Shown here in pieces: positions 1 through 64,000 of a stretch of DNA of 64,000 bases (positions within the stretch are counted from its first letter, which is position 1; the number at the start of each line of letters is the position of its first letter). Under the pieces are notes generated by a model. That model had not been told where the DNA came from. It searched no databases and saw only the letters and a program-made list of their open reading frames with translations. The DNA comes from Microbulbifer sp. (GTDB lineage: Bacteria; Pseudomonadota; Gammaproteobacteria; Pseudomonadales; Cellvibrionaceae), in assembly GCF_036563125.1 (NCBI RefSeq), contig NZ_DATCMV010000179.1, positions 1,418 to 65,417 on the forward strand. Reading direction: 5' to 3'. Position numbers and translations under genes: made by a program.

Positions 1-1
1 A

Positions 2-1840
2 TTGGCGTTGCTGGCCCTGTGCTCTGCACGGGCAGCTGCGCTGTGCCCCGACGGCACCAGTTTCGATTCCGGGCTGGATTTCTGCGCAAATGAGGTGGAT
101 GTATTTGGGCCTTTTACTGGCCCTATGGTTGAAGGGTGTATCCAATATGGTGGCGGAAGTGCCTGCACCAATACTTACACCTACCCGGTGCAGGGGACCA
201 ATATCCAGGTACTGCGCTGGTCGCGGGCGTTTGCCCAGAACCTGCGTGGTTCTGGTGACTGTCCCGCGGGTTCGGTGCGCTCAAGTACCTACGGCAATCA
301 TTGTTTCGAACAGGTTTCCGGTGCCGAGAACAATGTTTACGGAAACTTCACACAGTCTGAGGTCAATGCGTGCCAGAGTTTGAGCGGCGGCACGGCCTGC
401 TACACCAATCGCTGGTCGGCAAGCTTCTATCTGTCGGTGAAGAGTGCATTGAATTCACCCGAGCCCGGTGTGCTTACCAATAAATTCGGTGCCTGGTTGT
501 GGTATATCGACGAGGAGGGGGTAAACCGCACACATGCGCAGCTAGCGGATGACCTTGCGGCGCTGGGGGTGAAGCGCATTTTTATCAAGATTGCCGATGG
601 CACACAGAACTGTAATCTGTTTGCGGATGCCTGCTCCACCAACACCACGGACATTTACAAAAGTCGCGGTATCGAACCCTGGGCCTGGTCCTACAACTAT
701 CCGAATAACTACGCCGCGCAGGCAGACGCGCTGTACTTCGCCGCTCAGTACGGATATGTGGGCTTCGTATCGGATGTGGAAGTGGAATTCAACAATACCA
801 CCACACAATTGCACAGCCTGTTCCAGGCGTTTACCGATGCGCGTATTGATGCGCAGAATGCCGGTTTTGCGGATAGCAGCTTTGCCCTCGGCGCCACTAC
901 CTGGAGCAATCCGGCAGACCAGGGGATGAATGTCGGCATTATCGACCAGTATGTGGATTTCCACATGCCGCAGACCTACGTGGAAGTTTGGGGCGGAAGC
1001 TATATGGCAGACCCTGCATACTGGATCGAGGTCGGCAATTGTGAATACCGTCAACTGGGCGCGCAGAAGCCGATCTGGCATATCGTTTCCACCGAATACG
1101 ATCAGATCACCCCGGCGCAAATTGATGCGTTTATGGCCGCGGCCGGTCCCAATACCAGTATCTGGCGTGTGCCCGGCGGTGCGGTGCCGCAGGCGGTGTG
1201 GAATGACTGGGCCAGTATCGACTGGGAACGTGACACATTCACCCCGGGCAGCTGCAGTGCCGGTAACAACGATCTGACCGATCGCCTGGATGGCGGCACT
1301 GTCACCCCGCCACCGCAGCCCTCGATGCCCTACTGGAAGCAGACCGAAAATTATTACGATCCCTACGGAACTTGCTCGGTGACGTCACTGGCGATGATTA
1401 CCGATTATTTCGGCATCACCGATCCCGATGACATTGGCTATCGTACACCTGACTATCTCTATGAGCGTTTCGGGGTATTGCAGACAGTGTCTGCACTGAA
1501 ATCCGGATTCAACACGCTAGCGCAGGAAGCGGGCAGTCAGCTGCGCAATGTAGGTAAGGAAAACGGAACCCTTGCTGAACTGCGCAACCTGGCATCCCAA
1601 GGCATTCCTACCATCGTGCACGGATGGTTTACCTCGGCCGGCCATATCATGGTGGTCACGGGGTATGACGGTCAGTACTACACTGTCAATGACCCCTTCG
1701 GGCGTTGGAACCTTCAGAAGTGGGGCAGTTACGATTCTGGTGTATCTGGTGAAGGGCAGCGTTATCCCAAGACTGCTTTCGAGTACGCGATAAACGATAA
1801 CGGCACCGGCGATGATCTTTGGCTACATATTTTTGAGTAG
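2..1840 (+). CDS. Secreted multidomain protein: two Cys-rich N-terminal repeats, a glycoside-hydrolase-like TIM-barrel domain and a C-terminal C39-like cysteine peptidase; 5' end probably truncated by the window edge
   Basis: Signal-peptide-like LALCSARAAA; two CP(D/A)G...C...C..GG..AC modules; central GAWLWY...IFIKIADG...WAWSYNY...FVSDVEVE (DxE); C-terminal GTCSVTSLAM...GHIMVVTGYD...VNDPFG (Cys/His/Asp of the C39_2 type). Confidence 0.7.
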   Translation: MALLALCSARAAALCPDGTSFDSGLDFCANEVDVFGPFTGPMVEGCIQYGGGSACTNTYTYPVQGTNIQVLRWSRAFAQNLRGSGDCPAGSVRSSTYGNHCFEQVSGAENNVYGNFTQSEVNACQSLSGGTACYTNRWSASFYLSVKSALNSPEPGVLTNKFGAWLWYIDEEGVNRTHAQLADDLAALGVKRIFIKIADGTQNCNLFADACSTNTTDIYKSRGIEPWAWSYNYPNNYAAQADALYFAAQYGYVGFVSDVEVEFNNTTTQLHSLFQAFTDARIDAQNAGFADSSFALGATTWSNPADQGMNVGIIDQYVDFHMPQTYVEVWGGSYMADPAYWIEVGNCEYRQLGAQKPIWHIVSTEYDQITPAQIDAFMAAAGPNTSIWRVPGGAVPQAVWNDWASIDWERDTFTPGSCSAGNNDLTDRLDGGTVTPPPQPSMPYWKQTENYYDPYGTCSVTSLAMITDYFGITDPDDIGYRTPDYLYERFGVLQTVSALKSGFNTLAQEAGSQLRNVGKENGTLAELRNLASQGIPTIVHGWFTSAGHIMVVTGYDGQYYTVNDPFGRWNLQKWGSYDSGVSGEGQRYPKTAFEYAINDNGTGDDLWLHIFE

Positions 1841-1868
1841 CACGACTGGCTGAATTCACGAGCAAAGG

Positions 1869-1894
1869 AAAACCGGAGCACGCTCCGGTTTTTT
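1869..1894 (+). terminator. Rho-independent terminator
   Basis: AAAACCGGAGC-AC-GCTCCGGTTTT hairpin followed by a T-run, 28 nt after the stop codon. Confidence 0.85.
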
Positions 1895-2333
1895 ATTCTG
1901 GCCCATCGCCATCCACTTGCAGAATATGGTGGTACGTTGGAATGCATCGATAAATTTTAGTCAAAAGCGTTAACTTGGCGAAAGAGACAACACCCGTCCT
2001 TACTACTTAAGCAAGTTGCATTGACGCCGCTTTTCCAAATTTTCGCGAAATGCGATCAGTGCAGCCGGTACATTTGATATTCGGCCAGGATCTGGAATGT
2101 TCTTAACCAGTCTCTGACGTGAATGTCGAATTCAAGTAAGTCAGCTCGAGGCTAAACTAGTATTGCATCCTTTAAACGATTGGGGCGACAAGACTGAGCG
2201 TTGCGTCCCAGACTGAATGATCGAGTGTCCAATCCCGCGCCTATTCCAGCGCGCAATAAAATGACCGTCTAACCTATCTCCGTTCACCGCATTAAGAAAA
2301 AAAGCCATAAATTCGATGATCGGAGATAACCTC

Positions 2334-3263
2334 ATGCACAAATCGCGTCTATTTGTATCCCTTGCCATAACCTCCGCACTGTGGTCCGTAAATACCATTG
2401 CGGCTCCAGCGAAAGGTGCCGCCGCCGGTGACAGTATCACCATGGGATTTGCGGCGGACTGCACCGGCAATACCTTTTTCACTGGCGGTTTTTTCTGCCT
2501 TTTGGGCGGGGACCAGCCCGAGCACAGCTGGTTTGACGGCTCGGCGAGCAAGGTCAACAGTGTTCACGATAAATACAAGGCGCTCGACCCGAATGTCGCG
2601 GCCAATAAAAACGCGGCTCGTTCCGGTGCCGAGATGCGTGGTGGTGGCGACAGTTTCAGCGTGCAGGCGGATCGGATTCTTGCCGATACGCTGGTCGCGG
2701 ACCATGTGGAGGTGGTGCTCGGCGGCAACGATATCTGTAATCGGGACTGTGTCGATCCGGCAAACTGCTCTGATCCACTGCTGACCGAGAGTCAGTGGCG
2801 CGGTGCAGTGAAGGCGGGGCTGGATAAGCTGGTGGGCGGCCTGCCCAGTGGTTCCACCGTGCTACTGGGGTCGGTGCCGCGAGTGCAGGACCTGCGCGCT
2901 GCGGGTATCGCCAAGCAGACTGGTAACTGGCGTGTAAATTGCGAAAATGTATGGTCTACCTTTGGCATCTGCCGGATTGCTACCAATGGTGGAACCATGA
3001 ACGGTGAATCGTTTGCAACGCGGTATGCTGGTATCCAAGCGGCGCAACGCCTATACAACGAGGTGCTGCAACAGGAGGCCACTGCCTATAACGGCACAAA
3101 TGGTGTGGAAGTCGTTGCCGAATATTCCGGTGCGAACAACACCAATGTGGGTACCTTCACTTTCGGCAAAGACGATATCGACGGTGGGGATTGTTTTCAC
3201 CCGAGTGTTCGCGGGCAGAACACCGTGGCGAACCTGATGTGGAGCGGTAACCCGGACAAGTAA
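2334..3263 (+). CDS. Secreted SGNH/GDSL hydrolase (esterase/lipase family)
   Basis: Signal peptide; GDSITMG (block I), GGNDIC (block III), DCFHPS (block V); GGAG RBS before the ATG at 2334. Confidence 0.85.
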   Translation: MHKSRLFVSLAITSALWSVNTIAAPAKGAAAGDSITMGFAADCTGNTFFTGGFFCLLGGDQPEHSWFDGSASKVNSVHDKYKALDPNVAANKNAARSGAEMRGGGDSFSVQADRILADTLVADHVEVVLGGNDICNRDCVDPANCSDPLLTESQWRGAVKAGLDKLVGGLPSGSTVLLGSVPRVQDLRAAGIAKQTGNWRVNCENVWSTFGICRIATNGGTMNGESFATRYAGIQAAQRLYNEVLQQEATAYNGTNGVEVVAEYSGANNTNVGTFTFGKDDIDGGDCFHPSVRGQNTVANLMWSGNPDK

Positions 3264-3279
3264 ATCTCAGGCGGTGAAC

Positions 3280-3299
3280 AGGGCTCCCTGCGGAGCCCT
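3280..3299. terminator. Hairpin between convergent genes (probable terminator)
   Basis: AGGGCTCC-CTGC-GGAGCCCT perfect 8-bp stem; weak T-tract. Confidence 0.55.
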
Positions 3300-3356
3300 A
3301 AATTTGCTGTAGAGTAAAATCAGCAGAAGTCGATCAGGTGCCGTGTATCCGTTGGC

Positions 3357-4955
3357 TTACTCACCATTGTCATCATTACTGTTATTACTCGGCTGTTCGA
3401 AATAGCCCTTTTCCTGTACCTCGTATTGCACCCGCTGCGGTAGTCCGTTACGCATGTAGGTCACATCTACCACCTCGCCGCTGGTCAACGCGTTCCAGAG
3501 CTGGTTTTGGCCACTGTGTACCCAGCTATCGTTCACCCGAACCACTACGTCACCTTCCTCGAAACCTAGCGCGGTGAAGAACTCGCTGTCCTGGATTCCC
3601 TCGAGCCGCAGCAGGTTGTATCCATCTACGACGTGCTCGGCGGCGACAAATTTCTGTTCCAGTTCGGCGCGATTCTGCAGCTGCTGTTCCAGCCACTCCT
3701 GCCCCAGAGGTAGCACCCCGGATGGTGCGATCAGCTTCCGGGATTCACCGTCTGGCTGTTCAATGCGTCGCATGGTTGCCTCATCCCGCTGGGTAATTGT
3801 GGTCTTGGGAACGTGCACGTAATCGCCTTCTTTACCGCTGAGCGGCAGCCGCTCCAGGTGATCGCTGACCTGCAGGATAACGTGGCGCTCGTACACCCCC
3901 TTGAGGATAACGCCGGGCATCAGTGTGTCCCCCGGTGAAAAGCGGCTGGCGGAGGCATCGCGGATACGAATGAGCGCGGTGGACTGTTCGGGCTGCGAAG
4001 AGACGCTGGTGCCGCTCAGTTGCAGCGGTAACTCAGTGTCGGAAATCCGGTCGGTCGATTGCCGCCAGCGCGCGGCATCGCTGTGGGGGCTTGCAGGATC
4101 GTGACCAAGGCGCAGCAACTCCTGGTCAATCCACATGGCGTAGTGCTCCAGGGGCTGGGGACCTTTGATATACAGTCCATTCACAAAAACTACCGGCACG
4201 CTCTGCAGGCCGAGGGCTCGGGCCTGGGCGGTATCAGCAGTAATCCTGTCGATGCGGTCTGGCTCGTGAACGCACCGGCTAAAGGCGTCCAGCCCAATTC
4301 CCAGCTGTGACGCCAGCTGCGTGAAGGCCTTTTCATCCAGTGTCTTGGCCCGGGTGTAGAGGCCGTCGGCATAGGCCCAGGGCATTCCCTGCAGGCTGGC
4401 GCAGTACACCGCAATAGCCGCTTGTGTACCCTGGCGGTGGTAGCGCATGGGGAAGTCAAAGGGCGCTACGGCGATCCAGCCGGCGTAGCGGTCGAGTAAT
4501 TCACGTAACACCAGATTGGTGGCGGCGCAGTGCACGGACTGGTAGGAGCAGAAAACCGCGAGGGTGACGGGAGCCGCTGGGTTGCCGCGCAGGGCACGTC
4601 CGCCGGCGTCGATATCCAGTCTGGGAGGGCTGGGGTAGGGCAGCAGCCAGTCGACCGCGGGCCGTGCCTCCGTAGAGTCCGCCGGCGGTAGCTTTGCTTC
4701 CACCATGGATTTCAGTGTGTCGAAGCGCAACTGATACTCGGCAAGTGTCAGGTCGTGCCGCTCGAGGCGGATTTTTTGATCCACTTCTGTGAGGGTGATT
4801 GCGCTATTGCCGACGCGCGCCACCACTTTGTCTTCACGATTGTTGGGATCAATTGCTTCCGGCACATCCTGGCCACAGGCCGACAGCAGCACAGCGACGA
4901 AAACAGGTAGAAGCCGCAGGGCAGGGCGGTAGTGCTGATAGTCCAGTTTTTCCAT
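3357..4955 (-). CDS. Lipoprotein: DsbA/thioredoxin-like domain fused to GspC-like HR and PDZ domains
   Basis: Lipobox LLSAC; RGNPAAPVTLAVFCSYQSVHC and QSVPVVFVNG (DsbA-type fold with altered CxxC); LPLQLSGT...STALI...GDTL...VYERHVIL...LERLPL (GspC HR-like); LGFEEGDVVVRVND...MRNG (PDZ-like). Confidence 0.7.
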   Translation of the reverse strand: MEKLDYQHYRPALRLLPVFVAVLLSACGQDVPEAIDPNNREDKVVARVGNSAITLTEVDQKIRLERHDLTLAEYQLRFDTLKSMVEAKLPPADSTEARPAVDWLLPYPSPPRLDIDAGGRALRGNPAAPVTLAVFCSYQSVHCAATNLVLRELLDRYAGWIAVAPFDFPMRYHRQGTQAAIAVYCASLQGMPWAYADGLYTRAKTLDEKAFTQLASQLGIGLDAFSRCVHEPDRIDRITADTAQARALGLQSVPVVFVNGLYIKGPQPLEHYAMWIDQELLRLGHDPASPHSDAARWRQSTDRISDTELPLQLSGTSVSSQPEQSTALIRIRDASASRFSPGDTLMPGVILKGVYERHVILQVSDHLERLPLSGKEGDYVHVPKTTITQRDEATMRRIEQPDGESRKLIAPSGVLPLGQEWLEQQLQNRAELEQKFVAAEHVVDGYNLLRLEGIQDSEFFTALGFEEGDVVVRVNDSWVHSGQNQLWNALTSGEVVDVTYMRNGLPQRVQYEVQEKGYFEQPSNNSNDDNGE

Positions 4956-5223
4956 GGATTTTGATCCGCTGGCTATTATCTTGCTAGACGTTCTACCACA
5001 AGGTCACACGACGCTCTACCAAGCCCATAGCGCGCTGCGCAATTTGGCGCGGCATTAAACGCCACACTGAATTGCATAAATCAGTGCTGTGAAAATTTCC
5101 GGAAATCCTCCTGTGATTACCGTTTCAACGCCGGAAGCTCTGCTTTGGGCCTTCTGCGGTTTTGGCATATTGCCGCGATATCGCTGCATGGCTCTGGTAG
5201 ATCACTAAAAGAAGCTTAAGACC

Positions 5224-5250
5224 GGCCGGCACTTGGTAACACTGCCGGCC
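5224..5250 (-). terminator. Hairpin downstream of the FadL-family gene
   Basis: GGCCGGCA...TGCCGGCC 8-bp stem about 24 nt after the stop codon on the minus strand; poor U-tract. Confidence 0.4.
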
Positions 5251-5273
5251 TAATACCTGGTTTTGCTTGCGAA

Positions 5274-6626
5274 TCAGAAGCCGCCGGACCAGCCAAATCG
5301 AACAATACTCTGGCTCATGGTGAGATCTGCCTCTCCGCCACCGAATGCTGCGGGAATCGAACCGCTCCCCGTCACTTCTTCCTCGAATGCATGGGTATAG
5401 GAAATCATCCATTCTCCCAGGCTGGTACGCCATTCCGCACCAATACTGCCGTGATTCTCGATTACCGCGGGTGCCAGGATGTTGATAAAGGTCTGGTCGC
5501 CCGCAATCGGCTGCCCGGCATGACTGACCCCGCCGCGCAGGGTGATTGTATCGCTGAACGCATAAACCGCCCCAAGCTTAATCACCTCAACATCGCTCCA
5601 ACCGAAACCGGGGCCGCCATCCGCGCCCAGGGGATTTCCCTGGAAAAGCAGGCTCAGGCTGTTTCCGACCGAGCCGATATCGCTGTACTCGATGCGCTGC
5701 CAGTCTGCTGCAAGTGTAAGAGCGGAGCTCGCACTCCAGCTGATGCCTGCCCCATAACTCGCGGGGATATCGAACCCGCCCTGGTCGGCAAATAGCCCGG
5801 CATATTTGCCAAAAGTGCTGGTCTCTATTTTCGAGGACCAGGAAATACCGAGCGTGAAATCTTCATCCAGTTGCCCGATCCAACCGAGCTTGAGACCCCA
5901 CCCGTGTGCGCTGTCATAGCCGTTGTTTGTGACCTTGCCTGGCTGGGCTGATACAAAGGCGTTGTCGAAAGACTGCAGGCCATTCGCCTGAAAACGCTGA
6001 TAAGCAAAGGTCGCGGCAATACCTAGCGACTGCGCTGGGGTTGGGCGGAATGCCAGTGATGGGGTAACAATGAGCTGGCTCAGATCCACCCCTGCCTCGC
6101 CAGAAGCTCCAAAGGCCGCGAATGGATTGTTGCTGTAATCGGTATTCATACCGCCGTTACCGTACACCACGATTCCGTAACTCCAGCGGCTGGAGATCTC
6201 GCGCGAATAACCAATTTCTGGAATCACAAAGGCGGATGTGCCGTTGCCGTCATAGTTACCGTCAGCACCTGCGAGGTTGCCTCTGATACGTGCACCGCGG
6301 TCGGGGCTGAACCAGGTCAATCCCACGTCCAGGCGATTGCCCACCAGCGCGGTGCCCGCGGGATTGGTCGCCGCTGCAAGGGAATCTTGTGGCAAGGCTA
6401 TACCGACTCCCGTCATCGATTGAGATTTGGGGCCGACGCCGTCCATAAAGTAACCGTTGGTGGCGTTTGCGGAGGCAGAAAATAGCAGAGAACAGCCAAT
6501 GGCGTTCATTGTGGCTGAATATCTGTAGTTAAGTACCTTGGCGTTGGCGAAAATTTTTATACCGGCGATTACTGCTGTTACTGCTAGTGCTGCGATTGCA
6601 GGTAGGAAGTCGAAGTGCAGGTTCAT
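5274..6626 (-). CDS. OmpP1/FadL/TodX-family outer-membrane channel for hydrophobic compounds
   Basis: Mature N-terminus ATNG...GPKSQSMTGVGIA...AAATNPAG typical of the FadL family; alternating beta-strand pattern; C-terminal Phe. Start codon uncertain (could be the downstream ATG of MNAIGC). Confidence 0.8.
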   Translation of the reverse strand: MNLHFDFLPAIAALAVTAVIAGIKIFANAKVLNYRYSATMNAIGCSLLFSASANATNGYFMDGVGPKSQSMTGVGIALPQDSLAAATNPAGTALVGNRLDVGLTWFSPDRGARIRGNLAGADGNYDGNGTSAFVIPEIGYSREISSRWSYGIVVYGNGGMNTDYSNNPFAAFGASGEAGVDLSQLIVTPSLAFRPTPAQSLGIAATFAYQRFQANGLQSFDNAFVSAQPGKVTNNGYDSAHGWGLKLGWIGQLDEDFTLGISWSSKIETSTFGKYAGLFADQGGFDIPASYGAGISWSASSALTLAADWQRIEYSDIGSVGNSLSLLFQGNPLGADGGPGFGWSDVEVIKLGAVYAFSDTITLRGGVSHAGQPIAGDQTFINILAPAVIENHGSIGAEWRTSLGEWMISYTHAFEEEVTGSGSIPAAFGGGEADLTMSQSIVRFGWSGGF

Positions 6627-6799
6627 TGCGCATCACCCTATTTATTGTGATTTATTACTTATTTTTCTAAGTTACCTATTTACTGCTGTGGTCATTCTTT
6701 TCTTACTTTTAAAATTTCTTACATCCCGTGGATGTGTGCATTTTCCTGCGGAATTACCTCGCTTTTTTGTGGCTTTTTGTGTTCAGGGAAAGAAAGTGT

Positions 6800-7177
6800 T
6801 TATTGCGGCGAAGGAAGCCTGTTCAGAAGGCGCTGAAGCGACATCCAGAACAGTTCATCGCGGGAATAGCCGCTAAAGCGATCTACCTCGCGCCCATCAT
6901 TTATTAGAATAAAGGTGGGTGTGCCGACAATAGCGGCATCGAGCTGCACCTGACGATCTTCCAGTGCGATAATTTTTCCGTGGACTTCCTTGAAGTTAAT
7001 CGGGTGAAGTGGCGCAATGCCTGCCTCTTCTGTCTTTGGGTAAATACTGCCGATGTCGCGATCAAAGGCTCGGCAAGCTCCGCATTGGGCGTCAAATATA
7101 TAGAGAAGTTCGGCGGCATTTAGGGCTGGAGAGCATGACAACAATAGTGTCGCGACTGCGCTTCTGATCGCGTCCAT
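6800..7177 (-). CDS. soxS: Periplasmic thioredoxin-like protein, SoxS-like
   Basis: Signal peptide; CGAC motif followed by FDRDIGSIYPKTEEAGIAPL, and GTPTFILINDGREVDRFSGY, matching the SoxS pattern; located in a sox cluster. Confidence 0.65.
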   Translation of the reverse strand: MDAIRSAVATLLLSCSPALNAAELLYIFDAQCGACRAFDRDIGSIYPKTEEAGIAPLHPINFKEVHGKIIALEDRQVQLDAAIVGTPTFILINDGREVDRFSGYSRDELFWMSLQRLLNRLPSPQ

Positions 7178-7193
7178 GAGTGTGTATGGCGAC

Positions 7194-7661
7194 CTAAGGC
7201 TTAATGTAAGCATAGCCTTTCTCTAATTGCAGCCGGGTGATCTCATCGATGCCCGCGTCGACAAACTCCACTCCGGGAGTCATATCGTTTTCCCGAAGAT
7301 TCTTGGCTTTCAACGTATTGCGACAAACCTTGAATTCGACGCCGTCCAACATCTGTGAGTCGATCATCGATGCGTAGGTATTTCCGTTCTCGTCCTTGGC
7401 GTTGTCAATTAAAAAATCTATACCCCCTCCAACCGCGACGACGGTAATCACTATCGTACTGTCTACTGCCCGCTGATTGTCGATGTGCCGTATGGCGCGC
7501 AGCGCCTGATTGCTATCTGACACGTGGTAGACGACTCCCCGGGGACCAGCCTTGGGTGCGCTGGTTGAATAATTGAGTGCGGCGACGCTTACAGCCGCAA
7601 ACATCATCAAGCTGAGAAACCAGGCAAGGGAGTGCCGTAGTCGGCGGTGTAGTGCTGACAT
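7194..7661 (-). CDS. Periplasmic DsrE/DsrF-like sulfur-carrier family protein
   Basis: VVYHV...ALRAIRHIDN...VVAVGGGIDFL...VEFKVCRNTL...AGIDEITRLQ..GYAYIKP; conserved Cys in VC.NT. Confidence 0.8.
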   Translation of the reverse strand: MSALHRRLRHSLAWFLSLMMFAAVSVAALNYSTSAPKAGPRGVVYHVSDSNQALRAIRHIDNQRAVDSTIVITVVAVGGGIDFLIDNAKDENGNTYASMIDSQMLDGVEFKVCRNTLKAKNLRENDMTPGVEFVDAGIDEITRLQLEKGYAYIKP

Positions 7662-7669
7662 AGTTGTTC

Positions 7670-8677
7670 CTATTCAAACAGAGCCTGCTGCATTTCAAGG
7701 AAAACGTGGTAAGCATTGCGCCGGTTTGCCGCATCGAACAGGGCGACATCGCGAAACTCTGACCAGTCTGTAGCCTCATATGCATCGTTGAAACTTCGGA
7801 GTTCTTCGGCGGCCACGGCCATTTGTTGGCGAAGAAAGCGGATGTAGTGTGTATTTAGCTGGATATCATTTGTGGGATTGGTAGAGGCACGACCGTGCCC
7901 TGGGACAATGACAGCAGCGTCCAGATTTGCGATGGCTTCCATGCTTTGAAGCCATGCCTCTGTGTTGCCATCCACCAGAAATGGAAGTCTTCCGCTGGAG
8001 AAAATATCCCCGGCAAATAACACGGACTCCGAGGGGATGGAAAGAAGGATGTCGTCCGGGCTATGACTGAAACCGCCGTCGATAATATCTATGGTGGTGC
8101 CGCCCAGCTGCAGGCGATGTCGCGGCCCAGTTTGGAAATCCAGCCAAATATCTGCATCGATCAATCTGGTTTTGTCATTAACCCAGGGAGAGAGGGATTC
8201 CCTTCTTTGTTCCAGGCGCTGCTGCGCGTGCTCCGAGCCGATATAGGTCAGGCCACTGCGCTTGGCAATTATAGTTGCGCCGGCATCTTTAAAGACCTGC
8301 AGGCCATATATGTGGTCGGCATGGTAGTGGCTAACAATGACATGGGTCACGGGCACCGCGGTAAGTCTTGCAATGGCATCCAGCATCGCCTGCGCCAGTG
8401 CAGGCGTGGCCAGGGCATCGTAGACGACGACACCCGTGTCGGTGATAACAAACCCGCTGTTGCTCATAAAGCCTTTGTTGTCAGCAGAAGCCAAACCGGG
8501 TGCGCCTTCGAAATACCAGGAGTTTGCGGAAATTTGAATCGGGTCAAGGTGTATTGGTGAAGTGTTGGTCGCTGGTGTGGCTGAACTGATGGTGCTGCCC
8601 AAAAGCAGCACGGTCGTAGCCACAATTGCGAGCCTTCTAGCGTAACCAGACCTGCGTCTTATTATGTTTATTCTCAT
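7670..8677 (-). CDS. soxH: Periplasmic metallo-beta-lactamase-fold protein, SoxH-like
   Basis: SHYHADH, SHSPDD, FAGD and VPGHG motifs; NKGFMSNSGFVIT; signal peptide; divergent from soxC. Confidence 0.7.
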   Translation of the reverse strand: MRINIIRRRSGYARRLAIVATTVLLLGSTISSATPATNTSPIHLDPIQISANSWYFEGAPGLASADNKGFMSNSGFVITDTGVVVYDALATPALAQAMLDAIARLTAVPVTHVIVSHYHADHIYGLQVFKDAGATIIAKRSGLTYIGSEHAQQRLEQRRESLSPWVNDKTRLIDADIWLDFQTGPRHRLQLGGTTIDIIDGGFSHSPDDILLSIPSESVLFAGDIFSSGRLPFLVDGNTEAWLQSMEAIANLDAAVIVPGHGRASTNPTNDIQLNTHYIRFLRQQMAVAAEELRSFNDAYEATDWSEFRDVALFDAANRRNAYHVFLEMQQALFE

Positions 8678-8688
8678 CTTCGCCGGGC

Positions 8689-8721
8689 TTGAAATATACC
8701 ATAGGGGGTATAGTATAGGGG
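8689..8721 (+). promoter_or_regulatory. Sigma70-type promoter for soxC overlapped by a CsoR/RcnR-type operator
   Basis: TTGAAA (8689-8694), 16 bp, TAGTAT (8711-8716); inverted repeat TATACC-ATAGGG-GGTATA (8695-8712) with a G-tract; partial direct repeat TATAGTATAGGGG (8709-8721). Confidence 0.65.
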
Positions 8722-8774
8722 CGTTATCCAAATAATGAAAATAGCGCATCCAACATAATAAAAATTCTGGAGGC

Positions 8775-10190
8775 ATGATGTCAGAAAAGTCAGGAAGGGA
8801 GATTGTGCCGCAGGCATATGCTCCATCGCCGACGGTAACGGAGCGCCCCGGCTCGTTTGGTCAACTCCGGAAAGCGCCGGAATCGTTTTTAGATAAATCC
8901 ACTATTGCTGCAGTGAGCAAGTCGGGTATCGATGAAACTCGTCGCCAACTGCTGCGCACCAGTTTCACTACCGCCCTGGCGGGGATGCTTGGGGCCGGTT
9001 TGTCGGCGCGTGCTCTTGCTTCGCAGGGTGACCCGGACATTCTCACACTGCCGCCGTGGTCAAAGTCCCTCGGCAATGCAGTCGCCACCAATCCCTACGG
9101 TCAACCCTCGAAGTATGAGGCGAATATTGTTCGTCGGCAGAGCCCGGGGTTGACGCAAACAGATCAGGCAAGTGTGTCCTTCAGCCCCCTGCAGGGCATG
9201 TTTGGCATGATTACCGCGAGTGGCTTGCACTTTGAGCGGCACCACCAGGGGTGGGTGGATATCGATCCCAGGCGCCATCGTTTGATGATCAACGGCCTGG
9301 TGTCTAAGCCAATGGTATTCACCATGGAAGAGCTGATGCGCTTGCCTTCCGTATCGCGTATTCACTTCATCGAATGCGGTGCCAATACCGGTATGGAGTG
9401 GGGTAATGCTGCGGTGCCGACCGTGCAATACACGCACGGTATGTTGTCCTGCTCTGAATTCACTGGTGTGCCGCTGTCTCTGCTGCTCGAGCATGCCGGT
9501 TACGATAAGGCCACGGCCAAGTATGTGTTGGCCGAGGGGGCTGATGGTTCTTCGATGACGAGAACCATTGATATCGAGCGCGCGCTTGATGACGTGATCG
9601 TCGCCTACGGTATGAATGGCGAAATGCTTCGTCCTGAAAACGGCTATCCACTACGTCTTGTTGTCCCCGGAGTCCAGGGCGTCTCATCCGTAAAGTGGCT
9701 GCGTCGTCTTGAGGTGGGTGATATGCCCTATGCGACCAAAGACGAAGCAATACATTACGTCGATCTGATGCCAGATGGTCAGCACCGGCAATACACATCG
9801 ATCCAAGAGGCAAAGTCTGTGATCACCAGTCCATCCGGTGGGCAGCGACTGTTGACGAAGGGCTATTACAACGTGTCCGGTCTGGCATGGAGTGGTCGTG
9901 GCACCGTGGAGCGTGTGGACGTGTCGTTTGATGGCGGTCGCAACTGGTATACCGCGAAGCTAGAGGGGCCTGTACTACCCAAGGCTTTGACGCGATTCAA
10001 CATCGGCTGGAATTGGGATGGGAAACCGGCGATTTTGCAGAGTCGCGTGGTAGATAGCACGGGTTATGTCCAGCCATTGAAGCGCCAGCTCAAAGAAGTG
10101 CGGGGCTCGCGTTCTGTCTATCACAACAACGCAATCCAGTCGTGGCAGGTCACTGAGTCAGGGGAGGTGGAAAATGTACAACTCACCTGA
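8775..10190 (+). CDS. soxC: Sulfane dehydrogenase molybdoprotein SoxC
   Basis: Tat motif TRRQLL; HFERHH, FIECGAN (Mo-ligand Cys), RPENGYPLRLVVPG..G..SVKWL sulfite-oxidase-family motifs. Confidence 0.95.
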   Translation: MMSEKSGREIVPQAYAPSPTVTERPGSFGQLRKAPESFLDKSTIAAVSKSGIDETRRQLLRTSFTTALAGMLGAGLSARALASQGDPDILTLPPWSKSLGNAVATNPYGQPSKYEANIVRRQSPGLTQTDQASVSFSPLQGMFGMITASGLHFERHHQGWVDIDPRRHRLMINGLVSKPMVFTMEELMRLPSVSRIHFIECGANTGMEWGNAAVPTVQYTHGMLSCSEFTGVPLSLLLEHAGYDKATAKYVLAEGADGSSMTRTIDIERALDDVIVAYGMNGEMLRPENGYPLRLVVPGVQGVSSVKWLRRLEVGDMPYATKDEAIHYVDLMPDGQHRQYTSIQEAKSVITSPSGGQRLLTKGYYNVSGLAWSGRGTVERVDVSFDGGRNWYTAKLEGPVLPKALTRFNIGWNWDGKPAILQSRVVDSTGYVQPLKRQLKEVRGSRSVYHNNAIQSWQVTESGEVENVQLT

Positions 10191-11292
10191 TGCCGTTACA
10201 CGTTCTCTCTGTGTTTTGTTTTTGGCTGCGGCACTTTCGGCCTGTGGGCAGGCCCGCGATGAAAAGGCCGAAGTGGCGACAGTCACGCCGCCTGTTGCCA
10301 GTCCCTGGCAAAGCAATTATCTCGATATCGGTCGCACGGCGAGCCCCGCGGAGATTGCCGCGTGGGATATCGACGTGCGTCCCGATTTTGTCGGCCTGCC
10401 GCCCGGCTCCGGTAATGCAGTGCAGGGTGAGGAAATCTGGTTGGCTCGCTGCGCTGCCTGCCATGGCGACTTCGGTGATTCCAACCAGTTTTTCTCGCCG
10501 CTGGTACTGGGCAATGTGACAGCGGGAGATATTGAAAGTGGTCATGTGGCTGCGCTGAAAGACCCAACCCGGGTCCGCACCACTCTGATGAAGGTAGCCA
10601 CGGTATCCACGCTCTGGGACTACATCAATCGCGCGATGCCGTGGAACGATCCCAAGTCATTGAGCACGGATGAGGTGTATAGCCTGGTTGCCTATCTGCT
10701 GAGCCTTGGCTACATCGTGGACGGCGATTTCGAGTTGTCCAACGAAAACATCGCGGATGTGCAGGCGCGTATGCCAAATCGTAATGGTATGACGCAAGAG
10801 CACGGCCTGTGGAAGGTCGATGATGTACCCGATGTTCACAATACCGCGTGTATGACCAACTGCGAAGCCAGCGTGGAGGTGGCCTCGTCTATCCCGGCGT
10901 TCGCCCGCAATGCCCACGGCAATTTGCGCGACCAGATGCGAATCTTCGGACCCTTCCCTGGGGAGGATACCGGTATCGAGCGCGGAGCTGAAACTGCGAT
11001 TGTATCGGTTGCCGAGGAGCCACTTGAGCCTGAAGCGGGTCTCGCCTCATCTGCACCGATGGAATTGCTCGCCGCCAATAGCTGCCTGGGTTGTCACCAA
11101 ATCGACAGCAAACTGGTCGGTCCCGCATTTACTGCCGTAGCAGAAAAATATGCAGGCCAGGATGATGCGGTGGTTTATCTGAGCCGCAAGATTCGCCTGG
11201 GTGGCTCAGGTGTCTGGGGCGGCTTTATGCCTCCAATGGCACAACTGAGTGAAGACAAGGCAGAAGAAATTGCACGTTGGCTGGCGCAGTAG
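10174..11292 (+). CDS. soxD: Dihaem cytochrome c SoxD
   Basis: WDIDVRPDF.GLPPGSG, CAACH, TLWDYINRAMPW and a second haem site CLGCH; overlaps the soxC stop. Confidence 0.93.
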   Translation: MYNSPDAVTRSLCVLFLAAALSACGQARDEKAEVATVTPPVASPWQSNYLDIGRTASPAEIAAWDIDVRPDFVGLPPGSGNAVQGEEIWLARCAACHGDFGDSNQFFSPLVLGNVTAGDIESGHVAALKDPTRVRTTLMKVATVSTLWDYINRAMPWNDPKSLSTDEVYSLVAYLLSLGYIVDGDFELSNENIADVQARMPNRNGMTQEHGLWKVDDVPDVHNTACMTNCEASVEVASSIPAFARNAHGNLRDQMRIFGPFPGEDTGIERGAETAIVSVAEEPLEPEAGLASSAPMELLAANSCLGCHQIDSKLVGPAFTAVAEKYAGQDDAVVYLSRKIRLGGSGVWGGFMPPMAQLSEDKAEEIARWLAQ

Positions 11293-11363
11293 CTGGGTAG
11301 GCCGATCGTGAACAGGCTTGGTAAAAATAATCGTAACAACATAAGAAAAGAGTGGTGAAGCGA

Positions 11364-11810
11364 ATGAAAACAAGTAGACGCGGGTTTATGAAGCTGGCCG
11401 GTGCCGCCGTGGCAGTGGGTATGCTGCCATTGAAAGTACTGGCGGATTTTGTACGTCCGAAAGAGGCGATGGCGGCAACGGATCTGGCTGGGGTATTTGC
11501 CAGCTTGGGCAATGCGCAAGACAGTGACCAGATCATGCTTGAAACTCCGGATATTGCCGAAAATGGTGCAGTTGTACCGGTCTCGGTCACTAGCGTAATC
11601 CCTGGGACAAGCAAGATTTATGTGGTGGTGGAAAAGAACCCCAACCCGATGGCGGCCGCGTTCATGATTCCTGAAGGCACCGATGCCTTTGTCCAAACCC
11701 GGGTTAAAGTCGCGCAAACATGCCCGATTTACGCCGTGGTGGAGGCTGGCGGCAAGCTGTATAAGGCCAGCCGTGAAACTAAGGTAACCCTCGGTGGTTG
11801 TGGCGGCTAA
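11364..11810 (+). CDS. soxY: Sulfur carrier protein SoxY
   Basis: Tat motif SRRGFMK; PDIAENGAVVPV; C-terminal VTLGGCGG swinging arm. Confidence 0.97.
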   Translation: MKTSRRGFMKLAGAAVAVGMLPLKVLADFVRPKEAMAATDLAGVFASLGNAQDSDQIMLETPDIAENGAVVPVSVTSVIPGTSKIYVVVEKNPNPMAAAFMIPEGTDAFVQTRVKVAQTCPIYAVVEAGGKLYKASRETKVTLGGCGG

Positions 11811-11844
11811 GCAGCCTGAACAAATAAATTGAAGGAGTATGAAA

Positions 11845-12156
11845 ATGGCAGGTTCAATTCGAATTCGGGCGACGCTGAGTGGGGATGTTGCCGAGGTAAA
11901 GGCCCTGATGCGCCATCCCATGGAAACCGGGCAGCGTAAAGACAGTGCCGGCAATAAAATTCCACCGCATTTCATTACCGAAGTGACAGCTACATCTGCA
12001 GGCAAGACCGTGCTCCAGGCCCAATGGGGTGCTGCAGTTTCACAAAACCCGTTCCTGAGTTTCCGTATCAAGGGTGCCAAGGCGGGGGACGTCGTTAAAG
12101 TGCAGTGGCTGGATAACAAAGGTGAATCCGGTGTCGGGGAGGCGACGGTCGGATAA
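11845..12156 (+). CDS. soxZ: SoxZ
   Basis: VKALMRHPMETGQRKD...HFI...AVSQNPFLSF...W.DNKG; GAAGGAG RBS favours the ATG at 11845 over 11839. Confidence 0.95.
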   Translation: MAGSIRIRATLSGDVAEVKALMRHPMETGQRKDSAGNKIPPHFITEVTATSAGKTVLQAQWGAAVSQNPFLSFRIKGAKAGDVVKVQWLDNKGESGVGEATVG

Positions 12157-12229
12157 GCTCGCCGCAAACGCCACGAAATAAAAATAACGCTGGCCGGGCG
12201 CTCGCACGAGCCAGCACACAGGAGGCTCA

Positions 12230-13045
12230 ATGTTGGCTAAATCAGGTTTTGCCACGCTAATACGCAGTCTGTCCGTTTGCATGCTGCTGGTTACCGTTTC
12301 CGCAACAGCACAGGATGATCCCTTCGCAGAATACCGGGCGATGATGGGGGACGATAACCCCGCAATTTTTGTCATTGAAGAAGGCGCCGAGCTTTGGACA
12401 AGGCCTCAGGGGCCAAAGCAAGCCTCTCTGGAGCAATGCGATCTGGGGTTGGGTGCAGGCGTTGTAAAGGGTGCTTATGCCCAGCTGCCCCGCTACTTTG
12501 CGGATACGCAGCAAGTCATGGACTTAGAAGGGCGACTGATGCACTGCATGGTTACCCTGCAAGGTAGAGCGCGCGCTGACATATTGCGCAAGCCCTATTC
12601 AGCGACCGGTGATATGGGCACCGAACTTGAAGCACTGGCCAGCTATATTGCAGAGCAATCCAGCGGTATGCCGATTGTGATACCGCAAAATCACCCAGCG
12701 GAACAGGAAGCTTATGCCTTGGGCGAGCAACTGTTCTTCTATCGCGCCGGCCCTTACGACTTTTCATGTGCTACCTGCCATCGCCAAAGCGACAAGCGCA
12801 TTCGCCTGCAAAAATTGCCCAACCTCACGGTTAGTGATGGTGCAGGTATGGCCTCCTCAACATGGCCGGCATACCGCATTTCTCAGGGCGTGGTGCGAAC
12901 AATGGGCTGGCGGATGCAGGACTGCGCCAAGCAGCAGCGACTCCCCCAATTGTTGCCCGGCTCTGAAGCGGTGGTCGCGTTGATCGAGTATATGAGTGTT
13001 AATGCCAGCGGAACTGAAATGGCCGCGCCCGGCTTAAAGCGATAG
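12230..13045 (+). CDS. soxA: Monohaem SoxA cytochrome
   Basis: GPYDFSCATCH; WPAYR...WRMQDC (catalytic/axial Cys); C-terminal APGLKR. Confidence 0.92.
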   Translation: MLAKSGFATLIRSLSVCMLLVTVSATAQDDPFAEYRAMMGDDNPAIFVIEEGAELWTRPQGPKQASLEQCDLGLGAGVVKGAYAQLPRYFADTQQVMDLEGRLMHCMVTLQGRARADILRKPYSATGDMGTELEALASYIAEQSSGMPIVIPQNHPAEQEAYALGEQLFFYRAGPYDFSCATCHRQSDKRIRLQKLPNLTVSDGAGMASSTWPAYRISQGVVRTMGWRMQDCAKQQRLPQLLPGSEAVVALIEYMSVNASGTEMAAPGLKR

Positions 13046-13057
13046 GAGCTCAAAGCG

Positions 13058-13678
13058 ATGTGGAAATTAAAATACCTGCTCGCTGTCGTTGTGGTTTCTG
13101 TGACGGTGAGTACCAGCGCCGAATCCGGATCGCAGTCCAAAGCAAAGACTGTGGAATCCGTATGGCTTGAGTCGATGGTGGCTAAAAATCATGTGGGCCT
13201 CGATCGTGTAAACCAGACCGCACTGCAGAGAGCATGTAGCAATGCCGATAGCCAGGTGGTTGCAGATACGGAGCGCGAACAGCTGCGGCAGGATGCGGCC
13301 AAATCGGTGGTGTATCCCGCTGACGGTGTGTTTCTCGGCAATTGGCAGCAGGGCGAAACCATTGCTGGAAATGGCAAAGGGATGCAGTGGAGCGATGATC
13401 CCAGCGAGCCGAATGGAGGAAATTGCTACGCGTGTCACCAGATGAGCCCAGATGAGGTCGCGTATGGCACGGTCGGGCCGTCACTGCGCAATTACGGTAT
13501 GCGCGGTGTTTCGGAGGCGATGCTGAAATATACCTGGGCCAAGATCTGGAATCCTCAGGTCTACCTGGTTTGCTCACATATGCCCCGTTTCGGTGATGCT
13601 GGCATTCTCGATGAGCAGCAAATCCGCGATGTGATGGCGTATCTGTTTGATCCGGCTTCCCCTGTTAATCGCAAGTGA
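13058..13678 (+). CDS. soxX: SoxX cytochrome c
   Basis: GGNCYACHQ...GTVGPSL...CSHMPRFG...LDEQQIRDVMAYLFDPASPVN. Confidence 0.92.
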   Translation: MWKLKYLLAVVVVSVTVSTSAESGSQSKAKTVESVWLESMVAKNHVGLDRVNQTALQRACSNADSQVVADTEREQLRQDAAKSVVYPADGVFLGNWQQGETIAGNGKGMQWSDDPSEPNGGNCYACHQMSPDEVAYGTVGPSLRNYGMRGVSEAMLKYTWAKIWNPQVYLVCSHMPRFGDAGILDEQQIRDVMAYLFDPASPVNRK

Positions 13679-13684
13679 GTTTTT

Positions 13685-15406
13685 ATGAATAGACGGGAAT
13701 TTGCCCAAATGCTGGGGTTGGGGGTAGTGGCGGGGATATCCCTGCCACTGCTGAATGGATGTGGCCGCAAATCAGTGGCCGCTGCGGGTGATTTGTACGA
13801 TCTGCCGCGGTTTGGCAATGTGCACTTCATGCACATGACCGATGCTCACGCGCAATTGATGCCGGTTTATTACCGGGAGCCGTCTGTCAATATTGGTGTG
13901 CACGGTGCGAGAAACCAGTCGCCGCACATTGTCGGTGAGGCCTTCTTGAAAGCGTATGGACTACCCGCTGACTCGCGTATTGCCCATGCCCTTACGTATC
14001 TGGATTTCAACGCGGCGGCAGCACAGTTTGGGCGCGTGGGCGGCTTTGCCCACCTGGCAACTCTGGTAAAGCAGGTCCGCGCTTCGCGGCCGGGCTCACT
14101 GCTGCTTGACGGCGGCGACCTCTGGCAGGGTTCGGCGACGTCCCTGTGGACGAAGGGCCAGGATATGGTCGATGCCAGTAAAGCACTGGGGATCGATATC
14201 ATGACTGGCCATTGGGAGTTTACCCTCGGCGCGGACAGGGTCATGGAGATTATTGAAAATGATCTCGACGGCCACATTGAATTTCTGGCGCATAACGTAA
14301 AAGACTTCGACTTTGGCGATGCGATATTTGCAAGCCACACCATGCGTGAAATGAATGGTGTGCCCGTCGCCATTATCGGTCAGGCATTTCCGTATACGCC
14401 GATCGCCAATCCCGGGCACTTTACCCCGGGCTGGACGTTCGGAATTCAGGAGCGTGAGCTGCAGGAAACGATCAACAAGGTGCGCAGCCAGGGTGCCCAG
14501 GTTGTGGTGTTGCTTTCTCACAACGGCGCGGATGTCGATATCAAATTGGCTTCCAGGCTAAGTGGCCTGGACGCGATCATGGGAGGCCATACTCACGACG
14601 CGATTCCGCAAGCGATACAGGTCAAAGACAGCGCTGGTGGACAAACCCTGGTGACCAACGCCGGCAGTAACGGCAAGTTTCTCGGTGTACTGGATTTTGA
14701 TGTACAGGCCGGCAAGATCAAGCAGTGGCATTATCGCTTGCTGCCGGTGTTCGCGGACTTGTTACCCGCGGACCCCAAGATGGCTGCACTAATTGATCGG
14801 GTACGTGCGCCCTATCTGGACAAGCTCAATACCACGCTGGCGACAACTGAGGGGCTCCTGTATCGACGGGGTAACTTCAACGGCAGTTTTGACCAGCTTA
14901 TTGTTGATGCGCTGATGGAAACCAAGGACGCGGAGATCGCATTCTCGCCGGGATTCCGTTGGGGCACTTCTTTATTGCCGGGTGACAAGATCACGGTAGA
15001 GGACTTGATGAGTCAGGTCGCGATCACTTATCCACAGACCACGCTTAATGAGTTTACCGGCGAGCGGATCAAGTTCATCCTGGAGGATGTGGCGGATAAT
15101 CTGTTTAATCCCGATCCCTACTATCAGCAGGGTGGCGATATGGTGCGTGTCGGTGGTTTGGACTACACCATCAATCCAAATGCCGATAGCGGCAACCGGA
15201 TTTCAGAGATGAGCCTCAATGGCAAACCCGTTGAAGCCAGCAAAACTTACAAAGTTGCGGGTTGGGCGCCAGTAGCCGAAGGGGTGGAAGGTGAGCCCAT
15301 ATGGGATGTGGTTGGCAACTGGCTGGCAAGCAAGAAGACCGTGCCGCTGCTTGAGCCGAAACAACCGCGTATTGTGGGCTTGAAGGATAATCTTGGGCTA
15401 GTGTAG
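13685..15406 (+). CDS. soxB: Thiosulfohydrolase SoxB
   Basis: Tat motif NRREF; HMTDAHAQL.P.YYREPSVN, DGGDLWQGS, GHWEF, LSHNG.DVD, GGHTHD, LYRRGNFNG. Confidence 0.97.
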   Translation: MNRREFAQMLGLGVVAGISLPLLNGCGRKSVAAAGDLYDLPRFGNVHFMHMTDAHAQLMPVYYREPSVNIGVHGARNQSPHIVGEAFLKAYGLPADSRIAHALTYLDFNAAAAQFGRVGGFAHLATLVKQVRASRPGSLLLDGGDLWQGSATSLWTKGQDMVDASKALGIDIMTGHWEFTLGADRVMEIIENDLDGHIEFLAHNVKDFDFGDAIFASHTMREMNGVPVAIIGQAFPYTPIANPGHFTPGWTFGIQERELQETINKVRSQGAQVVVLLSHNGADVDIKLASRLSGLDAIMGGHTHDAIPQAIQVKDSAGGQTLVTNAGSNGKFLGVLDFDVQAGKIKQWHYRLLPVFADLLPADPKMAALIDRVRAPYLDKLNTTLATTEGLLYRRGNFNGSFDQLIVDALMETKDAEIAFSPGFRWGTSLLPGDKITVEDLMSQVAITYPQTTLNEFTGERIKFILEDVADNLFNPDPYYQQGGDMVRVGGLDYTINPNADSGNRISEMSLNGKPVEASKTYKVAGWAPVAEGVEGEPIWDVVGNWLASKKTVPLLEPKQPRIVGLKDNLGLV

Positions 15407-15423
15407 TGCTAGCCCAGCATGTC

Positions 15424-15711
15424 TTAGGCGTATTTACTGATCAGGTCGGTGAAGTGCTTTATCTGGCTCTCCAGGTCTGCGGAGCTTTTGTTGCCGCTGT
15501 TCTGCGCCTGGCTTAGCTCCTGGCGCATTGCACAGGCCATGGTTTCGTAGAACGTTTTGTCCAGCGCCCGGCGCGCGGCAGAGAGCTGCTGAGCAACGCG
15601 CTCACAGTCTTGCTCTTCTTCCATCATGCGCTGGATACCGCGCAATTGGCCTTCGACGCGACGCAAGCGTGTGATCAGCGACTTGCGTTTTTCGTCCCAG
15701 TTACTGTCCAT
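15424..15711 (-). CDS. CsoR/RcnR/FrmR-family transcriptional repressor (candidate sulfur/persulfide sensor)
   Basis: RLRRVEGQLRGIQRMM...C..V.QQLSAARRAL family signature; two Cys (C36, C60); convergent with soxB. Confidence 0.85.
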   Translation of the reverse strand: MDSNWDEKRKSLITRLRRVEGQLRGIQRMMEEEQDCERVAQQLSAARRALDKTFYETMACAMRQELSQAQNSGNKSSADLESQIKHFTDLISKYA

Positions 15712-15849
15712 AATTTCTGTTCCTGAACGTAGGCGGGCATTATACACGCAAGTTATGCGGCCTCATCGCCTCCGCTTCCCCTCAACACGCTCAGTCCACT
15801 CCGGAAGAACACGTGCAGATTCCCCCGGGGTGGCTTTCGCTGGTAACGA

Positions 15850-16572
15850 TTACTGCGGGTTTTCCACGTTGTGGTAAACCGCCTGCACATCCTCCAGGTC
15901 GTTCAGCATGTTCATAAACTTCTCGAACAGCGCCACGTCATCACCGGAGATCTCGGTGTAGGTCTGCGGCACAAACTGAATCTCGTCCACTTCAAAGTCG
16001 ATATCACCGAAGGCTTCAATCAGTGCCTGCTTGGCTTTGTAGTAGTCGGTGTGTGGGGCGAAGACAGAGAGTTTGCCGTCTTCGTTTTCGATGTCGGTTA
16101 CATCCACATCCGCTTCCATCAGCGCTTCCAGCACGGCTTCTTCGTCGTCGTGTTTGAACACGAGAATCGCCAGGTGATCGAAGCTATGGCTGACCGAGCC
16201 TTCAGTTCCGATCTTGGTTTTGGTTTTGGTAAAGGCCTGGCGTACGTCGCCAAAGGTGCGGTTGGGGTTGTCGGTCAGGCACTCGATGATGGCCATGCAG
16301 CCGCCGGGACCGAAGCCTTCGTAGCGTGCGCGGGCAAAGTCTTCACCGGCGCCGCCCTTGGCCTTCTCGATGGCCTTCTCGATCACGTGGGCGGGGACCT
16401 GGTCTTTCTTGGCGCGGTCGATCAGGCTGCGCAGCGCCAGGTTGCCGTTGGGGTCAAGGCCTCCAGACTTGGCGGTCATGTAGATCTCGCGGCCGTAACG
16501 GCTGTAGACCCTGGCTTTCATGTTCGAGGTCTTGGCCATTGACTCTTTGCGGTTCTGATAGGCTCTGCCCAT
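15850..16572 (-). CDS. yebC: YebC/PmpR-family protein
   Basis: GG.DP..N.ALR..IDRAK...VP...IEKAI...YEGFGPGG...TDN.NRT...DDVQ.VYHN-like C-terminus. Confidence 0.92.
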
Positions 16573-16774
16573 GGGGTGCTCCGGTATCGCTGGGTATCAC
16601 TAGAAATTATTGAAAGGCAGCGATTTTACTGGCGGGCCGCGGGTATGAGAAGCCATTCGGCGCTTTGGTGCTTGCACACGCTGGCGACGACTGGGCGCGT
16701 TGGTGAATATTGACCACAATAAGTAGCAGGCATTGCCCTTTTTTACCCCAAAAACCAATTGCCGGAGTTCGTCG

Positions 16775-18085
16775 GTGCACCAGCAGTCGAGAAACGTATT
16801 TGAACGCCTGTTTGCGCTGCGAGCGCACAGAACCACGGTGCGGGGCGAGCTGCTGGCGGGGCTGACCACCTTTGTCACCATGGCCTATGTGGTGTTCGTT
16901 ACCCCCAATATGCTCGCGGGTACCGGAATGGACCACGGCGCCATCTTCGTCGCCACCTGCCTCGGCAGCGCCATTGCCTGCTTCCTGATGGGGTTCTACG
17001 CCAACTGGCCGGTGGGGTTGGCGCCGGGAATCGGGCTGACCGCCTTCTTCGCCTACACAGTGGTGGGGGAGATGGGCTACAGCTGGCAGGTGGCACTGGG
17101 CGCGGTATTCATTGCCGGCGTGTTGTTCGTGGCCATGAGCCTGTCGCGGGTGCGGGAGTGGATCATGAACAGTATTCCCATGTGCCTGCGTTATTCCATG
17201 GGCGCCGGCGTGGGGTTGTTTCTCGGGCTGATCGGGTTGAAGTCCGCCGGTATCGTGGTGCCCAGTGAAGCGACGCTGGTGGCGATGGGGTCGTTCCACG
17301 AGCCTCCGGCGCTGCTGGGCGGGCTATGTTTCCTGTTGATCGCGGTGCTCAGCTACTGGCGTGTATTTGGCGCCATTCTGATCAGTATTCTCGTCGTCAC
17401 CGGCGCCGGCTTTGCCCTGGGATTGGTTGAATACAAGGGACTGGTGTCTGCGCCACCGAGCCTTGCGCCCACCTGGATGGCGATGGATATCCGCGGCGCA
17501 TTCGACGTCAGCATGATCAGCGTGATTCTCGCCTTCCTGTTTATCAATATTTTCGACACCGCCGGTACCCTGATGGGCGTTGCCCACCGCGCCGACCTGA
17601 TCGAGCCGGACGGGCGTATCGAGAAGCTGCCGCGGGCGCTGAAAGCGGACAGCACCTCCAGCGTGCTGGGGGCTTTTCTCGGTTGCCCGCCGGTAACGAG
17701 CTTCGTGGAAAGCGCCGCCGGGGTGGCGGCCGGAGGGCGCACGGGGCTGACCGCCGTCACCGTGGGAGCCCTGTTTGTATTGTGCATATTCTTTGCGCCA
17801 CTGGCGGGAATGATTCCCGCGTACGCGACCGCCGGTGCCCTGATCTATGTGGCGATGTTGATGATGGGCGGCATCGCCAAGATCGACTGGGAGGAATTGA
17901 CCGACGCTATCCCCGCGCTGGTGACGATGCTCATGATGCCGCTGACTTTTTCCATCGCCAACGGCATCGCCCTCGGCTTCCTGACCTACACCGCACTCAA
18001 ACTGTTTACCGGCCAATACCGGCAGATCTCCCCCAGCCTGTATATCCTGAGTGCGATTTTCTTAGCCAGGTTCGCATTCTGGTAG
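16775..18085 (+). CDS. NCS2-family (AzgA-like) purine permease
   Basis: ELLAGLTTF.TMAY, LAPG.GL.AFFAY, FDT.GTL, TSFVESAAGVAAGGRTGLTA, FSIANGIA.GF; GGAG RBS before the GTG at 16775. Confidence 0.9.
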   Translation: MHQQSRNVFERLFALRAHRTTVRGELLAGLTTFVTMAYVVFVTPNMLAGTGMDHGAIFVATCLGSAIACFLMGFYANWPVGLAPGIGLTAFFAYTVVGEMGYSWQVALGAVFIAGVLFVAMSLSRVREWIMNSIPMCLRYSMGAGVGLFLGLIGLKSAGIVVPSEATLVAMGSFHEPPALLGGLCFLLIAVLSYWRVFGAILISILVVTGAGFALGLVEYKGLVSAPPSLAPTWMAMDIRGAFDVSMISVILAFLFINIFDTAGTLMGVAHRADLIEPDGRIEKLPRALKADSTSSVLGAFLGCPPVTSFVESAAGVAAGGRTGLTAVTVGALFVLCIFFAPLAGMIPAYATAGALIYVAMLMMGGIAKIDWEELTDAIPALVTMLMMPLTFSIANGIALGFLTYTALKLFTGQYRQISPSLYILSAIFLARFAFW

Positions 18086-18197
18086 ACCGTAGCCGGGCGC
18101 CAGCCAGTCTCTGTACTCAAGCACAGATTCTCCGGCGGAACCTTTCTTGCAAGGAGGTTGGCATGCAGAATCGCACGACGAGCAGGGAGACATAACA

Positions 18198-19505
18198 ATG
18201 AAACAGTTGCCGCCAATCAACCTGGAAACGGATGCGCAGAGTCTCTGCCAGTGGTTACAGAGCCTGGCTGAACTGACCGTGGCCGCGGTGCACCCGGACA
18301 ATCTGATTCCCGACGATCTGCCCGCGCCCGGGCGCAGAACCCTGGTGGTTGGCGCCGGCAAGGCGAGCGCGGCAATGGCGGCGGCGTTGGAGCGCGCGTG
18401 GGGTGAGCGCTATCCGGGGGCTGATATCCAGGGCCTGGTAGTGACCCGCTACGGCCACGCTGCGCACTGCGAGAAGATCGAGGTGCTGGAAGCCGCACAC
18501 CCCATGCCCGATAAACTGGGCGAGCAGGCCGCCAAACGGATGCTGGATGCGGTGGCGGGGCTGACGGCGGAGGATCTGGTCATTGCCTTGATTTCCGGTG
18601 GCGGCTCCGCGCTGATGAGCCTGCCGGCGCCGGGCCTTACCCTGGAGCAGAAGCAGTCGATCAACCGGGCGCTGCTGCGCAGTGGCGCGCCGATCCGCGA
18701 CATCAACACCGTGCGCCGCCATTTATCCGCCATCAAGGGCGGGCGCCTCGCCGCCGCTGCCCATCCGGCGAGAGTGGTGACTTTCCTGATCTCCGATGTA
18801 CCGGGAGATGATCCCACCCTGATTGCCTCCGGCCCGACGTTGCCGGATAGCTCAACACCGGCGGATGCGCTGGGGATATTGCAGCGTTACCACATCGATA
18901 CGCCTGCAGAGGTGCGCGCACTTCTAGAAGCCGGTAATCCCTCACCAGATCCGAGCGATGTTGCTTTTGCCGCAGACAGCGCGGTAGTGCTGGCTAAAGC
19001 GGGCGACGCCCTCGAGGCCGCGCGTGAAGCCGCGCTGGCCGCCGGTGTCCATGTGCGGGTGCTGGGCGACAATCTAGAAGGTGAGGCGCGGGATCTGGGT
19101 AAAGCCCACGCGGCCCTGGCACTGCAGTGCCAGGGGCAAAGTCGGCGTCCGCTGCTAATCCTCTCCGGTGGTGAAACCAGCGTGACGGTAACTGGCAATG
19201 GTCGCGGCGGACGCAACGTGGAATACCTGCTGGGCCTGTTTAACGCGCTCGAAGGCGTGCCGGGCATTTATGCCTTGGCCATCGATACCGACGGCATCGA
19301 CGGCTCCGAGGACAATGCTGGCGCCTATTTCTCTCCGGCGGACTGGGCAAAAATGCGTGCACAGGGGCTGAACCCCGCGACATTCCTGTCCAACAACGAC
19401 GCGTACAGTTTTTTTGCCGAGCTCGGCAATCTCATTGTCTCCGGGCCTACCCGAACCAACGTCAACGACTTCCGCGCTATTCTGGTGATGCCAGTGCCCG
19501 ATTAA
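18198..19505 (+). CDS. Glycerate 2-kinase (type II, TtuD/MOFRL family)
   Basis: VVGAGKAS, ISGGGSAL, LSAIKGGRLA, SDVPGDD...IASGPT, GGET.V...GRGGRN, DTDGIDG, GPTRTNVNDFR. Confidence 0.92.
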   Translation: MKQLPPINLETDAQSLCQWLQSLAELTVAAVHPDNLIPDDLPAPGRRTLVVGAGKASAAMAAALERAWGERYPGADIQGLVVTRYGHAAHCEKIEVLEAAHPMPDKLGEQAAKRMLDAVAGLTAEDLVIALISGGGSALMSLPAPGLTLEQKQSINRALLRSGAPIRDINTVRRHLSAIKGGRLAAAAHPARVVTFLISDVPGDDPTLIASGPTLPDSSTPADALGILQRYHIDTPAEVRALLEAGNPSPDPSDVAFAADSAVVLAKAGDALEAAREAALAAGVHVRVLGDNLEGEARDLGKAHAALALQCQGQSRRPLLILSGGETSVTVTGNGRGGRNVEYLLGLFNALEGVPGIYALAIDTDGIDGSEDNAGAYFSPADWAKMRAQGLNPATFLSNNDAYSFFAELGNLIVSGPTRTNVNDFRAILVMPVPD

Positions 19506-19528
19506 TGTTCGAGAGGTGAAAGGTCTCC

Positions 19529-21007
19529 ATGTCCCAACTGCCCGCCAGCCAGCGCACCGCCAGTCCCCTGCGTCGTACCAAAATCGTTGCCACCCTCGGC
19601 CCCGCCAGCGACAAGCCGGGTGTATTGGAAAGATTACTGAAGGCCGGTGTAGATGTGGTGCGGCTGAATTTTTCCCACGGCACCGCCGACGATCACCGCC
19701 GCCGGCTTCAGAAAGTGCGGGAAGTTGCCGACCGCCTCGGTAAAACGGTGGCCGCACTGGGAGACCTGCAGGGCCCGAAAATCCGCATCGCCCGTTTCAA
19801 GGACAACGCCGTGGTCCTGCAGGAAGGGCAGCCATTCGTGCTCGACATGGCGCTCGACACCAACGAGGGCGACAACCAGCGTGTGGGCTGCGACTACAAG
19901 GATCTGGTGGCGGATGTCGCCGCCGGCGATGTGCTGCTGCTGGACGACGGCCGCGTTGTGCTGGCGGTGGACGCGGTAAACGATCGCGAGGTGTGTACCA
20001 CTGTCACCGTGGGTGGCCGCCTTTCCAACAACAAGGGTATTAACAAGCAGGGTGGAGGCCTCTCCGCGGCGGCACTCACCGACAAAGACAAGGCCGACCT
20101 GAACACCGCTATCGACATTGGCGTGGATTACCTCGCCGTGTCCTTCCCCCGCAGTGCGGAAGATATGCAGGAAGCGCGCACCCTGTTGGGTGAGGCGGGC
20201 AAGCATATCGGCCTCGTTGCCAAGGTGGAGCGCGCCGAGGCCGTGTCGGATGACGACACCCTCGACGACATCATTCGTGCCTCGGAGGCGGTAATGGTGG
20301 CCCGCGGCGATCTGGGGGTGGAAATTGGCGATGCGGCATTGATCGGCGTGCAGAAGCGAATGATCAAACGCGCCCGCCAACTCAACCGCGCCGTGATTAC
20401 CGCTACCCAGATGCTGGAGACCATGATCACCGCACCGCTACCTACCCGTGCCGAAGTGTTCGACGTAGCCAACGCGGTGCTGGATGGCACCGACGCGGTA
20501 ATGCTGTCCGCCGAGACCGCCGCCGGTAACTTCCCGGTGGAAGCGGTAGAGGCTATGCATCGCCTGTGTCTCGGCGCGGAGCGGGAGCGCTCAGCGCAGG
20601 AGTCCGGCCACCGCATGCACCAGGGTTTTACACGCATTGACGAAACCATCTCCCTTTCCGCCATGTACGCCGCCAACCACCTCGCTGGCGTGACCGCCAT
20701 CGCCTGTATGACCCAGACCGGCTATACCCCGCTGATCGCGTCGCGTATTCGCTCGGGCCTGCCCATCGTCGGTCTCGCCCACGACCCCCTGGCACAGCGG
20801 CGCATGGCACTGTACCGGGGGGTGATCTCGGTGCTGTTCGTCCCCGGTGAGGGGGAGGGCGACCGCGAGCTGAACCAGCGCGCGCTGGATGTATTGAAAG
20901 ACCGGGGAATCGTAAAAAGTGGCGACCAGGTAATTCTGATTCGGGGGGACCTGATGCAGTCCCACGGCGGCACCAATACACTCAAGATCCTGGATGTCGG
21001 TCCCTGA
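19529..21007 (+). CDS. pyk: Pyruvate kinase
   Basis: [64 protein letters not shown]. Confidence 0.97.
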
Positions 21008-21180
21008 GGGATTGTGAAGGGTATCGCCTGGCATCTGAAAATTTGCATGGTCAATACAAAGCCGGTATAGATGGTCGGCGTAACCAGAAACCTGCGCCGA
21101 CACCTGCACCTGCAGTAGCGCGCAAATCTTGATCCGAGGGCAGCTACACTGACTGCGTAAACCGCATACTCAAGCTCGAA

Positions 21181-21296
21181 TTACACCGAGCCATCAGCTC
21201 TAAGTCGTAGATACGAACTGATGGCCGCGGACGGCAATATGCCCGCCCGCCAGGGTCGCGAGGGAAACCGACCGGCCTCCCGCATTTGGAAAGGTG
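21181..21296 (+). ncRNA. Molybdenum-cofactor (Moco) riboswitch leader
   Basis: ACACCGAGCC...GGCC...CCAGGG...GAAA...GGCCTCCCGCATTTGGAAAGGTG directly abutting the moaA start; the same layout and 3' sequence as the moaA-leader Moco RNA motif. Confidence 0.88.
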
Positions 21297-22280
21297 ATGA
21301 AAAAAAACGAAATACTGCAGGACGGTCACGGCCGTCGCTTTTATTATCTGCGCCTGTCGGTCACGGACGTGTGCAACTTCCGTTGCGACTACTGCCTGCC
21401 CAACGGCTATCAGGCCAGACACCAGCTACCGGACCTCAGCGTCGCGGAAGCCCGCACCGTCATGCGCGCCTTCGCCCAGCTCGGCACCCGCAAGGTTCGC
21501 CTGAGCGGCGGCGAACCCTCCCTGCGCAAAGACCTGCCGGAACTTATCCACAGCGCCAAAGCCACCCCAGGCATCCAGCGCGTCGCCGTCACCACCAATG
21601 GTTACAAACTCCCCAGCCTCATCGACAGCTGGCAACAGAGCGGCCTCGACCAGCTCAATGTCAGCATCGACAGCCTGGATAGCGAGGAATTCGCCCGCAT
21701 CACCGGCCACGACTGTCTGCCGAGAATCCTCTCCGGCATAGACCGTGCGCTGGAGCTGGATATCCAGACCAAGGTAAATGCCGTCTTGCTCAACGACGGC
21801 ACCCAGGCCCGCCTGTACCATTTCCTGAACTGGCTGAAAACTACCCCGGTCACTCTGCGCTTTATCGAACTTATGCAAACCGGCGACAATCGCGATTACT
21901 TCGCCAGCAACCATGTGCGCGGTGCAGAGATCGAACGGCAACTGATTGATGCCGGCTGGCAACTGCTACCCAGATCTCTGGACGCCGGCCCCGCCCGCGA
22001 ATATGTCCACCCGGACTACGCCGGCCGCATCGGCCTGATCACCCCCTACAGCAAAGACTTCTGCACCAGCTGCAACCGCCTGCGCGTCTCCGCCCAGGGC
22101 AAACTGCACCTTTGTTTATTTGCTGACGCGGGCCTGGATTTACGCGAAACAATTCAAACTGGCGACGCCGATGTACTGGCAGAAAAAGTTAGAGCACTGA
22201 TTGGCAATAAAGAAGTCAGTCACTTTTTACAGCAGGGAAATACGGGGGGAACCCAGAACCTCTCGATAATCGGCGGTTGA
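21297..22280 (+). CDS. moaA: GTP 3',8-cyclase MoaA
   Basis: CNFRCDYC radical-SAM motif; GGEP; YSKDFCTSCNRLR...LHLCLF; C-terminal IGG. Confidence 0.97.
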   Translation: MKKNEILQDGHGRRFYYLRLSVTDVCNFRCDYCLPNGYQARHQLPDLSVAEARTVMRAFAQLGTRKVRLSGGEPSLRKDLPELIHSAKATPGIQRVAVTTNGYKLPSLIDSWQQSGLDQLNVSIDSLDSEEFARITGHDCLPRILSGIDRALELDIQTKVNAVLLNDGTQARLYHFLNWLKTTPVTLRFIELMQTGDNRDYFASNHVRGAEIERQLIDAGWQLLPRSLDAGPAREYVHPDYAGRIGLITPYSKDFCTSCNRLRVSAQGKLHLCLFADAGLDLRETIQTGDADVLAEKVRALIGNKEVSHFLQQGNTGGTQNLSIIGG

Positions 22281-22334
22281 CCACAATATTTTCAAGGCTT
22301 ACGAAGCACAAACACTTGAATTGAAGATCGGGCG

Positions 22335-22427
22335 CCGGGGGTGGATTTTCAGGATCGTCGCAAACAGGATGTTTGCGCCGAAGCGCCCAGGGATGGGTTT
22401 ACAGCGGTCCTGAAAATCCGCACCCGG
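22335..22427. repeat. Structured palindromic intergenic element (REP/MITE-like)
   Basis: 12-bp perfect inverted repeat GGATTTTCAGGA (22343-22354) / TCCTGAAAATCC (22408-22419) enclosing hairpins CGCAAACA-GGA-TGTTTGCG and CCCA-GGGA-TGGG; one copy in this window. Confidence 0.55.
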
Positions 22428-22491
22428 TGACCGGTCGCCACAGAACCAAAAACAGAGCGCCCAACCAGGAAAGCGACGGAGCACAAAACAA

Positions 22492-23007
22492 ATGGCACAC
22501 GAGCCAATCGACAAAAACCAGAAACTCAATATCGCAATTCTCACAGTGTCCGACACCAGAACCGAAGAAAACGACACCTCCGGAAAATACCTGGTAGAAG
22601 CCCTGCAGGAAGACGGCCATACCCTCGCCGACAAAGCCATCGTCATCGACGACAAATACTTACTGCGTGCCAAAGTCTCCGCCTGGATCGCCGACCCGGA
22701 CATTCACGTCGTCATCTCCACCGGCGGTACCGGCTTCGCAGGCCGCGACTCCACCCCCGAAGCCATCGCCCCCTTGCTCGACAAACACATCGATGGCTTC
22801 GGCGAAATGTTCCGCTCCATCAGCTACGAGGAAATCGGCTCCTCCACCATCCAATCGCGGGCACTTGCCGGCATCGCCAACCGCACACTGGTTGCGTGCC
22901 TGCCCGGCTCCACCGGCGCCTGCAAAACCGGCTGGACCAAGCTGCTGAAAGAACAGTTGACCGCCAGTCACACGCCTTGCAACTTCGTCGGCTACCTCAC
23001 GAAATAA
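22492..23007 (+). CDS. moaB: Molybdenum cofactor biosynthesis protein B
   Basis: [11 protein letters not shown]...DTSG, STGGTG..GRD.TPEA, GFGE.FR...[13 protein letters not shown]. Confidence 0.93.
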
Positions 23008-23024
23008 CGAAATCCAGATCCAAA

Positions 23025-23516
23025 ATGACCCTCACACACCTGAACCAACAGGGCGAAGCCAGCATGGTCGATGTCACAGACAAAGACATCACCGACCGCT
23101 CCGCGCGCGCCCAGTCCGCCGTCGCCATGTCCGCGGAAGCCTTTGCACAACTGAAAGCCGGCAACAACAAAAAGGGCGATGTGCTCGCCACCGCCCGCAT
23201 CGCCGGTATCCAGGCCGCCAAGAAAACTGCCGACCTGATACCCCTGTGCCATCCACTGGCACTGACCAAAGTGCAGGTGGACTTCGAACTGGTGGACGCA
23301 ACCAATACCGTCAATATTTCCAGTTTCTGCCGGCTCGCAGGCCGTACCGGTGTGGAAATGGAAGCGCTCACCGCCGCCAGCGTGGCCGCGCTCACCATTT
23401 ACGACATGTGCAAAGCCGTCGACCCGGCCATGGTCATCGGCCCTACCAAACTGCAGGAAAAAACCGGTGGCAAGCGCGGGCACTGGACCTCGGAAAATAG
23501 CGGGGGAAAAGCATGA
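23025..23516 (+). CDS. moaC: cPMP synthase MoaC
   Basis: LTHL...[52 protein letters not shown]. Confidence 0.97.
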
Positions 23517-23761
23517 TCAGGGTACTGTTCTTTGCCGGCTTGCGGGAGCAGCTGGGCTGCGACCGGCTGGAAGCAGAGGCGGCAGACATCACCAGCATCG
23601 CCGAATTGCGCGGGAAACTCGCACAAAAAGGCAGCAACTGGCAGTCAGCACTGGCCAATGAACAATTGCAGGTGGCTCTAAATCAGCAACTTTCCAGCAT
23701 GGATGCCTCGCTCAGAGACGGCGACGAAGTCGCTTTCTTCCCGCCGGTCACAGGAGGCTGA
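23513..23761 (+). CDS. moaD: Molybdopterin synthase sulfur carrier MoaD
   Basis: VLFFA.LRE...[13 protein letters not shown]. Confidence 0.96.
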
Positions 23762-23762
23762 C

Positions 23763-24242
23763 GTGGCTGTGGAAATATCCATCTCCGTACAGGCCGCGGG
23801 CTTCGACCCGGGCGCAGAATACCAGCACCTGCGCAGCGGAAATTATGCAGATGGTGCTACCGCCATGTTCGTGGGCAATGTGCGGGATTTTTCACCAGCG
23901 GAGTCGGGGGGAAAGAATCCGGTTGCTGTGTTGGAGCTGGAGCACTATCCGGGGATGGCGGAATCGGCGCTCGCCGATATTGCCCGCCAGGCTGGTGAAC
24001 GCTGGCCGCTCGGGCGGGTGCGGGTGATCCATCGTTTCGGGCCGCTAACGGCGGGTGAAGAGATTGTGTTTGTCGGCACCACCTCTGCGCATCGCCAAGC
24101 AGCATTGGACGCCTGTGCGTTTATTATGGATTTCCTCAAAAGCCGCGCACCTTTCTGGAAAAAAGAAATTAGTGAGGGGGCAGAGGAGGGTAGCTGGGTA
24201 CAGGCTCGCCACAGCGACGAAGACGCACTGAAGAAATGGTAG
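23763..24242 (+). CDS. moaE: Molybdopterin synthase catalytic subunit MoaE
   Basis: LELEHYPGMAE, VIHRFG.L..GE.IV, HRQAA..AC.FIMDFLK.RAPFWKKE. Confidence 0.95.
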   Translation: MAVEISISVQAAGFDPGAEYQHLRSGNYADGATAMFVGNVRDFSPAESGGKNPVAVLELEHYPGMAESALADIARQAGERWPLGRVRVIHRFGPLTAGEEIVFVGTTSAHRQAALDACAFIMDFLKSRAPFWKKEISEGAEEGSWVQARHSDEDALKKW

Positions 24243-24357
24243 CGAAATTTTCGCGCACAAAGTAAGCGCTCGCTCTGGCGCTTGCCCGCGAAATTATTGA
24301 ACTGATCACCTGCTAACGGTGCGGAACTTGATGTGGTTCCGTTGATTCGACAATTAT

Positions 24358-24409
24358 TGTGATCGTGCGCACAGGGGCGCTTTGCTTAGTGGTAGTGAAT
24401 CCTGTCACA
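24358..24409. promoter_or_regulatory. Two tandem CRP/Vfr-type binding sites upstream of the motor operon
   Basis: TGTGA-tcgtgc-GCACA (24358-24373) and AGTGA-atcctg-TCACA (24394-24409), each 9/10 to TGTGA-N6-TCACA. Confidence 0.6.
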
Positions 24410-24617
24410 TTATCGAGCTTTTTCCTCTTTGCCTTTGAATTTTAAGAAAAAATTCTTATCCAACTCTGTGCGCGAGTTTTGAAGCGCCTCACATATCCCC
24501 CCGTATTGCTTGCAATACAATCTCCTCCGCTGAGTACTCATCTCCGACGTAGGTCGGGTTTTTATGGTCGGTGATTAATTGACCAGTTAAGGGTTGGGGT
24601 TCGAGGTAAAAAGGGAT

Positions 24618-25136
24618 ATGTACAGAATTCTGATGGCCGCCGTTCTGTTGATGCTGGCGGCGGTGTCCAATGCGCAAGAGGCCAGTCAGGTAAGTCGCGA
24701 AGAAATCCGTGGCCTCGACGAGCAGATTCAGGATGTGAAGAAAGATGTAATCAGTCTTACGTCCGAACTCAATCGTCTTGAAGAAAAACTGCTGTTCCCT
24801 TCCAACACGCAAGTGGCCCTGTTTGTCTCGCTGCCCGACAGCAGCGAGTTCAGCCTGGAATCCATCGAGATCAAGCTCGACAACCAGATTGTCGCCCACC
24901 ATCTCTACACCTACCGTGAAATCGAAGCCCTGCAGCTGGGCGGTGTACAGCGAATTCATACCGCCAATGTGCAGACCGGCGCGCATCCCCTGGAAGTGAC
25001 CTATTTCGGGAAGTCCAAATCCGGCAAAGAGTATCGCGCGACCGCCAGCTACAGCGTTGACAAGGCCGTGGGGCCCAAATTCGTTGAGATCCAGATTGCC
25101 GGCAACCAGTCCGCTATCAACTTCAAGGACTGGTAA
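24618..25136 (+). CDS. Secreted coiled-coil/beta protein, first gene of the Agl-Glt-like operon
   Basis: Signal peptide (AAVSNA); coiled coil LDEQIQDVKKDVISL..EL.RLEEKLLFP; then a beta-rich domain; tightly linked to the TPR genes. Confidence 0.7.
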   Translation: MYRILMAAVLLMLAAVSNAQEASQVSREEIRGLDEQIQDVKKDVISLTSELNRLEEKLLFPSNTQVALFVSLPDSSEFSLESIEIKLDNQIVAHHLYTYREIEALQLGGVQRIHTANVQTGAHPLEVTYFGKSKSGKEYRATASYSVDKAVGPKFVEIQIAGNQSAINFKDW

Positions 25137-25138
25137 GC

Positions 25139-27220
25139 ATGAATTCACGTCTGGCCAGTGCGATTGCCGGTGCAGCGCTGACTGCGCTGTGCGCCGTTGC
25201 TGTGCAGGCCAAAGCCCCTGTCGATCCCGATCCCGAGGCGCTTCACACCGAAAAGCTGCGCGATCTGTTTTTCGGTGAGGCGCTATTCAATGCGCATCAG
25301 GATAAGTATTTCGACGCGATCACCGAGCTGGATACTGAGCTCAAACAGTTTCGCCTGCTGGATGACCCGGAACTGGATCCGTTCAGTTTGCATTTCGGGC
25401 AGGCGGAATTTGCAGTAGGGGATCTGGAGCTTTCCTATCGTATGCACCGGGATGCCGGCCGCGCGATGGAGCAGGTGCTGAAAGGCAATGTGCCGCAGCC
25501 GATCAAAAACGAAGCCGCCTTCCGCCTGGCCAAGATTCACTATCATAAGCAACAGTTTGCCGATGCCCTGCATGCACTCGAATTGATCGAGGGACGGGTA
25601 CCCGAGCGTGTGCGTGCAGATGAACAGTTCCTGCGTGCACGGGTTTACATGCAGCTGGGGCGCTTCGAAGAAGCGGTGGCACTGCTGAAAGACCTTAAGG
25701 GTGAGAAGTCCCTGGCAGGCTTTGTGGAGTACAACCTGGGTATCGCACTGCTGAAGGCGGGCTATACAGAAAAGGGTGTGCTGGAGCTGGACGGCCTCGG
25801 GCGCAACGCCGGTAGCGACGATGCCATGGGCGCGCTGCAGGATAAAACCAATCTGCTGCTTGGCTTCCAGTTGATGGAAGCCAAGGAATACGAGCGCGCA
25901 CGTACGTATTTTGACCGCGTTCAACTCTCCGGCCCCTTCTCCAATCAGGCCCTACTGGGGGCCGGCTGGGTGGAAGCGAACGCGGGTCGTTATGATCGCG
26001 CGCTGGTACCCTGGCAGCTGCTGGCCGAGCGCCAGCCCACCAATTCAGCGGTTCAGGAAGCGATGCTCGCGGTGCCCTATGCCTACGGCAAGCTGGATGT
26101 GCACAGTACCGCGGCAGTAAATTACGGCCATGCTCTGGATCTGTTCGGAGCGCAGGTCGACGTGCTGACCCAGTCCATCCAAAGTATCCGCGAAGGCAAG
26201 CTGCTGGAAGCTCTGCGCCGCAAGGAAGCCAGCCAGGTCAAAAACTGGGTGGTGGAACTGCGCAAGCTGCCAGATGCCCCGGAAACCCATTACCTGCTGG
26301 ACCTGATGGCCTCCAACGACTATCAGGAATTCCTGCGCAATTACCAGGATCTGAACGACCTGCTGGAGCGCAACAAAGATTGGCTGCAGAGCCTGGATTC
26401 CTTTGAGGAAATCATTGCGCTGCGGCGCGGTTACTACGAGCCGATTCTGCCGGGGCTGGATGTGCAGTTCCGCCAGGTCGACGCCCGCATCAAGATGCGT
26501 CTGGAGCAGCGCCAGCGCCTTGCTGCCCGTATCGAGAACCTGCTGATAAATCGCCGTCCGGAACTGCTGGCCAAAAGCGACGAGACTGAATCCCGTCTGA
26601 TCCTGCAGCAGATTCGCGAAATCCTTGCCTATAACCCCAGCCTCAACAGCGAAGAGACCGAGGCGCGCGTCGCCCGTCTCGAAGGGGTGCTGAAGTTTCA
26701 ACTGTCTCGCGAGTTCGATGAGCGCCTGACAGAAGCCTACAAGCACCTGCAGGAGCTGGATATCGTCGTCGCCACCCTGCAGGAAACCTACCAGCGCTAC
26801 GTACGCAGTCGTCAGGCCGCCACCCACAGCTATGAAGGGTATGCCGACCAGATTGCCAGCCTGCGCGGCGGCCTCAATCGCGCCCAGGATCGCATCGACC
26901 AGTTGATGGCGCGCCAGGGACGCATGCTCGAGCAGTTGGCGATTAACGAGCTGGATCAGCGCCGTTCCCAGTTGGAGAGCTACCAGATCAAGGCCCGATT
27001 TGCCCTGGCCGACAGTTACGACCGCGCCAATGAGTTGCAGGAGCAGCGCGCCGATGCCCGCAAGGTTGAGCAGTACCAGCAGCAGGTAGAGGGACTGAAA
27101 CAGTCGGAGCCGGAAGAATCTGAGCCTGCGGTAAACCCGGATGGTGAACCGCTGCCCACGGACAATCCGCCAGAACTGGAAGCGCCAGAGCAAGAGATGG
27201 AATCCGCCAGCGATGAATAA
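25139..27220 (+). CDS. Periplasmic TPR and coiled-coil protein (GltC-like position)
   Basis: Signal peptide; repeated TPR helices (AAFRLAKIHY..QQF..AL, YNLGIALLKAG); C-terminal coiled coils ending ARFALADSYDRA. Confidence 0.75.
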   Translation: MNSRLASAIAGAALTALCAVAVQAKAPVDPDPEALHTEKLRDLFFGEALFNAHQDKYFDAITELDTELKQFRLLDDPELDPFSLHFGQAEFAVGDLELSYRMHRDAGRAMEQVLKGNVPQPIKNEAAFRLAKIHYHKQQFADALHALELIEGRVPERVRADEQFLRARVYMQLGRFEEAVALLKDLKGEKSLAGFVEYNLGIALLKAGYTEKGVLELDGLGRNAGSDDAMGALQDKTNLLLGFQLMEAKEYERARTYFDRVQLSGPFSNQALLGAGWVEANAGRYDRALVPWQLLAERQPTNSAVQEAMLAVPYAYGKLDVHSTAAVNYGHALDLFGAQVDVLTQSIQSIREGKLLEALRRKEASQVKNWVVELRKLPDAPETHYLLDLMASNDYQEFLRNYQDLNDLLERNKDWLQSLDSFEEIIALRRGYYEPILPGLDVQFRQVDARIKMRLEQRQRLAARIENLLINRRPELLAKSDETESRLILQQIREILAYNPSLNSEETEARVARLEGVLKFQLSREFDERLTEAYKHLQELDIVVATLQETYQRYVRSRQAATHSYEGYADQIASLRGGLNRAQDRIDQLMARQGRMLEQLAINELDQRRSQLESYQIKARFALADSYDRANELQEQRADARKVEQYQQQVEGLKQSEPEESEPAVNPDGEPLPTDNPPELEAPEQEMESASDE

Positions 27221-30200
27221 GCGGCCTATGTACAAAAAGCGGCTCTGCCTGCCCGTGAATACCCTAAGCCTGGTGACTGTGGCCTCTGCCGCATTGTTGC
27301 TCAGTGCCTGTGCCAGCAACAGTGGCAATACCATCGGCAGCCTGCAGAAGGTCGATATCAAGATTCAGGAAACCCACATCGATGGCAGCCTGGAAAAAGC
27401 GCTGGCGAGTTACCAAAAATACCTGCAGGAAACCCCGGAAACCGCACTCACCCCGGAAGCCATCCGGCGTATCGCCGACCTGAAAATCAAGCAGGCGCAC
27501 CGTGCGGAAGAGGGCATACTGCCGCGCAACACCGAAACCCGCATTCTGTCGGACGCGGATGTCGCGGCGGCAAATCAGCTCGCGAGCAAAAAGACAACGG
27601 CGGCGCGCGCCGACCTGGATGCACCGCAAGTTACCGGTATAGTCGCCAGCGCGAACACTTCTGAAGCTGCTCTTGGCAGCGTTGCGAATTCCAACGCAGA
27701 GAGCCAGTCCGACTTCGAGTCCCGCGCCAGTGGCGCTGTGGACCTGAGCGGGTTGGAGAGTGGTGCCGATGCTGGCGATAATCCTGACGCACTGCTCGCT
27801 GCCAACGCGCGCGAAGCCATCGAGCTGTATAAAAAACTGCTGGTGCAGTATCCGCAGTACGAGCGCAATGACCAGGTCATGTACCAGCTCTCCCGGGCCT
27901 ACGAGGAGACCGGCGAGATAGAAGAGGCCGTCGTGGTCCTGCGCCAGCTGGTAGCCAAGTACCCCGCGTCCCGCCATCTGGACGAGTCCTATTTTCGCCT
28001 CGGTGAATACTACTTCACCCGCAAGAAGTATCTCGATGCGGAAGAGTCCTATGGCCGTGTTGTCGACATGGGAGAGGGCTCAAGTTTCTACGAACTGGCG
28101 GTCTATAAACGTGGCTGGGCACTGTTCAAGCAGGATATGTACGAGATGGCGCTCGACGATTTCGTGCGCATGCTCGATTACAAGGTGGACCAGGGCTACG
28201 ATTTCGAACAGCAGACCAACGAGACCGAACGCAAGCATATCGAGGATACTTTCCGCGTTATCAGCCTGAGCTTCTCCTATCTCGGTGGTGCGGAATCCAT
28301 TGTGGAATACTTTACCCAGAAGGGTGCGCGGGACTATGAGTCCTACGTGTACAGTCACCTGGGTGAGTACTATCTCGACAAGCGCCGCTATCAGGATGCC
28401 GCGGAGTCCTACAACGCCTTTGTGGCGCGCAACCCGCTGCACAAGGTAGCTCCCGACTTCTCCATCCGCGTAATCGAAATCTACCAGAAGGGCGGGTTCC
28501 CGCGGCTGGTGCTGGATGCCAAAAAAGCCTTCGCCAATACCTACGCCCTCGATGCGCAGTACTGGACCGTGTTCGATATTCAGGAATACTCCACCGTGGT
28601 GGAATTCCTGCAGACCAACCTGATCGACCTGGCCAGCCACTACCACGCCGCTTACCAGAACGTGAAGCCCAAGGATGAAGAGTTCGCCAAGAAGCGGAGC
28701 GAAAATTACCTCGAGGCCATTCACTGGTACCGCCGTTATCTCGGCTCTTTTGCGGATAAACCCAAGGCGCCGGAAATCAACTACCAGCTCGCCGGCCTGA
28801 TGCTGGAAAACAAGGATTTCCTCAATGCCGCAGTCGAGTACGAGCGCACTGCGTACAATTACCGAGGTCACGCCACCAACGAAAATGCCAGCGAGGCGGG
28901 GTACGCTGCGGTATTCGCCTACCGCGAACACCTGAAAATCGACCTTGCCAATGGTCGTACCGCGGAGAAGACAGCGGTACAGAAGGAAATTATCCGTTCG
29001 TCCCTCACCTTTGCGGAAACCTTCCCGCAGCACAGCAAGGCCCCGCAGATCCTGCTGGGTGCCGTGGACGATCTGTACAAACTGAAGAGTTACCCGGAGG
29101 CCATCCAGAATGGCCGCATGTTGCTGGAGAAGTTCCCGGCGGCGGACCAGCAGATCATTCGCTCCGCGTGGATTCTTGTGGCCCACGCCTCGTTTGACAC
29201 CGAGCTCTATGCCGATGCCGAAACCGGCTATCGCCAGGCACTGAATCTGACCGCGGTCGATGCCAAGGACCGCCCCGATCTGGTAGACAACCTGGCCGGT
29301 GCCATTTACCAACAGGGCGACCAGGCGCGCAAAGCCGAAGACCATCTGGCTGCTGCGGAGCATTTCCTGCGTATCCGCAATGCCGCCCCCGGTGCGAGTA
29401 TTCTTGCCACTGCCGAGTACGACGCTGCGGCGTCCCTGATCCAATTGGAAAACTGGGCTCGTGCGGCCGATGTGCTAAAGGCTTTCCGCAGCAATCACCC
29501 GCAGCACGAGCTACAAAAGGAAGTCACCAAAAAGCTTGCGGTGGTATACCAGGAGAGCGGCCAACTGTTGCTGGCTGCGGCCGAGTTCGAGCGTATCGAG
29601 CGCGAATCGGAAGACGACGATGTGCGGCGCGAAGCGCTCACCCAGGCCGCGGATCTGTACAGCGCAGCCAAGAGTTACGACAAGGCGCTGGCGGCCCTCA
29701 ATCGCTATGTCCAGTTGTTCCCGCGCCCCATGGAGCCCGCATTGGAGACTCGGCAGAAAATTGCTGATATCTACCTCAACAGTGGCAACCAGAAGGCCTA
29801 CTTCAATACCCTGGATGAGATGGTGCGTATCGAGCTGCGTGGCGGCAACGAGCGCAATGACCGCACTCGCTACCTCGCGGGTAATGCCGCGCTCAAGCTG
29901 GCCGAGCCCAAGTTCGAGTCATTTGCGGAAATCGCCCTGGTCGCGCCATTGGAGCAAAATCTGAATACCAAGCGCACCCGCATGCAGGCCGCTACCAGCG
30001 CATTTACCGACCTGATCGATTATCAGGTGGCCGACGTCACTGCCGCGGCGACTTACTACCTTGGTGAGATCTATCTCCACTTCAGCCAAGCCCTGAAGGA
30101 ATCCGAACGCCCGACCAACCTCGACGCGGTGGAATTGGAGGATTACGAGCTGGCGTTGGAAGAGCAGATCTATCCGTTCGAAGAGCGCGCCATCTCCGTA

Positions 30201-30515
30201 CATGAGAAAAACATCAGTCTGATGGTCGCGGGCATTTACAACAACTGGGTGGCGAAGAGTATCGACCAGCTCGCGGGTCTGGTGCCCGCAAGATATGAGC
30301 GCCCGGAGGATGCCGACAATATCGTCATGACCATAGTGCCGGTACCGCAAACCCCGGATGAGTCGATCCCAGCACAACAGGTGGTGGAGCAGCAGGTGCC
30401 GGAAAGCATCGCTCCTGCGCCCGCAGAGTCCAGCAGTGAGCCAGCAGGGCAACCTGAGTCGCAAGCGCCGGAAACCATCATTGCTGAAAATGAATCCGAG
30501 GAGGACCAGGGGTGA
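27213..30515 (+). CDS. Large TPR lipoprotein, about 1100 aa (GltD/AgmU-like)
   Basis: Lipobox LLLSAC; numerous TPRs (DQVMYQLSRAYE, FRLGEYYF, YK.GWALFK, YYLGEIY); start overlaps the upstream stop. Confidence 0.75.
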   Translation: MNKRPMYKKRLCLPVNTLSLVTVASAALLLSACASNSGNTIGSLQKVDIKIQETHIDGSLEKALASYQKYLQETPETALTPEAIRRIADLKIKQAHRAEEGILPRNTETRILSDADVAAANQLASKKTTAARADLDAPQVTGIVASANTSEAALGSVANSNAESQSDFESRASGAVDLSGLESGADAGDNPDALLAANAREAIELYKKLLVQYPQYERNDQVMYQLSRAYEETGEIEEAVVVLRQLVAKYPASRHLDESYFRLGEYYFTRKKYLDAEESYGRVVDMGEGSSFYELAVYKRGWALFKQDMYEMALDDFVRMLDYKVDQGYDFEQQTNETERKHIEDTFRVISLSFSYLGGAESIVEYFTQKGARDYESYVYSHLGEYYLDKRRYQDAAESYNAFVARNPLHKVAPDFSIRVIEIYQKGGFPRLVLDAKKAFANTYALDAQYWTVFDIQEYSTVVEFLQTNLIDLASHYHAAYQNVKPKDEEFAKKRSENYLEAIHWYRRYLGSFADKPKAPEINYQLAGLMLENKDFLNAAVEYERTAYNYRGHATNENASEAGYAAVFAYREHLKIDLANGRTAEKTAVQKEIIRSSLTFAETFPQHSKAPQILLGAVDDLYKLKSYPEAIQNGRMLLEKFPAADQQIIRSAWILVAHASFDTELYADAETGYRQALNLTAVDAKDRPDLVDNLAGAIYQQGDQARKAEDHLAAAEHFLRIRNAAPGASILATAEYDAAASLIQLENWARAADVLKAFRSNHPQHELQKEVTKKLAVVYQESGQLLLAAAEFERIERESEDDDVRREALTQAADLYSAAKSYDKALAALNRYVQLFPRPMEPALETRQKIADIYLNSGNQKAYFNTLDEMVRIELRGGNERNDRTRYLAGNAALKLAEPKFESFAEIALVAPLEQNLNTKRTRMQAATSAFTDLIDYQVADVTAAATYYLGEIYLHFSQALKESERPTNLDAVELEDYELALEEQIYPFEERAISVHEKNISLMVAGIYNNWVAKSIDQLAGLVPARYERPEDADNIVMTIVPVPQTPDESIPAQQVVEQQVPESIAPAPAESSSEPAGQPESQAPETIIAENESEEDQG

Positions 30516-31111
30516 TGAACCATATCCTCACTCGCGGAAATCTACTGCGTGTATCTGTCGGTGCGCTATTGCTGTTGCTTGGCGCCTGTGCCAGTGGTCC
30601 GCAAACTTCAAACCGTCCGGTCGACCCCATGAGCGTAAAAGTTTCTGGCAGTGTCAACCGCGACTTCCTGCAGGCAGTGGAATACCTGCAGGGCGAACGA
30701 TACCCGGAAGCCGTCGAGTTGCTGTTGAGCGTAGTCGAGCGCGAACAGCGCCTTTCTGCGCCCTACGTCAATCTCGGTATCGCCTATTACAAAACTGGCG
30801 ATGAAAAGCACGCAGAGGAAGCTTTCCTGCAGGCGCTGCGTGCGGCGCCCCTGGATCCGGTAGCCAGCAACGAACTCGCTGTTCTCTACCGCCGCCAGGG
30901 CCGTTTCGATGAAGCCAAAAAGACCTACGCGGAATCGCTACGACTGCACCCAGAAAATCTGCCACTGATCAAAAATCTGGGTATCCTGTGCGACCTCTAC
31001 CTTCAGGATGTGAATTGTGCACTCGCACAATTCGAACAGTACCTGAAATATCAACCTGAAGATGCCAAGGTTGCCATCTGGGTAACGGACCTCAAACGGA
31101 GAGCCAACTGA
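30515..31111 (+). CDS. Small TPR lipoprotein (GltE/AglT-like)
   Basis: Lipobox LLLGAC; PYVNLGIAYY, NELAVLYRRQGRFDEA, NLGILCDLYL; TGATG coupling. Confidence 0.75.
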   Translation: MNHILTRGNLLRVSVGALLLLLGACASGPQTSNRPVDPMSVKVSGSVNRDFLQAVEYLQGERYPEAVELLLSVVEREQRLSAPYVNLGIAYYKTGDEKHAEEAFLQALRAAPLDPVASNELAVLYRRQGRFDEAKKTYAESLRLHPENLPLIKNLGILCDLYLQDVNCALAQFEQYLKYQPEDAKVAIWVTDLKRRAN

Positions 31112-31419
31112 TGGGCGGTAAAAAGCAAAAGCTGGCAATGCTTGCGTTGTTGATGACGGCAGCAACGGCTATCGCACAGGATGATCAGAAGGACGGTGAG
31201 GCCAAGGTCGACAAGGAAGTGAAGGAGCTCTCCGGCATTTCGATTATTGGCAACAAAGAAGCGCCAAAATCACTTTACATCGTTCCGTGGAAAAGCTCGG
31301 AAGTAGGGGTGGAAAGCGGTCTCAACTCCAGCCTGCTGGACCCGAGGCTGCAGCCACTGGATAAGGAAGTCTTTTCAAGGGAGCTTGAGTTCTACCAGCT
31401 CAGCCTCACCGAAGATTAA
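31111..31419 (+). CDS. Small secreted protein (GltF/CglF-like position)
   Basis: Signal peptide; LSGISIIGNKEAPKSLYIVPWK motif; TGATG coupling with the upstream gene. Confidence 0.6.
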   Translation: MGGKKQKLAMLALLMTAATAIAQDDQKDGEAKVDKEVKELSGISIIGNKEAPKSLYIVPWKSSEVGVESGLNSSLLDPRLQPLDKEVFSRELEFYQLSLTED

Positions 31420-31509
31420 TTTAATTTTTAACCAAAAAACGACCGCTAAGGTCAAAACCAGGCAAAGCGGAAAAAGCCGCGGACCCGAGAAAGAAAACCA
31501 AGAGGGCAA

Positions 31510-32292
31510 ATGATGGATTTCTTGAACAGCGTAATCGCGTTTTTTCAGACTGGTGGTGCATTTATGTACCCCATTCTGGTGGTATTCGCGCTCGGTGCTG
31601 CGGTAGCGATCGAACGCTATATCCGCCTCGTCTACGAGCGCCACACCAACCGTGCCGCCTGGGAAAAGCTGCAGCCGGTGCTCAACACTGGCGACTTTGA
31701 CCGCGCGCGTAATCTCGTCAAGGACGACAACACCGGTGTGGGCCGCCTGCTCGCCATGGGTCTCGAGCGTCAGGGCGCCGTACGTCGTCGCGAGGACATC
31801 GAAATCGCGATGGAAGAAAGCATCATGGAGACCATTCCACAACTGGAGAAGCGCACCCCCTACGTGGCACTCGGCTCCAACATCGCTACCCTTCTCGGTC
31901 TGCTCGGTACCATCATGGGCCTTATTGAAGCCTTTACCGCGGTAGCCAACGCCAACCCAGCGGAAAAAGCCGACCTGCTTTCCGCCAGTATCTCTGTGGC
32001 TATGAACACTACCGCTTTCGGCCTGATGGTGGGTATTGCGCTGTTGATCGTACATGCACTGCTCAACTCCCTCACCGGCCAGATCGTCGACAGTCTGGAA
32101 ATGGTGTCCGTCAAGGCGCTCAACATCATGTCTTCCGGTACCCGTCGCCGCAGCGACGCAGCACAGGATGAGCAAACCACCGTAGCGGAAAAGCCCGTAA
32201 ACCGCGATGTGCAGCAGACTCAGCAGGCACAGAAGAAGGCGGATTCTGTGGCAGCTGGCACCGATAAAAATTCCAAACCGGAAACTGTGTAA
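31510..32292 (+). CDS. MotA/TolQ/ExbB proton-channel protein (AglR-like)
   Basis: GGAFMYPI; ATLLGLLGTIMGLIEAF; ISVAMNTTAFGLMVGI. Confidence 0.9.
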   Translation: MMDFLNSVIAFFQTGGAFMYPILVVFALGAAVAIERYIRLVYERHTNRAAWEKLQPVLNTGDFDRARNLVKDDNTGVGRLLAMGLERQGAVRRREDIEIAMEESIMETIPQLEKRTPYVALGSNIATLLGLLGTIMGLIEAFTAVANANPAEKADLLSASISVAMNTTAFGLMVGIALLIVHALLNSLTGQIVDSLEMVSVKALNIMSSGTRRRSDAAQDEQTTVAEKPVNRDVQQTQQAQKKADSVAAGTDKNSKPETV

Positions 32293-32882
32293 TGAGAAAC
32301 AGGCGTCACAGCAGATCCAAAGAAGCGCCGGAGCTGGACATCACCGCCTTCCTCAATCTGATGGTGGTCCTGGTGCCATTCCTGCTGGTATCCGCAGTGT
32401 TTTCCCGGGTGACCATTCTCGAGCTCAATATGCCCACTGGAGCCGGTGGTGGAGCGGACGATCCTGGTGTGACACTGGAAGTTGTAGTGCGCAAAGACGT
32501 GCTGGAGATCAGTGACGGCAGCAAAGTCGTGGCGCGCTTCCCCAACCTGAATCGGGAAGAAGGCGACGAAGTTGCTGAGGCGCAAACTGAAGTACCGCTC
32601 GACGAATACGGAAAGCCTATTATCCCGCCGACGGCGGAGGTGTACGACCTGGCGCAGCTGCGCGAGTACCTGATCCGGATCAAGCAGACTTACCCGGACA
32701 AATCCGACTCCACATTGCTGATGGAGCCGGAGGTGGCCTACGAGCACTTGGTAGGCGTGATGGATACTGTGCGTAGCGCCAATGTCATGCCGACGCCGGA
32801 AGAGGGGGCTGTGCTGGAGCCGGATGCAAAGCCTGAAACAATGGAACTCTTTCCCGATATTTCCCTGGGAGACGCGCCGTGA
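32292..32882 (+). CDS. ExbD/TolR-family protein 1 (AglQ-like), with Asn in place of the TM Asp
   Basis: ELDITAFLNLMVVLVPFLL TM segment; periplasmic ExbD domain ...YEHLVGVMDTVR...LFPDISL. Confidence 0.85.
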   Translation: MRNRRHSRSKEAPELDITAFLNLMVVLVPFLLVSAVFSRVTILELNMPTGAGGGADDPGVTLEVVVRKDVLEISDGSKVVARFPNLNREEGDEVAEAQTEVPLDEYGKPIIPPTAEVYDLAQLREYLIRIKQTYPDKSDSTLLMEPEVAYEHLVGVMDTVRSANVMPTPEEGAVLEPDAKPETMELFPDISLGDAP

Positions 32883-33454
32883 AACGTGAAAGCAGACGCA
32901 TGAAGCGCATGGCGCGCAGCCGCAAGCGCAAGACGCCAGGCATGAACCTCACATCGCTGATGGATGTGTTCACCATCCTGGTGTTCTTCCTGCTGACCAA
33001 CAGTTCCAGCAACGAAGCCATTGAGGCGCCGAAGGTCATCACCCTGCCGGACTCCATCGTTGAATCCAAGCCGCGGGAAACCGTCACCCTGATGGTCACC
33101 CATGATGAGGTGCTGATCGAGGCCAAACCGGTGATGACCACCGAGGAGCTTTTCCAGAGTGAAGAGCTGGTAATCGAGGCCATTCAGCAGGCGATGATCC
33201 AGGAAGTGGGCAAGGCCATGACCATAGCTGGCGAAGAGCTGGAGGAGGCCAAGGCTGCGCTGGCAGAGCGTGCCGCCGCAGGTGAGGACGTCACTGCGGA
33301 AGCTGCGGAACTGCTGGAGGAACCGCCGGAAGTGAATATCCTCGCGGACCGCGGTGTTCCGTTCAGCGTGCTGAAAAAGGTCATGTCCAGCTGTACCAAT
33401 GCCGGATATACACGCATTTCCCTGGCGGTCATTCAAAAAGCATCTCAGAGTTAG
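32879..33454 (+). CDS. ExbD/TolR-family protein 2 (AglS-like)
   Basis: MNLTSLMDVFTILVFFLL with the conserved Asp; ILADRGVPFSVLKKVM.SC..AGYT.ISLAV. Confidence 0.88.
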   Translation: MKRESRRMKRMARSRKRKTPGMNLTSLMDVFTILVFFLLTNSSSNEAIEAPKVITLPDSIVESKPRETVTLMVTHDEVLIEAKPVMTTEELFQSEELVIEAIQQAMIQEVGKAMTIAGEELEEAKAALAERAAAGEDVTAEAAELLEEPPEVNILADRGVPFSVLKKVMSSCTNAGYTRISLAVIQKASQS

Positions 33455-33463
33455 TGAGCGTTT

Positions 33464-34837
33464 GTGAATAATTTTCATCAACAAAAACAGGCACTGACAG
33501 CGAAGCAGGAAGTGGTTCGCCAGCAGTTGGCCGCGCTCGAAAGCGAGTACGGTCAGGTTGATGGCAAGCTGGATGCGCTGCGTCGGGATGAGGCCAAGCA
33601 CCAGTTGCTGGACGAAATTTCCGATCGCCTCGGTAAGCTCGAAGAGGCCGGTGCCGGCGATCTGTTCTGGGCGGAGCATTACAGACAGGATGCCTCAAAA
33701 GCGCTGATTCACCGCCTGCAGAAAACCGTCAGTATCTATAACGCCAATCTCGATCTGTTGCACGAGCGCAAGCGCAAGCTGCAGGATCAGATGGAAGACT
33801 GCCGCGATGATCTGTTCGATCTGGATGCAGAGTTCCGGGAGATTCGCCAGGCAGAAGAGGATGTTCACTACGAGTACGAAGTCTCGCGCGAGCTGGGTGC
33901 TTCCGCTTTCCGTGACGCAATCATGCCGTGGAATCGTGGCGAAGACGATCGCCGATTCCGCATCAGTGTGCTGCTGTGCTTGCTGCTGGCCTTCTTCCTC
34001 GGCTTTGGTATCCATGTATGGCAGCTGCCTGAGCCGGATGCTGACGAGGTGGTAGAGGTGCCCGAGCGCCTGGCAAAGCTAGTACTGGCGAAAAAACTCA
34101 AGCCCAAGCCGCCTGAGCCGGTAGCGCAGAAGCCCGAGGAGAAAAAGAAAGAGCCTGAGAAGCCCAAGCAGGAAGTCGCCAAGCAGGAGGCCAAGGCTTC
34201 GAATGAGAAAAAATCCCAGGTGCGCGAGAAGGTGGAGCGTACCGGTGTTCTGGCGTTCAAGGACAATTTCCAGGATCTGATTCAGGACGATCTGGATAAC
34301 CGCCTAGGCCCGCAGACACAGCTGAGTACCGCTGGTAAGCAGGAAAGTCGCAGTCAGCGCTCACTTATCGCGTCGGCGGCAAAATCCGGCTCCGATGGTA
34401 TAAACACCGCAGCGCTCAGCCGTAACGCTGGTGGAGTGGGTACCGCCCTGGATGGTGTGAGCTTCTCGCGGGTGTCCAGTGGAATCGGTACCGAGGGCGA
34501 CTTCGCTGGTGAAGACCGGCCGCTCAGCGATGGTATGGGCCCTTCCCGTACCGACGAGGAGATCCAGATTGTGTTCGACCGCTACAAGTCGGCGCTCTAC
34601 CGGATTTACAATCGCGAACTGCGCAACAATCCGGCGCTGCAGGGCAAGATGGTGCTGCGTATTACCATCAAGCCTGATGGCTCCGTATCACTGGCCAAGG
34701 TTGAGAGCAGTGATATGGATTCTCCGGCGCTCAATGCACAGATCATAGAGCGGGTGGAGCGGTTCAACTTTGGCGAGAAGGCCGGGGTGCCGACCATCAC
34801 TATCCTGTATCCGATCGATTTCTTGCCAGCCGCGTAA
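33464..34837 (+). CDS. TonB-like protein with AgmX/PglI-type C-terminal domain (GltG-like) and an N-terminal cytoplasmic coiled coil
   Basis: About 150 aa heptad-rich N-terminus; single TM helix; Pro/Lys/Glu-rich linker; C-terminal RTDEEIQIVFDRYK..LYRIYNRELR.NP.LQGK.V...I.PDG.V...F.P (TonB_C-like). Start codon uncertain. Confidence 0.8.
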   Translation: MNNFHQQKQALTAKQEVVRQQLAALESEYGQVDGKLDALRRDEAKHQLLDEISDRLGKLEEAGAGDLFWAEHYRQDASKALIHRLQKTVSIYNANLDLLHERKRKLQDQMEDCRDDLFDLDAEFREIRQAEEDVHYEYEVSRELGASAFRDAIMPWNRGEDDRRFRISVLLCLLLAFFLGFGIHVWQLPEPDADEVVEVPERLAKLVLAKKLKPKPPEPVAQKPEEKKKEPEKPKQEVAKQEAKASNEKKSQVREKVERTGVLAFKDNFQDLIQDDLDNRLGPQTQLSTAGKQESRSQRSLIASAAKSGSDGINTAALSRNAGGVGTALDGVSFSRVSSGIGTEGDFAGEDRPLSDGMGPSRTDEEIQIVFDRYKSALYRIYNRELRNNPALQGKMVLRITIKPDGSVSLAKVESSDMDSPALNAQIIERVERFNFGEKAGVPTITILYPIDFLPAA

Positions 34838-34852
34838 CCGGCGCAAGTAAAA

Positions 34853-34890
34853 GCAACCGCTCGGGCATTAGCCCGGGCGGTTGCGCTTTT
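34853..34890 (+). terminator. Rho-independent terminator ending the motor operon
   Basis: GCAACCGCTCGGGC-ATTA-GCCCGGGCGGTTGC followed by GCTTTT. Confidence 0.8.
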
Positions 34891-34964
34891 CTTAAGAAAT
34901 TACCTTAACTTTGCCTGAGAACCGTTTGGCAAAGCTCAAAAAGTTCCATCCCTGACGCAGTTAT

Positions 34965-34980
34965 TTTGAATTGCTTCACG
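34965..34980. promoter_or_regulatory. Weaker CRP/Vfr-type site upstream of the giant adhesin
   Basis: TTTGA-attgct-TCACG, 8/10 to the consensus, 115 nt before the likely start. Confidence 0.35.
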
Positions 34981-35095
34981 GCCCTGTTCCCTTCATATCG
35001 TTAGAGTCGCATCACCGGGCAGTGTGTGTACGGTTTAGGTGCTCAAGAGCTTCGTATCCGGAGCTTTAAACCCGAATTGCGGCAGAAAACTAACA

Positions 35096-38000
35096 ATGAT
35101 GTCAGATGTGAACGGACTGAATTCCTCGAAGGCAAACCTGGAAGGTCTTGCAAAGCGCTCCGAATTTAAGGCGCTCAGAAAATTGGGCAATCTGTTGCTC
35201 GCAGTTTTCTTGTCCTTCGCATTTGCGCAGATGGCGGTGGCGGCTTCATTCAAGACCACCGACTTCGCCACCGATTCCACCCCACCCGGCAGCCCGGGGA
35301 ACCCCAGTGGTTGCTTGATTGATGGCCCCTACGCCACCACCACCGATGGCTCTAACCGCACCATGGCGCCCGCGGATCAGCTGTCCATCGACCGTTCCTG
35401 TACCGTCAAGAATTTCTCCTGTGATGTACCGCTGGAATCAACGCTGAACTTCGCCGGCGTCCCCTCAGGTACCCTGATTATTTTTGATAACGTCTGTTTC
35501 GGCGGTAACTTCGCCTGTGCCAACGTTGAAGGCAAGGCATCGGTATGGGCGGTGAACGGTTCTGATTTCAGCACCGTGCGTGAAGGCTGTCAGAACCTGG
35601 TTATCCCGGTTGAAAAAATCGAGAAGCAGGCCACCGATTTGGCGGGTAGCCCGATTACTTCGGTATCTATTGGGGTGCCATTTGTCTACACGCTGGACAT
35701 CCCGGTGTTGTTTGACCCGGTGACCGGTACCGTACTGCAGGATTCCGGCTCTCTGAACAACATCCAGGCCATCACCATCCAGGATGACCTGTCTGCAGCC
35801 GCTCTCGGGGTCGACCTGGATCTGCTGGATGTCCGCCTGTTCTATGAGGACACCAGTGGCGCGACCACGCCCATGTCGCCCGCTGCGTATTCCTACAGCA
35901 ACAGCGGTAACCCAAATTCACCGGGCGTATTGACGTTCCAGATAAACGATCCATCAATCCTGCCAGCTGGTGCGCAGATTCATATCGAGCTGGAAGTGGT
36001 ACTGGACAATACGGCGCTCAACAGCATCGGCAAGTCCTTTACCAACACCGCAACCTGGGAGTTTGGTCGCTATATCGATGGCACCTTCTATGATCCTCTG
36101 CCCGGTGAAAACGGCGTTGCCCAGCTGTTGAGCATTTCCGCGCCGGATCTGCTGCTGACAAAAACCACCGATGCAACCGCAATCAACTTTGCCGATACCC
36201 CCACTTACACCATCAACGTGCAGAACGTGGGTGGATCGCCGGCGTGGAATATCGAGATTGAGGATCTGTTGCCGGTGGGCATGCGGGAGTCCGATCCGGT
36301 ATTGCAGAGTGTGACCATGGGAGGAGTCACCCTCACCGAGGGGACGCACTTCACGGCCAGTTATAACTCCGGCGCCGGCGCTGGCGCCGGTTTGCTGACC
36401 ATCAAACTGCTCAATGATGCAGGCGCTCTCGCCCCCAATGCGGTGCTGGAAATCATCTACACCAGCCAGCTGGATGATGTTTCGTCTAGCACAGCCCCGG
36501 TGGATGGGGACGTGCTGAGCAACGTGGCGGCAGCGACGGCCTGGTACAACGATCTCTCTACCAATAATGACCGCATTGAATACACCGGGGTGCGTTCCGA
36601 TGGTACCCCGGGTACCGATGACGAGCAGGATGTGGCAACAGTTACCGCGGCGCTCTCCGGTTACTACTTCGAAAAAACCGTCAGCAATGTGACTACCGGC
36701 CAGTCGCCGACAGCATCGGCCGCGCCGGGTGATCGGTTGCGTTACCGCCTGCGCCTGTTCAATCTCGATGAAAACATCTACAACGTCACCATTACCGATC
36801 AGCTGGATGCGAGCAGCTTTGATTTTTCCTCCGCTCAGGTAGTTGCAGGAACCTGCCCGACCGGGGCGAGCTGTACCTTCAATGCAGCCGGTTTACTGAC
36901 CGTCACTGGTGATCTGGATGTGGTGCCGGGTTCGGCGTTGTCCTCCATTGCGGTGGAATTCGAGGTGAATACCCTGAGCTCGCTGAACACCAATGATGTG
37001 GTGAGCAACCAGGCGCGCATGGACGCCCAGGATGCGGATACCAGCGGTACTGCTTTCTTTGCCCTGAGTGATGATCCCAATGATGCATATGGTGTGGTCA
37101 ACCAGGCGGACCCTCAGGGGAATCCGATCAATCCCACCGACATCGTAATTATTTCACCGGGAGCCCTGGATAAGCAGAATCCCTCCGGCATTACCCAGGT
37201 CGCGATCGGTGAGCTTTTTGAATACACGATTCTGATTCCGGCAACCACCGTACCAGCGCCGCTTTACGATGTGCAGGTGAGCGACCAGCTGCCTTCCAAT
37301 CTCGATCTGGTCAGCGCCAATGCCCTCGTCAATGGCACCAGCTATACCCTGAGCAATACCGGTAGCGCCAACAGTCTGGTACTGGTGGAGCCAATTACCG
37401 GTCTGGATATTCCCGCGAACCAGCAGGCGGAAGTCACCGTGCAGGTGCGCCTGAAGAACCGCATGGAAAACCAGGATACCGTGCAGTTCACCAATACCGC
37501 CAGCTACACCTACAGCCGCACCCAGGGCGGTGCTCAGAGCAGTGGCGCGGGGACGGCCGATACTACTGCCCCGCTGACCGTGGTCGAGCCAAATCTGGTC
37601 GCAACTAGCAGCGTGGTGAATAGTTCGCGCGGCGGCAGCACTGCCTATGGCGGCGATGTGCTGCAGTACACCGTGGCATTGACCAACAACGGTACTTCCA
37701 CGGCTTACGACCTCTCGATCATCAATACCCTTAGCGCCGGGCAGACACTGGTGCCCGGAAGTGCCCAGATCACACTGGGTGGCATTGCTTCTGCGGTGGC
37801 GCCGGGAGTCAGCGGCGATGTGCTGTCCTGGGGCCGGAGTAGCGGACAGGAGCTGGATATTCCCGTTGGGGGCACCCTGACGCTCGTTTACCAGGTGGAA
37901 GTGAGCGGTGTCGATGGCGGTGACCTGACCAACAGTATCGCGGCCGACTGGACTTCATTGGACGGCTCTGACGTCGAAGAGCGCACTGGCAACGATGCAC

Positions 38001-41000
38001 CGGATACCAGTGCTCTGAACAATTACTTTATTGCCGATGAACTGGCCATGCCGTCCGTCGACAACGCGGCCATCGTCAAGACCGTCATCAGCGACACCTG
38101 GAACGGTGACATTACCCCCGCCGCGCAAACCACCGCCCGCGCCGGTGACACCATTACCTACCAGCTGACCCTCACGTTGCCGGAAGGGTTGAATAGCAAT
38201 GTGGTCGTAACGGATTTACTCGATCCCGGGCTGGCGTTTGTGGATGTGGTGAGCATCAATGGCGCAGCCACCGCGCCCTACGCCGCAGCGGGTGTCTTCT
38301 CATACTCCGATATTCCAGCGGCGAATGTGCCAGCTGCAGACCAGACCGGCACCCTGAGCTGGAATCTGGGCGATGTAACCAACGCGCCAGATCAGAATCC
38401 GGCGAACGATGAGTTCGTGATCGTATATCGCGCGCGGGTGCAGCACGGTGCGGGCGACAACCCCGCGGCCACGCCGACCTCGACGGTACTCAACAACCAG
38501 GCCACCCTGGGTTACACCTATGCCTCCGGTGCAGCGGCGACCACAGCGCCCGCGACCGCGAGTGTCGAAGTGCTGCAACCGCAGATTAACGAGTTGACCA
38601 AGACCGGTGTGGTATTGCCGGCAAGCGGTGCCATTGTCGGCGACGGCCAGTCCGCAGCGACAGCCTATCTGGTGGATATTGCCAGCAACAGCATGCAGTT
38701 TTCCCTGCAGGCCTGTAACGTTGGCGACGCGCCTGCGTACGGGGTCACGCTGCATGACGACCTGCCGGCTGAACTCGACGAGGGCACGCTTAACAATGTC
38801 GCGGTGGCCATTGATGGCGCTGCGCTGGGTGCGGCGGACTTCAGTTACACCGCCCCCGCTGCGCGCGATGGCGAGATGCAGTTCACCTTGAATGTCGCGC
38901 TGGCCCCGAGCAGCTGCGTCACTATCGACTACAACATCGGTTTTTACACCGACATTGCCCCCAACCAGGTCTGGTCCAACGCCGCCTCCGTCGAGGCCTA
39001 TTGGTCCCGCGAGTCTCTGGACGCAGCGGACGCGCGTGAATATGTCGCGATCAACCCGGTGACCTCCGACAGCGTGTGGATGACCAATAACTTCCAGGTC
39101 GAGGCACCGAGCAAAACCGTTTCCAAAACCCAGGCCACCATCGGTGAAGAAGTGGTGTACACCATCACCGTGCCCGGCACTCCGGTGAATGGCGTCCTGA
39201 GCGGGGTAACGGTAACTGACACCCTGAGTCAGGCTCTGCAGTACGTCGATGCCACTGTGCAACTCAACGGTGCCCCGCTTGCTGTGACCACCACGCAAAG
39301 CGGCCAGGACCTGAGCTGGGCGATCGGCGATATTCCCGCGGGGCAGCAGGCGGTGATCACCGTCACCACCTGGGTGGCGAATACCCAGAACGTCAGCGCC
39401 AGTGCCACTCCGGTGGGCAATGTCGCGGCCTACACCTACCAGGCCGGCGGCGTGGCGGTGGATGGCGGTAGCAGCGCGCCGGCTGAATTTACTGTGGTGG
39501 AACCGGACCTGTCGGTGGTGAAAGCCGTGGCCAACCTGAGCGATCCAGGTCAGCCAGCGGCCACCGGCGATGTGTTGGAGTACACACTCACCATCACCAA
39601 CAATGGTGATGCGACTGCCTTCGATACCAACATTGCGGATGTGCTGCCGGCAGAGCTGAGTTATGTGGATGGCTCCAGCAGCGCACAAATCGATGGCAGC
39701 GCACTTGTCGGGTTCAACGCGACCCCCTCGATCAGCGGCAACACCCTGACCTGGGGTCGCGACAATGGCGATAACTCCGTGGTGATACCCGCGGGCAGCG
39801 TGCTGGTGCTCACTTACCAGACCGATGTGAACACCATTACCGCTGCGGATATCGTCAACAGCGCACTGGTCGACTGGACCTCGCTGTCCGGCACTTATAC
39901 CGGTGACCGCGAGCGTACCGGTGCCGGCTGTCCCAGCGTGACGCCACCCAATATTTATTGCAGCGGCGACACCAGCGGTTTCGGTGTGGATTACGACATC
40001 GACCTGCAGAAAACCCGGCAGACAGACAGCTGGAACGATGATGGCAACCTGCGGGTGGGCGATACCGTCGATTACCAGCTGAAACTTGATCTGGTGGAAG
40101 GCACCCACAATGGTCTGGTGCTGGAAGATACGCTGCCCCAGGGAATGGCATTTGTCGGCGTGTTGAGTGCAGACTTCTTCGGCACTGCGGCCACCACGCC
40201 GCCCGCGCCGTCGGTAAGCGCGGACCAGCGCACCATTACCTGGGATCTGGGCACCGTCACCAACCCCGTGGACGGCGACGATACCAACGATTTCGTCACC
40301 ATCACCTACCGCGCGCGGGTGCTGAATGGTGATGCACTGGCCCAGCAGCCCACTACGCAGGCACTGAATAACGTCGTGACCCTGAACTACCTGGTGGGCA
40401 GTGCGCCAGGCGCACCGCTGACCACCGGTGCCACCGTCAATGCGCTGCAGCCATTTTTGACGGTGAGCAAGTCTGCCGTAACCGCCATCAATGGCGATAC
40501 CGTAATCCAGTCTGGTGAGGCCGCGACTTACACCGTCGATATCACAAATACCGGAAACGCACCGGCCTACGATGTAGTACTGGAAGATGTGTTGCCTGTA
40601 GGACTGCGCAACGCCGGCGTCAGCATGCAGAGTGCGACCCTGGTTAACGCAGGCACCAGCATCACCCTGACACCGACGTTTGATCCGGCTACTGGCACGG
40701 TTACCTGGGATTTCGACCCGGCTGCCAACGCGGCGATTCCCGCCGGTGACACGCTGCGTGTGGTGTATCAGGTAACCGGCGATGCCGATCTCGGTGCGGG
40801 CCTGACCCTGACCAACAGCGCACAGGTCACCCGTTACTTCTCCTTCGACAACGACCAGGTACCGGCCAATAGCGCCGTGGACTGGCGTGAGGACTACGGC
40901 CCTTCGGCGGTTGCGACGTTCAACTTGACTACGCCGGTACCCGGCGTGCTGAGCAAAGCCACTACCCAGTCCACCGTAGCCATCGGCGAACAGCTGACCT

Positions 41001-44000
41001 ACACCCTCACGGTGCCTGAAGTGCCCGCGGATGTTGCGCTGCAAGACGTGCGCATCATGGATAACCTCTCCGCAACCGGCGTGGACCTCGCCTTTGTTTC
41101 GGCGACAGTTGTCGGTGGTAATGCGCTCACTAACAGCGGCACCGCCGATAATCTGGTGCTTTCCGACACCAGTGGCGGCCTTGATATTCCGGCCGGTGCA
41201 CAGGTCGAGGTACAGGTGACGGTTGAGGTTTTGAATACCGCCAACAACCAGAACCGTACCGATCCTTTTGTTAACCGTGCCTGGTACGACTACAGCAACG
41301 GTGTTACCCGCCTCGGAGACGATCCGGCAACCGGCGGCGACGCCAATGCGGTGACCATCGTGCACGCGGAACTGGTGGTGGAAAAAACCGGACCGGCGAC
41401 CATCAAGGTGGGCACCCCGGAAAACTTCACCCTCACGGTGCTGAACAACAGTAGTGCCAGTGCGTGGAATGTCACCCTGACCGACTGGCTGCCGAATCCG
41501 GATCCCGGTGGTCTGTGCGATGTGCAGCCGGTTATTCAGTCGGCGGCAATCCAGAAGGCGGGCGGTGCCAGTATTGCCCTGAACGCCAGTGATTTTGCGG
41601 TGAGCTTTGTTGCCGGCACGCCCACCTGCGAATTCTCCGCAACCCTGCAGAGCGATGACGAGCTGGCCCCGGGCGATCAGCTGATTGTTGTTTATCAGGT
41701 GGCGCTGGATGGCGATAACATCAATGACACTACGCTCACCAATATTGCCGGTGCTACCCAGTGGTTCAGTGCCAGCGCGGCCACGAGCGAGCGTTTTGCC
41801 TACCAGCGCACGCTGACCGATGGCACCCCGGGTGTGGTCGATCACGAGGACAGTCACACCTTCACGGTGCAGTCGGCCATCCTCGAGATTCGCAAGTCGG
41901 TGCTCAATGTCACCACCGGACAGTCCGGTGCCAACGCCAGCCCCGGTGATCAACTGCGCTACAGCATCGAGATTCAGAACGTCAGCGACGTAGCGCTGGA
42001 TGCATTCGTGCTGCGCGACGAACTGGATCGGCTGAATGCCAAGGCGATGTTCCAGACCGGTTCGCTGCGGGATGTATCCGTGCCGGCTGGCGCAACCGCC
42101 AGTGTCATTGGCGACGGCGGTGCACAGGGTAGCGGACTGCTGGAAGTGACCGGTCTCGCCATCGCCAAAGCGGGTGACGCGGGTGACACCATCACCGTGG
42201 TGTTCGATGTGGATCTGGTGCCGGTGATCACCAGCGGCACCGTGGTGCTCAACCAGGCCCAGCTCAGCATGAGTGATGTGGTGTTCGCTTCCAGCGACGA
42301 TCCGCTGGTGGGCGGCATTGAGGACCCGACGCAAACGCTGATCCATTCCGCGCCGTGGCTGAAGATACAGAAAACCTCGCAGGATCTGACCGGTGATGCC
42401 GATATGCTGGCCCCGGGCGACAGCCTGCGCTACACGCTGACGGTGGAAAATACCGGCAGTGAAGACGCCATCAATACCGTGCTGCGCGATCTGGTGCCCG
42501 GCAACACCACCTATGTGGCGAACTCCACCACATTGAATGGTGTGCAGATTGCGGATGTGAGTGGTTCCACCGCGCTTGCCAGTGGTATCAGCATCCAGAC
42601 TCCGGGTGCAGAAAGCGGCTTTGTCGGCGCTGCCGCCGAGGGCGCGGCACCGGTGGTGATTACCTTCGATGTTGTGATCAACGATGTAAACGACGGTACC
42701 CTCATTTCCAACCAGGGCTTTGCCAATGGTGACGGCGCCGGCAGTGGCGCATTCGCTGAGCGTCCCTCCGACGATCCGGCGACCAGCGCGGTGGACGATC
42801 CGACGATCGATATCGTCGGTGATGTACCGCTGCTGGTGGTTACCAAAACCGTGGAACTCGCGGTGGACAATATGACCGTGGGTATCGTGGATCCGGAAGA
42901 CGTGCTGCGTTACACCATCTCCGTAACCAACATGGGCGGTAAGGATGCCAGCGAAGCTCGCCTGGTCGACCTGGTCCCGGCGGACACCACCTATGTGGCC
43001 AACAGCACCAAGCTGAACGGCCTGGATGTGGCCGATGCCGCTGGTGGTTCGCCGCTGGCCGGTGGACTTGCGATCAGCAGTGATGATCTGACCCCGCCAT
43101 TGCCCGCGACCGGCGAGGGTGTGATCACCAGCGCTCAAACCGCGACCATCGTGTTTGATGTGATGGTCAACGCCGACACCGCACGCGGCACCATCATCAG
43201 CAACCAGGGCAGCGTGTCCAGTGTGGAACTGCCGCTCACCCTCACCGATGCCGATGGCAATAGCAGCAACGGCGCTCAACCTACCGAGGTTGTGGTGGGT
43301 GATGCGCAGCAGCTGTCCATTACCAAGGAAGTGGCCGTAGTGGGCGGCGGCGATGCGGAATCCGGCAAGGTGTTGGAATACCTGGTGCGGGTTACCAATA
43401 TCAGTAGTGTGCCGGCCAGCCTTATCCTTATTCAGGATGACCTGCTTACTGCCGGTGACGGTGTACTCACTTATGTGGCTGATTCCGCACGGGTAAACGG
43501 TCAAGCGGGAGGTGTGAGCGTCAATGGATCGCTGATTACCGTTGACTACAGCACCAATTACGGCGATCTGCAGCCGGGAGAATTCCTGACCTTGCGCTTC
43601 CAGGCGCGGCTCGGTCCGAATCTCGCCATTGGCACCACCGTGGTGAACACCGCACAGGTGCAGTGGAACGACCCGGCGATGTATAACGAGGCCAGCGTTT
43701 CCATCGATATCGGCGGTACCCCGGGCATCGCCAACCTGAGCGGTTACCTGTGGCACGATGTGGATTTCAGCGAAACTGCGGACACCAATGAGCTACTGCT
43801 CAGCAACTGGACCGTACAGCTGTACTTCAACAATGCGCTGCTGGAAACCGCACAGAGCGATGCCAACGGCTACTTCCAGTTCGGTGGTCTGGTGCCGAAT
43901 ATGGATGGCGCAAACATGGCCGGCGCCAGCTACGAGCTGCGCTACCTGGCGCCGAACGCTGTGGGCACCACGGCCTCCCTCGGCACCGCCAGCTCTGACT

Positions 44001-45649
44001 ACACCAATGGTCCGCAGCAGATCCGCGATATCTATATCGCCTCCGGCAGCAACCCGCAGAACCTGAATCTGCCGATTACACCAAACGGGGTGATCTACGA
44101 TTCGGTACTGCGCGCGCCGGTCAACGGGGCCCGTGTACGCTTGCTGGGTGCGTCCAGTGGCCAGCCGCTGCCGGACAGCTGTTTTGATGATCCCAAGCAG
44201 CAGAACCAGGTCACCCTCACCGGCGGCTTCTACAAGTTCGATGTGAACTTCAGCAGTGCGGCCTGTGCGGTAAATGCGGATTACCTGATCGAAGTGGACG
44301 TGCCGAGCGCAGATTACGTCTCCGGCCCGTCGCAGATCATTCCGCCGCAGACTGGCGTGGATACCGGCAGTTTCGATGTGGCCGCGTGCCTTGGCAGTGC
44401 CGCGGACAGGATCCCGGGCACGCCGGACCACTGTGAGGTGCAGCTGTCAGTAGCGCCGCCCTCCATTGACCTGGATGCGCGCAGCAGCGAAACCGATTAC
44501 TACCTGCGTGTAAACCTCGATGACAGCAACCAGCCGGGCAGCAGCCAGCTGTTCAACAACCACATTGCGCTGGACCCGCAACTGGAAGGCGCGCTCGCGC
44601 TGACCAAAACTGCGGCCATGTTGAATGTGACCCGCAGCCAGCTGGTGCCCTACACAATCACCTTCAGCAACTCGCTGCCGGTGCCGCTCACGGATCTGCA
44701 GCTGGTGGATTACTTCCCCGCGGGCTTCAAGTATGTGGCCGGTTCCGCGAACCTGGATGGCGAACCGGTAGAGCCGGTGGTAAACGGCCTGCAACTGCAG
44801 TGGCCGCACCTGCGCGCCGAGGCGGAGCAGACCCACAGCATGAAACTGCTGCTGGTGGTGGGCTCCGGTGTGGGCGAGGGCGAGTACATCAACCGCGCGC
44901 GCATGTTCAACGAACTCTCCGGCCAGCAGACGTCCGGCGAGGCGTCGGCCACCGTGCGCGTGGTACCGGACCCGACCTTCGACTGTACCGATGTGATCGG
45001 CAAGGTGTTCGACGATAAAAACCTGAACGGTTACCAGGACGCGGGTGAGGGCGGCGTGCCGGGAGCGCGTGTGGTCACCGCCAACGGTCTCAAGGCCACC
45101 GCCGATGCACACGGTCGTTTCCATATCACCTGTGCGGCGGTGCCTAACCCGGATCGCGGTTCCAACTTCGTGCTGAAACTGGACGACCGCAGCCTGCCGA
45201 GCGGCTACCGCCTGACCACGGAAAACCCGCGGGTGCAGCGCGCGACCCGAGGCAAGATGCTGGAGTTCAATTTCGGTACCAGCCTGCACCGTGTCGTGCG
45301 TCTGGATCTGGCGGAAGCGGTCTTCGAACCCGGTACCAGCGAGTTGCGTCCGCAGTGGCATTCGCGCACCGAACTCTTACTGGAGCGACTGCAGGAGGCA
45401 CCGTCGGTGCTGCGCCTGTCCTACCTGGCGGAAAACGAAGATCCGTCGCTGGTAGACGAGCGCCTTGCGACGATCAAGGCCCGCATCGCCGAGGACTGGG
45501 CGGCACTGAACTGCTGCTACCCGCTCAATATCGAAACCGAAATTTTCTGGCGCCGTGGCGCGCCGCCCGAGCGTGGCAATGTGCTGGACGGGCTCAAACG
45601 CAGTGTTAACCGCATGATCGGAAGTGATGATCAGGGAGGCGCCCGGTGA
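35096..45649 (+). CDS. Giant (~3500 aa) secreted DUF11/isopeptide-repeat adhesin-like protein with SdrD-B-like and degenerate OmpA-like C-terminal domains
   Basis: Extended signal peptide ending AQMAVA; about 18 repeats of the form L..(T/S)K...GD.L.YT(L/I).V.N.G...A.D....D.LP; two SdrD-B-like segments (SGYLWHDVD..., IGKVFDDKNLNGYQDAGEGGVPGARV); C-terminal VFEPGTSELRPQW. Confidence 0.85.
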   Translation: MMSDVNGLNSSKANLEGLAKRSEFKALRKLGNLLLAVFLSFAFAQMAVAASFKTTDFATDSTPPGSPGNPSGCLIDGPYATTTDGSNRTMAPADQLSIDRSCTVKNFSCDVPLESTLNFAGVPSGTLIIFDNVCFGGNFACANVEGKASVWAVNGSDFSTVREGCQNLVIPVEKIEKQATDLAGSPITSVSIGVPFVYTLDIPVLFDPVTGTVLQDSGSLNNIQAITIQDDLSAAALGVDLDLLDVRLFYEDTSGATTPMSPAAYSYSNSGNPNSPGVLTFQINDPSILPAGAQIHIELEVVLDNTALNSIGKSFTNTATWEFGRYIDGTFYDPLPGENGVAQLLSISAPDLLLTKTTDATAINFADTPTYTINVQNVGGSPAWNIEIEDLLPVGMRESDPVLQSVTMGGVTLTEGTHFTASYNSGAGAGAGLLTIKLLNDAGALAPNAVLEIIYTSQLDDVSSSTAPVDGDVLSNVAAATAWYNDLSTNNDRIEYTGVRSDGTPGTDDEQDVATVTAALSGYYFEKTVSNVTTGQSPTASAAPGDRLRYRLRLFNLDENIYNVTITDQLDASSFDFSSAQVVAGTCPTGASCTFNAAGLLTVTGDLDVVPGSALSSIAVEFEVNTLSSLNTNDVVSNQARMDAQDADTSGTAFFALSDDPNDAYGVVNQADPQGNPINPTDIVIISPGALDKQNPSGITQVAIGELFEYTILIPATTVPAPLYDVQVSDQLPSNLDLVSANALVNGTSYTLSNTGSANSLVLVEPITGLDIPANQQAEVTVQVRLKNRMENQDTVQFTNTASYTYSRTQGGAQSSGAGTADTTAPLTVVEPNLVATSSVVNSSRGGSTAYGGDVLQYTVALTNNGTSTAYDLSIINTLSAGQTLVPGSAQITLGGIASAVAPGVSGDVLSWGRSSGQELDIPVGGTLTLVYQVEVSGVDGGDLTNSIAADWTSLDGSDVEERTGNDAPDTSALNNYFIADELAMPSVDNAAIVKTVISDTWNGDITPAAQTTARAGDTITYQLTLTLPEGLNSNVVVTDLLDPGLAFVDVVSINGAATAPYAAAGVFSYSDIPAANVPAADQTGTLSWNLGDVTNAPDQNPANDEFVIVYRARVQHGAGDNPAATPTSTVLNNQATLGYTYASGAAATTAPATASVEVLQPQINELTKTGVVLPASGAIVGDGQSAATAYLVDIASNSMQFSLQACNVGDAPAYGVTLHDDLPAELDEGTLNNVAVAIDGAALGAADFSYTAPAARDGEMQFTLNVALAPSSCVTIDYNIGFYTDIAPNQVWSNAASVEAYWSRESLDAADAREYVAINPVTSDSVWMTNNFQVEAPSKTVSKTQATIGEEVVYTITVPGTPVNGVLSGVTVTDTLSQALQYVDATVQLNGAPLAVTTTQSGQDLSWAIGDIPAGQQAVITVTTWVANTQNVSASATPVGNVAAYTYQAGGVAVDGGSSAPAEFTVVEPDLSVVKAVANLSDPGQPAATGDVLEYTLTITNNGDATAFDTNIADVLPAELSYVDGSSSAQIDGSALVGFNATPSISGNTLTWGRDNGDNSVVIPAGSVLVLTYQTDVNTITAADIVNSALVDWTSLSGTYTGDRERTGAGCPSVTPPNIYCSGDTSGFGVDYDIDLQKTRQTDSWNDDGNLRVGDTVDYQLKLDLVEGTHNGLVLEDTLPQGMAFVGVLSADFFGTAATTPPAPSVSADQRTITWDLGTVTNPVDGDDTNDFVTITYRARVLNGDALAQQPTTQALNNVVTLNYLVGSAPGAPLTTGATVNALQPFLTVSKSAVTAINGDTVIQSGEAATYTVDITNTGNAPAYDVVLEDVLPVGLRNAGVSMQSATLVNAGTSITLTPTFDPATGTVTWDFDPAANAAIPAGDTLRVVYQVTGDADLGAGLTLTNSAQVTRYFSFDNDQVPANSAVDWREDYGPSAVATFNLTTPVPGVLSKATTQSTVAIGEQLTYTLTVPEVPADVALQDVRIMDNLSATGVDLAFVSATVVGGNALTNSGTADNLVLSDTSGGLDIPAGAQVEVQVTVEVLNTANNQNRTDPFVNRAWYDYSNGVTRLGDDPATGGDANAVTIVHAELVVEKTGPATIKVGTPENFTLTVLNNSSASAWNVTLTDWLPNPDPGGLCDVQPVIQSAAIQKAGGASIALNASDFAVSFVAGTPTCEFSATLQSDDELAPGDQLIVVYQVALDGDNINDTTLTNIAGATQWFSASAATSERFAYQRTLTDGTPGVVDHEDSHTFTVQSAILEIRKSVLNVTTGQSGANASPGDQLRYSIEIQNVSDVALDAFVLRDELDRLNAKAMFQTGSLRDVSVPAGATASVIGDGGAQGSGLLEVTGLAIAKAGDAGDTITVVFDVDLVPVITSGTVVLNQAQLSMSDVVFASSDDPLVGGIEDPTQTLIHSAPWLKIQKTSQDLTGDADMLAPGDSLRYTLTVENTGSEDAINTVLRDLVPGNTTYVANSTTLNGVQIADVSGSTALASGISIQTPGAESGFVGAAAEGAAPVVITFDVVINDVNDGTLISNQGFANGDGAGSGAFAERPSDDPATSAVDDPTIDIVGDVPLLVVTKTVELAVDNMTVGIVDPEDVLRYTISVTNMGGKDASEARLVDLVPADTTYVANSTKLNGLDVADAAGGSPLAGGLAISSDDLTPPLPATGEGVITSAQTATIVFDVMVNADTARGTIISNQGSVSSVELPLTLTDADGNSSNGAQPTEVVVGDAQQLSITKEVAVVGGGDAESGKVLEYLVRVTNISSVPASLILIQDDLLTAGDGVLTYVADSARVNGQAGGVSVNGSLITVDYSTNYGDLQPGEFLTLRFQARLGPNLAIGTTVVNTAQVQWNDPAMYNEASVSIDIGGTPGIANLSGYLWHDVDFSETADTNELLLSNWTVQLYFNNALLETAQSDANGYFQFGGLVPNMDGANMAGASYELRYLAPNAVGTTASLGTASSDYTNGPQQIRDIYIASGSNPQNLNLPITPNGVIYDSVLRAPVNGARVRLLGASSGQPLPDSCFDDPKQQNQVTLTGGFYKFDVNFSSAACAVNADYLIEVDVPSADYVSGPSQIIPPQTGVDTGSFDVAACLGSAADRIPGTPDHCEVQLSVAPPSIDLDARSSETDYYLRVNLDDSNQPGSSQLFNNHIALDPQLEGALALTKTAAMLNVTRSQLVPYTITFSNSLPVPLTDLQLVDYFPAGFKYVAGSANLDGEPVEPVVNGLQLQWPHLRAEAEQTHSMKLLLVVGSGVGEGEYINRARMFNELSGQQTSGEASATVRVVPDPTFDCTDVIGKVFDDKNLNGYQDAGEGGVPGARVVTANGLKATADAHGRFHITCAAVPNPDRGSNFVLKLDDRSLPSGYRLTTENPRVQRATRGKMLEFNFGTSLHRVVRLDLAEAVFEPGTSELRPQWHSRTELLLERLQEAPSVLRLSYLAENEDPSLVDERLATIKARIAEDWAALNCCYPLNIETEIFWRRGAPPERGNVLDGLKRSVNRMIGSDDQGGAR

Positions 45650-48600
45650 TGTTTCGCCCGTCTAAAAATAAATTAGCAATCGTAATGGTCGCGCTGGCGA
45701 GTGCTTCGGCGCTCGCCCAGGAAGAAAGCCAGGGCGATATTTCCTGGTGGCAAAAAATCCCCGGCCTCTCGCCGCAGATCGAAACTACCGGCGATTACAC
45801 CGACAAACCACTGGGCAGCAACACCGAAACCACCCTGATCCCAACGGCCGGCCAGCTGTGGGTACAGGATGCGGAATCGTTTGTCTCCCCGGAGGAAGCG
45901 GTGCTGGAAAACAATGCGCTGCCGCCGCTGCTATACCGCGAGGTGGGCGATGATATTGATCCGACACTGATCGAACAGCTGCGGGAAAGGCTCGCGGCCC
46001 TGAGCGGCGCCCACGAGCTGCAGCTGATTTTCACCGGTCACACCGACAGCGATCCGCTGAGCGAGGACCAGCAAGCGGAGTACGCGGATAAAGCCGCGTT
46101 TACCGAGGCGCGCGCCAAGTTGGTGGCGGAGTACTTCCAGACTGCGCTGGAACTGCCGGATGAGGCGATTGTGGTAGCGGGCCGCGGTGACGGCGAACCG
46201 CTGACCGAAAACATCACCGAAAAAGGTCGCGAACTGAACCGCCGGGTGGAACTGACGCTGCGCTATTTCGAGCAGGATCAGCAAGCCCGCGACGCCCAGC
46301 GCCGCGCTGAGGCGCTGCAGCTCAACCGGGTCAAGGTCTGCCGCCAGGAAACCGTGTGTAAGCTGCGCTACAGCGCGGGCACGGACCAGCGCGCGCGCCT
46401 GAAAAACCTGGTGTCGCCGCTGCGTCTGCAGCCGGGGCAGGTGGACCTGCCGGCGCCATTTGTGCGCCGTATCCTGGAGGTCCGCAACACCCTGCTGGAA
46501 AAACCCAATCTCACCATTCACTTCGTCGGTCACACCGATGGCGCGCCGCTGCCGGAAGGTCCGGCGGAGCTGTATGACGATCAGATGGCACTGTCGCGCG
46601 CGGAAGCGCGACGGGTGGCACTGGCAGTTGCGGATCAGCTGAACCTGCCGGCTTATATGGTTACCAGTAGCGGTAAAGGCGCGAGCCAGCCCATCGCGGC
46701 CAACGACACCGCCAAAGGCCGTTCCCTGAACCGCCGCGTGGAAGTGGAGTTCTGGTACGACGATTTGCTGGAAACCGCCGCCGACGGCGTGCAGGCGTGT
46801 CCGGAATCCGCTGTGGCGGAAACTATCACCATCGCCCACGAATCGCCCACCGGCGACGTGCCGCCGATTTTCCTGAATGACGGCGAGCCGCAAATTTCCG
46901 GTTCACAGCTGGCGCAGATGCAGCGCCTGATGGAAGAGGTGGCGGGCAAGCAGAACGTGCGCCTGAGTTTTGTCGGCTACAGCGATAACGAGCGCATGGA
47001 GCGCCGCGAAGCCATGGTCTACGGCGACGATGTGGGGCTGTCGTCTGCACGTGCGAAAAAGACCATGCAAGTGGTGCAGCAGCAGCTCGGCCTGGACGAT
47101 ACCCAGGTGGAGTTTGAGGGGCGCGGTTATGTAGAGTCCAAGGATGTGGTGCAGACCGGGTTTATCCACATGGACGGCGCGCGCGTGGAAGTGCAGGTGC
47201 TGTACGACGAGCTGGCGGTGCTGGCGGAGCAGGACCGGCTGGAAATCGAGCGGCTGCAGCAGGAGGCCCAGGCCCACAACCCCTACGCCCTCAACCTGAT
47301 GCGCATCACCGTGGACGGTGCCCCGGAATACGATCCGTACAAGAATTCCGCAGACCTGCAGCGCTGTACCGACGTAGCCCTGGAAAATGCCAATATCCAG
47401 TTCCGCTTTGACAACCAGTCGATGCAACCGCGACTCAACGTCACTGCCTTCCCCAGCACCATCCGCTACGCGGACGATCCGGAAACGGAGCTGGTGGAGA
47501 GCCGCGTGCAGTTCAAGCGTTACACCAACTACCCCTCGTTTATCACCCGCGCGGAAGTGCGTATTTTCGAGGAAGAGCAATCCCTGCGCGACACACCGCT
47601 GGCGGTGGTCACCCTGGACCAGAACGGCGAGGGCAGCTGGGAGGCGGAATTCGACAGCTTCCAGGCGCCACTGAAAAAGCTGAAATACGTGTTGCGGGTA
47701 TACGACTGGAAACAGCGTTTCGATGAAACCCGTCCGCAGACCCTGTGGCTTGTGGATAACTTCGAACCGCAGTTACAGGAAGACACCACCGAAAAAGAAC
47801 TGTTGGTGGGCTATGGCGAAAACCGCCTGTCCGAGCAGCATATTCCCGTGAGCGGCAATGCGGTGCTGGTGAACGGTGCGGATATTCCGGCAAACCACAG
47901 TGTGTGGCTGGCGGGCCGCGAAATTCCCGTGAGCAGCAACGGTGATTTCGTTGCCGAGGAAATTTTTGCCAAGGGCCTGCACACCGTGGAAGTGGCGGTA
48001 CTGGACGAGCAGGGCAACGGTGAACTGTTCCTGCGGGATCTGGAGTTCAATCGCGACGACTGGTTCAGTGTGGGGATCGCCGATGTCACCATCGCCCGCG
48101 ATGACACCAATGGCCCCGCGGCGCTGGTTACCGGTGATCAGACCCACTACGACAATTCCGCGAGCTACGACGGTCGCCTGGCGTTTTACACCAGCGGCAG
48201 CTTTGGTGATGGCTGGCGCCTGTCCGCCAGCGCGGACACCGAAGAAGGGCCCATCGACGACCTGTTCAGCAACTTTATGGAAAAAACGCCGGACGCCCTG
48301 TTCCGCCGTCTGGACAGCGATCTCTATTACCCGACCTTTGGCGACGATTCCACGGTGGTGGAAGATGCCCCGACCTCCGGCAAGTTTTTCATCAAACTGG
48401 AAAACTACGACGATTACGGCCTGTGGGGTAACTTCAAGGCGTCCTATACCGACAACGAACTGGCGCATATCGACCGCGCGCTGTACGGGGCCAATTTCCA
48501 TTTCGAGACCGACGATGTCACCGACTTCGGCGACAAGCGTTTCGAAATAGACGCCTTCAGTGCGGAGCCCGGCACCATCGCCGGTCGCGATGAGTATCTG

Positions 48601-50763
48601 GGCACCGGTGGCTCCCTCTATTACCTGCGCCACCAGGATATCCTCACCGGCTCCGAGCGCCTGCGTGTGGAAGTGCGGGACAAGAACTCCGGCCTGGTGC
48701 TGGGAGTGAAAAACCTCACCCCGGTGATCGATTACGATGTGGATTACATCCAGGGGCGCGTGTTGCTGAACCGCCCGCTGTCCGCCATCGCCAACGACAA
48801 CCTGATCGTGCAGGACGGCTCCTACAACGGCAATCCACAGTACCTGGTGGCCCGCTACGAATACACCCCGGGCTTTGACGATCTCGACACCCTGGCCCTC
48901 GGTGGTCGCGCCCAGTACTGGGCCGGTGAACATGTGCGTATCGGTGTGAGTGCGAGCCAGCAGGATGAGGAAGACAACGAATCGTCACTCAACGGCGTCG
49001 ATCTGACGCTGCGCAAGAGCGCCGGTACCTGGATGAAAGTGGAAGTGGCGGAAAGCCAGGGCAATACCCTGGAAAGCCTGTCTTCCCTGGACGGCGGTTA
49101 CAGCTTTAACCAGGACAATCCGATCGATCCGAATGCCAAGGCCGGTGCCAACAAGGTTGAAGCCGCGATCCAGATGGGGGATTTCTTCGAGGGCGCGCGC
49201 GGTTCCATGTCCGTCTATGCGCAGCAGCGGGATGCGGGCTTCTCCGCACCGGGCCAGCTGGCGACCTACGATACCGAGCAGTACGGCGCGGTGGTTAACC
49301 TGCCCATCGGCGAGCGTTTCGATGTGGGCCTGAAAATGGACACCAAGGAACAGCAGCAGGGCCTGCAGACCTCCGCCACCGATGTGGAGCTGGGCTACCG
49401 CCTGAGCGAGCGCTGGCGCCTCGCCGCCGCCGCCCGCTCCGACTCCCGCGAGGATATGTCACCGGTGGTGCCGGTCACCCAGAAACAGGGCGATCGTACC
49501 GATGTAGCAATCCAGGCCGGTTACGATTCCGGTGCCAACTGGAACGCGTTCGGTTTCGTGCAGCGTACCGCAGAGTTGTCCGGTAACCGCGATGAAAACA
49601 ATCGCGTCGGATTTGGCGGAGCCTACCGCGTCAGCGATCGCCTGACCGTGGACAGCGAGCTTTCCGGTGGCGACACCGGCAACGCGGCGCGTGTCGGCAC
49701 CGACTTCCTGGTGACCGACCGCACCAACCTGTATCTGAATTACACCCTCGACAACGAGCGCACCGATACCGGTGTGCGCGCGCGCAAGGGCAATCTGAAC
49801 AGTGGCTTCCGCAGTCGCTTCTCCGATACCACCAGTATTTACGGCGAAGAGCGCTATACCCACGGCGATGTATCCACCGGCCTTACCCACGCACTTGGCG
49901 TCGATCTGGCACCCAGTGACACCTGGAATTACGGTACGTCCCTTGAGGCGGGTACCCTCGAGGACCCGCGCACCGGTGCCGAAACCGAGCGCCGCGCCGT
50001 GGGCGCCAGCATGGGCTTCAACGACGGCGACCTGCGCGTGTCGAGCGCGGTGGAATACCGCGTCGACAATATGCAGACGCTGACCGACCCGGAAACTGTA
50101 CTCGAAAATGAGCGCAAAACCTGGCTGCTGAAAAATGCCCTGAGCTTCCAGATCAGCCCGGATTGGCGCTTGGTTGGCAAGCTCAATTATTCCGACAGCC
50201 AGAGTTCCGCCGGGCAGTTCTACGACGGCAAATACACCGAGGGCGTGATGGGGTATGCCTACCGTCCGGTGGAGAACGACCGCTGGAATACACTGCTGAA
50301 GTACACCTACTTCTACAATGTGCCCACCACCGACCAGGTGCTGGTGACCTCCAGCAGCGCCAGCAGTGCGGTGGAGTTTGTGCAGAAGAGTCATATCTTC
50401 TCGGTGGACACCAACTATGACCTGACCCAGCGCTGGACGCTCGGCGCCAAGTACGCCTACCGCCTGGGACAGTTGAGCATGGAGCGTGAAAACCCCGAGT
50501 TCTTTGACAGTAACGCGCACCTGTATGTGATGCGTGCCGACTGGCACTTCGTGAATAAATGGGATTTGTTGGTGGAGGGCCGCGTGCTCGACCTGCCGGA
50601 AGCGGGCGACCGCAGAAGCGGCGCGCTGCTGGCGCTGTATCGCCAGATGGGAAATCACTTCAAGGCGGGTATCGGTTATAACTTTACCGATTTCTCCGAC
50701 GACCTGACGGATCTGGATTACGACAGCCAGGGTGTCTTCATTAACATGGTCGGCAAATTTTAA
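45649..50763 (+). CDS. Outer-membrane protein: three OmpA-like peptidoglycan-binding domains plus a very large C-terminal beta-barrel
   Basis: Signal peptide; GHTD...GRGD.EP...NRRVEL, GHTD...GKG..QP...NRRVEV and GYSD... OmpA-like motifs; about 900 aa of amphipathic strands ending VFINMVGKF (terminal Phe); TGATG coupling to the adhesin. Confidence 0.82.
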   Translation: MFRPSKNKLAIVMVALASASALAQEESQGDISWWQKIPGLSPQIETTGDYTDKPLGSNTETTLIPTAGQLWVQDAESFVSPEEAVLENNALPPLLYREVGDDIDPTLIEQLRERLAALSGAHELQLIFTGHTDSDPLSEDQQAEYADKAAFTEARAKLVAEYFQTALELPDEAIVVAGRGDGEPLTENITEKGRELNRRVELTLRYFEQDQQARDAQRRAEALQLNRVKVCRQETVCKLRYSAGTDQRARLKNLVSPLRLQPGQVDLPAPFVRRILEVRNTLLEKPNLTIHFVGHTDGAPLPEGPAELYDDQMALSRAEARRVALAVADQLNLPAYMVTSSGKGASQPIAANDTAKGRSLNRRVEVEFWYDDLLETAADGVQACPESAVAETITIAHESPTGDVPPIFLNDGEPQISGSQLAQMQRLMEEVAGKQNVRLSFVGYSDNERMERREAMVYGDDVGLSSARAKKTMQVVQQQLGLDDTQVEFEGRGYVESKDVVQTGFIHMDGARVEVQVLYDELAVLAEQDRLEIERLQQEAQAHNPYALNLMRITVDGAPEYDPYKNSADLQRCTDVALENANIQFRFDNQSMQPRLNVTAFPSTIRYADDPETELVESRVQFKRYTNYPSFITRAEVRIFEEEQSLRDTPLAVVTLDQNGEGSWEAEFDSFQAPLKKLKYVLRVYDWKQRFDETRPQTLWLVDNFEPQLQEDTTEKELLVGYGENRLSEQHIPVSGNAVLVNGADIPANHSVWLAGREIPVSSNGDFVAEEIFAKGLHTVEVAVLDEQGNGELFLRDLEFNRDDWFSVGIADVTIARDDTNGPAALVTGDQTHYDNSASYDGRLAFYTSGSFGDGWRLSASADTEEGPIDDLFSNFMEKTPDALFRRLDSDLYYPTFGDDSTVVEDAPTSGKFFIKLENYDDYGLWGNFKASYTDNELAHIDRALYGANFHFETDDVTDFGDKRFEIDAFSAEPGTIAGRDEYLGTGGSLYYLRHQDILTGSERLRVEVRDKNSGLVLGVKNLTPVIDYDVDYIQGRVLLNRPLSAIANDNLIVQDGSYNGNPQYLVARYEYTPGFDDLDTLALGGRAQYWAGEHVRIGVSASQQDEEDNESSLNGVDLTLRKSAGTWMKVEVAESQGNTLESLSSLDGGYSFNQDNPIDPNAKAGANKVEAAIQMGDFFEGARGSMSVYAQQRDAGFSAPGQLATYDTEQYGAVVNLPIGERFDVGLKMDTKEQQQGLQTSATDVELGYRLSERWRLAAAARSDSREDMSPVVPVTQKQGDRTDVAIQAGYDSGANWNAFGFVQRTAELSGNRDENNRVGFGGAYRVSDRLTVDSELSGGDTGNAARVGTDFLVTDRTNLYLNYTLDNERTDTGVRARKGNLNSGFRSRFSDTTSIYGEERYTHGDVSTGLTHALGVDLAPSDTWNYGTSLEAGTLEDPRTGAETERRAVGASMGFNDGDLRVSSAVEYRVDNMQTLTDPETVLENERKTWLLKNALSFQISPDWRLVGKLNYSDSQSSAGQFYDGKYTEGVMGYAYRPVENDRWNTLLKYTYFYNVPTTDQVLVTSSSASSAVEFVQKSHIFSVDTNYDLTQRWTLGAKYAYRLGQLSMERENPEFFDSNAHLYVMRADWHFVNKWDLLVEGRVLDLPEAGDRRSGALLALYRQMGNHFKAGIGYNFTDFSDDLTDLDYDSQGVFINMVGKF

Positions 50764-51062
50764 CCTTCCCTTTCGTGTGAAATTCGGCTGGATACGGCCA
50801 CTGCAGATGCCCCCTCGCGGGTTTCTGCGGTGGCCGCCGCCGCGGCCAACTGATCTCCCAATCCCTTCCGGCGCAAAGCCGCGCCCTTTTCTCGACATTC
50901 CCCCAACTGCGCCACACTGCCGCTTGAGCCCGATTTACAGTGCGCGTAATTCTTACGAATAGGCAAGAAGTGCAGCGGAACGTACGTTGAAAGCTTCCTG
51001 CGCTTGCTCTACTTTGTTATGCGTCCAGGTGTCATTAAAAAAACAGGCGAGCGGAGAAGCCA

Positions 51063-51569
51063 ATGATAAAACTCACCATCAACGGCGAGCCGCGCTCGCT
51101 GGATGTACCCGCCGATACCCCAATCCTCTGGGTGCTGCGCGATACGTTAAAGCTCACCGGTACACGCTTTGGTTGTGGCATGGCGTTGTGCGGCACCTGT
51201 ACCGTGCATCTGGATGGCAATCCTATCCGCTCCTGCACCACGCCAATCTCCATGGCCGAGGGCAAGCACGTCACCACTATCGAGGCCATGGAAAAGGACC
51301 CGCTGGGTCGGCGTGTGCAACAGGCCTGGATGGACGAGGCGGTTGCGCAGTGCGGCTATTGCCAGGGGGGGCAGGTGATGAGTGCTGTGGCCCTGTTGAA
51401 AAACAACCCGAATCCCGACGATGCACAGATCGACCGCCAGATGAGTGGCAATATCTGCCGCTGTGGCACCTATCCCCGTATTCGCAAAGCCATTCACCGC
51501 GCCGCTGCGGCGGCGGAAAAGAATGCCGCCAGTATCGGCGAACCCCTGTTTACGGAGGTGAAGGCATGA
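51063..51569 (+). CDS. [2Fe-2S]-binding small subunit of an IorA/CoxS-type molybdoenzyme
   Basis: [35 protein letters not shown]. Confidence 0.92.
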
Positions 51570-53947
51570 ACGATTCGATTGTTGATCCCAACGTCGAGCA
51601 GGCCGGCGAAGCGGAACTGGAAATTGCCAACGTCAGCCGTCGCCGATTCCTGCGCGGCCTCACCGCCACCGGTGCGCTGGTTATCGCCGCGCGCTGGACA
51701 CCGGCAGCCTTCGCCGCCCAGGGGGAAGACCCGGACAATCCAAAGAAGTATGGCGCAGAAGCCATGGCCCACGGTTGGGTGGATAACCCGGATGTGTTTA
51801 TCAGTATCGCCCCGGATAACACCGTCACCCTGATCAATCATCGCGGTGAAATGGGGCAGGGCATCCGCACCAGTGTGGTAATGGTGATGGCCGACGAAAT
51901 GGGGGCCGACTGGCAGAAGGTGCGTGTCGAGCAGGCCATTGCCAACGAAGAAAAATATGGCAACCAGAACACCGATGGCTCCCGTTCCATGCGCCACTGG
52001 TTTGACCCGTTGCGCCGTGCCGGTGCCGCGGCACGTACCATGCTGGAACAGGCGGCGGCCAAACAGTGGGGCGTGCCGCTGGCGGAGTGTCGCACCGGGG
52101 TCCATCAGGTAATCCATATTCCAACAAAACGTGCACTTTCCTTTGGTGAGCTGGCGACGGCCGCTGCCGGGCAGCCGGTTCCGGACCGCAAGTCCCTGAA
52201 GCTCAAAAGCCCGGACCAGTGGCGCTATATCATGCGCAAGCCGCAAGAGTTCCCCAAAGCCAATGTCGGTCAGCCGCTGGCAGTGGACGGTATGGATATC
52301 CTCACCGGCAAGGCACAGTTTGCTGCGGATGTCAGCTGGGACAACATGCTGTACGCGGTCATCGCGCGCCCGCCGTCCTACGGCTCGGCGGTGAAATCGT
52401 TCGATGACAAAAAGGCGCTGGCGGTGCCGGGGGTGGTCAAAGTGATCCAGATGCCCACCGCAACACAGCCTTCGGGCTATGAGCCGATGGGCGGAATTGC
52501 GGTGCTGGCGGAATCCACCTGGGCGGCGATCCAGGGGCGCAAGGCGCTCGCTATCGAATGGGATAACGGGCCGGCCGGTGCCAACGCCAGCTATGACTCC
52601 GTCGCCTTCCGCAAGCTGCTGGAAGAAAGGGCGAAAAAAACCGGCAAGATCGAGAGCAAAAAAGGCGATATAGAGGCCGCTCGCAAGGCTGCCGCGCAGT
52701 CGTTGAGCGTCAATTACTACGCACCGCATATGGCCCAGGCGCCTATGGAGCCGATGGCGGCCATTGTGCGTATCAACGGTGACAAGGCCGATGTGTGGAC
52801 TTCGGTACAGAATCCACAGGCCGCCCGCGATGGCGTGGCCAAGCGTCTGCAGCTGAAGCCGGAGAATGTCACCGTCCAGTGCGGTCTGATGGGAGGCGGC
52901 TTCGGGCGCAAGGCCAAGCCGGACTATGTGTTTGAGGCGGCGGACCTGAGCAAGGCGATGGACGGCCGCCCGGTACGGGTGCAGTGGACCCGTGAAGATG
53001 ACCTGCACAACGGCTTTTTCCACGCCGTGGCACTCGAGCATATGCAAGGCTACCTGGACGACAACAAGCGCGTCAGTGGCTGGCTGCACCGTTCCCTGGC
53101 CCCCAGTATTTCGTCCCTGTTCGCCCCCGATGCCGAGTATCAGTCGGCGGCGGAGATGGGCATGGGCATCCGCAATATGCCGTTCGATATCCCCGCGATA
53201 CAGCAGGAGAACGGCGAGGCGGAGGGGCATATCCGTATCGGCTGGTTCCGCTCGGTCTACAACGTGCCCCACGCCTTTGCGATCCAGAGTTTTGTGGCAG
53301 AGCTCGCTGATCTGGCGGGCAAAGATCACCGGGACTTCCTGCTCGAGTTACTGGGACCGGACCGGAAAATCGATCCGGGCAAGGAAGATATTTTCAATTA
53401 CGGTGAAGACCCGGCGCGCTACCCCATCGACACCGCGCGTTACCGTGCGGTGATCGAGCGAGCCACCAAAGAGGCCGGTTGGGGCAAGAAGATGCCGCCC
53501 AACCGTGGGCTGGGCCTCGCGGTACACAACAGCTTTGTGTCCTACTGCGCGATCGTGATGGATGTGGAGGTCAGCGAAGGCGGCGACGTTATCGTGCACC
53601 GCGCAGATGTCGCATTTGACTGCGGCCCCCAGATCAACCCGGATCGTGTCGCCGCCCAGCTGGAAGGGGCCTGCGTAATGGGTACCGGCATCGCATTGAT
53701 GACACAGATTACCGCCAAGGACGGCCGTATACAGCAGGATAACTTTCACCAGTATCTGGTGCCGCGCATTAACGAGTCTCCCCGGGAGATTCACGTATAC
53801 GCGGTGAATAACGATCTGGATATTCCAATCGGCGGCGTGGGTGAACCCGGGTTGCCGCCGGTGGCGCCGGCCCTGTGCAATGCGATTTTCGCCGCGACCG
53901 GCAAACGTATCCGCACCCTGCCGGTGGCAGACCAGTTGAAAAGCTGA
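51566..53947 (+). CDS. Tat-exported molybdopterin-binding large subunit (IorB-like, xanthine oxidase family)
   Basis: SRRRFL Tat motif; [65 protein letters not shown]. Confidence 0.9.
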
Positions 53948-53959
53948 GCGGGGCCAGTG

Positions 53960-54949
53960 ATGCAGCACCTTGATGTTCAGGTGGTAGAGCAGGGGCTGGC
54001 GTGGCTGGAAGCCGGTGAAACCATCTGGTTGTGCACTGTGCTCTCAACCTTTGGCTCATCGCCGCGGGCGCCGGGTTCGATCATGGTGGCGCGCGAGGAT
54101 GGCAGTCACCTGGGTTCACTATCCGGTGGCTGTGTCGAGGAGGATTTTCTCGCGCGGGTGCAGCGCGGTGAGTTCAGCCAGCGGGTGTGTATCGAGCGCT
54201 ACGGCGACCTGCGCGAGCAGCCATCGGCTAAGCGTTCGCCGGTGCAGTTGCCCTGCGGCGGCATTCTGGAGGTGCTGGTCGAGCGACTTCCCCCCGAGCT
54301 TGGCAATCGTCAACATCTCGCAGAGCTACTCGCGGTATTGCGCGGGCAGCAGCAGAAATTGCGTACGGTTTCCCTGCTCGATGGGCACTGCAGTTTGCGC
54401 CCGGTTGTGCACGCCGGGGGCGATACCGTAGCGGTCTCGGCGGAGTGCATCAGCATTCGTGTCGGGCCCGCAGCGCGTCTGATTATCGCCGGGCTCTCCA
54501 GTGTCGCCAGAATCTGTGCGGAGTTTGCCGTGGCGCTGGGTTATGAAGTGATTCTGTGCGAGCCGCGCGAGGAGGAGTATCGCGATTTCAATCTTGCCGG
54601 TGTGCGCCTGGAGAAAACCTTCCCCTCGGTATTTATCGCGGAGGCGGGTAACTGCCACCAGCAGACCGCGGTGGTGGCGATGACCCACGACCCGCGCATC
54701 GACGACCTGGCGATGATGGAGGCGGTCAAGACCGACGCGTTTTATATCGGCGTGATGGGATCACGGCGCACCTCGGATAAGCGTGCAACCCGGCTGTTAT
54801 CCACAGGCGGTTTGACCACGCAAGAGCTGGAGCGTATCCATATGCCCATTGGCCTTGCCCTGGGGAGTAAAACACCGGCGGAAATTGCACTGGCGGTGAT
54901 GGCGGATATCCTGCGTGTGCAGCGAGGCATCCCGCGCGATGCGCTCTGA
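53960..54949 (+). CDS. xdhC: XdhC/CoxI-family Moco insertion chaperone
   Basis: TFGSSPRAPGS, GSLSGGCVE, LPCGG.LEV, MTHDPRIDD, YIGVMGSRR, PIGLALGSKTPAEIA. Confidence 0.9.
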   Translation: MQHLDVQVVEQGLAWLEAGETIWLCTVLSTFGSSPRAPGSIMVAREDGSHLGSLSGGCVEEDFLARVQRGEFSQRVCIERYGDLREQPSAKRSPVQLPCGGILEVLVERLPPELGNRQHLAELLAVLRGQQQKLRTVSLLDGHCSLRPVVHAGGDTVAVSAECISIRVGPAARLIIAGLSSVARICAEFAVALGYEVILCEPREEEYRDFNLAGVRLEKTFPSVFIAEAGNCHQQTAVVAMTHDPRIDDLAMMEAVKTDAFYIGVMGSRRTSDKRATRLLSTGGLTTQELERIHMPIGLALGSKTPAEIALAVMADILRVQRGIPRDAL

Positions 54950-55631
54950 TAGTGGGATTTCGCCGGATGCGCCCACAGGCCGCACCCTCGGACTGGTTAT
55001 GGCAGCGGGGTTTTCCCGGCGTTTCGGCGCGGATGACAAGCGCGCGTTGCGGCTGGCGGACGATGTAAGCCTGCTGGGGCATACGCTGGCACAGGTGCAG
55101 CCCGCCTTTACCGGTACCGGCGGGCAGAGTCTGCTGGCGGTGGTGATACGTCCCGACGACAGTCCGTCCGCGCTGGGGATTCCGGAGGAATGCCACATTG
55201 TCAGAGCACCCAATGCGCGCGGTGGTCTGGGGGCCAGTATCGCCGATGCCATGATTGCGGTGCGGACTCTGCCGTTGACCCGCGATATCGACAGTGTTGC
55301 GATCCTGTTGGGGGATATGCCCGCACTTAAGCCGGCAACGCTCGCAAAATTATTAGCAGCCAGTAGTGCCGATACCATCGTCCGCCCGCGATTTAAAGCG
55401 CATTGCGGTCACCCAGTAGTGTTCGGACGGAAGTTCTGGCCAGTGTTATGTGGCCTTGCTGGGGACGAGGGCGCGCGCCAGGTCATCGCCGCGCATGTAT
55501 CGGCGCTGACCGTCGTTGACGTGGATGACCCGGGTACGCTTCTCGATATTGATACCAGGTGGGAGTTTGAACGCCACTGGCACAATGATAGCGGGATGGC
55601 CTCGAGGTTATTCCCAGCCACTCAAGACTAG
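54939..55631 (+). CDS. mocA: Molybdenum cofactor cytidylyltransferase (MocA-like NTP transferase)
   Basis: MAAGFSRRFG.DK, LGDMP, GHPVVF, GDEGAR, DIDT; follows xdhC. Confidence 0.75.
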   Translation: MRSDSGISPDAPTGRTLGLVMAAGFSRRFGADDKRALRLADDVSLLGHTLAQVQPAFTGTGGQSLLAVVIRPDDSPSALGIPEECHIVRAPNARGGLGASIADAMIAVRTLPLTRDIDSVAILLGDMPALKPATLAKLLAASSADTIVRPRFKAHCGHPVVFGRKFWPVLCGLAGDEGARQVIAAHVSALTVVDVDDPGTLLDIDTRWEFERHWHNDSGMASRLFPATQD

Positions 55632-56633
55632 CTTGCCGATGGTGCGCCCGGTTTCCAGTTGCCGGTGTGCCAGGCGCAAATTGGTCGCATTGATTGGCTC
55701 CACCGTGTCACTGACGGTGGTCACCAGTGTTTCGTTATCCACCAGTTTTGCGATCTGTTCCAGTATCCAGCCCTGGCGATCCATGTCATCGGTTGCAAAC
55801 TTGCTGCGGGTGAACATGAACTCCCACACAAATGTCGCGCTTTTGGGCTTCAGCAGGTTCAGCGGCAGGGGCTCTTTATTGTCCACCACACAGCAGATTT
55901 TCCCCTGCGGCTTGATGGCGTTGGCCATCGCCGCGAAGTGCTGATCGGTATCGGCGAGGCAGAGTATGTAATCCACCTCGGGGATCCCGATATCCTTAAG
56001 CTCCTCATCCACCGGGTTGCGGTGATTGACCACATGGCTCGCGCCCATCTGTTTTACCCAGAAGCTGGATTTGGTGCGCGATGCGGTGGCGATGACTTTG
56101 AGTTTGGCGAGCGAGCGCGCCAGCTGGATCGCCATGGAACCCACGCCGCCGGCGCCGCCAATGATCAGGATGGACTTGCCGGCATCTGTTCCCGTGCTGC
56201 TGATTTCGAGCCGGTCAAACAGTGCTTCCCAGGCGGTGAGGCTGGTCAGTGGCAGCGCTGCGGCTGCGGAGTAGTCCTGGGTACGGGGTATGCGGGCGGT
56301 AATGCGCGCGTCCACCAGCTGGTATTCGCTGTAACAGCCCGGGCGGGTGATATCACCGGCATAGTACACCCGGTCGCCGGGCGTGAAGCTTTCCACCGCA
56401 CTGCCAACGGCCACGACTTCACCGGCGGCATCCCAGCCGAGGATTTTTGGTGTCGCTTCCACAATGGCGTCGGGTTTGGGGGCGCGGACTTTGGTGTCCA
56501 CCGGATTGACCGCGATTGCCTTGACCGCCACCAGCAGGTCCCGCGGGCCGGGTTCCGGCCGGTCTATCTGCAGGTCAAGCAGGGAATCTTCAGCGTCAAT
56601 GGGCAGGTATTGGAAAAGGCCGACAGCTTTCAC
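55608..56633 (-). CDS. Zinc-binding alcohol dehydrogenase / quinone oxidoreductase family protein
   Basis: AVNPVDTKVR, LGWDAAG, AAALPLTSLTAWEALFDRL, GGAGGVGS, WEFMFTRS, GRTIGK.VL; 3' end overlaps mocA by 24 nt. Confidence 0.9.
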   Translation of the reverse strand: MKAVGLFQYLPIDAEDSLLDLQIDRPEPGPRDLLVAVKAIAVNPVDTKVRAPKPDAIVEATPKILGWDAAGEVVAVGSAVESFTPGDRVYYAGDITRPGCYSEYQLVDARITARIPRTQDYSAAAALPLTSLTAWEALFDRLEISSTGTDAGKSILIIGGAGGVGSMAIQLARSLAKLKVIATASRTKSSFWVKQMGASHVVNHRNPVDEELKDIGIPEVDYILCLADTDQHFAAMANAIKPQGKICCVVDNKEPLPLNLLKPKSATFVWEFMFTRSKFATDDMDRQGWILEQIAKLVDNETLVTTVSDTVEPINATNLRLAHRQLETGRTIGKLVLSGWE

Positions 56634-56787
56634 GCGGGAACTCCATGTCCGTTGAGTGCTTGGTTACGGGTGGGTAATCAATATCCCTGATTCAATTTTC
56701 GCGCCGGCGAGTGTGCTCAGGACGGCAGCGCTTTTGTAAACACGGTCGCAGTTTAGTTGAGCAGTTCTGCCGAGACTGTGATTTGTC

Positions 56788-57957
56788 TCAGACTTCCGCG
56801 GGGATATTGGACGGTCGGACAGGATTTGGTGCTTTCCGGGTCCCGGCCTTCTGCTTGAGGCTGCGTTTCTGCCACCACAGGTACACTCCAGTGCCGAACA
56901 GGAGCGCGGGCGCAAGCCCCGCAATCAGTACCAGCCAGCGTCCGACGATGCCCAGGGCATCGCCGTTATGCAGGGGAAACTGCCACCGCAGGATCTTGTT
57001 GCCCAGAGGAATCTCGGTGACATTCTGGGACATCAGGACCTCACCGGAATACTGGTCGATACGCACAATACTGGCGCCGTAGTTGGACCAGGCTTCGCCG
57101 GCTGCGCGGTAGGTGAGGCCGTAGCTGTCCTTGTTATCCACAGGCAGATAAATCCGTTTCAGAACACCACCGGGGAATACTGTTTCGCCGATGGCCGCCG
57201 CCTGGTCCGGCGTTATCGGGGTGCCGGATCCCCGCGTGGAGCCGGGGAGGGCGGGGCGAGGTTCCAGTTCGAACAAACTGCCCACTACCGCTTCAACCTG
57301 CGAGGGGAATACCAGGGTTACGCCGGAGAAACTGGTCATCAGCAGCATTGGCAGGAAGTAGATGCCGAACACCTTGTGGATATCAAAATAAAAGCGGAAG
57401 CGGTTGCCGGTGCGGGAAATTGTGAAAGCGCGCTTCCATTTACCACTGCCGCGCTTGTGCAATTTCGGCCACCACAAAACGGCACCGCTGATACAGAACA
57501 CCATCAGCAGCAGCCCCATAAAACCCACCACGGTTTTGCCGGTCTTGCCTGCGAGTAATGTGTAGTGCAGGCGATAGACCCAGGTCATGGTGCTGGTCGT
57601 GGTACCCCAGGTGCGCACCGCGAGTACTTCCGCATCGGTGGGCGACACGCTGACTTCCACCGGGCCCGGTGCACCTTCTGGCGTGGGGAAGCGGACAACG
57701 TGGGGGCTGCCCGGCTGGCGCTGGGTCATCAGTCGGGTGGGCGCGGGATTGCCCGGCACTGCCGCCCGGGCGGCGGTGAGGATATCCGCGTAGCTGGCTG
57801 CTTGGGCACTGGGATTGAAGCGGACGGTGTGCGGCGCAAGTTTTTCGTCCAGCGCGTGATCGAACACCAGCAGGCTGCCGGTCAATCCGATAAGCGCAAG
57901 CAGCAGGCCGAGAGTGAGGCCCGCGTACTTGTGAAGGATGAAAAAGGTTTTGCGCAT
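56788..57957 (-). CDS. PepSY-associated TM-helix protein (siderophore-iron utilisation type)
   Basis: LHKYAGL.LG...GLTGSLLVF, W.YRLHYTLL, SG..LWWP, DIH..FG, PLHNG...G..GR, G.YLWW. Confidence 0.88.
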   Translation of the reverse strand: MRKTFFILHKYAGLTLGLLLALIGLTGSLLVFDHALDEKLAPHTVRFNPSAQAASYADILTAARAAVPGNPAPTRLMTQRQPGSPHVVRFPTPEGAPGPVEVSVSPTDAEVLAVRTWGTTTSTMTWVYRLHYTLLAGKTGKTVVGFMGLLLMVFCISGAVLWWPKLHKRGSGKWKRAFTISRTGNRFRFYFDIHKVFGIYFLPMLLMTSFSGVTLVFPSQVEAVVGSLFELEPRPALPGSTRGSGTPITPDQAAAIGETVFPGGVLKRIYLPVDNKDSYGLTYRAAGEAWSNYGASIVRIDQYSGEVLMSQNVTEIPLGNKILRWQFPLHNGDALGIVGRWLVLIAGLAPALLFGTGVYLWWQKRSLKQKAGTRKAPNPVRPSNIPAEV

Positions 57958-57997
57958 GCACACCTCAGGCCGCCGCTCCTGCTGCCGCCGGAATCCA

Positions 57998-58019
57998 GAT
58001 ACCCGCTTGCGCGGGTATC
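57998..58019. other. Intercistronic hairpin between the receptor and PepSY genes
   Basis: GATACCCGC-TTGC-GCGGGTATC perfect 9-bp stem without a U-tract. Confidence 0.45.
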
Positions 58020-58030
58020 ACGGGACTCAA

Positions 58031-60145
58031 TTAAAACACTTTCGAGTAAGACAGATTCACGCTGCGCCCGAGGCCCATGAAGTTGCGGGCATCGTTACCT
58101 GCGGTCTGGGAGTAGTAGGTGAAGTAGTCTTCGTTGGTCAGGTTCTGGAGCCCCAGCGCAAACTCACCACCGAGCGCTTTCAGCTGTGCACTGGCATCGA
58201 TGATGGTGTAACCGTCGAATTCGGTGGTCACCACCCCGGCGCTGTTTTCAAAGTCCCGATCCAGCAGCCAGTTGGCCTGCAGGCGGGTGCTGAATACGTC
58301 GTTCCAGTTGCGCGCCCAGCTCAGGTTGAAGCGGTTGGGGGCGATGTTGCGGCCGTCCAGGTCGGTGTCCACCTTGCCGTCGTCGTTGGAGTCGTAGCGA
58401 CCCTTGGTGTAGGCGTAGCGGGCTTCCAGGGTGTCGGTTTCCGTTACAAACCACTGACCGCGCAATTCTACACCGTCGATCTCGGTTTGCTCGCGGCTGA
58501 CACTGTAAATGCCATCGCTGCCGAGGTTCAGGCGCTGGCCGAAGTCGGAGTCGGAGGTGTAGTAGGCCAGCTGTGCAGTAAATTTATCGCCGCTGAAGTC
58601 CACACCGATTTCCTGGTTTTCGGTCAGGATCGGTTTCAGGTCGAGGAAGCTTTCCACATCCTGGTCCGGTTGGTTGATACCGCGCAGCACCCGGCCCACA
58701 TCCGGCATGGAGAAGCCTTCGGAGTAGTTGGCGTAAACCCGCAGGCCTTCGCTGATGGCATAGGTAGCGCCGATATTGCCGAGGGTTTCACTGAACTCCG
58801 GGTTGCCACCCTTCACGAACTGGCCGCCGTTATAGGAGTACAGAGTAGTGAAGTCATCCACCTGCAGTTCGGAGATTTCACGGCGCACACCGGCGGTGAT
58901 GGTCATGTGCTCTATACCGCTGAACTCCGCCTGCGCATAAGGAGCGATGTTTTTGTATTTGGTCGGCGGTACCCAGGCGCGGTTGGTGAGGATCAGCTGC
59001 TGCCAGGTTTCGTCCTGCAGCAGGTCCACACCGTAGGCGAGGCTCACTGGTGCGCCGGCAATTTCATCCTTGATCAAGGTCAGCTTCAGGCCGCGCTTTT
59101 CCGAGTTGTTCTGGGACTGGTCGAACACCACATCGCCGTAGGTGGGATCCTGGAAGGTACCGCTGGGGGTGCCGCCATAAGTACCGGCGAAGTCCTGGGA
59201 GAAAACCTGTGCGCGCAGTTTCTGGCCGAGGAAATCTTCCTTGGTGTACTGCAGGTTGATGGTGGTCACTTCGTTGGACGGTGATTTGCCCGGTACGTCC
59301 GCTTCGATCGCGGTGGTGGGAATGCCCTCGGAAATGTCACCGTCGACGCTCAACCAGTTGTTGTTGCCTTCCAGCAGGTAGTGATTGATGGTCAGCTGCA
59401 CACGCTGGTCGTCCCAGCTGTAGCCGGTCTTGATGAAGGCGTTGATGGTCTCGCTGTCCATGGTGTCGCCCTGGGTATTGTCGAAACCGACAATCTCACC
59501 ATTGGCGTCGTAGCTGATGCCGGTATTGCGGTAGGCCAGGCTCGCGAGTACATCGACGTCGTCCAGCTTGCTCGAGACACTGTAGCTGCCGTTGTAACCC
59601 AGGGTGTCGCTCAGTTCTTCCGGCTGCAGGTTGGATTCCACCCGCAGGCTCTGCTGGAATTCATCGCTGGGGGTGCGCGTCACCAGATTGATGATGCCGC
59701 CGGAGGCGCCCATGCCGTGGATGGCGTTGGCGCCGTGAATCACTTCCACCCGCTCCAGCATCAGCGGATCGATGGTGTGGCCGTCGCGACCGCCGTCGCG
59801 CAGCGGGTTGGACTGCGGCACGCCGTCGATCAGGTACAGCGGCTTGCGACCGCGCAGGCTCTCACCAGCGCTGGTCATCTTTTGACGGCTGGGGGAGAAG
59901 CTCGGGATCAGGTTGCCGAGGATGGTGGACAGGTCACTGGTGGCGGCCATCTGATTGGTCAGCTCCTGCTGGTCGATCAGGGTGACGGTATTGGGGATGG
60001 CGCTCAGGGGCTTCTCAGTACGGCTCGCGGTAACCACGACTTCTTCGGCAATGCGCGAATCGGTTTCTGCGGCATTGGCGATTGAGCTGGTGATTGAACT
60101 GACGGCGGCGATGGCCAGGGCTAGGGAAGTGCGTGTCCCGCGCAT
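58031..60145 (-). CDS. TonB-dependent siderophore receptor (IutA/RhtA-like)
   Basis: Signal peptide; EEVVVTASR TonB box; LRGR..L.LIDGVPQS.PLR.G.R, IERVEV-like LERVEVIHGA.A..G.GA.GGIIN; terminal Phe. Confidence 0.9.
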   Translation of the reverse strand: MRGTRTSLALAIAAVSSITSSIANAAETDSRIAEEVVVTASRTEKPLSAIPNTVTLIDQQELTNQMAATSDLSTILGNLIPSFSPSRQKMTSAGESLRGRKPLYLIDGVPQSNPLRDGGRDGHTIDPLMLERVEVIHGANAIHGMGASGGIINLVTRTPSDEFQQSLRVESNLQPEELSDTLGYNGSYSVSSKLDDVDVLASLAYRNTGISYDANGEIVGFDNTQGDTMDSETINAFIKTGYSWDDQRVQLTINHYLLEGNNNWLSVDGDISEGIPTTAIEADVPGKSPSNEVTTINLQYTKEDFLGQKLRAQVFSQDFAGTYGGTPSGTFQDPTYGDVVFDQSQNNSEKRGLKLTLIKDEIAGAPVSLAYGVDLLQDETWQQLILTNRAWVPPTKYKNIAPYAQAEFSGIEHMTITAGVRREISELQVDDFTTLYSYNGGQFVKGGNPEFSETLGNIGATYAISEGLRVYANYSEGFSMPDVGRVLRGINQPDQDVESFLDLKPILTENQEIGVDFSGDKFTAQLAYYTSDSDFGQRLNLGSDGIYSVSREQTEIDGVELRGQWFVTETDTLEARYAYTKGRYDSNDDGKVDTDLDGRNIAPNRFNLSWARNWNDVFSTRLQANWLLDRDFENSAGVVTTEFDGYTIIDASAQLKALGGEFALGLQNLTNEDYFTYYSQTAGNDARNFMGLGRSVNLSYSKVF

Positions 60146-60297
60146 GCTGAACTCCTCGGGCATTATTCGGTGATATTCGTTGTGAAACTTTGCTTATGTC
60201 TTGGACGCGACTGATTGTTCGAGTCTCATGGCGGGTATTCGATGGTGTTTCCGCCCGGGCGTCTGTCGCACCCGTTAATGTGGGGTGCGATCATAAG

Positions 60298-60316
60298 CGT
60301 AATGAGAATGCTTAGC
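60298..60316. promoter_or_regulatory. Fur box upstream of the TonB-dependent receptor
   Basis: CGTAATGAGAATGCTTAGC, 13/19 to GATAATGATAATCATTATC, about 150 nt upstream of the receptor start. Confidence 0.6.
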
Positions 60317-60421
60317 AATTAGGTTTTGCTGATGGCTTGGGGGGGGCGTTAATTAATTTCGCTGTGAGGCCCGTAATTACTGTTGTCAGATCAATGTGTG
60401 TAATTAAATGCCAGAAGTGAC

Positions 60422-60458
60422 TTGACTCCCCTAGGGGCGATCAATAGAATGCGCAGCC
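60422..60458 (+). promoter_or_regulatory. Sigma70 stable-RNA promoter for the tRNA-Met/rimP/nusA/infB operon
   Basis: TTGACT, 17 bp, TAGAAT, followed by a GC-rich discriminator GCGCAGCC. Confidence 0.85.
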
Positions 60459-60526
60459 TCTGAGCGGTTGGGGTCACCCACCGCAAGAAGTCGAAAACCT
60501 ACCAGGTCGGCTTCTAGGGTTGTTGG

Positions 60527-60603
<77 letters not shown>

Positions 60604-60659
60604 AATTTCCATTTATACTTCTCAAGTGGTAAGTGGTTGTCAAATCCCAGAGTTGTTGT

Positions 60660-60736
<77 letters not shown>

Positions 60737-60773
60737 AATTTTACAAAAGTGCTTCAGGGCGCTTTTGTGTAGT

Positions 60774-60797
60774 AAAAGCCCCTGTTAGGGGCTTTTT
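60774..60797 (+). terminator. Rho-independent terminator after the tRNAs
   Basis: AAAAGCCCC-TGTTA-GGGGCTTTTT. Confidence 0.8.
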
Positions 60798-60834
60798 CGT
60801 ATCTGCGGCAAATGGGGTTATCCTAGTTTGTCAT

Positions 60835-60906
60835 CCGAATGGGCCGGAAGTCGGCGCCGCGGTTTCTCATTCGGACCGTGGGGTCAGCTTCGCTGCCCAT
60901 TTTTTG
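60835..60906 (+). promoter_or_regulatory. rimP leader with a terminator-like hairpin and alternative pairings (probable attenuator)
   Basis: GGGtCAGC-TTC-GCTGCCC followed by ATTTTTT (60881-60905); AATGGGC (60838-44) can pair with GCCCATT (60895-901), or CCGAATG (60835-41) with CATTCGG (60868-74). Confidence 0.5.
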
Positions 60907-60989
60907 TTTTTGCAATCTGCCGCGGCAGTTGCACATCTGCCCCGCTAGTCGGCAGTACGGCTGACATGATCGCGGGCCAAAGTGGTGAT

Positions 60990-61466
60990 ATGGCAAGTAA
61001 GCGCGAACTTTTGGAAGAGCTTCTGGCTCCAGTGGTTGAATCGCTGGGGTGTGAGCTGTGGGGGATCGAATACCAGACCCATGGTCGCAACGCCCTGCTG
61101 CGCATTTATATCGACGCCGAAGAGGGCGTTACCGTGGAGGACTGCGAAAAGGTCAGTCGCCAGGCAAGCGCAGTGCTGGATGTGGAAGATCCGATCACCG
61201 GCAATTACACCCTGGAAGTTTCCTCCCCGGGTATGGACCGGCCGCTGTACAAACTCGAGCAGTTCGAGCGTTATACCGGTGCCCAGGTGGAAGTCCGCCT
61301 GCGTATGCCGCTGGAGGGCCAGCGCAAGTGGCGCGGCCTGCTGGCGGGCGTTGAGGGCGACGAAGTGGTCCTGCGTATCGACAGCGAAAATGAATACCTG
61401 CTGCCGATCGACAGTATTGAGCGAGCGAATGTCATTCCGCAGTTTGAGAGCGGAAAGAAGAAGTAA
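60990..61466 (+). CDS. rimP: Ribosome maturation factor RimP
   Basis: LG.ELWGIEY...LLRIYID...VTVEDC..VSRQ.S..LDVEDPI...Y.LEVSSPG.DRPL; position before nusA. Confidence 0.96.
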
Positions 61467-61643
61467 CGCGTTCGCTGCACTACCCGCGCTTGTATCTGCA
61501 GGCGCGGGTATCACAGTTTTGAGACCCGGGATTTCCGGGGATATTTTGTAGGGCAATGCAGAAGTAGCGGGTGGGAATGGCACGTGTGCCGCTCACCATG
61601 GCATTGAATTAAAAGCACGTAGCGTTTTTGAAGAGGCAGCTGC

Positions 61644-63140
61644 ATGAACAAAGAAATCTTGCTGGTAGCCGAAGCGGTTTCCAACGAGAAAGGCGTTGAC
61701 CGGGATATTATTTTCCAGGCAATCGAGGCGGCCCTGGCAACGGCCACCAAGAAACGCTACGACGAAGATTCCACCGTCCAGGTGATCATCAATCGTCGCA
61801 CCGGTGACTACGAAACTTTCCGCAGCTGGGAAGTGGTGGGCGACGAGACCCTCGCCGAGCTGGGTACCCAGTTCACTCTGGAAGAGGCTCACGAGAAAGA
61901 TCCCGAGCTGAAAGCTGGTGATGTGTATCGCGAGCAGGTGGAAAACGTCGAGTTCGGCCGCATCGCCGCGCAGACTGCCAAGCAGGTTATCGTGCAGAAA
62001 GTGCGCGAAGCCGAGCGCGCCAAGATCGTCGACGAATATCGCGATCGCGTCGGTGACCTGATCAGCGGCACCGTGAAAAAGGTGACTCGTGACTTTATCG
62101 CCGTGGACCTGGGCAACAATGCCGAAGCGCGCCTGCCGCGCGACCAGCTGGTTGGCCGTGAGATTTTCCGTCTCGGCGACCGCGTGCGCGCCATCCTGAA
62201 AGAAATCCTGCCGGAAGCCCGCGGCCCGCAGCTGATGCTGAGCCGCTCCTGCCCGGAAATGCTGATCGAACTGTTCCGCATTGAAGTGCCGGAAATCTCC
62301 GAACAGGTGATCGAGATCAAGGGCGCTGCGCGCGATCCGGGCCTGCGCGCCAAGATCGCAGTGAAAACCAACGACGGTCGTATCGATCCGGTGGGCGCCT
62401 GTGTGGGTATGCGCGGTGCACGTGTGCAGGCAGTTTCCAATGAACTGTCTGGCGAGCGTGTGGATATCGTGCTGTGGGACGACAACCCCGCCCAGTTCGT
62501 CATCAATGCCATGGCCCCGGCGGAAATCGAATCCATCGTAGTGGATGAAGATGCGGGCTCCATGGACGTGGCCGTGGCCGAAGAAAACCTGGCGATGGCC
62601 ATCGGCCGCAGCGGCCAGAACGTACGCCTGGCGTCCGAACTGACCGAGTGGCAGATCAACGTGATGAGCGTTGATGTGTGGCAGGCCAAGCAGGAAGCCG
62701 AATCCGGCAGCATCATGGAAGTCTTCATGGAGCGTCTGGATATCGATGAGGATGTGGCCAGCGTGTTGGTGGAAGAAGGTTTTACCAGCCTCGAGGAAGT
62801 GGCCTACGTACCGATGGAAGAAATGCTCACCATCGAGGGTTTCGACGCGGAAATCGCCGAAGAGCTGCGCGCCCGCGCCAAAGACGCCCTGCTGACCCAG
62901 GCGTTGGCTTCCGAAGAGCAACTGGATGCCGGTGAGCCCCAGGAAGACCTTCTGAACATGGAAGGCATGGATCGCCAGCTGGCATTCCAGCTCGCGAGCC
63001 GCGGTGTGGCCACCATGGAAGACCTCGCGGAGCAGGCGGTAGACGACCTGCTGGATATTGACGGTATGGACGAAGAGCGCGCCGCCGCACTGATCATGAA
63101 AGCCCGCGAACCCTGGTTCGCCGACGACAGTGGTCAATAA
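61644..63140 (+). CDS. nusA: Transcription factor NusA
   Basis: [18 protein letters not shown]...[22 protein letters not shown]...[12 protein letters not shown]...[15 protein letters not shown]. Confidence 0.98.
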
Positions 63141-63286
63141 GCCAAGTACCCAAGTGCCGGGCGAACGCCCGGCCACGCGCACCAACGTTGCGTGCGCGCC
63201 ACGAATTGCCTGCCATGCAGGTCAAGGGTGGAGCAGCAAAATGCATTGAAGCTGCTCTGCCACCAAGTGACTTTTTAGGAGAGAGA

Positions 63287-64000
63287 ATGGCCGAAGTAAC
63301 AGTTAGCGAACTCGCCAAATCGGTTGGTGCCACCGAAGAGCGTCTGCTCAAGCAGATGCAGGAGGCGGGTTTGCCCCACACTTCAGCGGATGCAAAGGTA
63401 TCTGCGGAAGAAAAACAGGTCCTGCTCAACTTCCTGAAAAGCAGTCACGGGGAGCAGAGTGCTTCACCTCGCAAAATCACCCTCCAGCGCAAGACCACCA
63501 CTACACTGAAAACCGGATCTGGCGCCGGCCGTAAAACAGTGAACGTGGAAGTGCGCAAGAAGCGTACCTACGTCAAGCGTGCAGACGCGGATGAAGCCGA
63601 GCAGCCAGAAGTAGATACCTCCGCCCTGTTGAAGGCCGAAGAAGAGCTGGCCGCAGCTGAGAAAGCCGCGGCCGAGCGCGCGCGCGCTGAACAGGAAGCC
63701 GCGGAAGCCGAAGCCAAGGTGCGTGCCGAAGCGGAAGCCAAGGCCCGCCAGGAAGCGGAAGAGGCTGCGAAGGCCGAAGCCGAAGCCAAGGCCGCAGAGG
63801 CTGCTGCGGTTGAATCCAAAGAGGCAGACAAGGCCGCGGAAGCCAAGCCCGAGCCGAAACCGGAACCCAAGCCTGAAGCACCGCCCGTTCGCTCCAGCTA
63901 CGTCGATGATATCGAAGCCATGCGCCTCGCTGCGATCGAGCGTCGCAAGAAAGAAGACGAGCGTGAAGCCGCGGAGCTGGAAGAGAAAAAAGCACGCGTG
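63287..64000 (+). CDS. infB: Translation initiation factor IF-2, 5' part (runs off the window; absent from the ORF track)
   Basis: AGGAG RBS; ATG at 63287 gives [15 protein letters not shown]...[35 protein letters not shown] and an Ala/Glu/Lys-rich linker. Confidence 0.96.

Follow-up and report, generated by a model that had tools for sequence, protein, structure and literature searches.

The Glt core complex, which comprises aglR, aglQ, aglS, gltC, gltD, gltE, gltG and one extra gene (PMC3169522), is found in non-gliding Proteobacteria and is ancestral to the Agl-Glt and Agl-Nfs machineries of Myxococcus xanthus (Luciano et al. 2011, PMC3169522). The same study left the role of the complex undefined and named no outer-membrane partner (PMC3169522), and its function outside gliding bacteria has been open since that definition in 2011. 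It was reported, moreover, that AglR is bound by GltG, and frequent horizontal transfer of the core complex was inferred (PMC3169522). In Myxococcus, a proton-driven TolQR-like motor acts via GltG and a shaft of TPR proteins on barrels that hold an adhesin, a plan that the locus described here resembles (PMC9946355, PMC11761067). More specifically, models place GltD and GltC as the bridge that reaches the N-terminal ends of GltA/B, the barrels holding the adhesin CglB (PMC11761067, PMC9946355). An understanding of how a Tol-like motor turned into a motility machine depends on the outer-membrane target, and with a specific, conserved partner the matter could be tested directly in marine bacteria that are culturable and non-pathogenic, such as Microbulbifer. 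The candidate partner presented here combines a giant adhesin with the giant, peptidoglycan-tethered barrel that holds it, and its link to the motor points to the job of the Glt core motor in non-gliding bacteria. No publication on such a link was found in the searchable literature.

The window (the whole stretch of 64,000 nucleotides that was analysed) contains a 26 kb block at 24618-50763, in which nine closely packed motor genes are followed by a terminator, a DUF11 adhesin gene and a barrel gene (Table 1). The layout agrees with the original prediction. The 11 ORFs lie where they had been placed, all on the + strand; the proposed tight linkage of the motor genes is apparent from start/stop overlaps at four junctions (30512/30515, 31111, 32292 and 32879/32882); the terminator expected ahead of the adhesin gene is a strong one; and the predicted coupling of adhesin and barrel consists of TGATG with an upstream GGGAGG, at 45634-45651. 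The absence of a TonB-dependent receptor, TolB and Pal from the 11-gene unit was likewise upheld, the closest TonB-dependent receptor being encoded at 58031-60163 on the opposite strand. Pfam and NCBIfam profile searches, which were used for all domain calls on the block, found no BAM/TAM components in the unit, and nothing like the Group A genes (GltA/B/H/K, GltI/J, CglB) was found among the 11 genes and their neighbours.

Table 1. Features of the motor, adhesin and barrel genes (positions within the window)
Feature	Position	Strand	Basis
g01, secreted coiled-coil protein, then beta domain	24618-25136	+	signal peptide and heptad region in sequence
g02, secreted TPR protein, 693 aa, GltC-like position	25139-27220	+	Pfam TPR_16, TPR_2; signal peptide
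g03, large TPR lipoprotein, ~1100 aa, GltD-like position	27213-30515	+	lipobox LLSAC
g04, small TPR lipoprotein, GltE-like	30512-31111	+	lipobox LLGAC; Pfam TPR_1, TPR_2
g05, small secreted protein, 102 aa	31111-31419	+	signal peptide
g06, ExbB/TolQ/AglR-type proton channel	31510-32292	+	PF01618 (MotA_ExbB), 82 bits
g07, ExbD-type subunit, transmembrane Asp replaced by Asn	32292-32882	+	PF02472
g08, ExbD-type subunit retaining transmembrane Asp	32879-33454	+	PF02472
g09, long-form GltG-like force transducer	33464-34837	+	NF033768, AgmX/PglI C-terminal domain
Intrinsic terminator between motor and adhesin operons	34853-34884	+	14-bp stem, 11 G-C pairs, T tract
g10, giant DUF11 repeat adhesin, 3536 aa	35039-45649	+	Pfam DUF11 x11, DUF7619, SdrD_B
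g11, class A barrel protein, 1705 aa	45646-50763	+	Pfam, NCBIfam, sequence read, AF2

The motor is a Glt core complex. It has one ExbB/TolQ-type gene (PF01618) and two neighbouring ExbD/TolR-type genes (PF02472, 46 and 56 bits), of which the motifs F(L/M)NLMVV in g07 and LMD(V/I)FTIL in g08 are kept in 6/6 genomes compared. The combination of an ExbB channel with a heteromeric ExbD plug of the Asn and Asp types points to a proton-driven motor. In the GltG-type transducer g09, a single transmembrane helix separates a cytoplasmic coiled-coil domain (~165 aa) from a linker rich in Pro and Lys and an AgmX/PglI (TonB-C-like) domain; the latter domain scores 66.2 bits with NF033768 (cut-off 40). As with the described core complexes, the genes form a single gammaproteobacterial cluster and paralogous copies exist in the same genome. 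The positions expected for GltC/D/E and the extra gene are taken by three TPR proteins along with two small proteins that are secreted, the sole specific match being that of g04 to the GltE model NF033758, at a sub-threshold 35 bits (cut-off 225). The first gene, g01, starts at ATG 24618 within the ORF 24594-25136, which yields the signal peptide MYRILMAAV...; no Pfam or NCBIfam family was found for it above threshold. Its orthologues are the first gene of the operon in all compared loci, and g01 may represent the 'additional gene' of the core complex. Similarly, g05 gave no family match in Pfam and NCBIfam, and in orthologous loci its position is conserved with 52-72% identity. The TPR protein g02, which has a long coiled coil at its C-terminal side, is conserved in every long-form motor locus, and the orthologues of g03 and g06 are 42-52% and 55-70% identical, respectively. 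The likely start of g03 is Met25 of the ORF 27141-30515; its repeated TPR units remain under the family cut-offs, being YbgF/CpoB-like at 85.4 bits (cut-off 90.1) and BamD-like at 66 bits (cut-off 81).

The locus differs from Agl-Glt proper, Tol-Pal and Ton uptake in several respects, which is in line with the earlier claim that the motor is of the Glt-core type and neither Ton nor Tol-Pal. The GltG, GltE and GltJ equivalogs of Agl-Glt all score below cut-off (59 versus 650 bits for GltG in g09 and 24 versus 450 bits for GltJ), the Myxococcus Group A parts are absent, and there is no cytoplasmic platform (AglZ, MglA, GltI). Moreover, the barrel and adhesin of the block show no relation in sequence or size to their Myxococcus counterparts, GltA/B/H being small barrels and CglB a VWA lipoprotein. 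A literature search gave no report of gliding in Microbulbifer. The unit shares with Tol-Pal a TolQR-family motor, a TolA/TonB-like transducer, a YbgF/CpoB-like TPR protein and an OmpA-like peptidoglycan-binding target. Mobilising such a target by force is presented as the Tol-Pal paradigm (PMC8928145). In contrast to Tol-Pal, the unit lacks TolB and Pal, has two differing ExbD subunits and three large TPR proteins, and misses the family cut-offs (46 versus 221 bits for TolQ), and the target that bears its OmpA modules is a membrane-integral barrel linked with an adhesin. Ton uptake is not indicated either, considering that the unit has no Plug or TonB_dep_Rec domain and that TonB_C stays below threshold (20.2 bits, cut-off 24.6). 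The main difference from the core complex as described is that the long-form GltG subtype is here consistently accompanied by a giant adhesin plus a barrel with three OmpA modules.

In the adhesin, a Sec-type signal peptide is accompanied by at least 11 DUF11 repeats (Pfam); the protein length is counted from GTG 35039, and an ATG is present at 35096. The C-terminal module combines a CnaB/SdrD-B sandwich with an alpha/beta domain (AF2 pLDDT 87.6), with SdrD B domains as the Foldseek matches. An OmpA-like fold was considered for the last domain and found no support. The last 210 aa are conserved in the adhesins of both barrel classes (A and B, see below), whereas the N-terminus is not.

The barrel protein g11 starts with a signal peptide and an N-terminal NTE..L..W.QD motif. 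It also has beta-sandwich domains and three OmpA-like modules, two with GHTD/NRRVE and one degenerate, for which Pfam OmpA gives two matched stretches and TIGR03350 three. A region of ~250 aa that AF2 models with low confidence precedes the C-terminal barrel, which ends in ...GKF with Phe as the final residue; g11 also has a weak OMP_b-brl match. The barrel has ~33 strands in the AF2 model (strands at pLDDT 70-85), and because that model is moderate (mean pLDDT 58 overall) strand count and lumen size are approximate. Foldseek returned only generic large barrels for g11 (TM-score < 0.2) and no specific translocon, with SprA absent from the top 50 fold matches. A single fully supported branch of the barrel tree separates class A, with three OmpA domains, from class B, with 0-1. 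Class A forms one clade, and the conserved barrel module is of the same size (~1100 aa) in class B.

Adhesin and barrel are one unit. Apart from the TGATG coupling and the conserved adhesin C-terminus, natural adhesin-barrel fusions account for ~26 of the best 150 barrel representatives. The fused forms are 2100-6900 aa long and carry the barrel module at the extreme C-terminus; in the three that were scanned with Pfam the order is DUF11...SdrD_B-OmpA-module. This domain order suggests that the C-terminus of the separate adhesin may reside in the periplasm. In having a Sec-dependent passenger with a barrel of its own, as C-terminal fusion or in an adjacent gene, the pair resembles type V secretion, in which both arrangements are found as well. 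Yet its barrel module of ~1100 aa has ~33 predicted strands, versus 12 or 16 in type V, and the Autotransporter, POTRA and ShlB domains are absent (Pfam). Also unlike type V, OmpA peptidoglycan-binding modules lie between passenger and barrel, and the passenger has its conserved recognition part at the C-terminal end. Giant adhesins served by proton-driven, stator-like units have precedents in T9SS (GldLM/SprA/SprB) and in Salmonella SiiAB-SiiE (PMC8986121; bioRxiv 10.1101/641415). Homologous components of these systems are absent from the locus, as are ABC/MFP/TolC type 1 secretion genes. The comparison with T9SS/SprB made in the original prediction holds as an analogy only: there is no T9SS component or SprA-like fold match, g10 has no T9SS C-terminal signal, and the sole T9SS-related match in the block is a weak one of a TPR protein to PorW (35 bits versus 250).

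The link between motor and pair is conserved and specific. In an even sample of 400 Gammaproteobacteria genomes, long-form GltG was present in five, which were those with the best barrel hits, and it was found only where class A barrels occur; GltG and barrel are on the same strand and 9-16 kb apart in four of them, and in the other both genes lie at contig ends. All 11 genes keep their collinear order in four further gammaproteobacterial families of the sample (a fifth is split at contig ends), and the flanking moa genes are not conserved in the collinear loci. A giant ORF comes next after long-form GltG in 57 of the 57 loci whose downstream sequence extends for 3 kb or more. The order motor-adhesin-barrel is that of Gamma- and Betaproteobacteria. 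The order adhesin-barrel-motor, with the nine motor genes directly downstream of the barrel, is seen in Thermodesulfobacteriota, Nitrospirota and one alphaproteobacterial MAG, and Piscinibacter has a divergent arrangement. Barrel identity among linked loci goes down to 44%. The trees of motor and barrel, whose congruence the original prediction had proposed as a check, have two well-supported splits in common. Every motor-linked locus carries a class A barrel, and no ExbB, ExbD or GltG is within view of the class B loci (0/27 downstream, 0/21 upstream); class B might rely on an energiser that lies further away. The Microbulbifer genome also has a short-form paralogous motor (contigs C29 and C153), which is followed by LuxR-type regulators and lacks a neighbouring adhesin. 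In a 98%-complete assembly with a basal class A barrel (G337, locus L109), only a short-form motor was found, 67 kb away. The link is confined to long-form motors and triple-OmpA class A barrels.

Such specificity makes it probable that motor, adhesin and barrel are parts of one machine, in agreement with the earlier view that they are not two unrelated neighbours. It is very unlikely that two independent modules, a motor with a separate envelope function and a self-contained pair, have merely travelled together on a mobile block. Co-inheritance would fit the terminator between the operons, the existence of short-form core complexes without adhesin and the frequent horizontal transfer of the complex (PMC3169522). 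As class A is a single clade, the association may also go back to one inherited ancestral event rather than to many independent ones. However, the link has persisted across at least three gene orders and several phyla, with barrels as divergent as 44% identity and with flanking genes that are not conserved; the long-form motor never occurs without the barrel in the even sample, and the giant ORF is found at 57/57 loci.

On the basis of the observed gene content, the unity of adhesin and barrel and the specific, conserved motor linkage, we infer which parts touch, how they are arranged in the membranes and what work is done, as follows. It is nearly an even call, in our judgement, that the locus encodes one envelope machine in which the motor works mechanically on an anchored barrel-adhesin complex and does not power export. 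The adhesin would be exported by Sec and its C-terminal module would dock onto the dedicated barrel from the periplasm, and the repeat fibre would thread through, or be held by, the ~33-strand barrel for surface display, following an autotransporter-like logic. In class B, adhesin and barrel module would function without the motor. GltG would serve as TonB/TolA-like transducer, and the three TPR proteins, including the two outer-membrane lipoproteins, could form a periplasmic shaft to the outer-membrane barrels by analogy with GltC/D/E. The motor would then act on the periplasmic arm that is specific to class A, with its three OmpA-like peptidoglycan-binding modules. The work could consist of freeing the complex from peptidoglycan, compare Tol and Pal, or of tensioning, moving or exposing the fibre, compare the handling of CglB by Agl-Glt through GltABHK.

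The original prediction held instead that the motor energises the barrel to export, display or move the adhesin. In such energised secretion, force passed on by GltG and the TPR shaft would open or drive the barrel and let folded adhesin domains cross the outer membrane, as TonB unplugs receptors or GldLM powers T9SS export. The linkage data apply to this reading as well. Moreover, the modelled barrel of ~33 strands may in principle be wide enough for folded Ig-like domains, and the low-confidence region ahead of it could be a plug. The periplasm contains no ATP, and a substrate of 3500 aa could need the proton-motive force. Nevertheless, we consider energised secretion unlikely. Neither a TonB-box nor a plug domain was identified, and no specific translocon came up in the fold search. 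Class B pairs and fused forms have the same adhesin C-terminal and barrel modules with no motor within view, so that this motor is not generally needed for export by the barrel family. The barrel looks self-sufficient for export or anchoring, and export itself is probably independent of the motor. More likely, the motor contributes a mechanical or regulatory function after export, one that is tied to the triple-OmpA arm. A Tol-Pal- or BamD-like role, in which motor and TPR lipoproteins insert or stabilise the peptidoglycan-tethered barrel and do no later work on the adhesin, is very unlikely. The TPR units of g03 just under the YbgF/CpoB and BamD cut-offs would suit such a helper, and the motor co-varies with the extra OmpA modules and not with the adhesin. 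But the barrel module of class B is equally large and has no motor, so barrel size alone demands no helper, and the unit has none of the BAM/TAM and TolB/Pal components.

Mechanical work on an anchored complex would also allow a wider, somewhat more doubtful reading. Class A may be a widespread, hitherto undescribed proton-powered surface machine in which the ancestral Glt motor drives the peptidoglycan-anchored barrel and its adhesin, so that the fibre is moved, retracted, tensioned or unmasked. It would then be the missing functional precursor of myxobacterial gliding, and the barrel-adhesin module of both classes may be a new outer-membrane pathway for the secretion or anchoring of giant fibres. 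The module matches no described secretion type in the searchable literature. It comprises more than 3400 clusters at 50% identity, from Proteobacteria, Thermodesulfobacteriota and Nitrospirota, and is also present in species of Pseudomonas and Stutzerimonas.

The gene content given in the original prediction for the block at 24618-50763 proved correct in every detail checked, i.e. the open reading frames, the domains, the terminator and the TGATG overlap. The block has eleven genes, all on the + strand. The first nine (g01-g09) are tightly packed, either overlapping by 1-8 nt or separated by no more than 90 nt. Judged by sequence, they probably represent the 'core complex' of Glt defined by Luciano et al. 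(2011, PMC3169522), who reported such gene clusters from Gammaproteobacteria, Geobacter and Fibrobacter, some genomes having paralogues, and who stated that its function in those bacteria was unknown. The C-terminus of g09, the GltG-like protein, scored 66 bits against the AgmX/PglI model NF033768 (threshold 40), while its match to TonB_C stayed below threshold. The proton-binding Asp of ExbD, TolR and AglQ is replaced by Asn in g07 and kept in g08, and this pair was found in all six genomes compared (our own and five others), which implies a putative heteromeric ExbD plug with a single protonatable Asp.

Features of the block and its surroundings (positions in the window)
Feature	Position	Strand	Description
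moaA, mog-like, moaC, moaE	21294-24242		left flank
g01	24618-25136	+	secreted coiled-coil protein
g02	25139-27220	+	secreted TPR protein
g03	27213-30515	+	TPR lipoprotein, ~1100 aa, lipobox LLSAC
g04	30512-31111	+	small TPR lipoprotein, lipobox LLGAC
g05	31111-31419	+	small secreted protein
g06	31510-32292	+	ExbB
g07	32292-32882	+	ExbD (ExbD1, Asn-type)
g08	32879-33454	+	ExbD (ExbD2, Asp-type)
g09	33464-34837	+	GltG-like, 457 aa, C-terminal AgmX/PglI domain NF033768
intrinsic terminator	34853-34884		14-bp stem, after g09
antisense open frame	38300-43756	-	1818 aa, within the adhesin gene
short motif	45720-45950		directly after the barrel signal peptide
molybdenum hydroxylase, xdhC, mobA-like	50987-55631		right flank
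TonB-dependent receptor, PepSY-TM protein	56788-60163	-	7 kb downstream of the block

Compared with established systems, the block is, on its gene content, a probable core complex. Tests of its motor genes and of its GltG domain were positive; the TPR proteins are identified by position only. The defining features of the Agl-Glt machine, the Ton system, Tol-Pal and the T9SS that were tested in the block were not found. In Myxococcus, AglR5QS binds GltG, GltG wraps GltD, and the bridge to the periplasmic N-termini of GltA/B, the outer-membrane barrels that hold the adhesin CglB, is made by GltC together with GltF (PMC9946355). The inner and periplasmic parts are the same here, but the barrel and the adhesin are different. 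A literature search for gliding in Microbulbifer returned nothing relevant. A putative relative that has been studied experimentally may be present in Fibrobacter succinogenes S85, where contiguous genes encode an OmpA protein (FSU_2396), two TPR proteins (FSU_2397 and FSU_2398) and ExbB, ExbD, ExbD and TonB (FSU_2400-FSU_2403). All of these are up-regulated on cellulose, and FSU_2396 and FSU_2397 were recovered in a surface adhesion and cellulase complex (PMC6851124).

The adhesin (g10) comprises 3536 aa and contains no fewer than 11 DUF11 repeats, along with Ig-like domains related to them. The long antisense frame within its gene is most likely a by-product of G+C-rich repeat coding and no gene. 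The last ~210 residues of the adhesin are strongly conserved in all relatives and the N-terminus is variable. According to an AlphaFold2 model (pLDDT 87.6) and Foldseek, the conserved end consists of a CnaB/SdrD-B-like sandwich and a small alpha/beta domain. A reading of this end as a degenerate OmpA domain was dropped as unsupported, since a profile search against PDB sequences yielded only a marginal match to Omp38 (E 0.88) and OmpA was absent from the Foldseek top 50 of the high-confidence model.

The start codon of the barrel gene (g11, 1705 aa), preceded by GGGAGG, overlaps the adhesin stop by TGATG. The protein consists of a signal peptide, three OmpA-like modules (with GHTD...NRRVE in two of them and the third degenerate), beta-sandwich domains and, at the C-terminus, a long beta-rich stretch whose last residue is Phe. 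An AlphaFold2 model of residues 520-1705, built from a 31-sequence alignment, was of moderate quality only (mean pLDDT 58) and placed ~33 long strands in the last ~620 residues at pLDDT 70-85. The Foldseek top 50 contained generic large barrels (LptD, TonB-dependent transporters, the FimD usher, SlpA), with TM-scores below 0.2 throughout. The number of predicted strands, together with these generic matches, points to a very large barrel that is without a specific solved relative. A SprA-like barrel is unsupported, as SprA was absent from those 50 matches and all their TM-scores were that low.

The conserved C-terminal barrel module (1106 aa) is widespread: among clusters at 50% identity it had 3476 matches, of which 993 reached E <1e-30. 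About 26 of the best 150 matches were proteins of 2100-6900 aa that carry the module at their extreme C-terminus. In the three fusions scanned, the Pfam order was DUF11 repeats, SdrD_B, OmpA and barrel module, and it matches the gene order g10-g11. This Rosetta-stone evidence argues that adhesin and barrel form one unit, a passenger with its dedicated barrel. In its logic the unit is autotransporter-like. It failed every testable defining feature of type V secretion.

The linkage of this unit to the motor was examined in several samples. Within the genus Microbulbifer, GltG and barrel homologues lie on the same strand, 9-16.5 kb apart, in 23 of 24 genomes, which by itself says little because the genomes are closely related. 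In an even draw of 400 Gammaproteobacteria, a long-form (full-length) GltG, i.e. one with the cytoplasmic coiled-coil domain, occurred in only five, and the same five gave the best barrel matches. All eleven genes were collinear in four of them, at 36-70% identity and with the moa flanks conserved in none; in the fifth, the motor half and the adhesin/barrel half stop at contig ends. Short-form homologues of GltG, which comprise 310-370 aa and lack the cytoplasmic domain, were far commoner (~70 of the 400), and a barrel was never found adjoining them. When 185,579 species genomes were scanned with the long-form alignment, more than 569 relatives came back. Of the best 80, 57 loci had 3 kb or more of sequence downstream, and each of these has a giant reading frame closely behind GltG. 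The frame is split by frameshifts in five nanopore MAGs, and in three Microbulbifer loci two small extra frames precede it.

A second scan, seeded with short barrels, gave 80 loci from Alpha-, Beta- and Gammaproteobacteria, Thermodesulfobacteriota, Nitrospirota and others. These form two classes, class A (~1700 aa, with a triple-OmpA arm, to which g11 belongs) and class B (1180-1550 aa, with one or no Pfam OmpA domain in the proteins scanned), which are divided by one branch with full support in a tree built from the barrel module. The motor-linked loci are class A without exception. In Gamma- and Betaproteobacteria the motor lies upstream of the adhesin. The motor genes g01-g09 instead follow the barrel directly in 17 class A loci (Thermodesulfobacteriota, 'delta' MAGs, Nitrospirota and one alphaproteobacterial MAG), as they do in two further loci whose barrels are cut by contig ends, and this order has at least two origins within the class A clade. 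A Piscinibacter MAG has the motor operon upstream, in divergent orientation. Around class B loci, no homologue of ExbB, ExbD, GltG or the TPR proteins was found in the 10 kb downstream (0/27) or, on the other side, in the 1-7 kb that could be seen before the adhesin start (0/21), and clustering of the neighbours revealed no conserved accessory genes. Two trees of six taxa each, one from the concatenated motor proteins and one from the barrel, have their two well-supported splits in common. One exception was a basal class A barrel (genome G337, locus L109), for which only a short-form motor, 67 kb away, was found in a 98%-complete assembly. Full-text literature searches returned no description of the core-complex/adhesin/barrel linkage or of the g11 barrel family.

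How the motor may serve the adhesin can be weighed against these distributions. What co-varies with the motor are the two extra OmpA-like modules on the periplasmic arm of the barrel; the barrel module and the docking module of the adhesin do not. Because of this, and because class B pairs and fusions exist that have no motor within view, we think that export would not need the motor. The motor would then work on the peptidoglycan-anchored arm of the barrel, and it may mobilise the complex from the peptidoglycan, as Tol mobilises Pal; alternatively, it may pull on, move or expose the fibre. The original prediction held that the motor energises the barrel to export, display or move the adhesin, all as one envelope system. 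The linkage that it presumed is borne out by the collinear genes and the giant reading frames behind GltG, but the motor-free class B pairs and fusions speak against energised export, which nevertheless is a serious rival to a motor acting on the arm.

That motor and adhesin/barrel are merely co-inherited is the least likely reading. The association may stem from one origin, since class A is a single clade. The linkage is informative in that it has been retained despite rearrangements and in different phyla. In other families the flanks are not conserved beside the block, which thus acts like a movable unit; their molybdenum theme is unrelated to the block. The receptor and the adjacent PepSY-TM protein further downstream look like an ordinary siderophore-type pair outside the unit.

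Our own assembly (3.8 Mb, 195 contigs) contains a second core complex, of the short form, split over two contigs (C29:4486-10948 and C153:167-2984). It has the same nine-gene layout, with a GltG of 334 aa that lacks the cytoplasmic domain. No adhesin or barrel is present there, and the cluster is followed by two paralogous LuxR-type regulators (C153:3188-4995).

The short motif after the barrel signal peptide reads G-E-N-T-E-x-x-L-P...W-x-Q-D in class A. Class B N-termini carry N-(T/S/A)-E-(R/Q)-x-L just past the signal peptide (motifs compared over loci L092-L171), and this similarity rules out 'NTE..L..W.QD' as a motor-specific docking box. In three Microbulbifer loci, two extra small reading frames lie between gltG and the adhesin (L016:11541-13696, L015:4098-6304 and L029:8030-9594), which measure ~425-442 and 295 aa in the L015 and L016 loci, and ~220 and 331 aa in L029; the only pair scanned, that of L016, had no Pfam match. 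In Microbulbifer sediminum TT37 the adhesin-barrel pair is duplicated in tandem (L092/L093, G009:C7:347424-368523), so that two identical barrels, at a distance of 16 kb, follow one motor operon.

Follow-up and report, generated by a model that had tools for sequence, protein, structure and literature searches.

SprA/Sov (PDB 6H3I) is a single-chain outer-membrane barrel of 36 strands that is found with giant surface adhesins and the proton-driven GldLM motor. From contact maps, Solan et al. (2021; PMC8346858) predicted a superfamily of outer-membrane barrels with 38 and 40 strands (families 002 and 003), and their text gives neither a function, nor partner genes, nor a link to a motor. An ancestral 'core complex' of the Agl-Glt gliding machinery of Myxococcus xanthus was described by Luciano et al. 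(2011; PMC3169522), and its carriers include Cellvibrionales relatives and Geobacter. CLIPPER domains, which contain isopeptide and often disulfide bonds, have been reported together with OmpA-like anchoring of a CLIPPER adhesin in Acinetobacter (PMC12617251).

Here we analyzed a stretch of 64,000 nucleotides from Microbulbifer sp. (hereafter, the window), which encodes a 1705-aa outer-membrane protein. We propose, with a probability of roughly 60%, that this protein is the outer-membrane part of a conserved two-gene fibre-barrel module associated with an Agl/Glt-type core complex, and that it serves as a wall-anchored, motor-coupled conduit and socket for the fibre. The features of the locus are listed in Table 1.

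Table 1 Features of the fibre-barrel locus and its motor operon in the window.
Feature	Position	Strand	Details
Motor operon, Agl/Glt-type 'core complex'	25139..34837	+	TPR 693 aa, TPR 1124 aa, TPR 199 aa, small secreted ORF, MotA/ExbB/TolQ-like, two ExbD/TolR-like, GltG-type TonB-like (Pfam)
Small secreted ORF in motor operon	31111-31419	+	
GltG-type TonB-like protein	33464-34837	+	NF033768 AgmX/PglI C-terminal domain
Strong terminator-like hairpin, 14-bp stem	34853..34884	+	between motor operon and fibre-barrel operon
Fibre gene, 3536-aa Sec-exported protein	35039..45649	+	at least 11 CLIPPER/DUF11 repeats and pilin-like sandwich domains (Pfam; signal peptide)
Gene of the 1705-aa outer-membrane protein	45646..50763	+	stop included; signal peptide aa 1-24
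Three OmpA_C-like peptidoglycan-binding domains	45943..47280	+	aa ~100-205, 264-368, ~430-545; Pfam PF00691, NCBIfam, PDB OmpA-like matches
Beta-sandwich (Ig-like) module directly before barrel	47281..48012	+	aa 546-789; AF2 strands, pLDDT 70-90
Predicted single beta-barrel, ~40 transmembrane strands	48064..50760	+	aa 807-1705, ends in C-terminal Phe; AF2 and co-variation
106-residue insertion, extracellular loop 4	48571..48888	+	aa 976-1081, between barrel strands 7 and 8; low-pLDDT insert in AF2
Motif flagged in the preliminary description, ILTGSERLRVEVRDKNSGLVLGVKNLTPVIDYDVDYIQGRVLLNRPL	48640..48780	+	aa 999-1045, 47 residues, within loop 4
Terminator-like hairpin 3' of barrel gene	50870..50885	+	molybdoenzyme genes, unrelated, come next

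The GTG start codon of the barrel gene overlaps the stop codon of the upstream fibre gene (GTGA), and the encoded protein has a signal peptide at its start and ends in ...VGKF. More than 4491 homologues were found, bearing only the names 'OmpA family' or 'MotB', and the barrel family comprises 3244 cluster representatives at E<=0.001 from several phyla. The open reading frame, its three OmpA-like domains and the long strand region running to a terminal Phe, all noted in the preliminary description from the DNA letters, proved real, as did the assignment of wall-binding domains to the barrel protein: PF00691 was matched three times (Pfam; E=1.6e-19, 70.5 bits versus a cut-off of 27.2), and each domain keeps the GH(T/S)D ... 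LS..RA pattern, as read from the translation. Of 150 distant representatives, 124 showed the sandwich module along with the barrel. The N-terminal 99 residues are conserved in close relatives only and have no counterpart in distant ones, for which reason a candidate TonB box in this segment (…NTETTLIPTAG…) was dropped; no TonB-box-like conserved segment was found in the 1705-aa protein.

The barrel region was analyzed by means of the AF2 secondary-structure string together with co-variation, the latter calculated by a mean-field analysis restricted to strand columns; mutual information with APC correction was set aside as too noisy for contacts. The AF2 secondary structure displays an unbroken up-down meander from approximately residue 807 to residue 1705, with a short periplasmic turn at every second connection, in a model of moderate quality (mean pLDDT 68.6, pTM 0.47). 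In the co-variation analysis, the pair of the first and last strands ranked second among 903 non-adjacent pairs (z 5.7). A re-run with gap-free ends retained this pair (z 4.7), with strand 1 having a second partner (list strand 18) that scored almost equally to the closing strand, and under a strict no-gap filter, which discards two thirds of the sequences and has less power, the closing-pair signal was z 2.4. No division of the region into two barrels gave both closures by co-variation. A Foldseek search with the barrel model was uninformative on strand number, its best 50 PDB matches all being generic barrels with a TM-score of <=0.31. Collectively, these predictions suggest that the last ~900 residues most likely form one closed barrel of ~40 strands. 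The earlier expectation of a barrel much larger than that of a 22-strand TonB receptor was thereby supported, and the predicted count is not that of a 22-strand plugged barrel. With 40 predicted strands, it would exceed any solved single-chain barrel, SprA included. A closed barrel of 38-40 strands with a closing contact signal, as in the superfamily of Solan et al., is what the model and the z-scores of 5.7 and 4.7 indicate here, and a link to families 002 and 003 would be one of strand number and closure signal.

By strand parity, the most conserved elements of the barrel are extracellular loops, the loop 4 motif among them, and they group near the seam where the first strand meets the last. 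Among 323 relatives, no 30-residue window of the barrel region is more conserved than residues 983-1012 (3.29 bits versus a mean of 2.32), and residues 1016-1045 rank fifth; G1002, S1003, D1029, Y1030 and G1037 are invariant. The two strands of the loop 4 insertion show the strongest coupling in the whole co-variation analysis (z 10.7). The string that the preliminary description had quoted as resembling SprA is present exactly at its assigned position, its conservation in the family is more than chance, and the family consensus there reads GSERV.IEVRD...L.PG.DYDIDY.QGRI.L..PL. The pattern that the preliminary description gave for SprA is also genuine, as F. johnsoniae SprA (6H3I_A) carries GSVVVTAAGRVLVEGIDYSVDYQLGRVQIL at 700-729 and is the sole PDB protein matched by that pattern. 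The resemblance itself stood only in part: the 1705-aa protein shares IDY.VDY..GRV, the second half of the motif, and GSE. with this SprA segment, whereas the spacer between the motif halves is 17 residues here and 6 in the SprA pattern, two pattern positions differ (L for V, V for G), and no significant database match was obtained.

These shared residues could indicate that the 1705-aa protein is a true, very distant homologue of SprA/Sov, with the loop 4 motif as an ancestral remnant, and hence a proteobacterial cousin of type IX secretion in which a TolQR-type motor replaces GldLM. Such a relationship would account for the family's most conserved element sharing GSE.V ... L..G.DY.(V/I)DY..GR(V/I) with SprA, and for both proteins being giant barrels accompanied by giant adhesins and proton motors, but the searches argue against it. 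SprA family models in Pfam and NCBIfam matched neither the whole protein at E<=1 nor the motif segment at E<=10 (SprA_N and surface_SprA being among the models meant). Against the PDB, the actual 67-aa motif segment gave no match at E<=10, an unbiased loop 4 profile of 67 sequences did not reach SprA at E<=10 and had cadherin repeats as its best weak matches, and the full-length family profile returned OmpA-type chains only among the 60 matches listed. SprA was likewise outside the best 50 Foldseek matches of the barrel model. The motif match requires an 11-residue gap, and its ungapped core scores ~24 bits against SprA by hand estimate, corresponding to E ~0.2 even for a single pairwise comparison; FN3 and cadherin repeats give weak matches to the motif that are comparable to SprA's. 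When the motif was artificially compressed to the spacing of the SprA pattern, SprA was obtained at E=0.28, ranked below fibronectin FN3 repeats; this query is biased and the match non-significant, and it was rejected. Among the scanned genes (16.7-58 kb of the window), no T9SS gene (GldK/L/M/N, PorV, PorU) and no CTD-type cargo signal was detected, nor was Por_Secre_tail on the fibre.

By these sequence and profile searches, the 1705-aa protein is not a detectable relative of SprA, and the motif that they have in common looks like a short, gapped, generic strand motif of the beta-sandwich type. Given also the difference in strand number (~40 predicted versus 36), we did not retain the proposal of a distant SprA homologue, which we consider very unlikely. 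The broader suggestion of a SprA-like translocon lost its homology component and kept its functional one: in reasonable functional analogy to SprA, the protein may be inferred to act as translocon or socket of the adhesin.

The fibre encoded upstream has pilin-like domains (CnaA/CnaB/CLIPPER), and its AF2 model (pLDDT 82) was matched by Foldseek to the BcpA/SpaD/RrgB pilins and to CLIPPER 9IFR. Its C-terminus is a small alpha/beta domain, modelled by AF2 as a beta-alpha-beta-alpha-beta unit, and three invariant Cys pairs lie within the last 560 aa. For a candidate OmpA-like domain in the last ~90 residues, the PDB profile search gave no match and the Foldseek results were dominated by sandwich domains. 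The tie between the barrel and a giant adhesin, as previously suggested, is genetic: in 78 of 80 fetched loci, namely every one that extends far enough upstream, the conserved C-terminus of the fibre is encoded immediately before the barrel gene, the loci spanning Gamma- and Betaproteobacteria, Desulfobacterota, Nitrospirota and Acidobacteriota, and 31 of 150 distant relatives (representatives at 50% clustering) carry fibre and barrel on one polypeptide. The order in these fusions (fibre, optional OmpA domains, sandwich module, barrel) is collinear with that of the separate genes. Tractable, non-pathogenic carriers include Saccharophagus degradans and members of Marinobacter and Geobacter.

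A tie to a TolQR-type motor had likewise been anticipated, and genes for ExbB, two ExbD proteins and a GltG-type TonB-like protein adjoin the fibre-barrel pair across loci. In the window, Pfam identified PF01618 once and PF02472 twice in the motor operon; the TonB-like protein scored 66.2 bits with NF033768 (cut-off 40) and 59 bits with gliding_GltG, the latter below the equivalog cut-off, and a weak GltE match was observed among the TPR proteins. The operon thus contains what characterizes the core complex, namely a TolQ-like gene with two TolR-like genes, an AgmX/PglI (GltG/GltJ) C-terminal domain and a block of three TPR proteins (GltC/D/E-like), while gliding-specific small OmpA-like barrels of the GltA/GltB type and a CglB-type adhesin were absent from the scanned genes of the window. 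In the window and in two further contigs from Gammaproteobacteria, the motor block (three TPR, ExbB, two ExbD, GltG-like) is encoded upstream of the fibre. At 18 loci of other phyla it is found, in complete form, directly downstream of the barrel gene, and a partial block was observed at contig ends in 7 further loci. The gene order changes between phyla but the block remains adjacent, which speaks for a single functional unit. Literature searches found no specific account of a system combining DUF11, OmpA and ExbD, nor any later study devoted to the core complex of Gammaproteobacteria.

A TonB-like protein with ExbB/ExbD homologues in the same cluster may also suggest import, the barrel then being an energized importer or giant porin, analogous to TonB-dependent receptors, that would take up polysaccharides or other large substrates and be plugged by the sandwich module. 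Microbulbifer species degrade polysaccharides, and the Foldseek matches of the barrel include TonB-dependent receptors, SusC and LptD. Those matches are generic, however, as their TM-scores indicate; no Plug or TonB_dep_Rec family was matched in Pfam, the strand number is ~40 and not 22, and no substrate-binding or degradative genes are present in the cluster. An importer would furthermore not explain why the barrel is universally paired, and frequently fused, with the fibre, and we regard this function as extremely improbable.

In the fusion proteins the passenger is N-terminal and the barrel C-terminal, an order known from type V secretion, which raises the question of whether the barrel serves solely as an anchor bolted to the wall, or as an autotransporter-like self-export domain, with BAM-assisted export as in type V and a motor that serves another purpose such as regulation, envelope integrity or assembly. 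Both systems have in common a Sec-exported passenger with a dedicated barrel, encoded as one chain or by adjacent genes, and a C-terminal barrel with an aromatic last residue. OmpA-like anchoring is known for the Acinetobacter CLIPPER adhesin (PMC12617251), and in the window a terminator splits the motor operon from the fibre-barrel operon, both of which are compatible with an anchor. Yet the barrels of type V systems consist of 12 or 16 strands, and the 40 predicted here are far above the need of an anchor or of a pore for an unfolded chain; no Autotransporter, ShlB/TpsB or POTRA match was obtained in Pfam, and the motor block stays adjacent through the rearrangements across phyla. The present system further differs from type V in having OmpA-like and sandwich modules, putatively periplasmic, between passenger and barrel, a dedicated proton motor, and a passenger that is probably folded and disulfide-bonded. 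An anchor or self-export domain is thus an unlikely explanation of the barrel as a whole. Separately, the barrel could be an anchor only, the fibre arriving at the surface in a different way.

In the conduit-and-socket model that we favour, the fibre would be exported by Sec and would then fold and form disulfide bonds in the periplasm. Because the fibre has a Sec signal peptide, invariant Cys pairs and pilin-like CnaA/CnaB/CLIPPER domains, a wide channel would be needed. The very wide lumen of the barrel may let the fibre through or may hold it, the C-terminal end of the fibre staying behind on the side of the periplasm. The OmpA-like domains would bolt the barrel to the cell wall, making it both conduit and socket, and the motor may act on this outer-membrane module via the GltG-like arm, leading to export, exposure or tensioning of the fibre. 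Operation would then be somewhat SprA-like, in that a giant barrel with a proton motor nearby would serve a folded surface adhesin. Surface exposure of the fibre, its passage through the lumen and the coupling to the motor are suggested by synteny, fusions and domain content.

A more far-reaching version, which we offer tentatively as possible rather than probable, is that the 40-strand barrel is the translocon of an undescribed pmf-driven secretion and display pathway. This would in effect be a secretion system of a new type, present in five or more phylum-level groups. The ancestral Agl/Glt motor would drive a folded, disulfide- and isopeptide-cross-linked fibre through the largest known single-chain barrel, and this would have been the original job of the later gliding motor of Myxococcus.

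The role of the core complex outside gliding bacteria has been a question since 2011, and the fixed partnership of a fibre with a giant barrel gives it a testable answer, in which the motor would act on a surface fibre that sits in a barrel anchored to the wall. A 40-strand barrel would pass SprA as the largest known, raising the questions of how BAM assembles it and how its pore is sealed. As this large multi-phylum family is labelled only 'OmpA family' or 'MotB', many genomes would hold a misdescribed major envelope machine, and the natural fusions provide simpler constructs for structural work.

In comparison with known systems, SprA/Sov and the 1705-aa protein are both very large single-chain barrels that occur alongside giant surface adhesins and a motor driven by protons, the motor being GldLM in the former and of the TolQR/ExbBD type in the latter; unlike in SprA/Sov, the cargo here lacks a CTD signal, T9SS genes are not nearby, and the barrel protein itself carries fused OmpA-like domains. 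The superfamily of Solan et al. (PMC8346858) is the same kind of prediction, a single 40-strand barrel by co-variation, and our independent analysis gives the same number. The 1705-aa protein has the OmpA_C-like domain in common with the OmpA family, in which the barrel has 8 strands; it has no such barrel, and its OmpA_C-like domains are placed N-terminal to the barrel, which is the inverted order. The Acinetobacter silvestris adhesin B9T28_05395 (PDB 9IFR; PMC12617251) has the same stalk domain as our fibre (Foldseek TM 0.76 to 9IFR) and likewise represents OmpA-like wall anchoring of a Gram-negative fibre, whereas here the anchor domains reside on a separate giant barrel protein and a motor operon is added. 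With Agl-Glt of Myxococcus xanthus, the locus shares the same genes (TolQ-like, two TolR-like, a GltG-type TonB-like protein with an AgmX/PglI C-terminal domain, three TPR) and an outer-membrane platform handling an adhesin, and the Cellvibrionales relatives and Geobacter listed as carriers by Luciano et al. (PMC3169522) are also among the present loci. In place of the GltA/B/H/K-type small barrels and the CglB-type vWA adhesin of the gliding machinery, the present system has a giant CLIPPER fibre and a single barrel protein with 40 predicted strands and three OmpA-like domains.

The barrel protein belongs to a large and unannotated giant-barrel family and, judged from sequence and gene order, would serve the Agl/Glt-type core complex and its giant fibre as their outer-membrane partner. 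Its barrel region was 54-93% identical across 80 loci from Gamma- and Betaproteobacteria, Desulfobacterota (including Geobacteraceae), Nitrospirota and Acidobacteriota, together with a MAG labelled Alphaproteobacteria. The C-terminal 500 residues of the fibre protein (53-93% identical) were encoded directly before the barrel gene in 78 of the 80, which were all the loci whose upstream sequence reached far enough. Eighteen loci from outside the Gamma- and Betaproteobacteria carried the full motor block (three TPR, ExbB, two ExbD and GltG-like genes) directly after the barrel gene, and in 7 further loci parts of it could be seen at contig ends. Unlike in those 18 loci, the motor block of the window lies before the fibre gene, an order repeated, including a 97-aa small ORF, in two other gammaproteobacterial contigs, one of which is the contig of locus L040, a bearer of the barrel gene. 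The barrel-fibre pair adjoins a Glt-type motor across this change in gene order; that the barrel is an anchor or autotransporter-like barrel accompanied by an unrelated motor appears unlikely.

Of 1.84 billion cluster representatives searched, 3244 were relatives of the barrel region (937 at E<1e-30), and nearly all of the full-length ones had a C-terminal barrel that aligned from end to end. Among the 150 best of the 3244, the beta-sandwich module preceding the barrel was detectable in 124, the OmpA-like domains were kept in 40, and 31 were long fusions of ~2000-6900 aa. The fusions shared one order, in which the fibre together with its conserved C-terminal module came first, then the sandwich module and then the barrel; 19 of them lacked OmpA-like domains and are therefore not simple read-through artefacts. 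Pairing of barrel and fibre is obligatory, and their fusion is frequent.

Microbulbifer sediminum appears to carry the fibre-barrel pair twice in tandem: loci L012 and L013 lie ~16 kb apart on one contig, and beyond the first barrel gene another fibre gene begins. Many distant relatives among the cluster representatives (P0147, P0157, P0166, P0180 and others) are only 1150-1400 aa long and comprise the sandwich module and barrel alone, without OmpA-like domains and with no Pfam family.

The upstream motor genes are the seven-gene 'core complex' of Luciano et al. 2011, consisting of aglRQS with gltC, D, E and G, whose carriers include Gammaproteobacteria, one Betaproteobacterium, Geobacter and Fibrobacter (PMC3169522). 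The C-terminus of the TonB-like protein scored 66 bits against the AgmX/PglI (GltG/GltJ) model (curated cut-off 40), and NCBI names for its Microbulbifer homologues agree with this assignment. The small secreted ORF, whose site is matched by a 97-aa ORF in L083 and L084, two other gammaproteobacterial contigs, probably corresponds to the 'additional gene without homologues in Myxococcales' mentioned for the core complex (PMC3169522). Before the first TPR gene lies a 180-aa ORF (24594-25136, +) that matches no Pfam family; L083 and L084 have ORFs of 175-194 aa at the corresponding place, so the conserved cluster may begin with this ORF rather than with the TPR gene. On both sides of the 26-kb motor-fibre-barrel cluster lie unrelated genes for molybdenum cofactor and molybdoenzymes, and the cluster looks as if it had been inserted into a molybdoenzyme locus. 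In L084, a GGDEF/EAL protein gene (1-1588) lies directly upstream of the cluster, a possible hint that c-di-GMP controls the system.

Features of the motor-fibre-barrel cluster and its flanks in the window
Feature	Position	Strand	Description
MoaA-, MoaB/Mog-type, MoaC- and MoaE-like genes	21294-24242		upstream flank
Three TPR proteins	upstream of fibre-barrel genes	+	693, 1124 and 199 aa
Small secreted ORF, 102 aa	31111-31419	+	signal peptide; between third TPR gene and ExbB-like gene
MotA/ExbB/TolQ-like protein	after small secreted ORF	+	upstream gene order
Two ExbD/TolR-like proteins	after MotA/ExbB/TolQ-like gene	+	upstream gene order
TonB-like protein, 457 aa	last gene of motor block	+	C-terminal AgmX/PglI (GltG/GltJ) domain
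Strong terminator	34853-34884	+	after motor genes, before fibre gene
Barrel protein gene	45646-50763	+	ORF, 1705 residues, C-terminus …INMVGKF
Conserved loop 2	aa 886-915, ~nt 48301-48390	+	conservation among relatives
Conserved loop 4 stretch	aa 983-1045, ~nt 48592-48780	+	conservation among relatives
Conserved last hairpin and loop	aa 1659-1688, ~nt 50620-50709	+	conservation among relatives
Molybdopterin oxidoreductase, XdhC and MobA-like genes	50987-55631		downstream flank

The barrel protein starts with a typical signal peptide, ending in …ALASASALA before QEE. Homologues identify the source organism as a Microbulbifer. A Pfam scan identified three OmpA_C-like stretches within ~aa 100-545 and, beyond these, one weak, generic OMP_b-brl match only (aa 1187-1371); OmpA-like domains were likewise the sole matches in NCBIfam and PDB sequence searches. 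The pattern GH(T/S)D … LS..RA, in which the role of the residues is established, characterizes peptidoglycan-binding OmpA-like domains, and it is kept by all three domains, which would bolt the assembly to the wall for load bearing. The protein has only four Cys (aa 232/238 and 385/574, in the contexts …VCR.ETVCK…, QACPE and LQRCTD), invariant or nearly so among relatives, which suggests two periplasmic disulfides, one of them possibly linking the OmpA region to the sandwich module.

The fibre protein (3536 aa) carries a Sec signal peptide, and its CLIPPER/DUF11 repeats number at least 11; its gene follows the terminator and shares the bases GTGA, stop codon overlapping start codon, with the barrel gene. 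In an AlphaFold2 model, its last 560 residues formed sandwich domains (pLDDT 82) that resemble Gram-positive pilins (BcpA, SpaD, RrgB) and, with a TM of 0.76, the CLIPPER domain 9IFR, followed by a small beta-alpha-beta-alpha-beta domain and a disordered tail. CLIPPER domains contain isopeptide bonds and often disulfides (PMC12617251). Three Cys pairs in these 560 residues were conserved in 98-100% of 62 relatives, and Cys elsewhere in the fibre are mostly nearby pairs too. A Sec-exported, disulfide-forming protein folds in the periplasm, and a fibre disulfide-bonded and folded there would be consistent with a requirement for a very wide passage across the outer membrane.

AlphaFold2 modelling of aa 540-1705 of the barrel protein with a 56-sequence alignment (mean pLDDT 68.6, pTM 0.47) placed beta-sandwich domains at ~aa 583-786 (pLDDT 70-90), followed from ~aa 807 to the C-terminus by an unbroken up-down series of strands. 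We counted 40 transmembrane strands, a number that excludes the final sandwich-module strand and three others within a low-confidence insert. Alternate connections were short, mostly 2-5 residues, matching the expectation for periplasmic turns; with strand 1 taken as rising from the periplasm, the chain terminus (Phe) is then periplasmic. Closure was analyzed by mean-field direct-coupling analysis on strand columns only, using a phmmer alignment of 323 non-identical relatives (effective number ~220), in which ~80% of neighbouring barrel-strand pairs reached z >2. The first-last strand pair (aa 807-822 with 1693-1704) ranked second of 903 non-neighbouring pairs (z 5.7), after two strands inside the loop-4 insert (z 10.7). 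It was again second of 903 (z 4.7) in a re-run on 287 sequences with gap-free end strands, where a spurious-looking partner, strand 18 of the strand list, came close behind. None of the two-barrel divisions checked by coupling displayed both closing signals, and the only long connections, namely loops 2 and 4 and two others, gave no supported split. A single barrel of ~40 strands is the best-supported topology, with a probability of roughly 75%, and implies a C-alpha diameter of ~75-80 Å versus ~70 Å for 36 strands by our own estimate from usual barrel geometry. Foldseek comparison of the model with the PDB yielded generic barrels only (MtrB, the 30-strand SlpA, LptD, TonB-dependent receptors and SusC), all with a TM-score <=0.31; an importer function for the protein would be most improbable.

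Between strands 7 and 8 of this predicted barrel lies a 106-residue insertion (aa 976-1081), which strand parity in the model assigns to extracellular loop 4. It contains the best-conserved 30-residue window of the barrel region (aa 983-1012; 3.29 bits/column versus a mean of 2.32) and the fifth-ranked one (aa 1016-1045), with G1002, S1003, D1029, Y1030, G1037 and L1041 essentially invariant in relatives. Loop 2 and the last hairpin with the last loop were the other top conserved windows, and all three are near the seam of the first and last strands, a clustering suggestive of a gate or other functional site. These loops may serve as gate or cap, analogous to loop 6 of the Omp85 family. We propose that the fibre is threaded through the barrel or seated in it, its C-terminal end remaining in the periplasm, a topology demanded by the fusion order of fibre, (OmpA), sandwich and barrel if the fibre is outside, and that the GltG-like arm would pass motor work on to the fibre for its export, exposure or tensioning.

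The preliminary description had read a string in loop 4, found exactly at aa 999-1045 (nt 48640-48780), as SprA-like. The SprA pattern that it invoked is genuine, as a pattern-only query found a single PDB protein, F. johnsoniae SprA, in which residues 700-729 read GSVVVTAAGRVLVEGIDYSVDYQLGRVQIL. GSE. and IDY.VDY..GRV are common to both proteins, but the spacer is 17 residues here versus 6 in SprA. The real 67-residue motif segment had no PDB match at E<=10, and an unbiased loop-4 profile from 67 diverse relatives did not reach SprA in the PDB at E<=10; its top hits, all weak, were cadherin-23 repeats (E 0.04-1.5). SprA family models in Pfam and NCBIfam did not match the barrel protein or its segments, SprA was absent from the best 50 Foldseek matches in the PDB, and the full-length family profile retrieved only OmpA-type chains among the PDB matches listed. 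A motif compressed artificially to SprA spacing did recover SprA, but with an E of just 0.28 and ranked behind fibronectin FN3 repeats. The loop-4 motif is therefore a hallmark of the barrel family, and its likeness to SprA, seemingly that of a short beta-sandwich-type strand motif, does not establish homology. The observation was largely right, whereas SprA homology is unsupported by profile, sequence and motif-segment searches, and we consider a true SprA homologue very unlikely.

By analogy, a translocon role like that of SprA nevertheless seems reasonable for the giant barrel. SprA, with 36 strands, was called the largest known single-chain barrel as of 2026 (bioRxiv 10.64898/2026.03.07.710327), whereas ~40 strands are predicted here. 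A superfamily with 38 and 40 strands has been predicted from contact maps (Solan et al. 2021, PMC8346858), and the barrel family described here may well belong to it.
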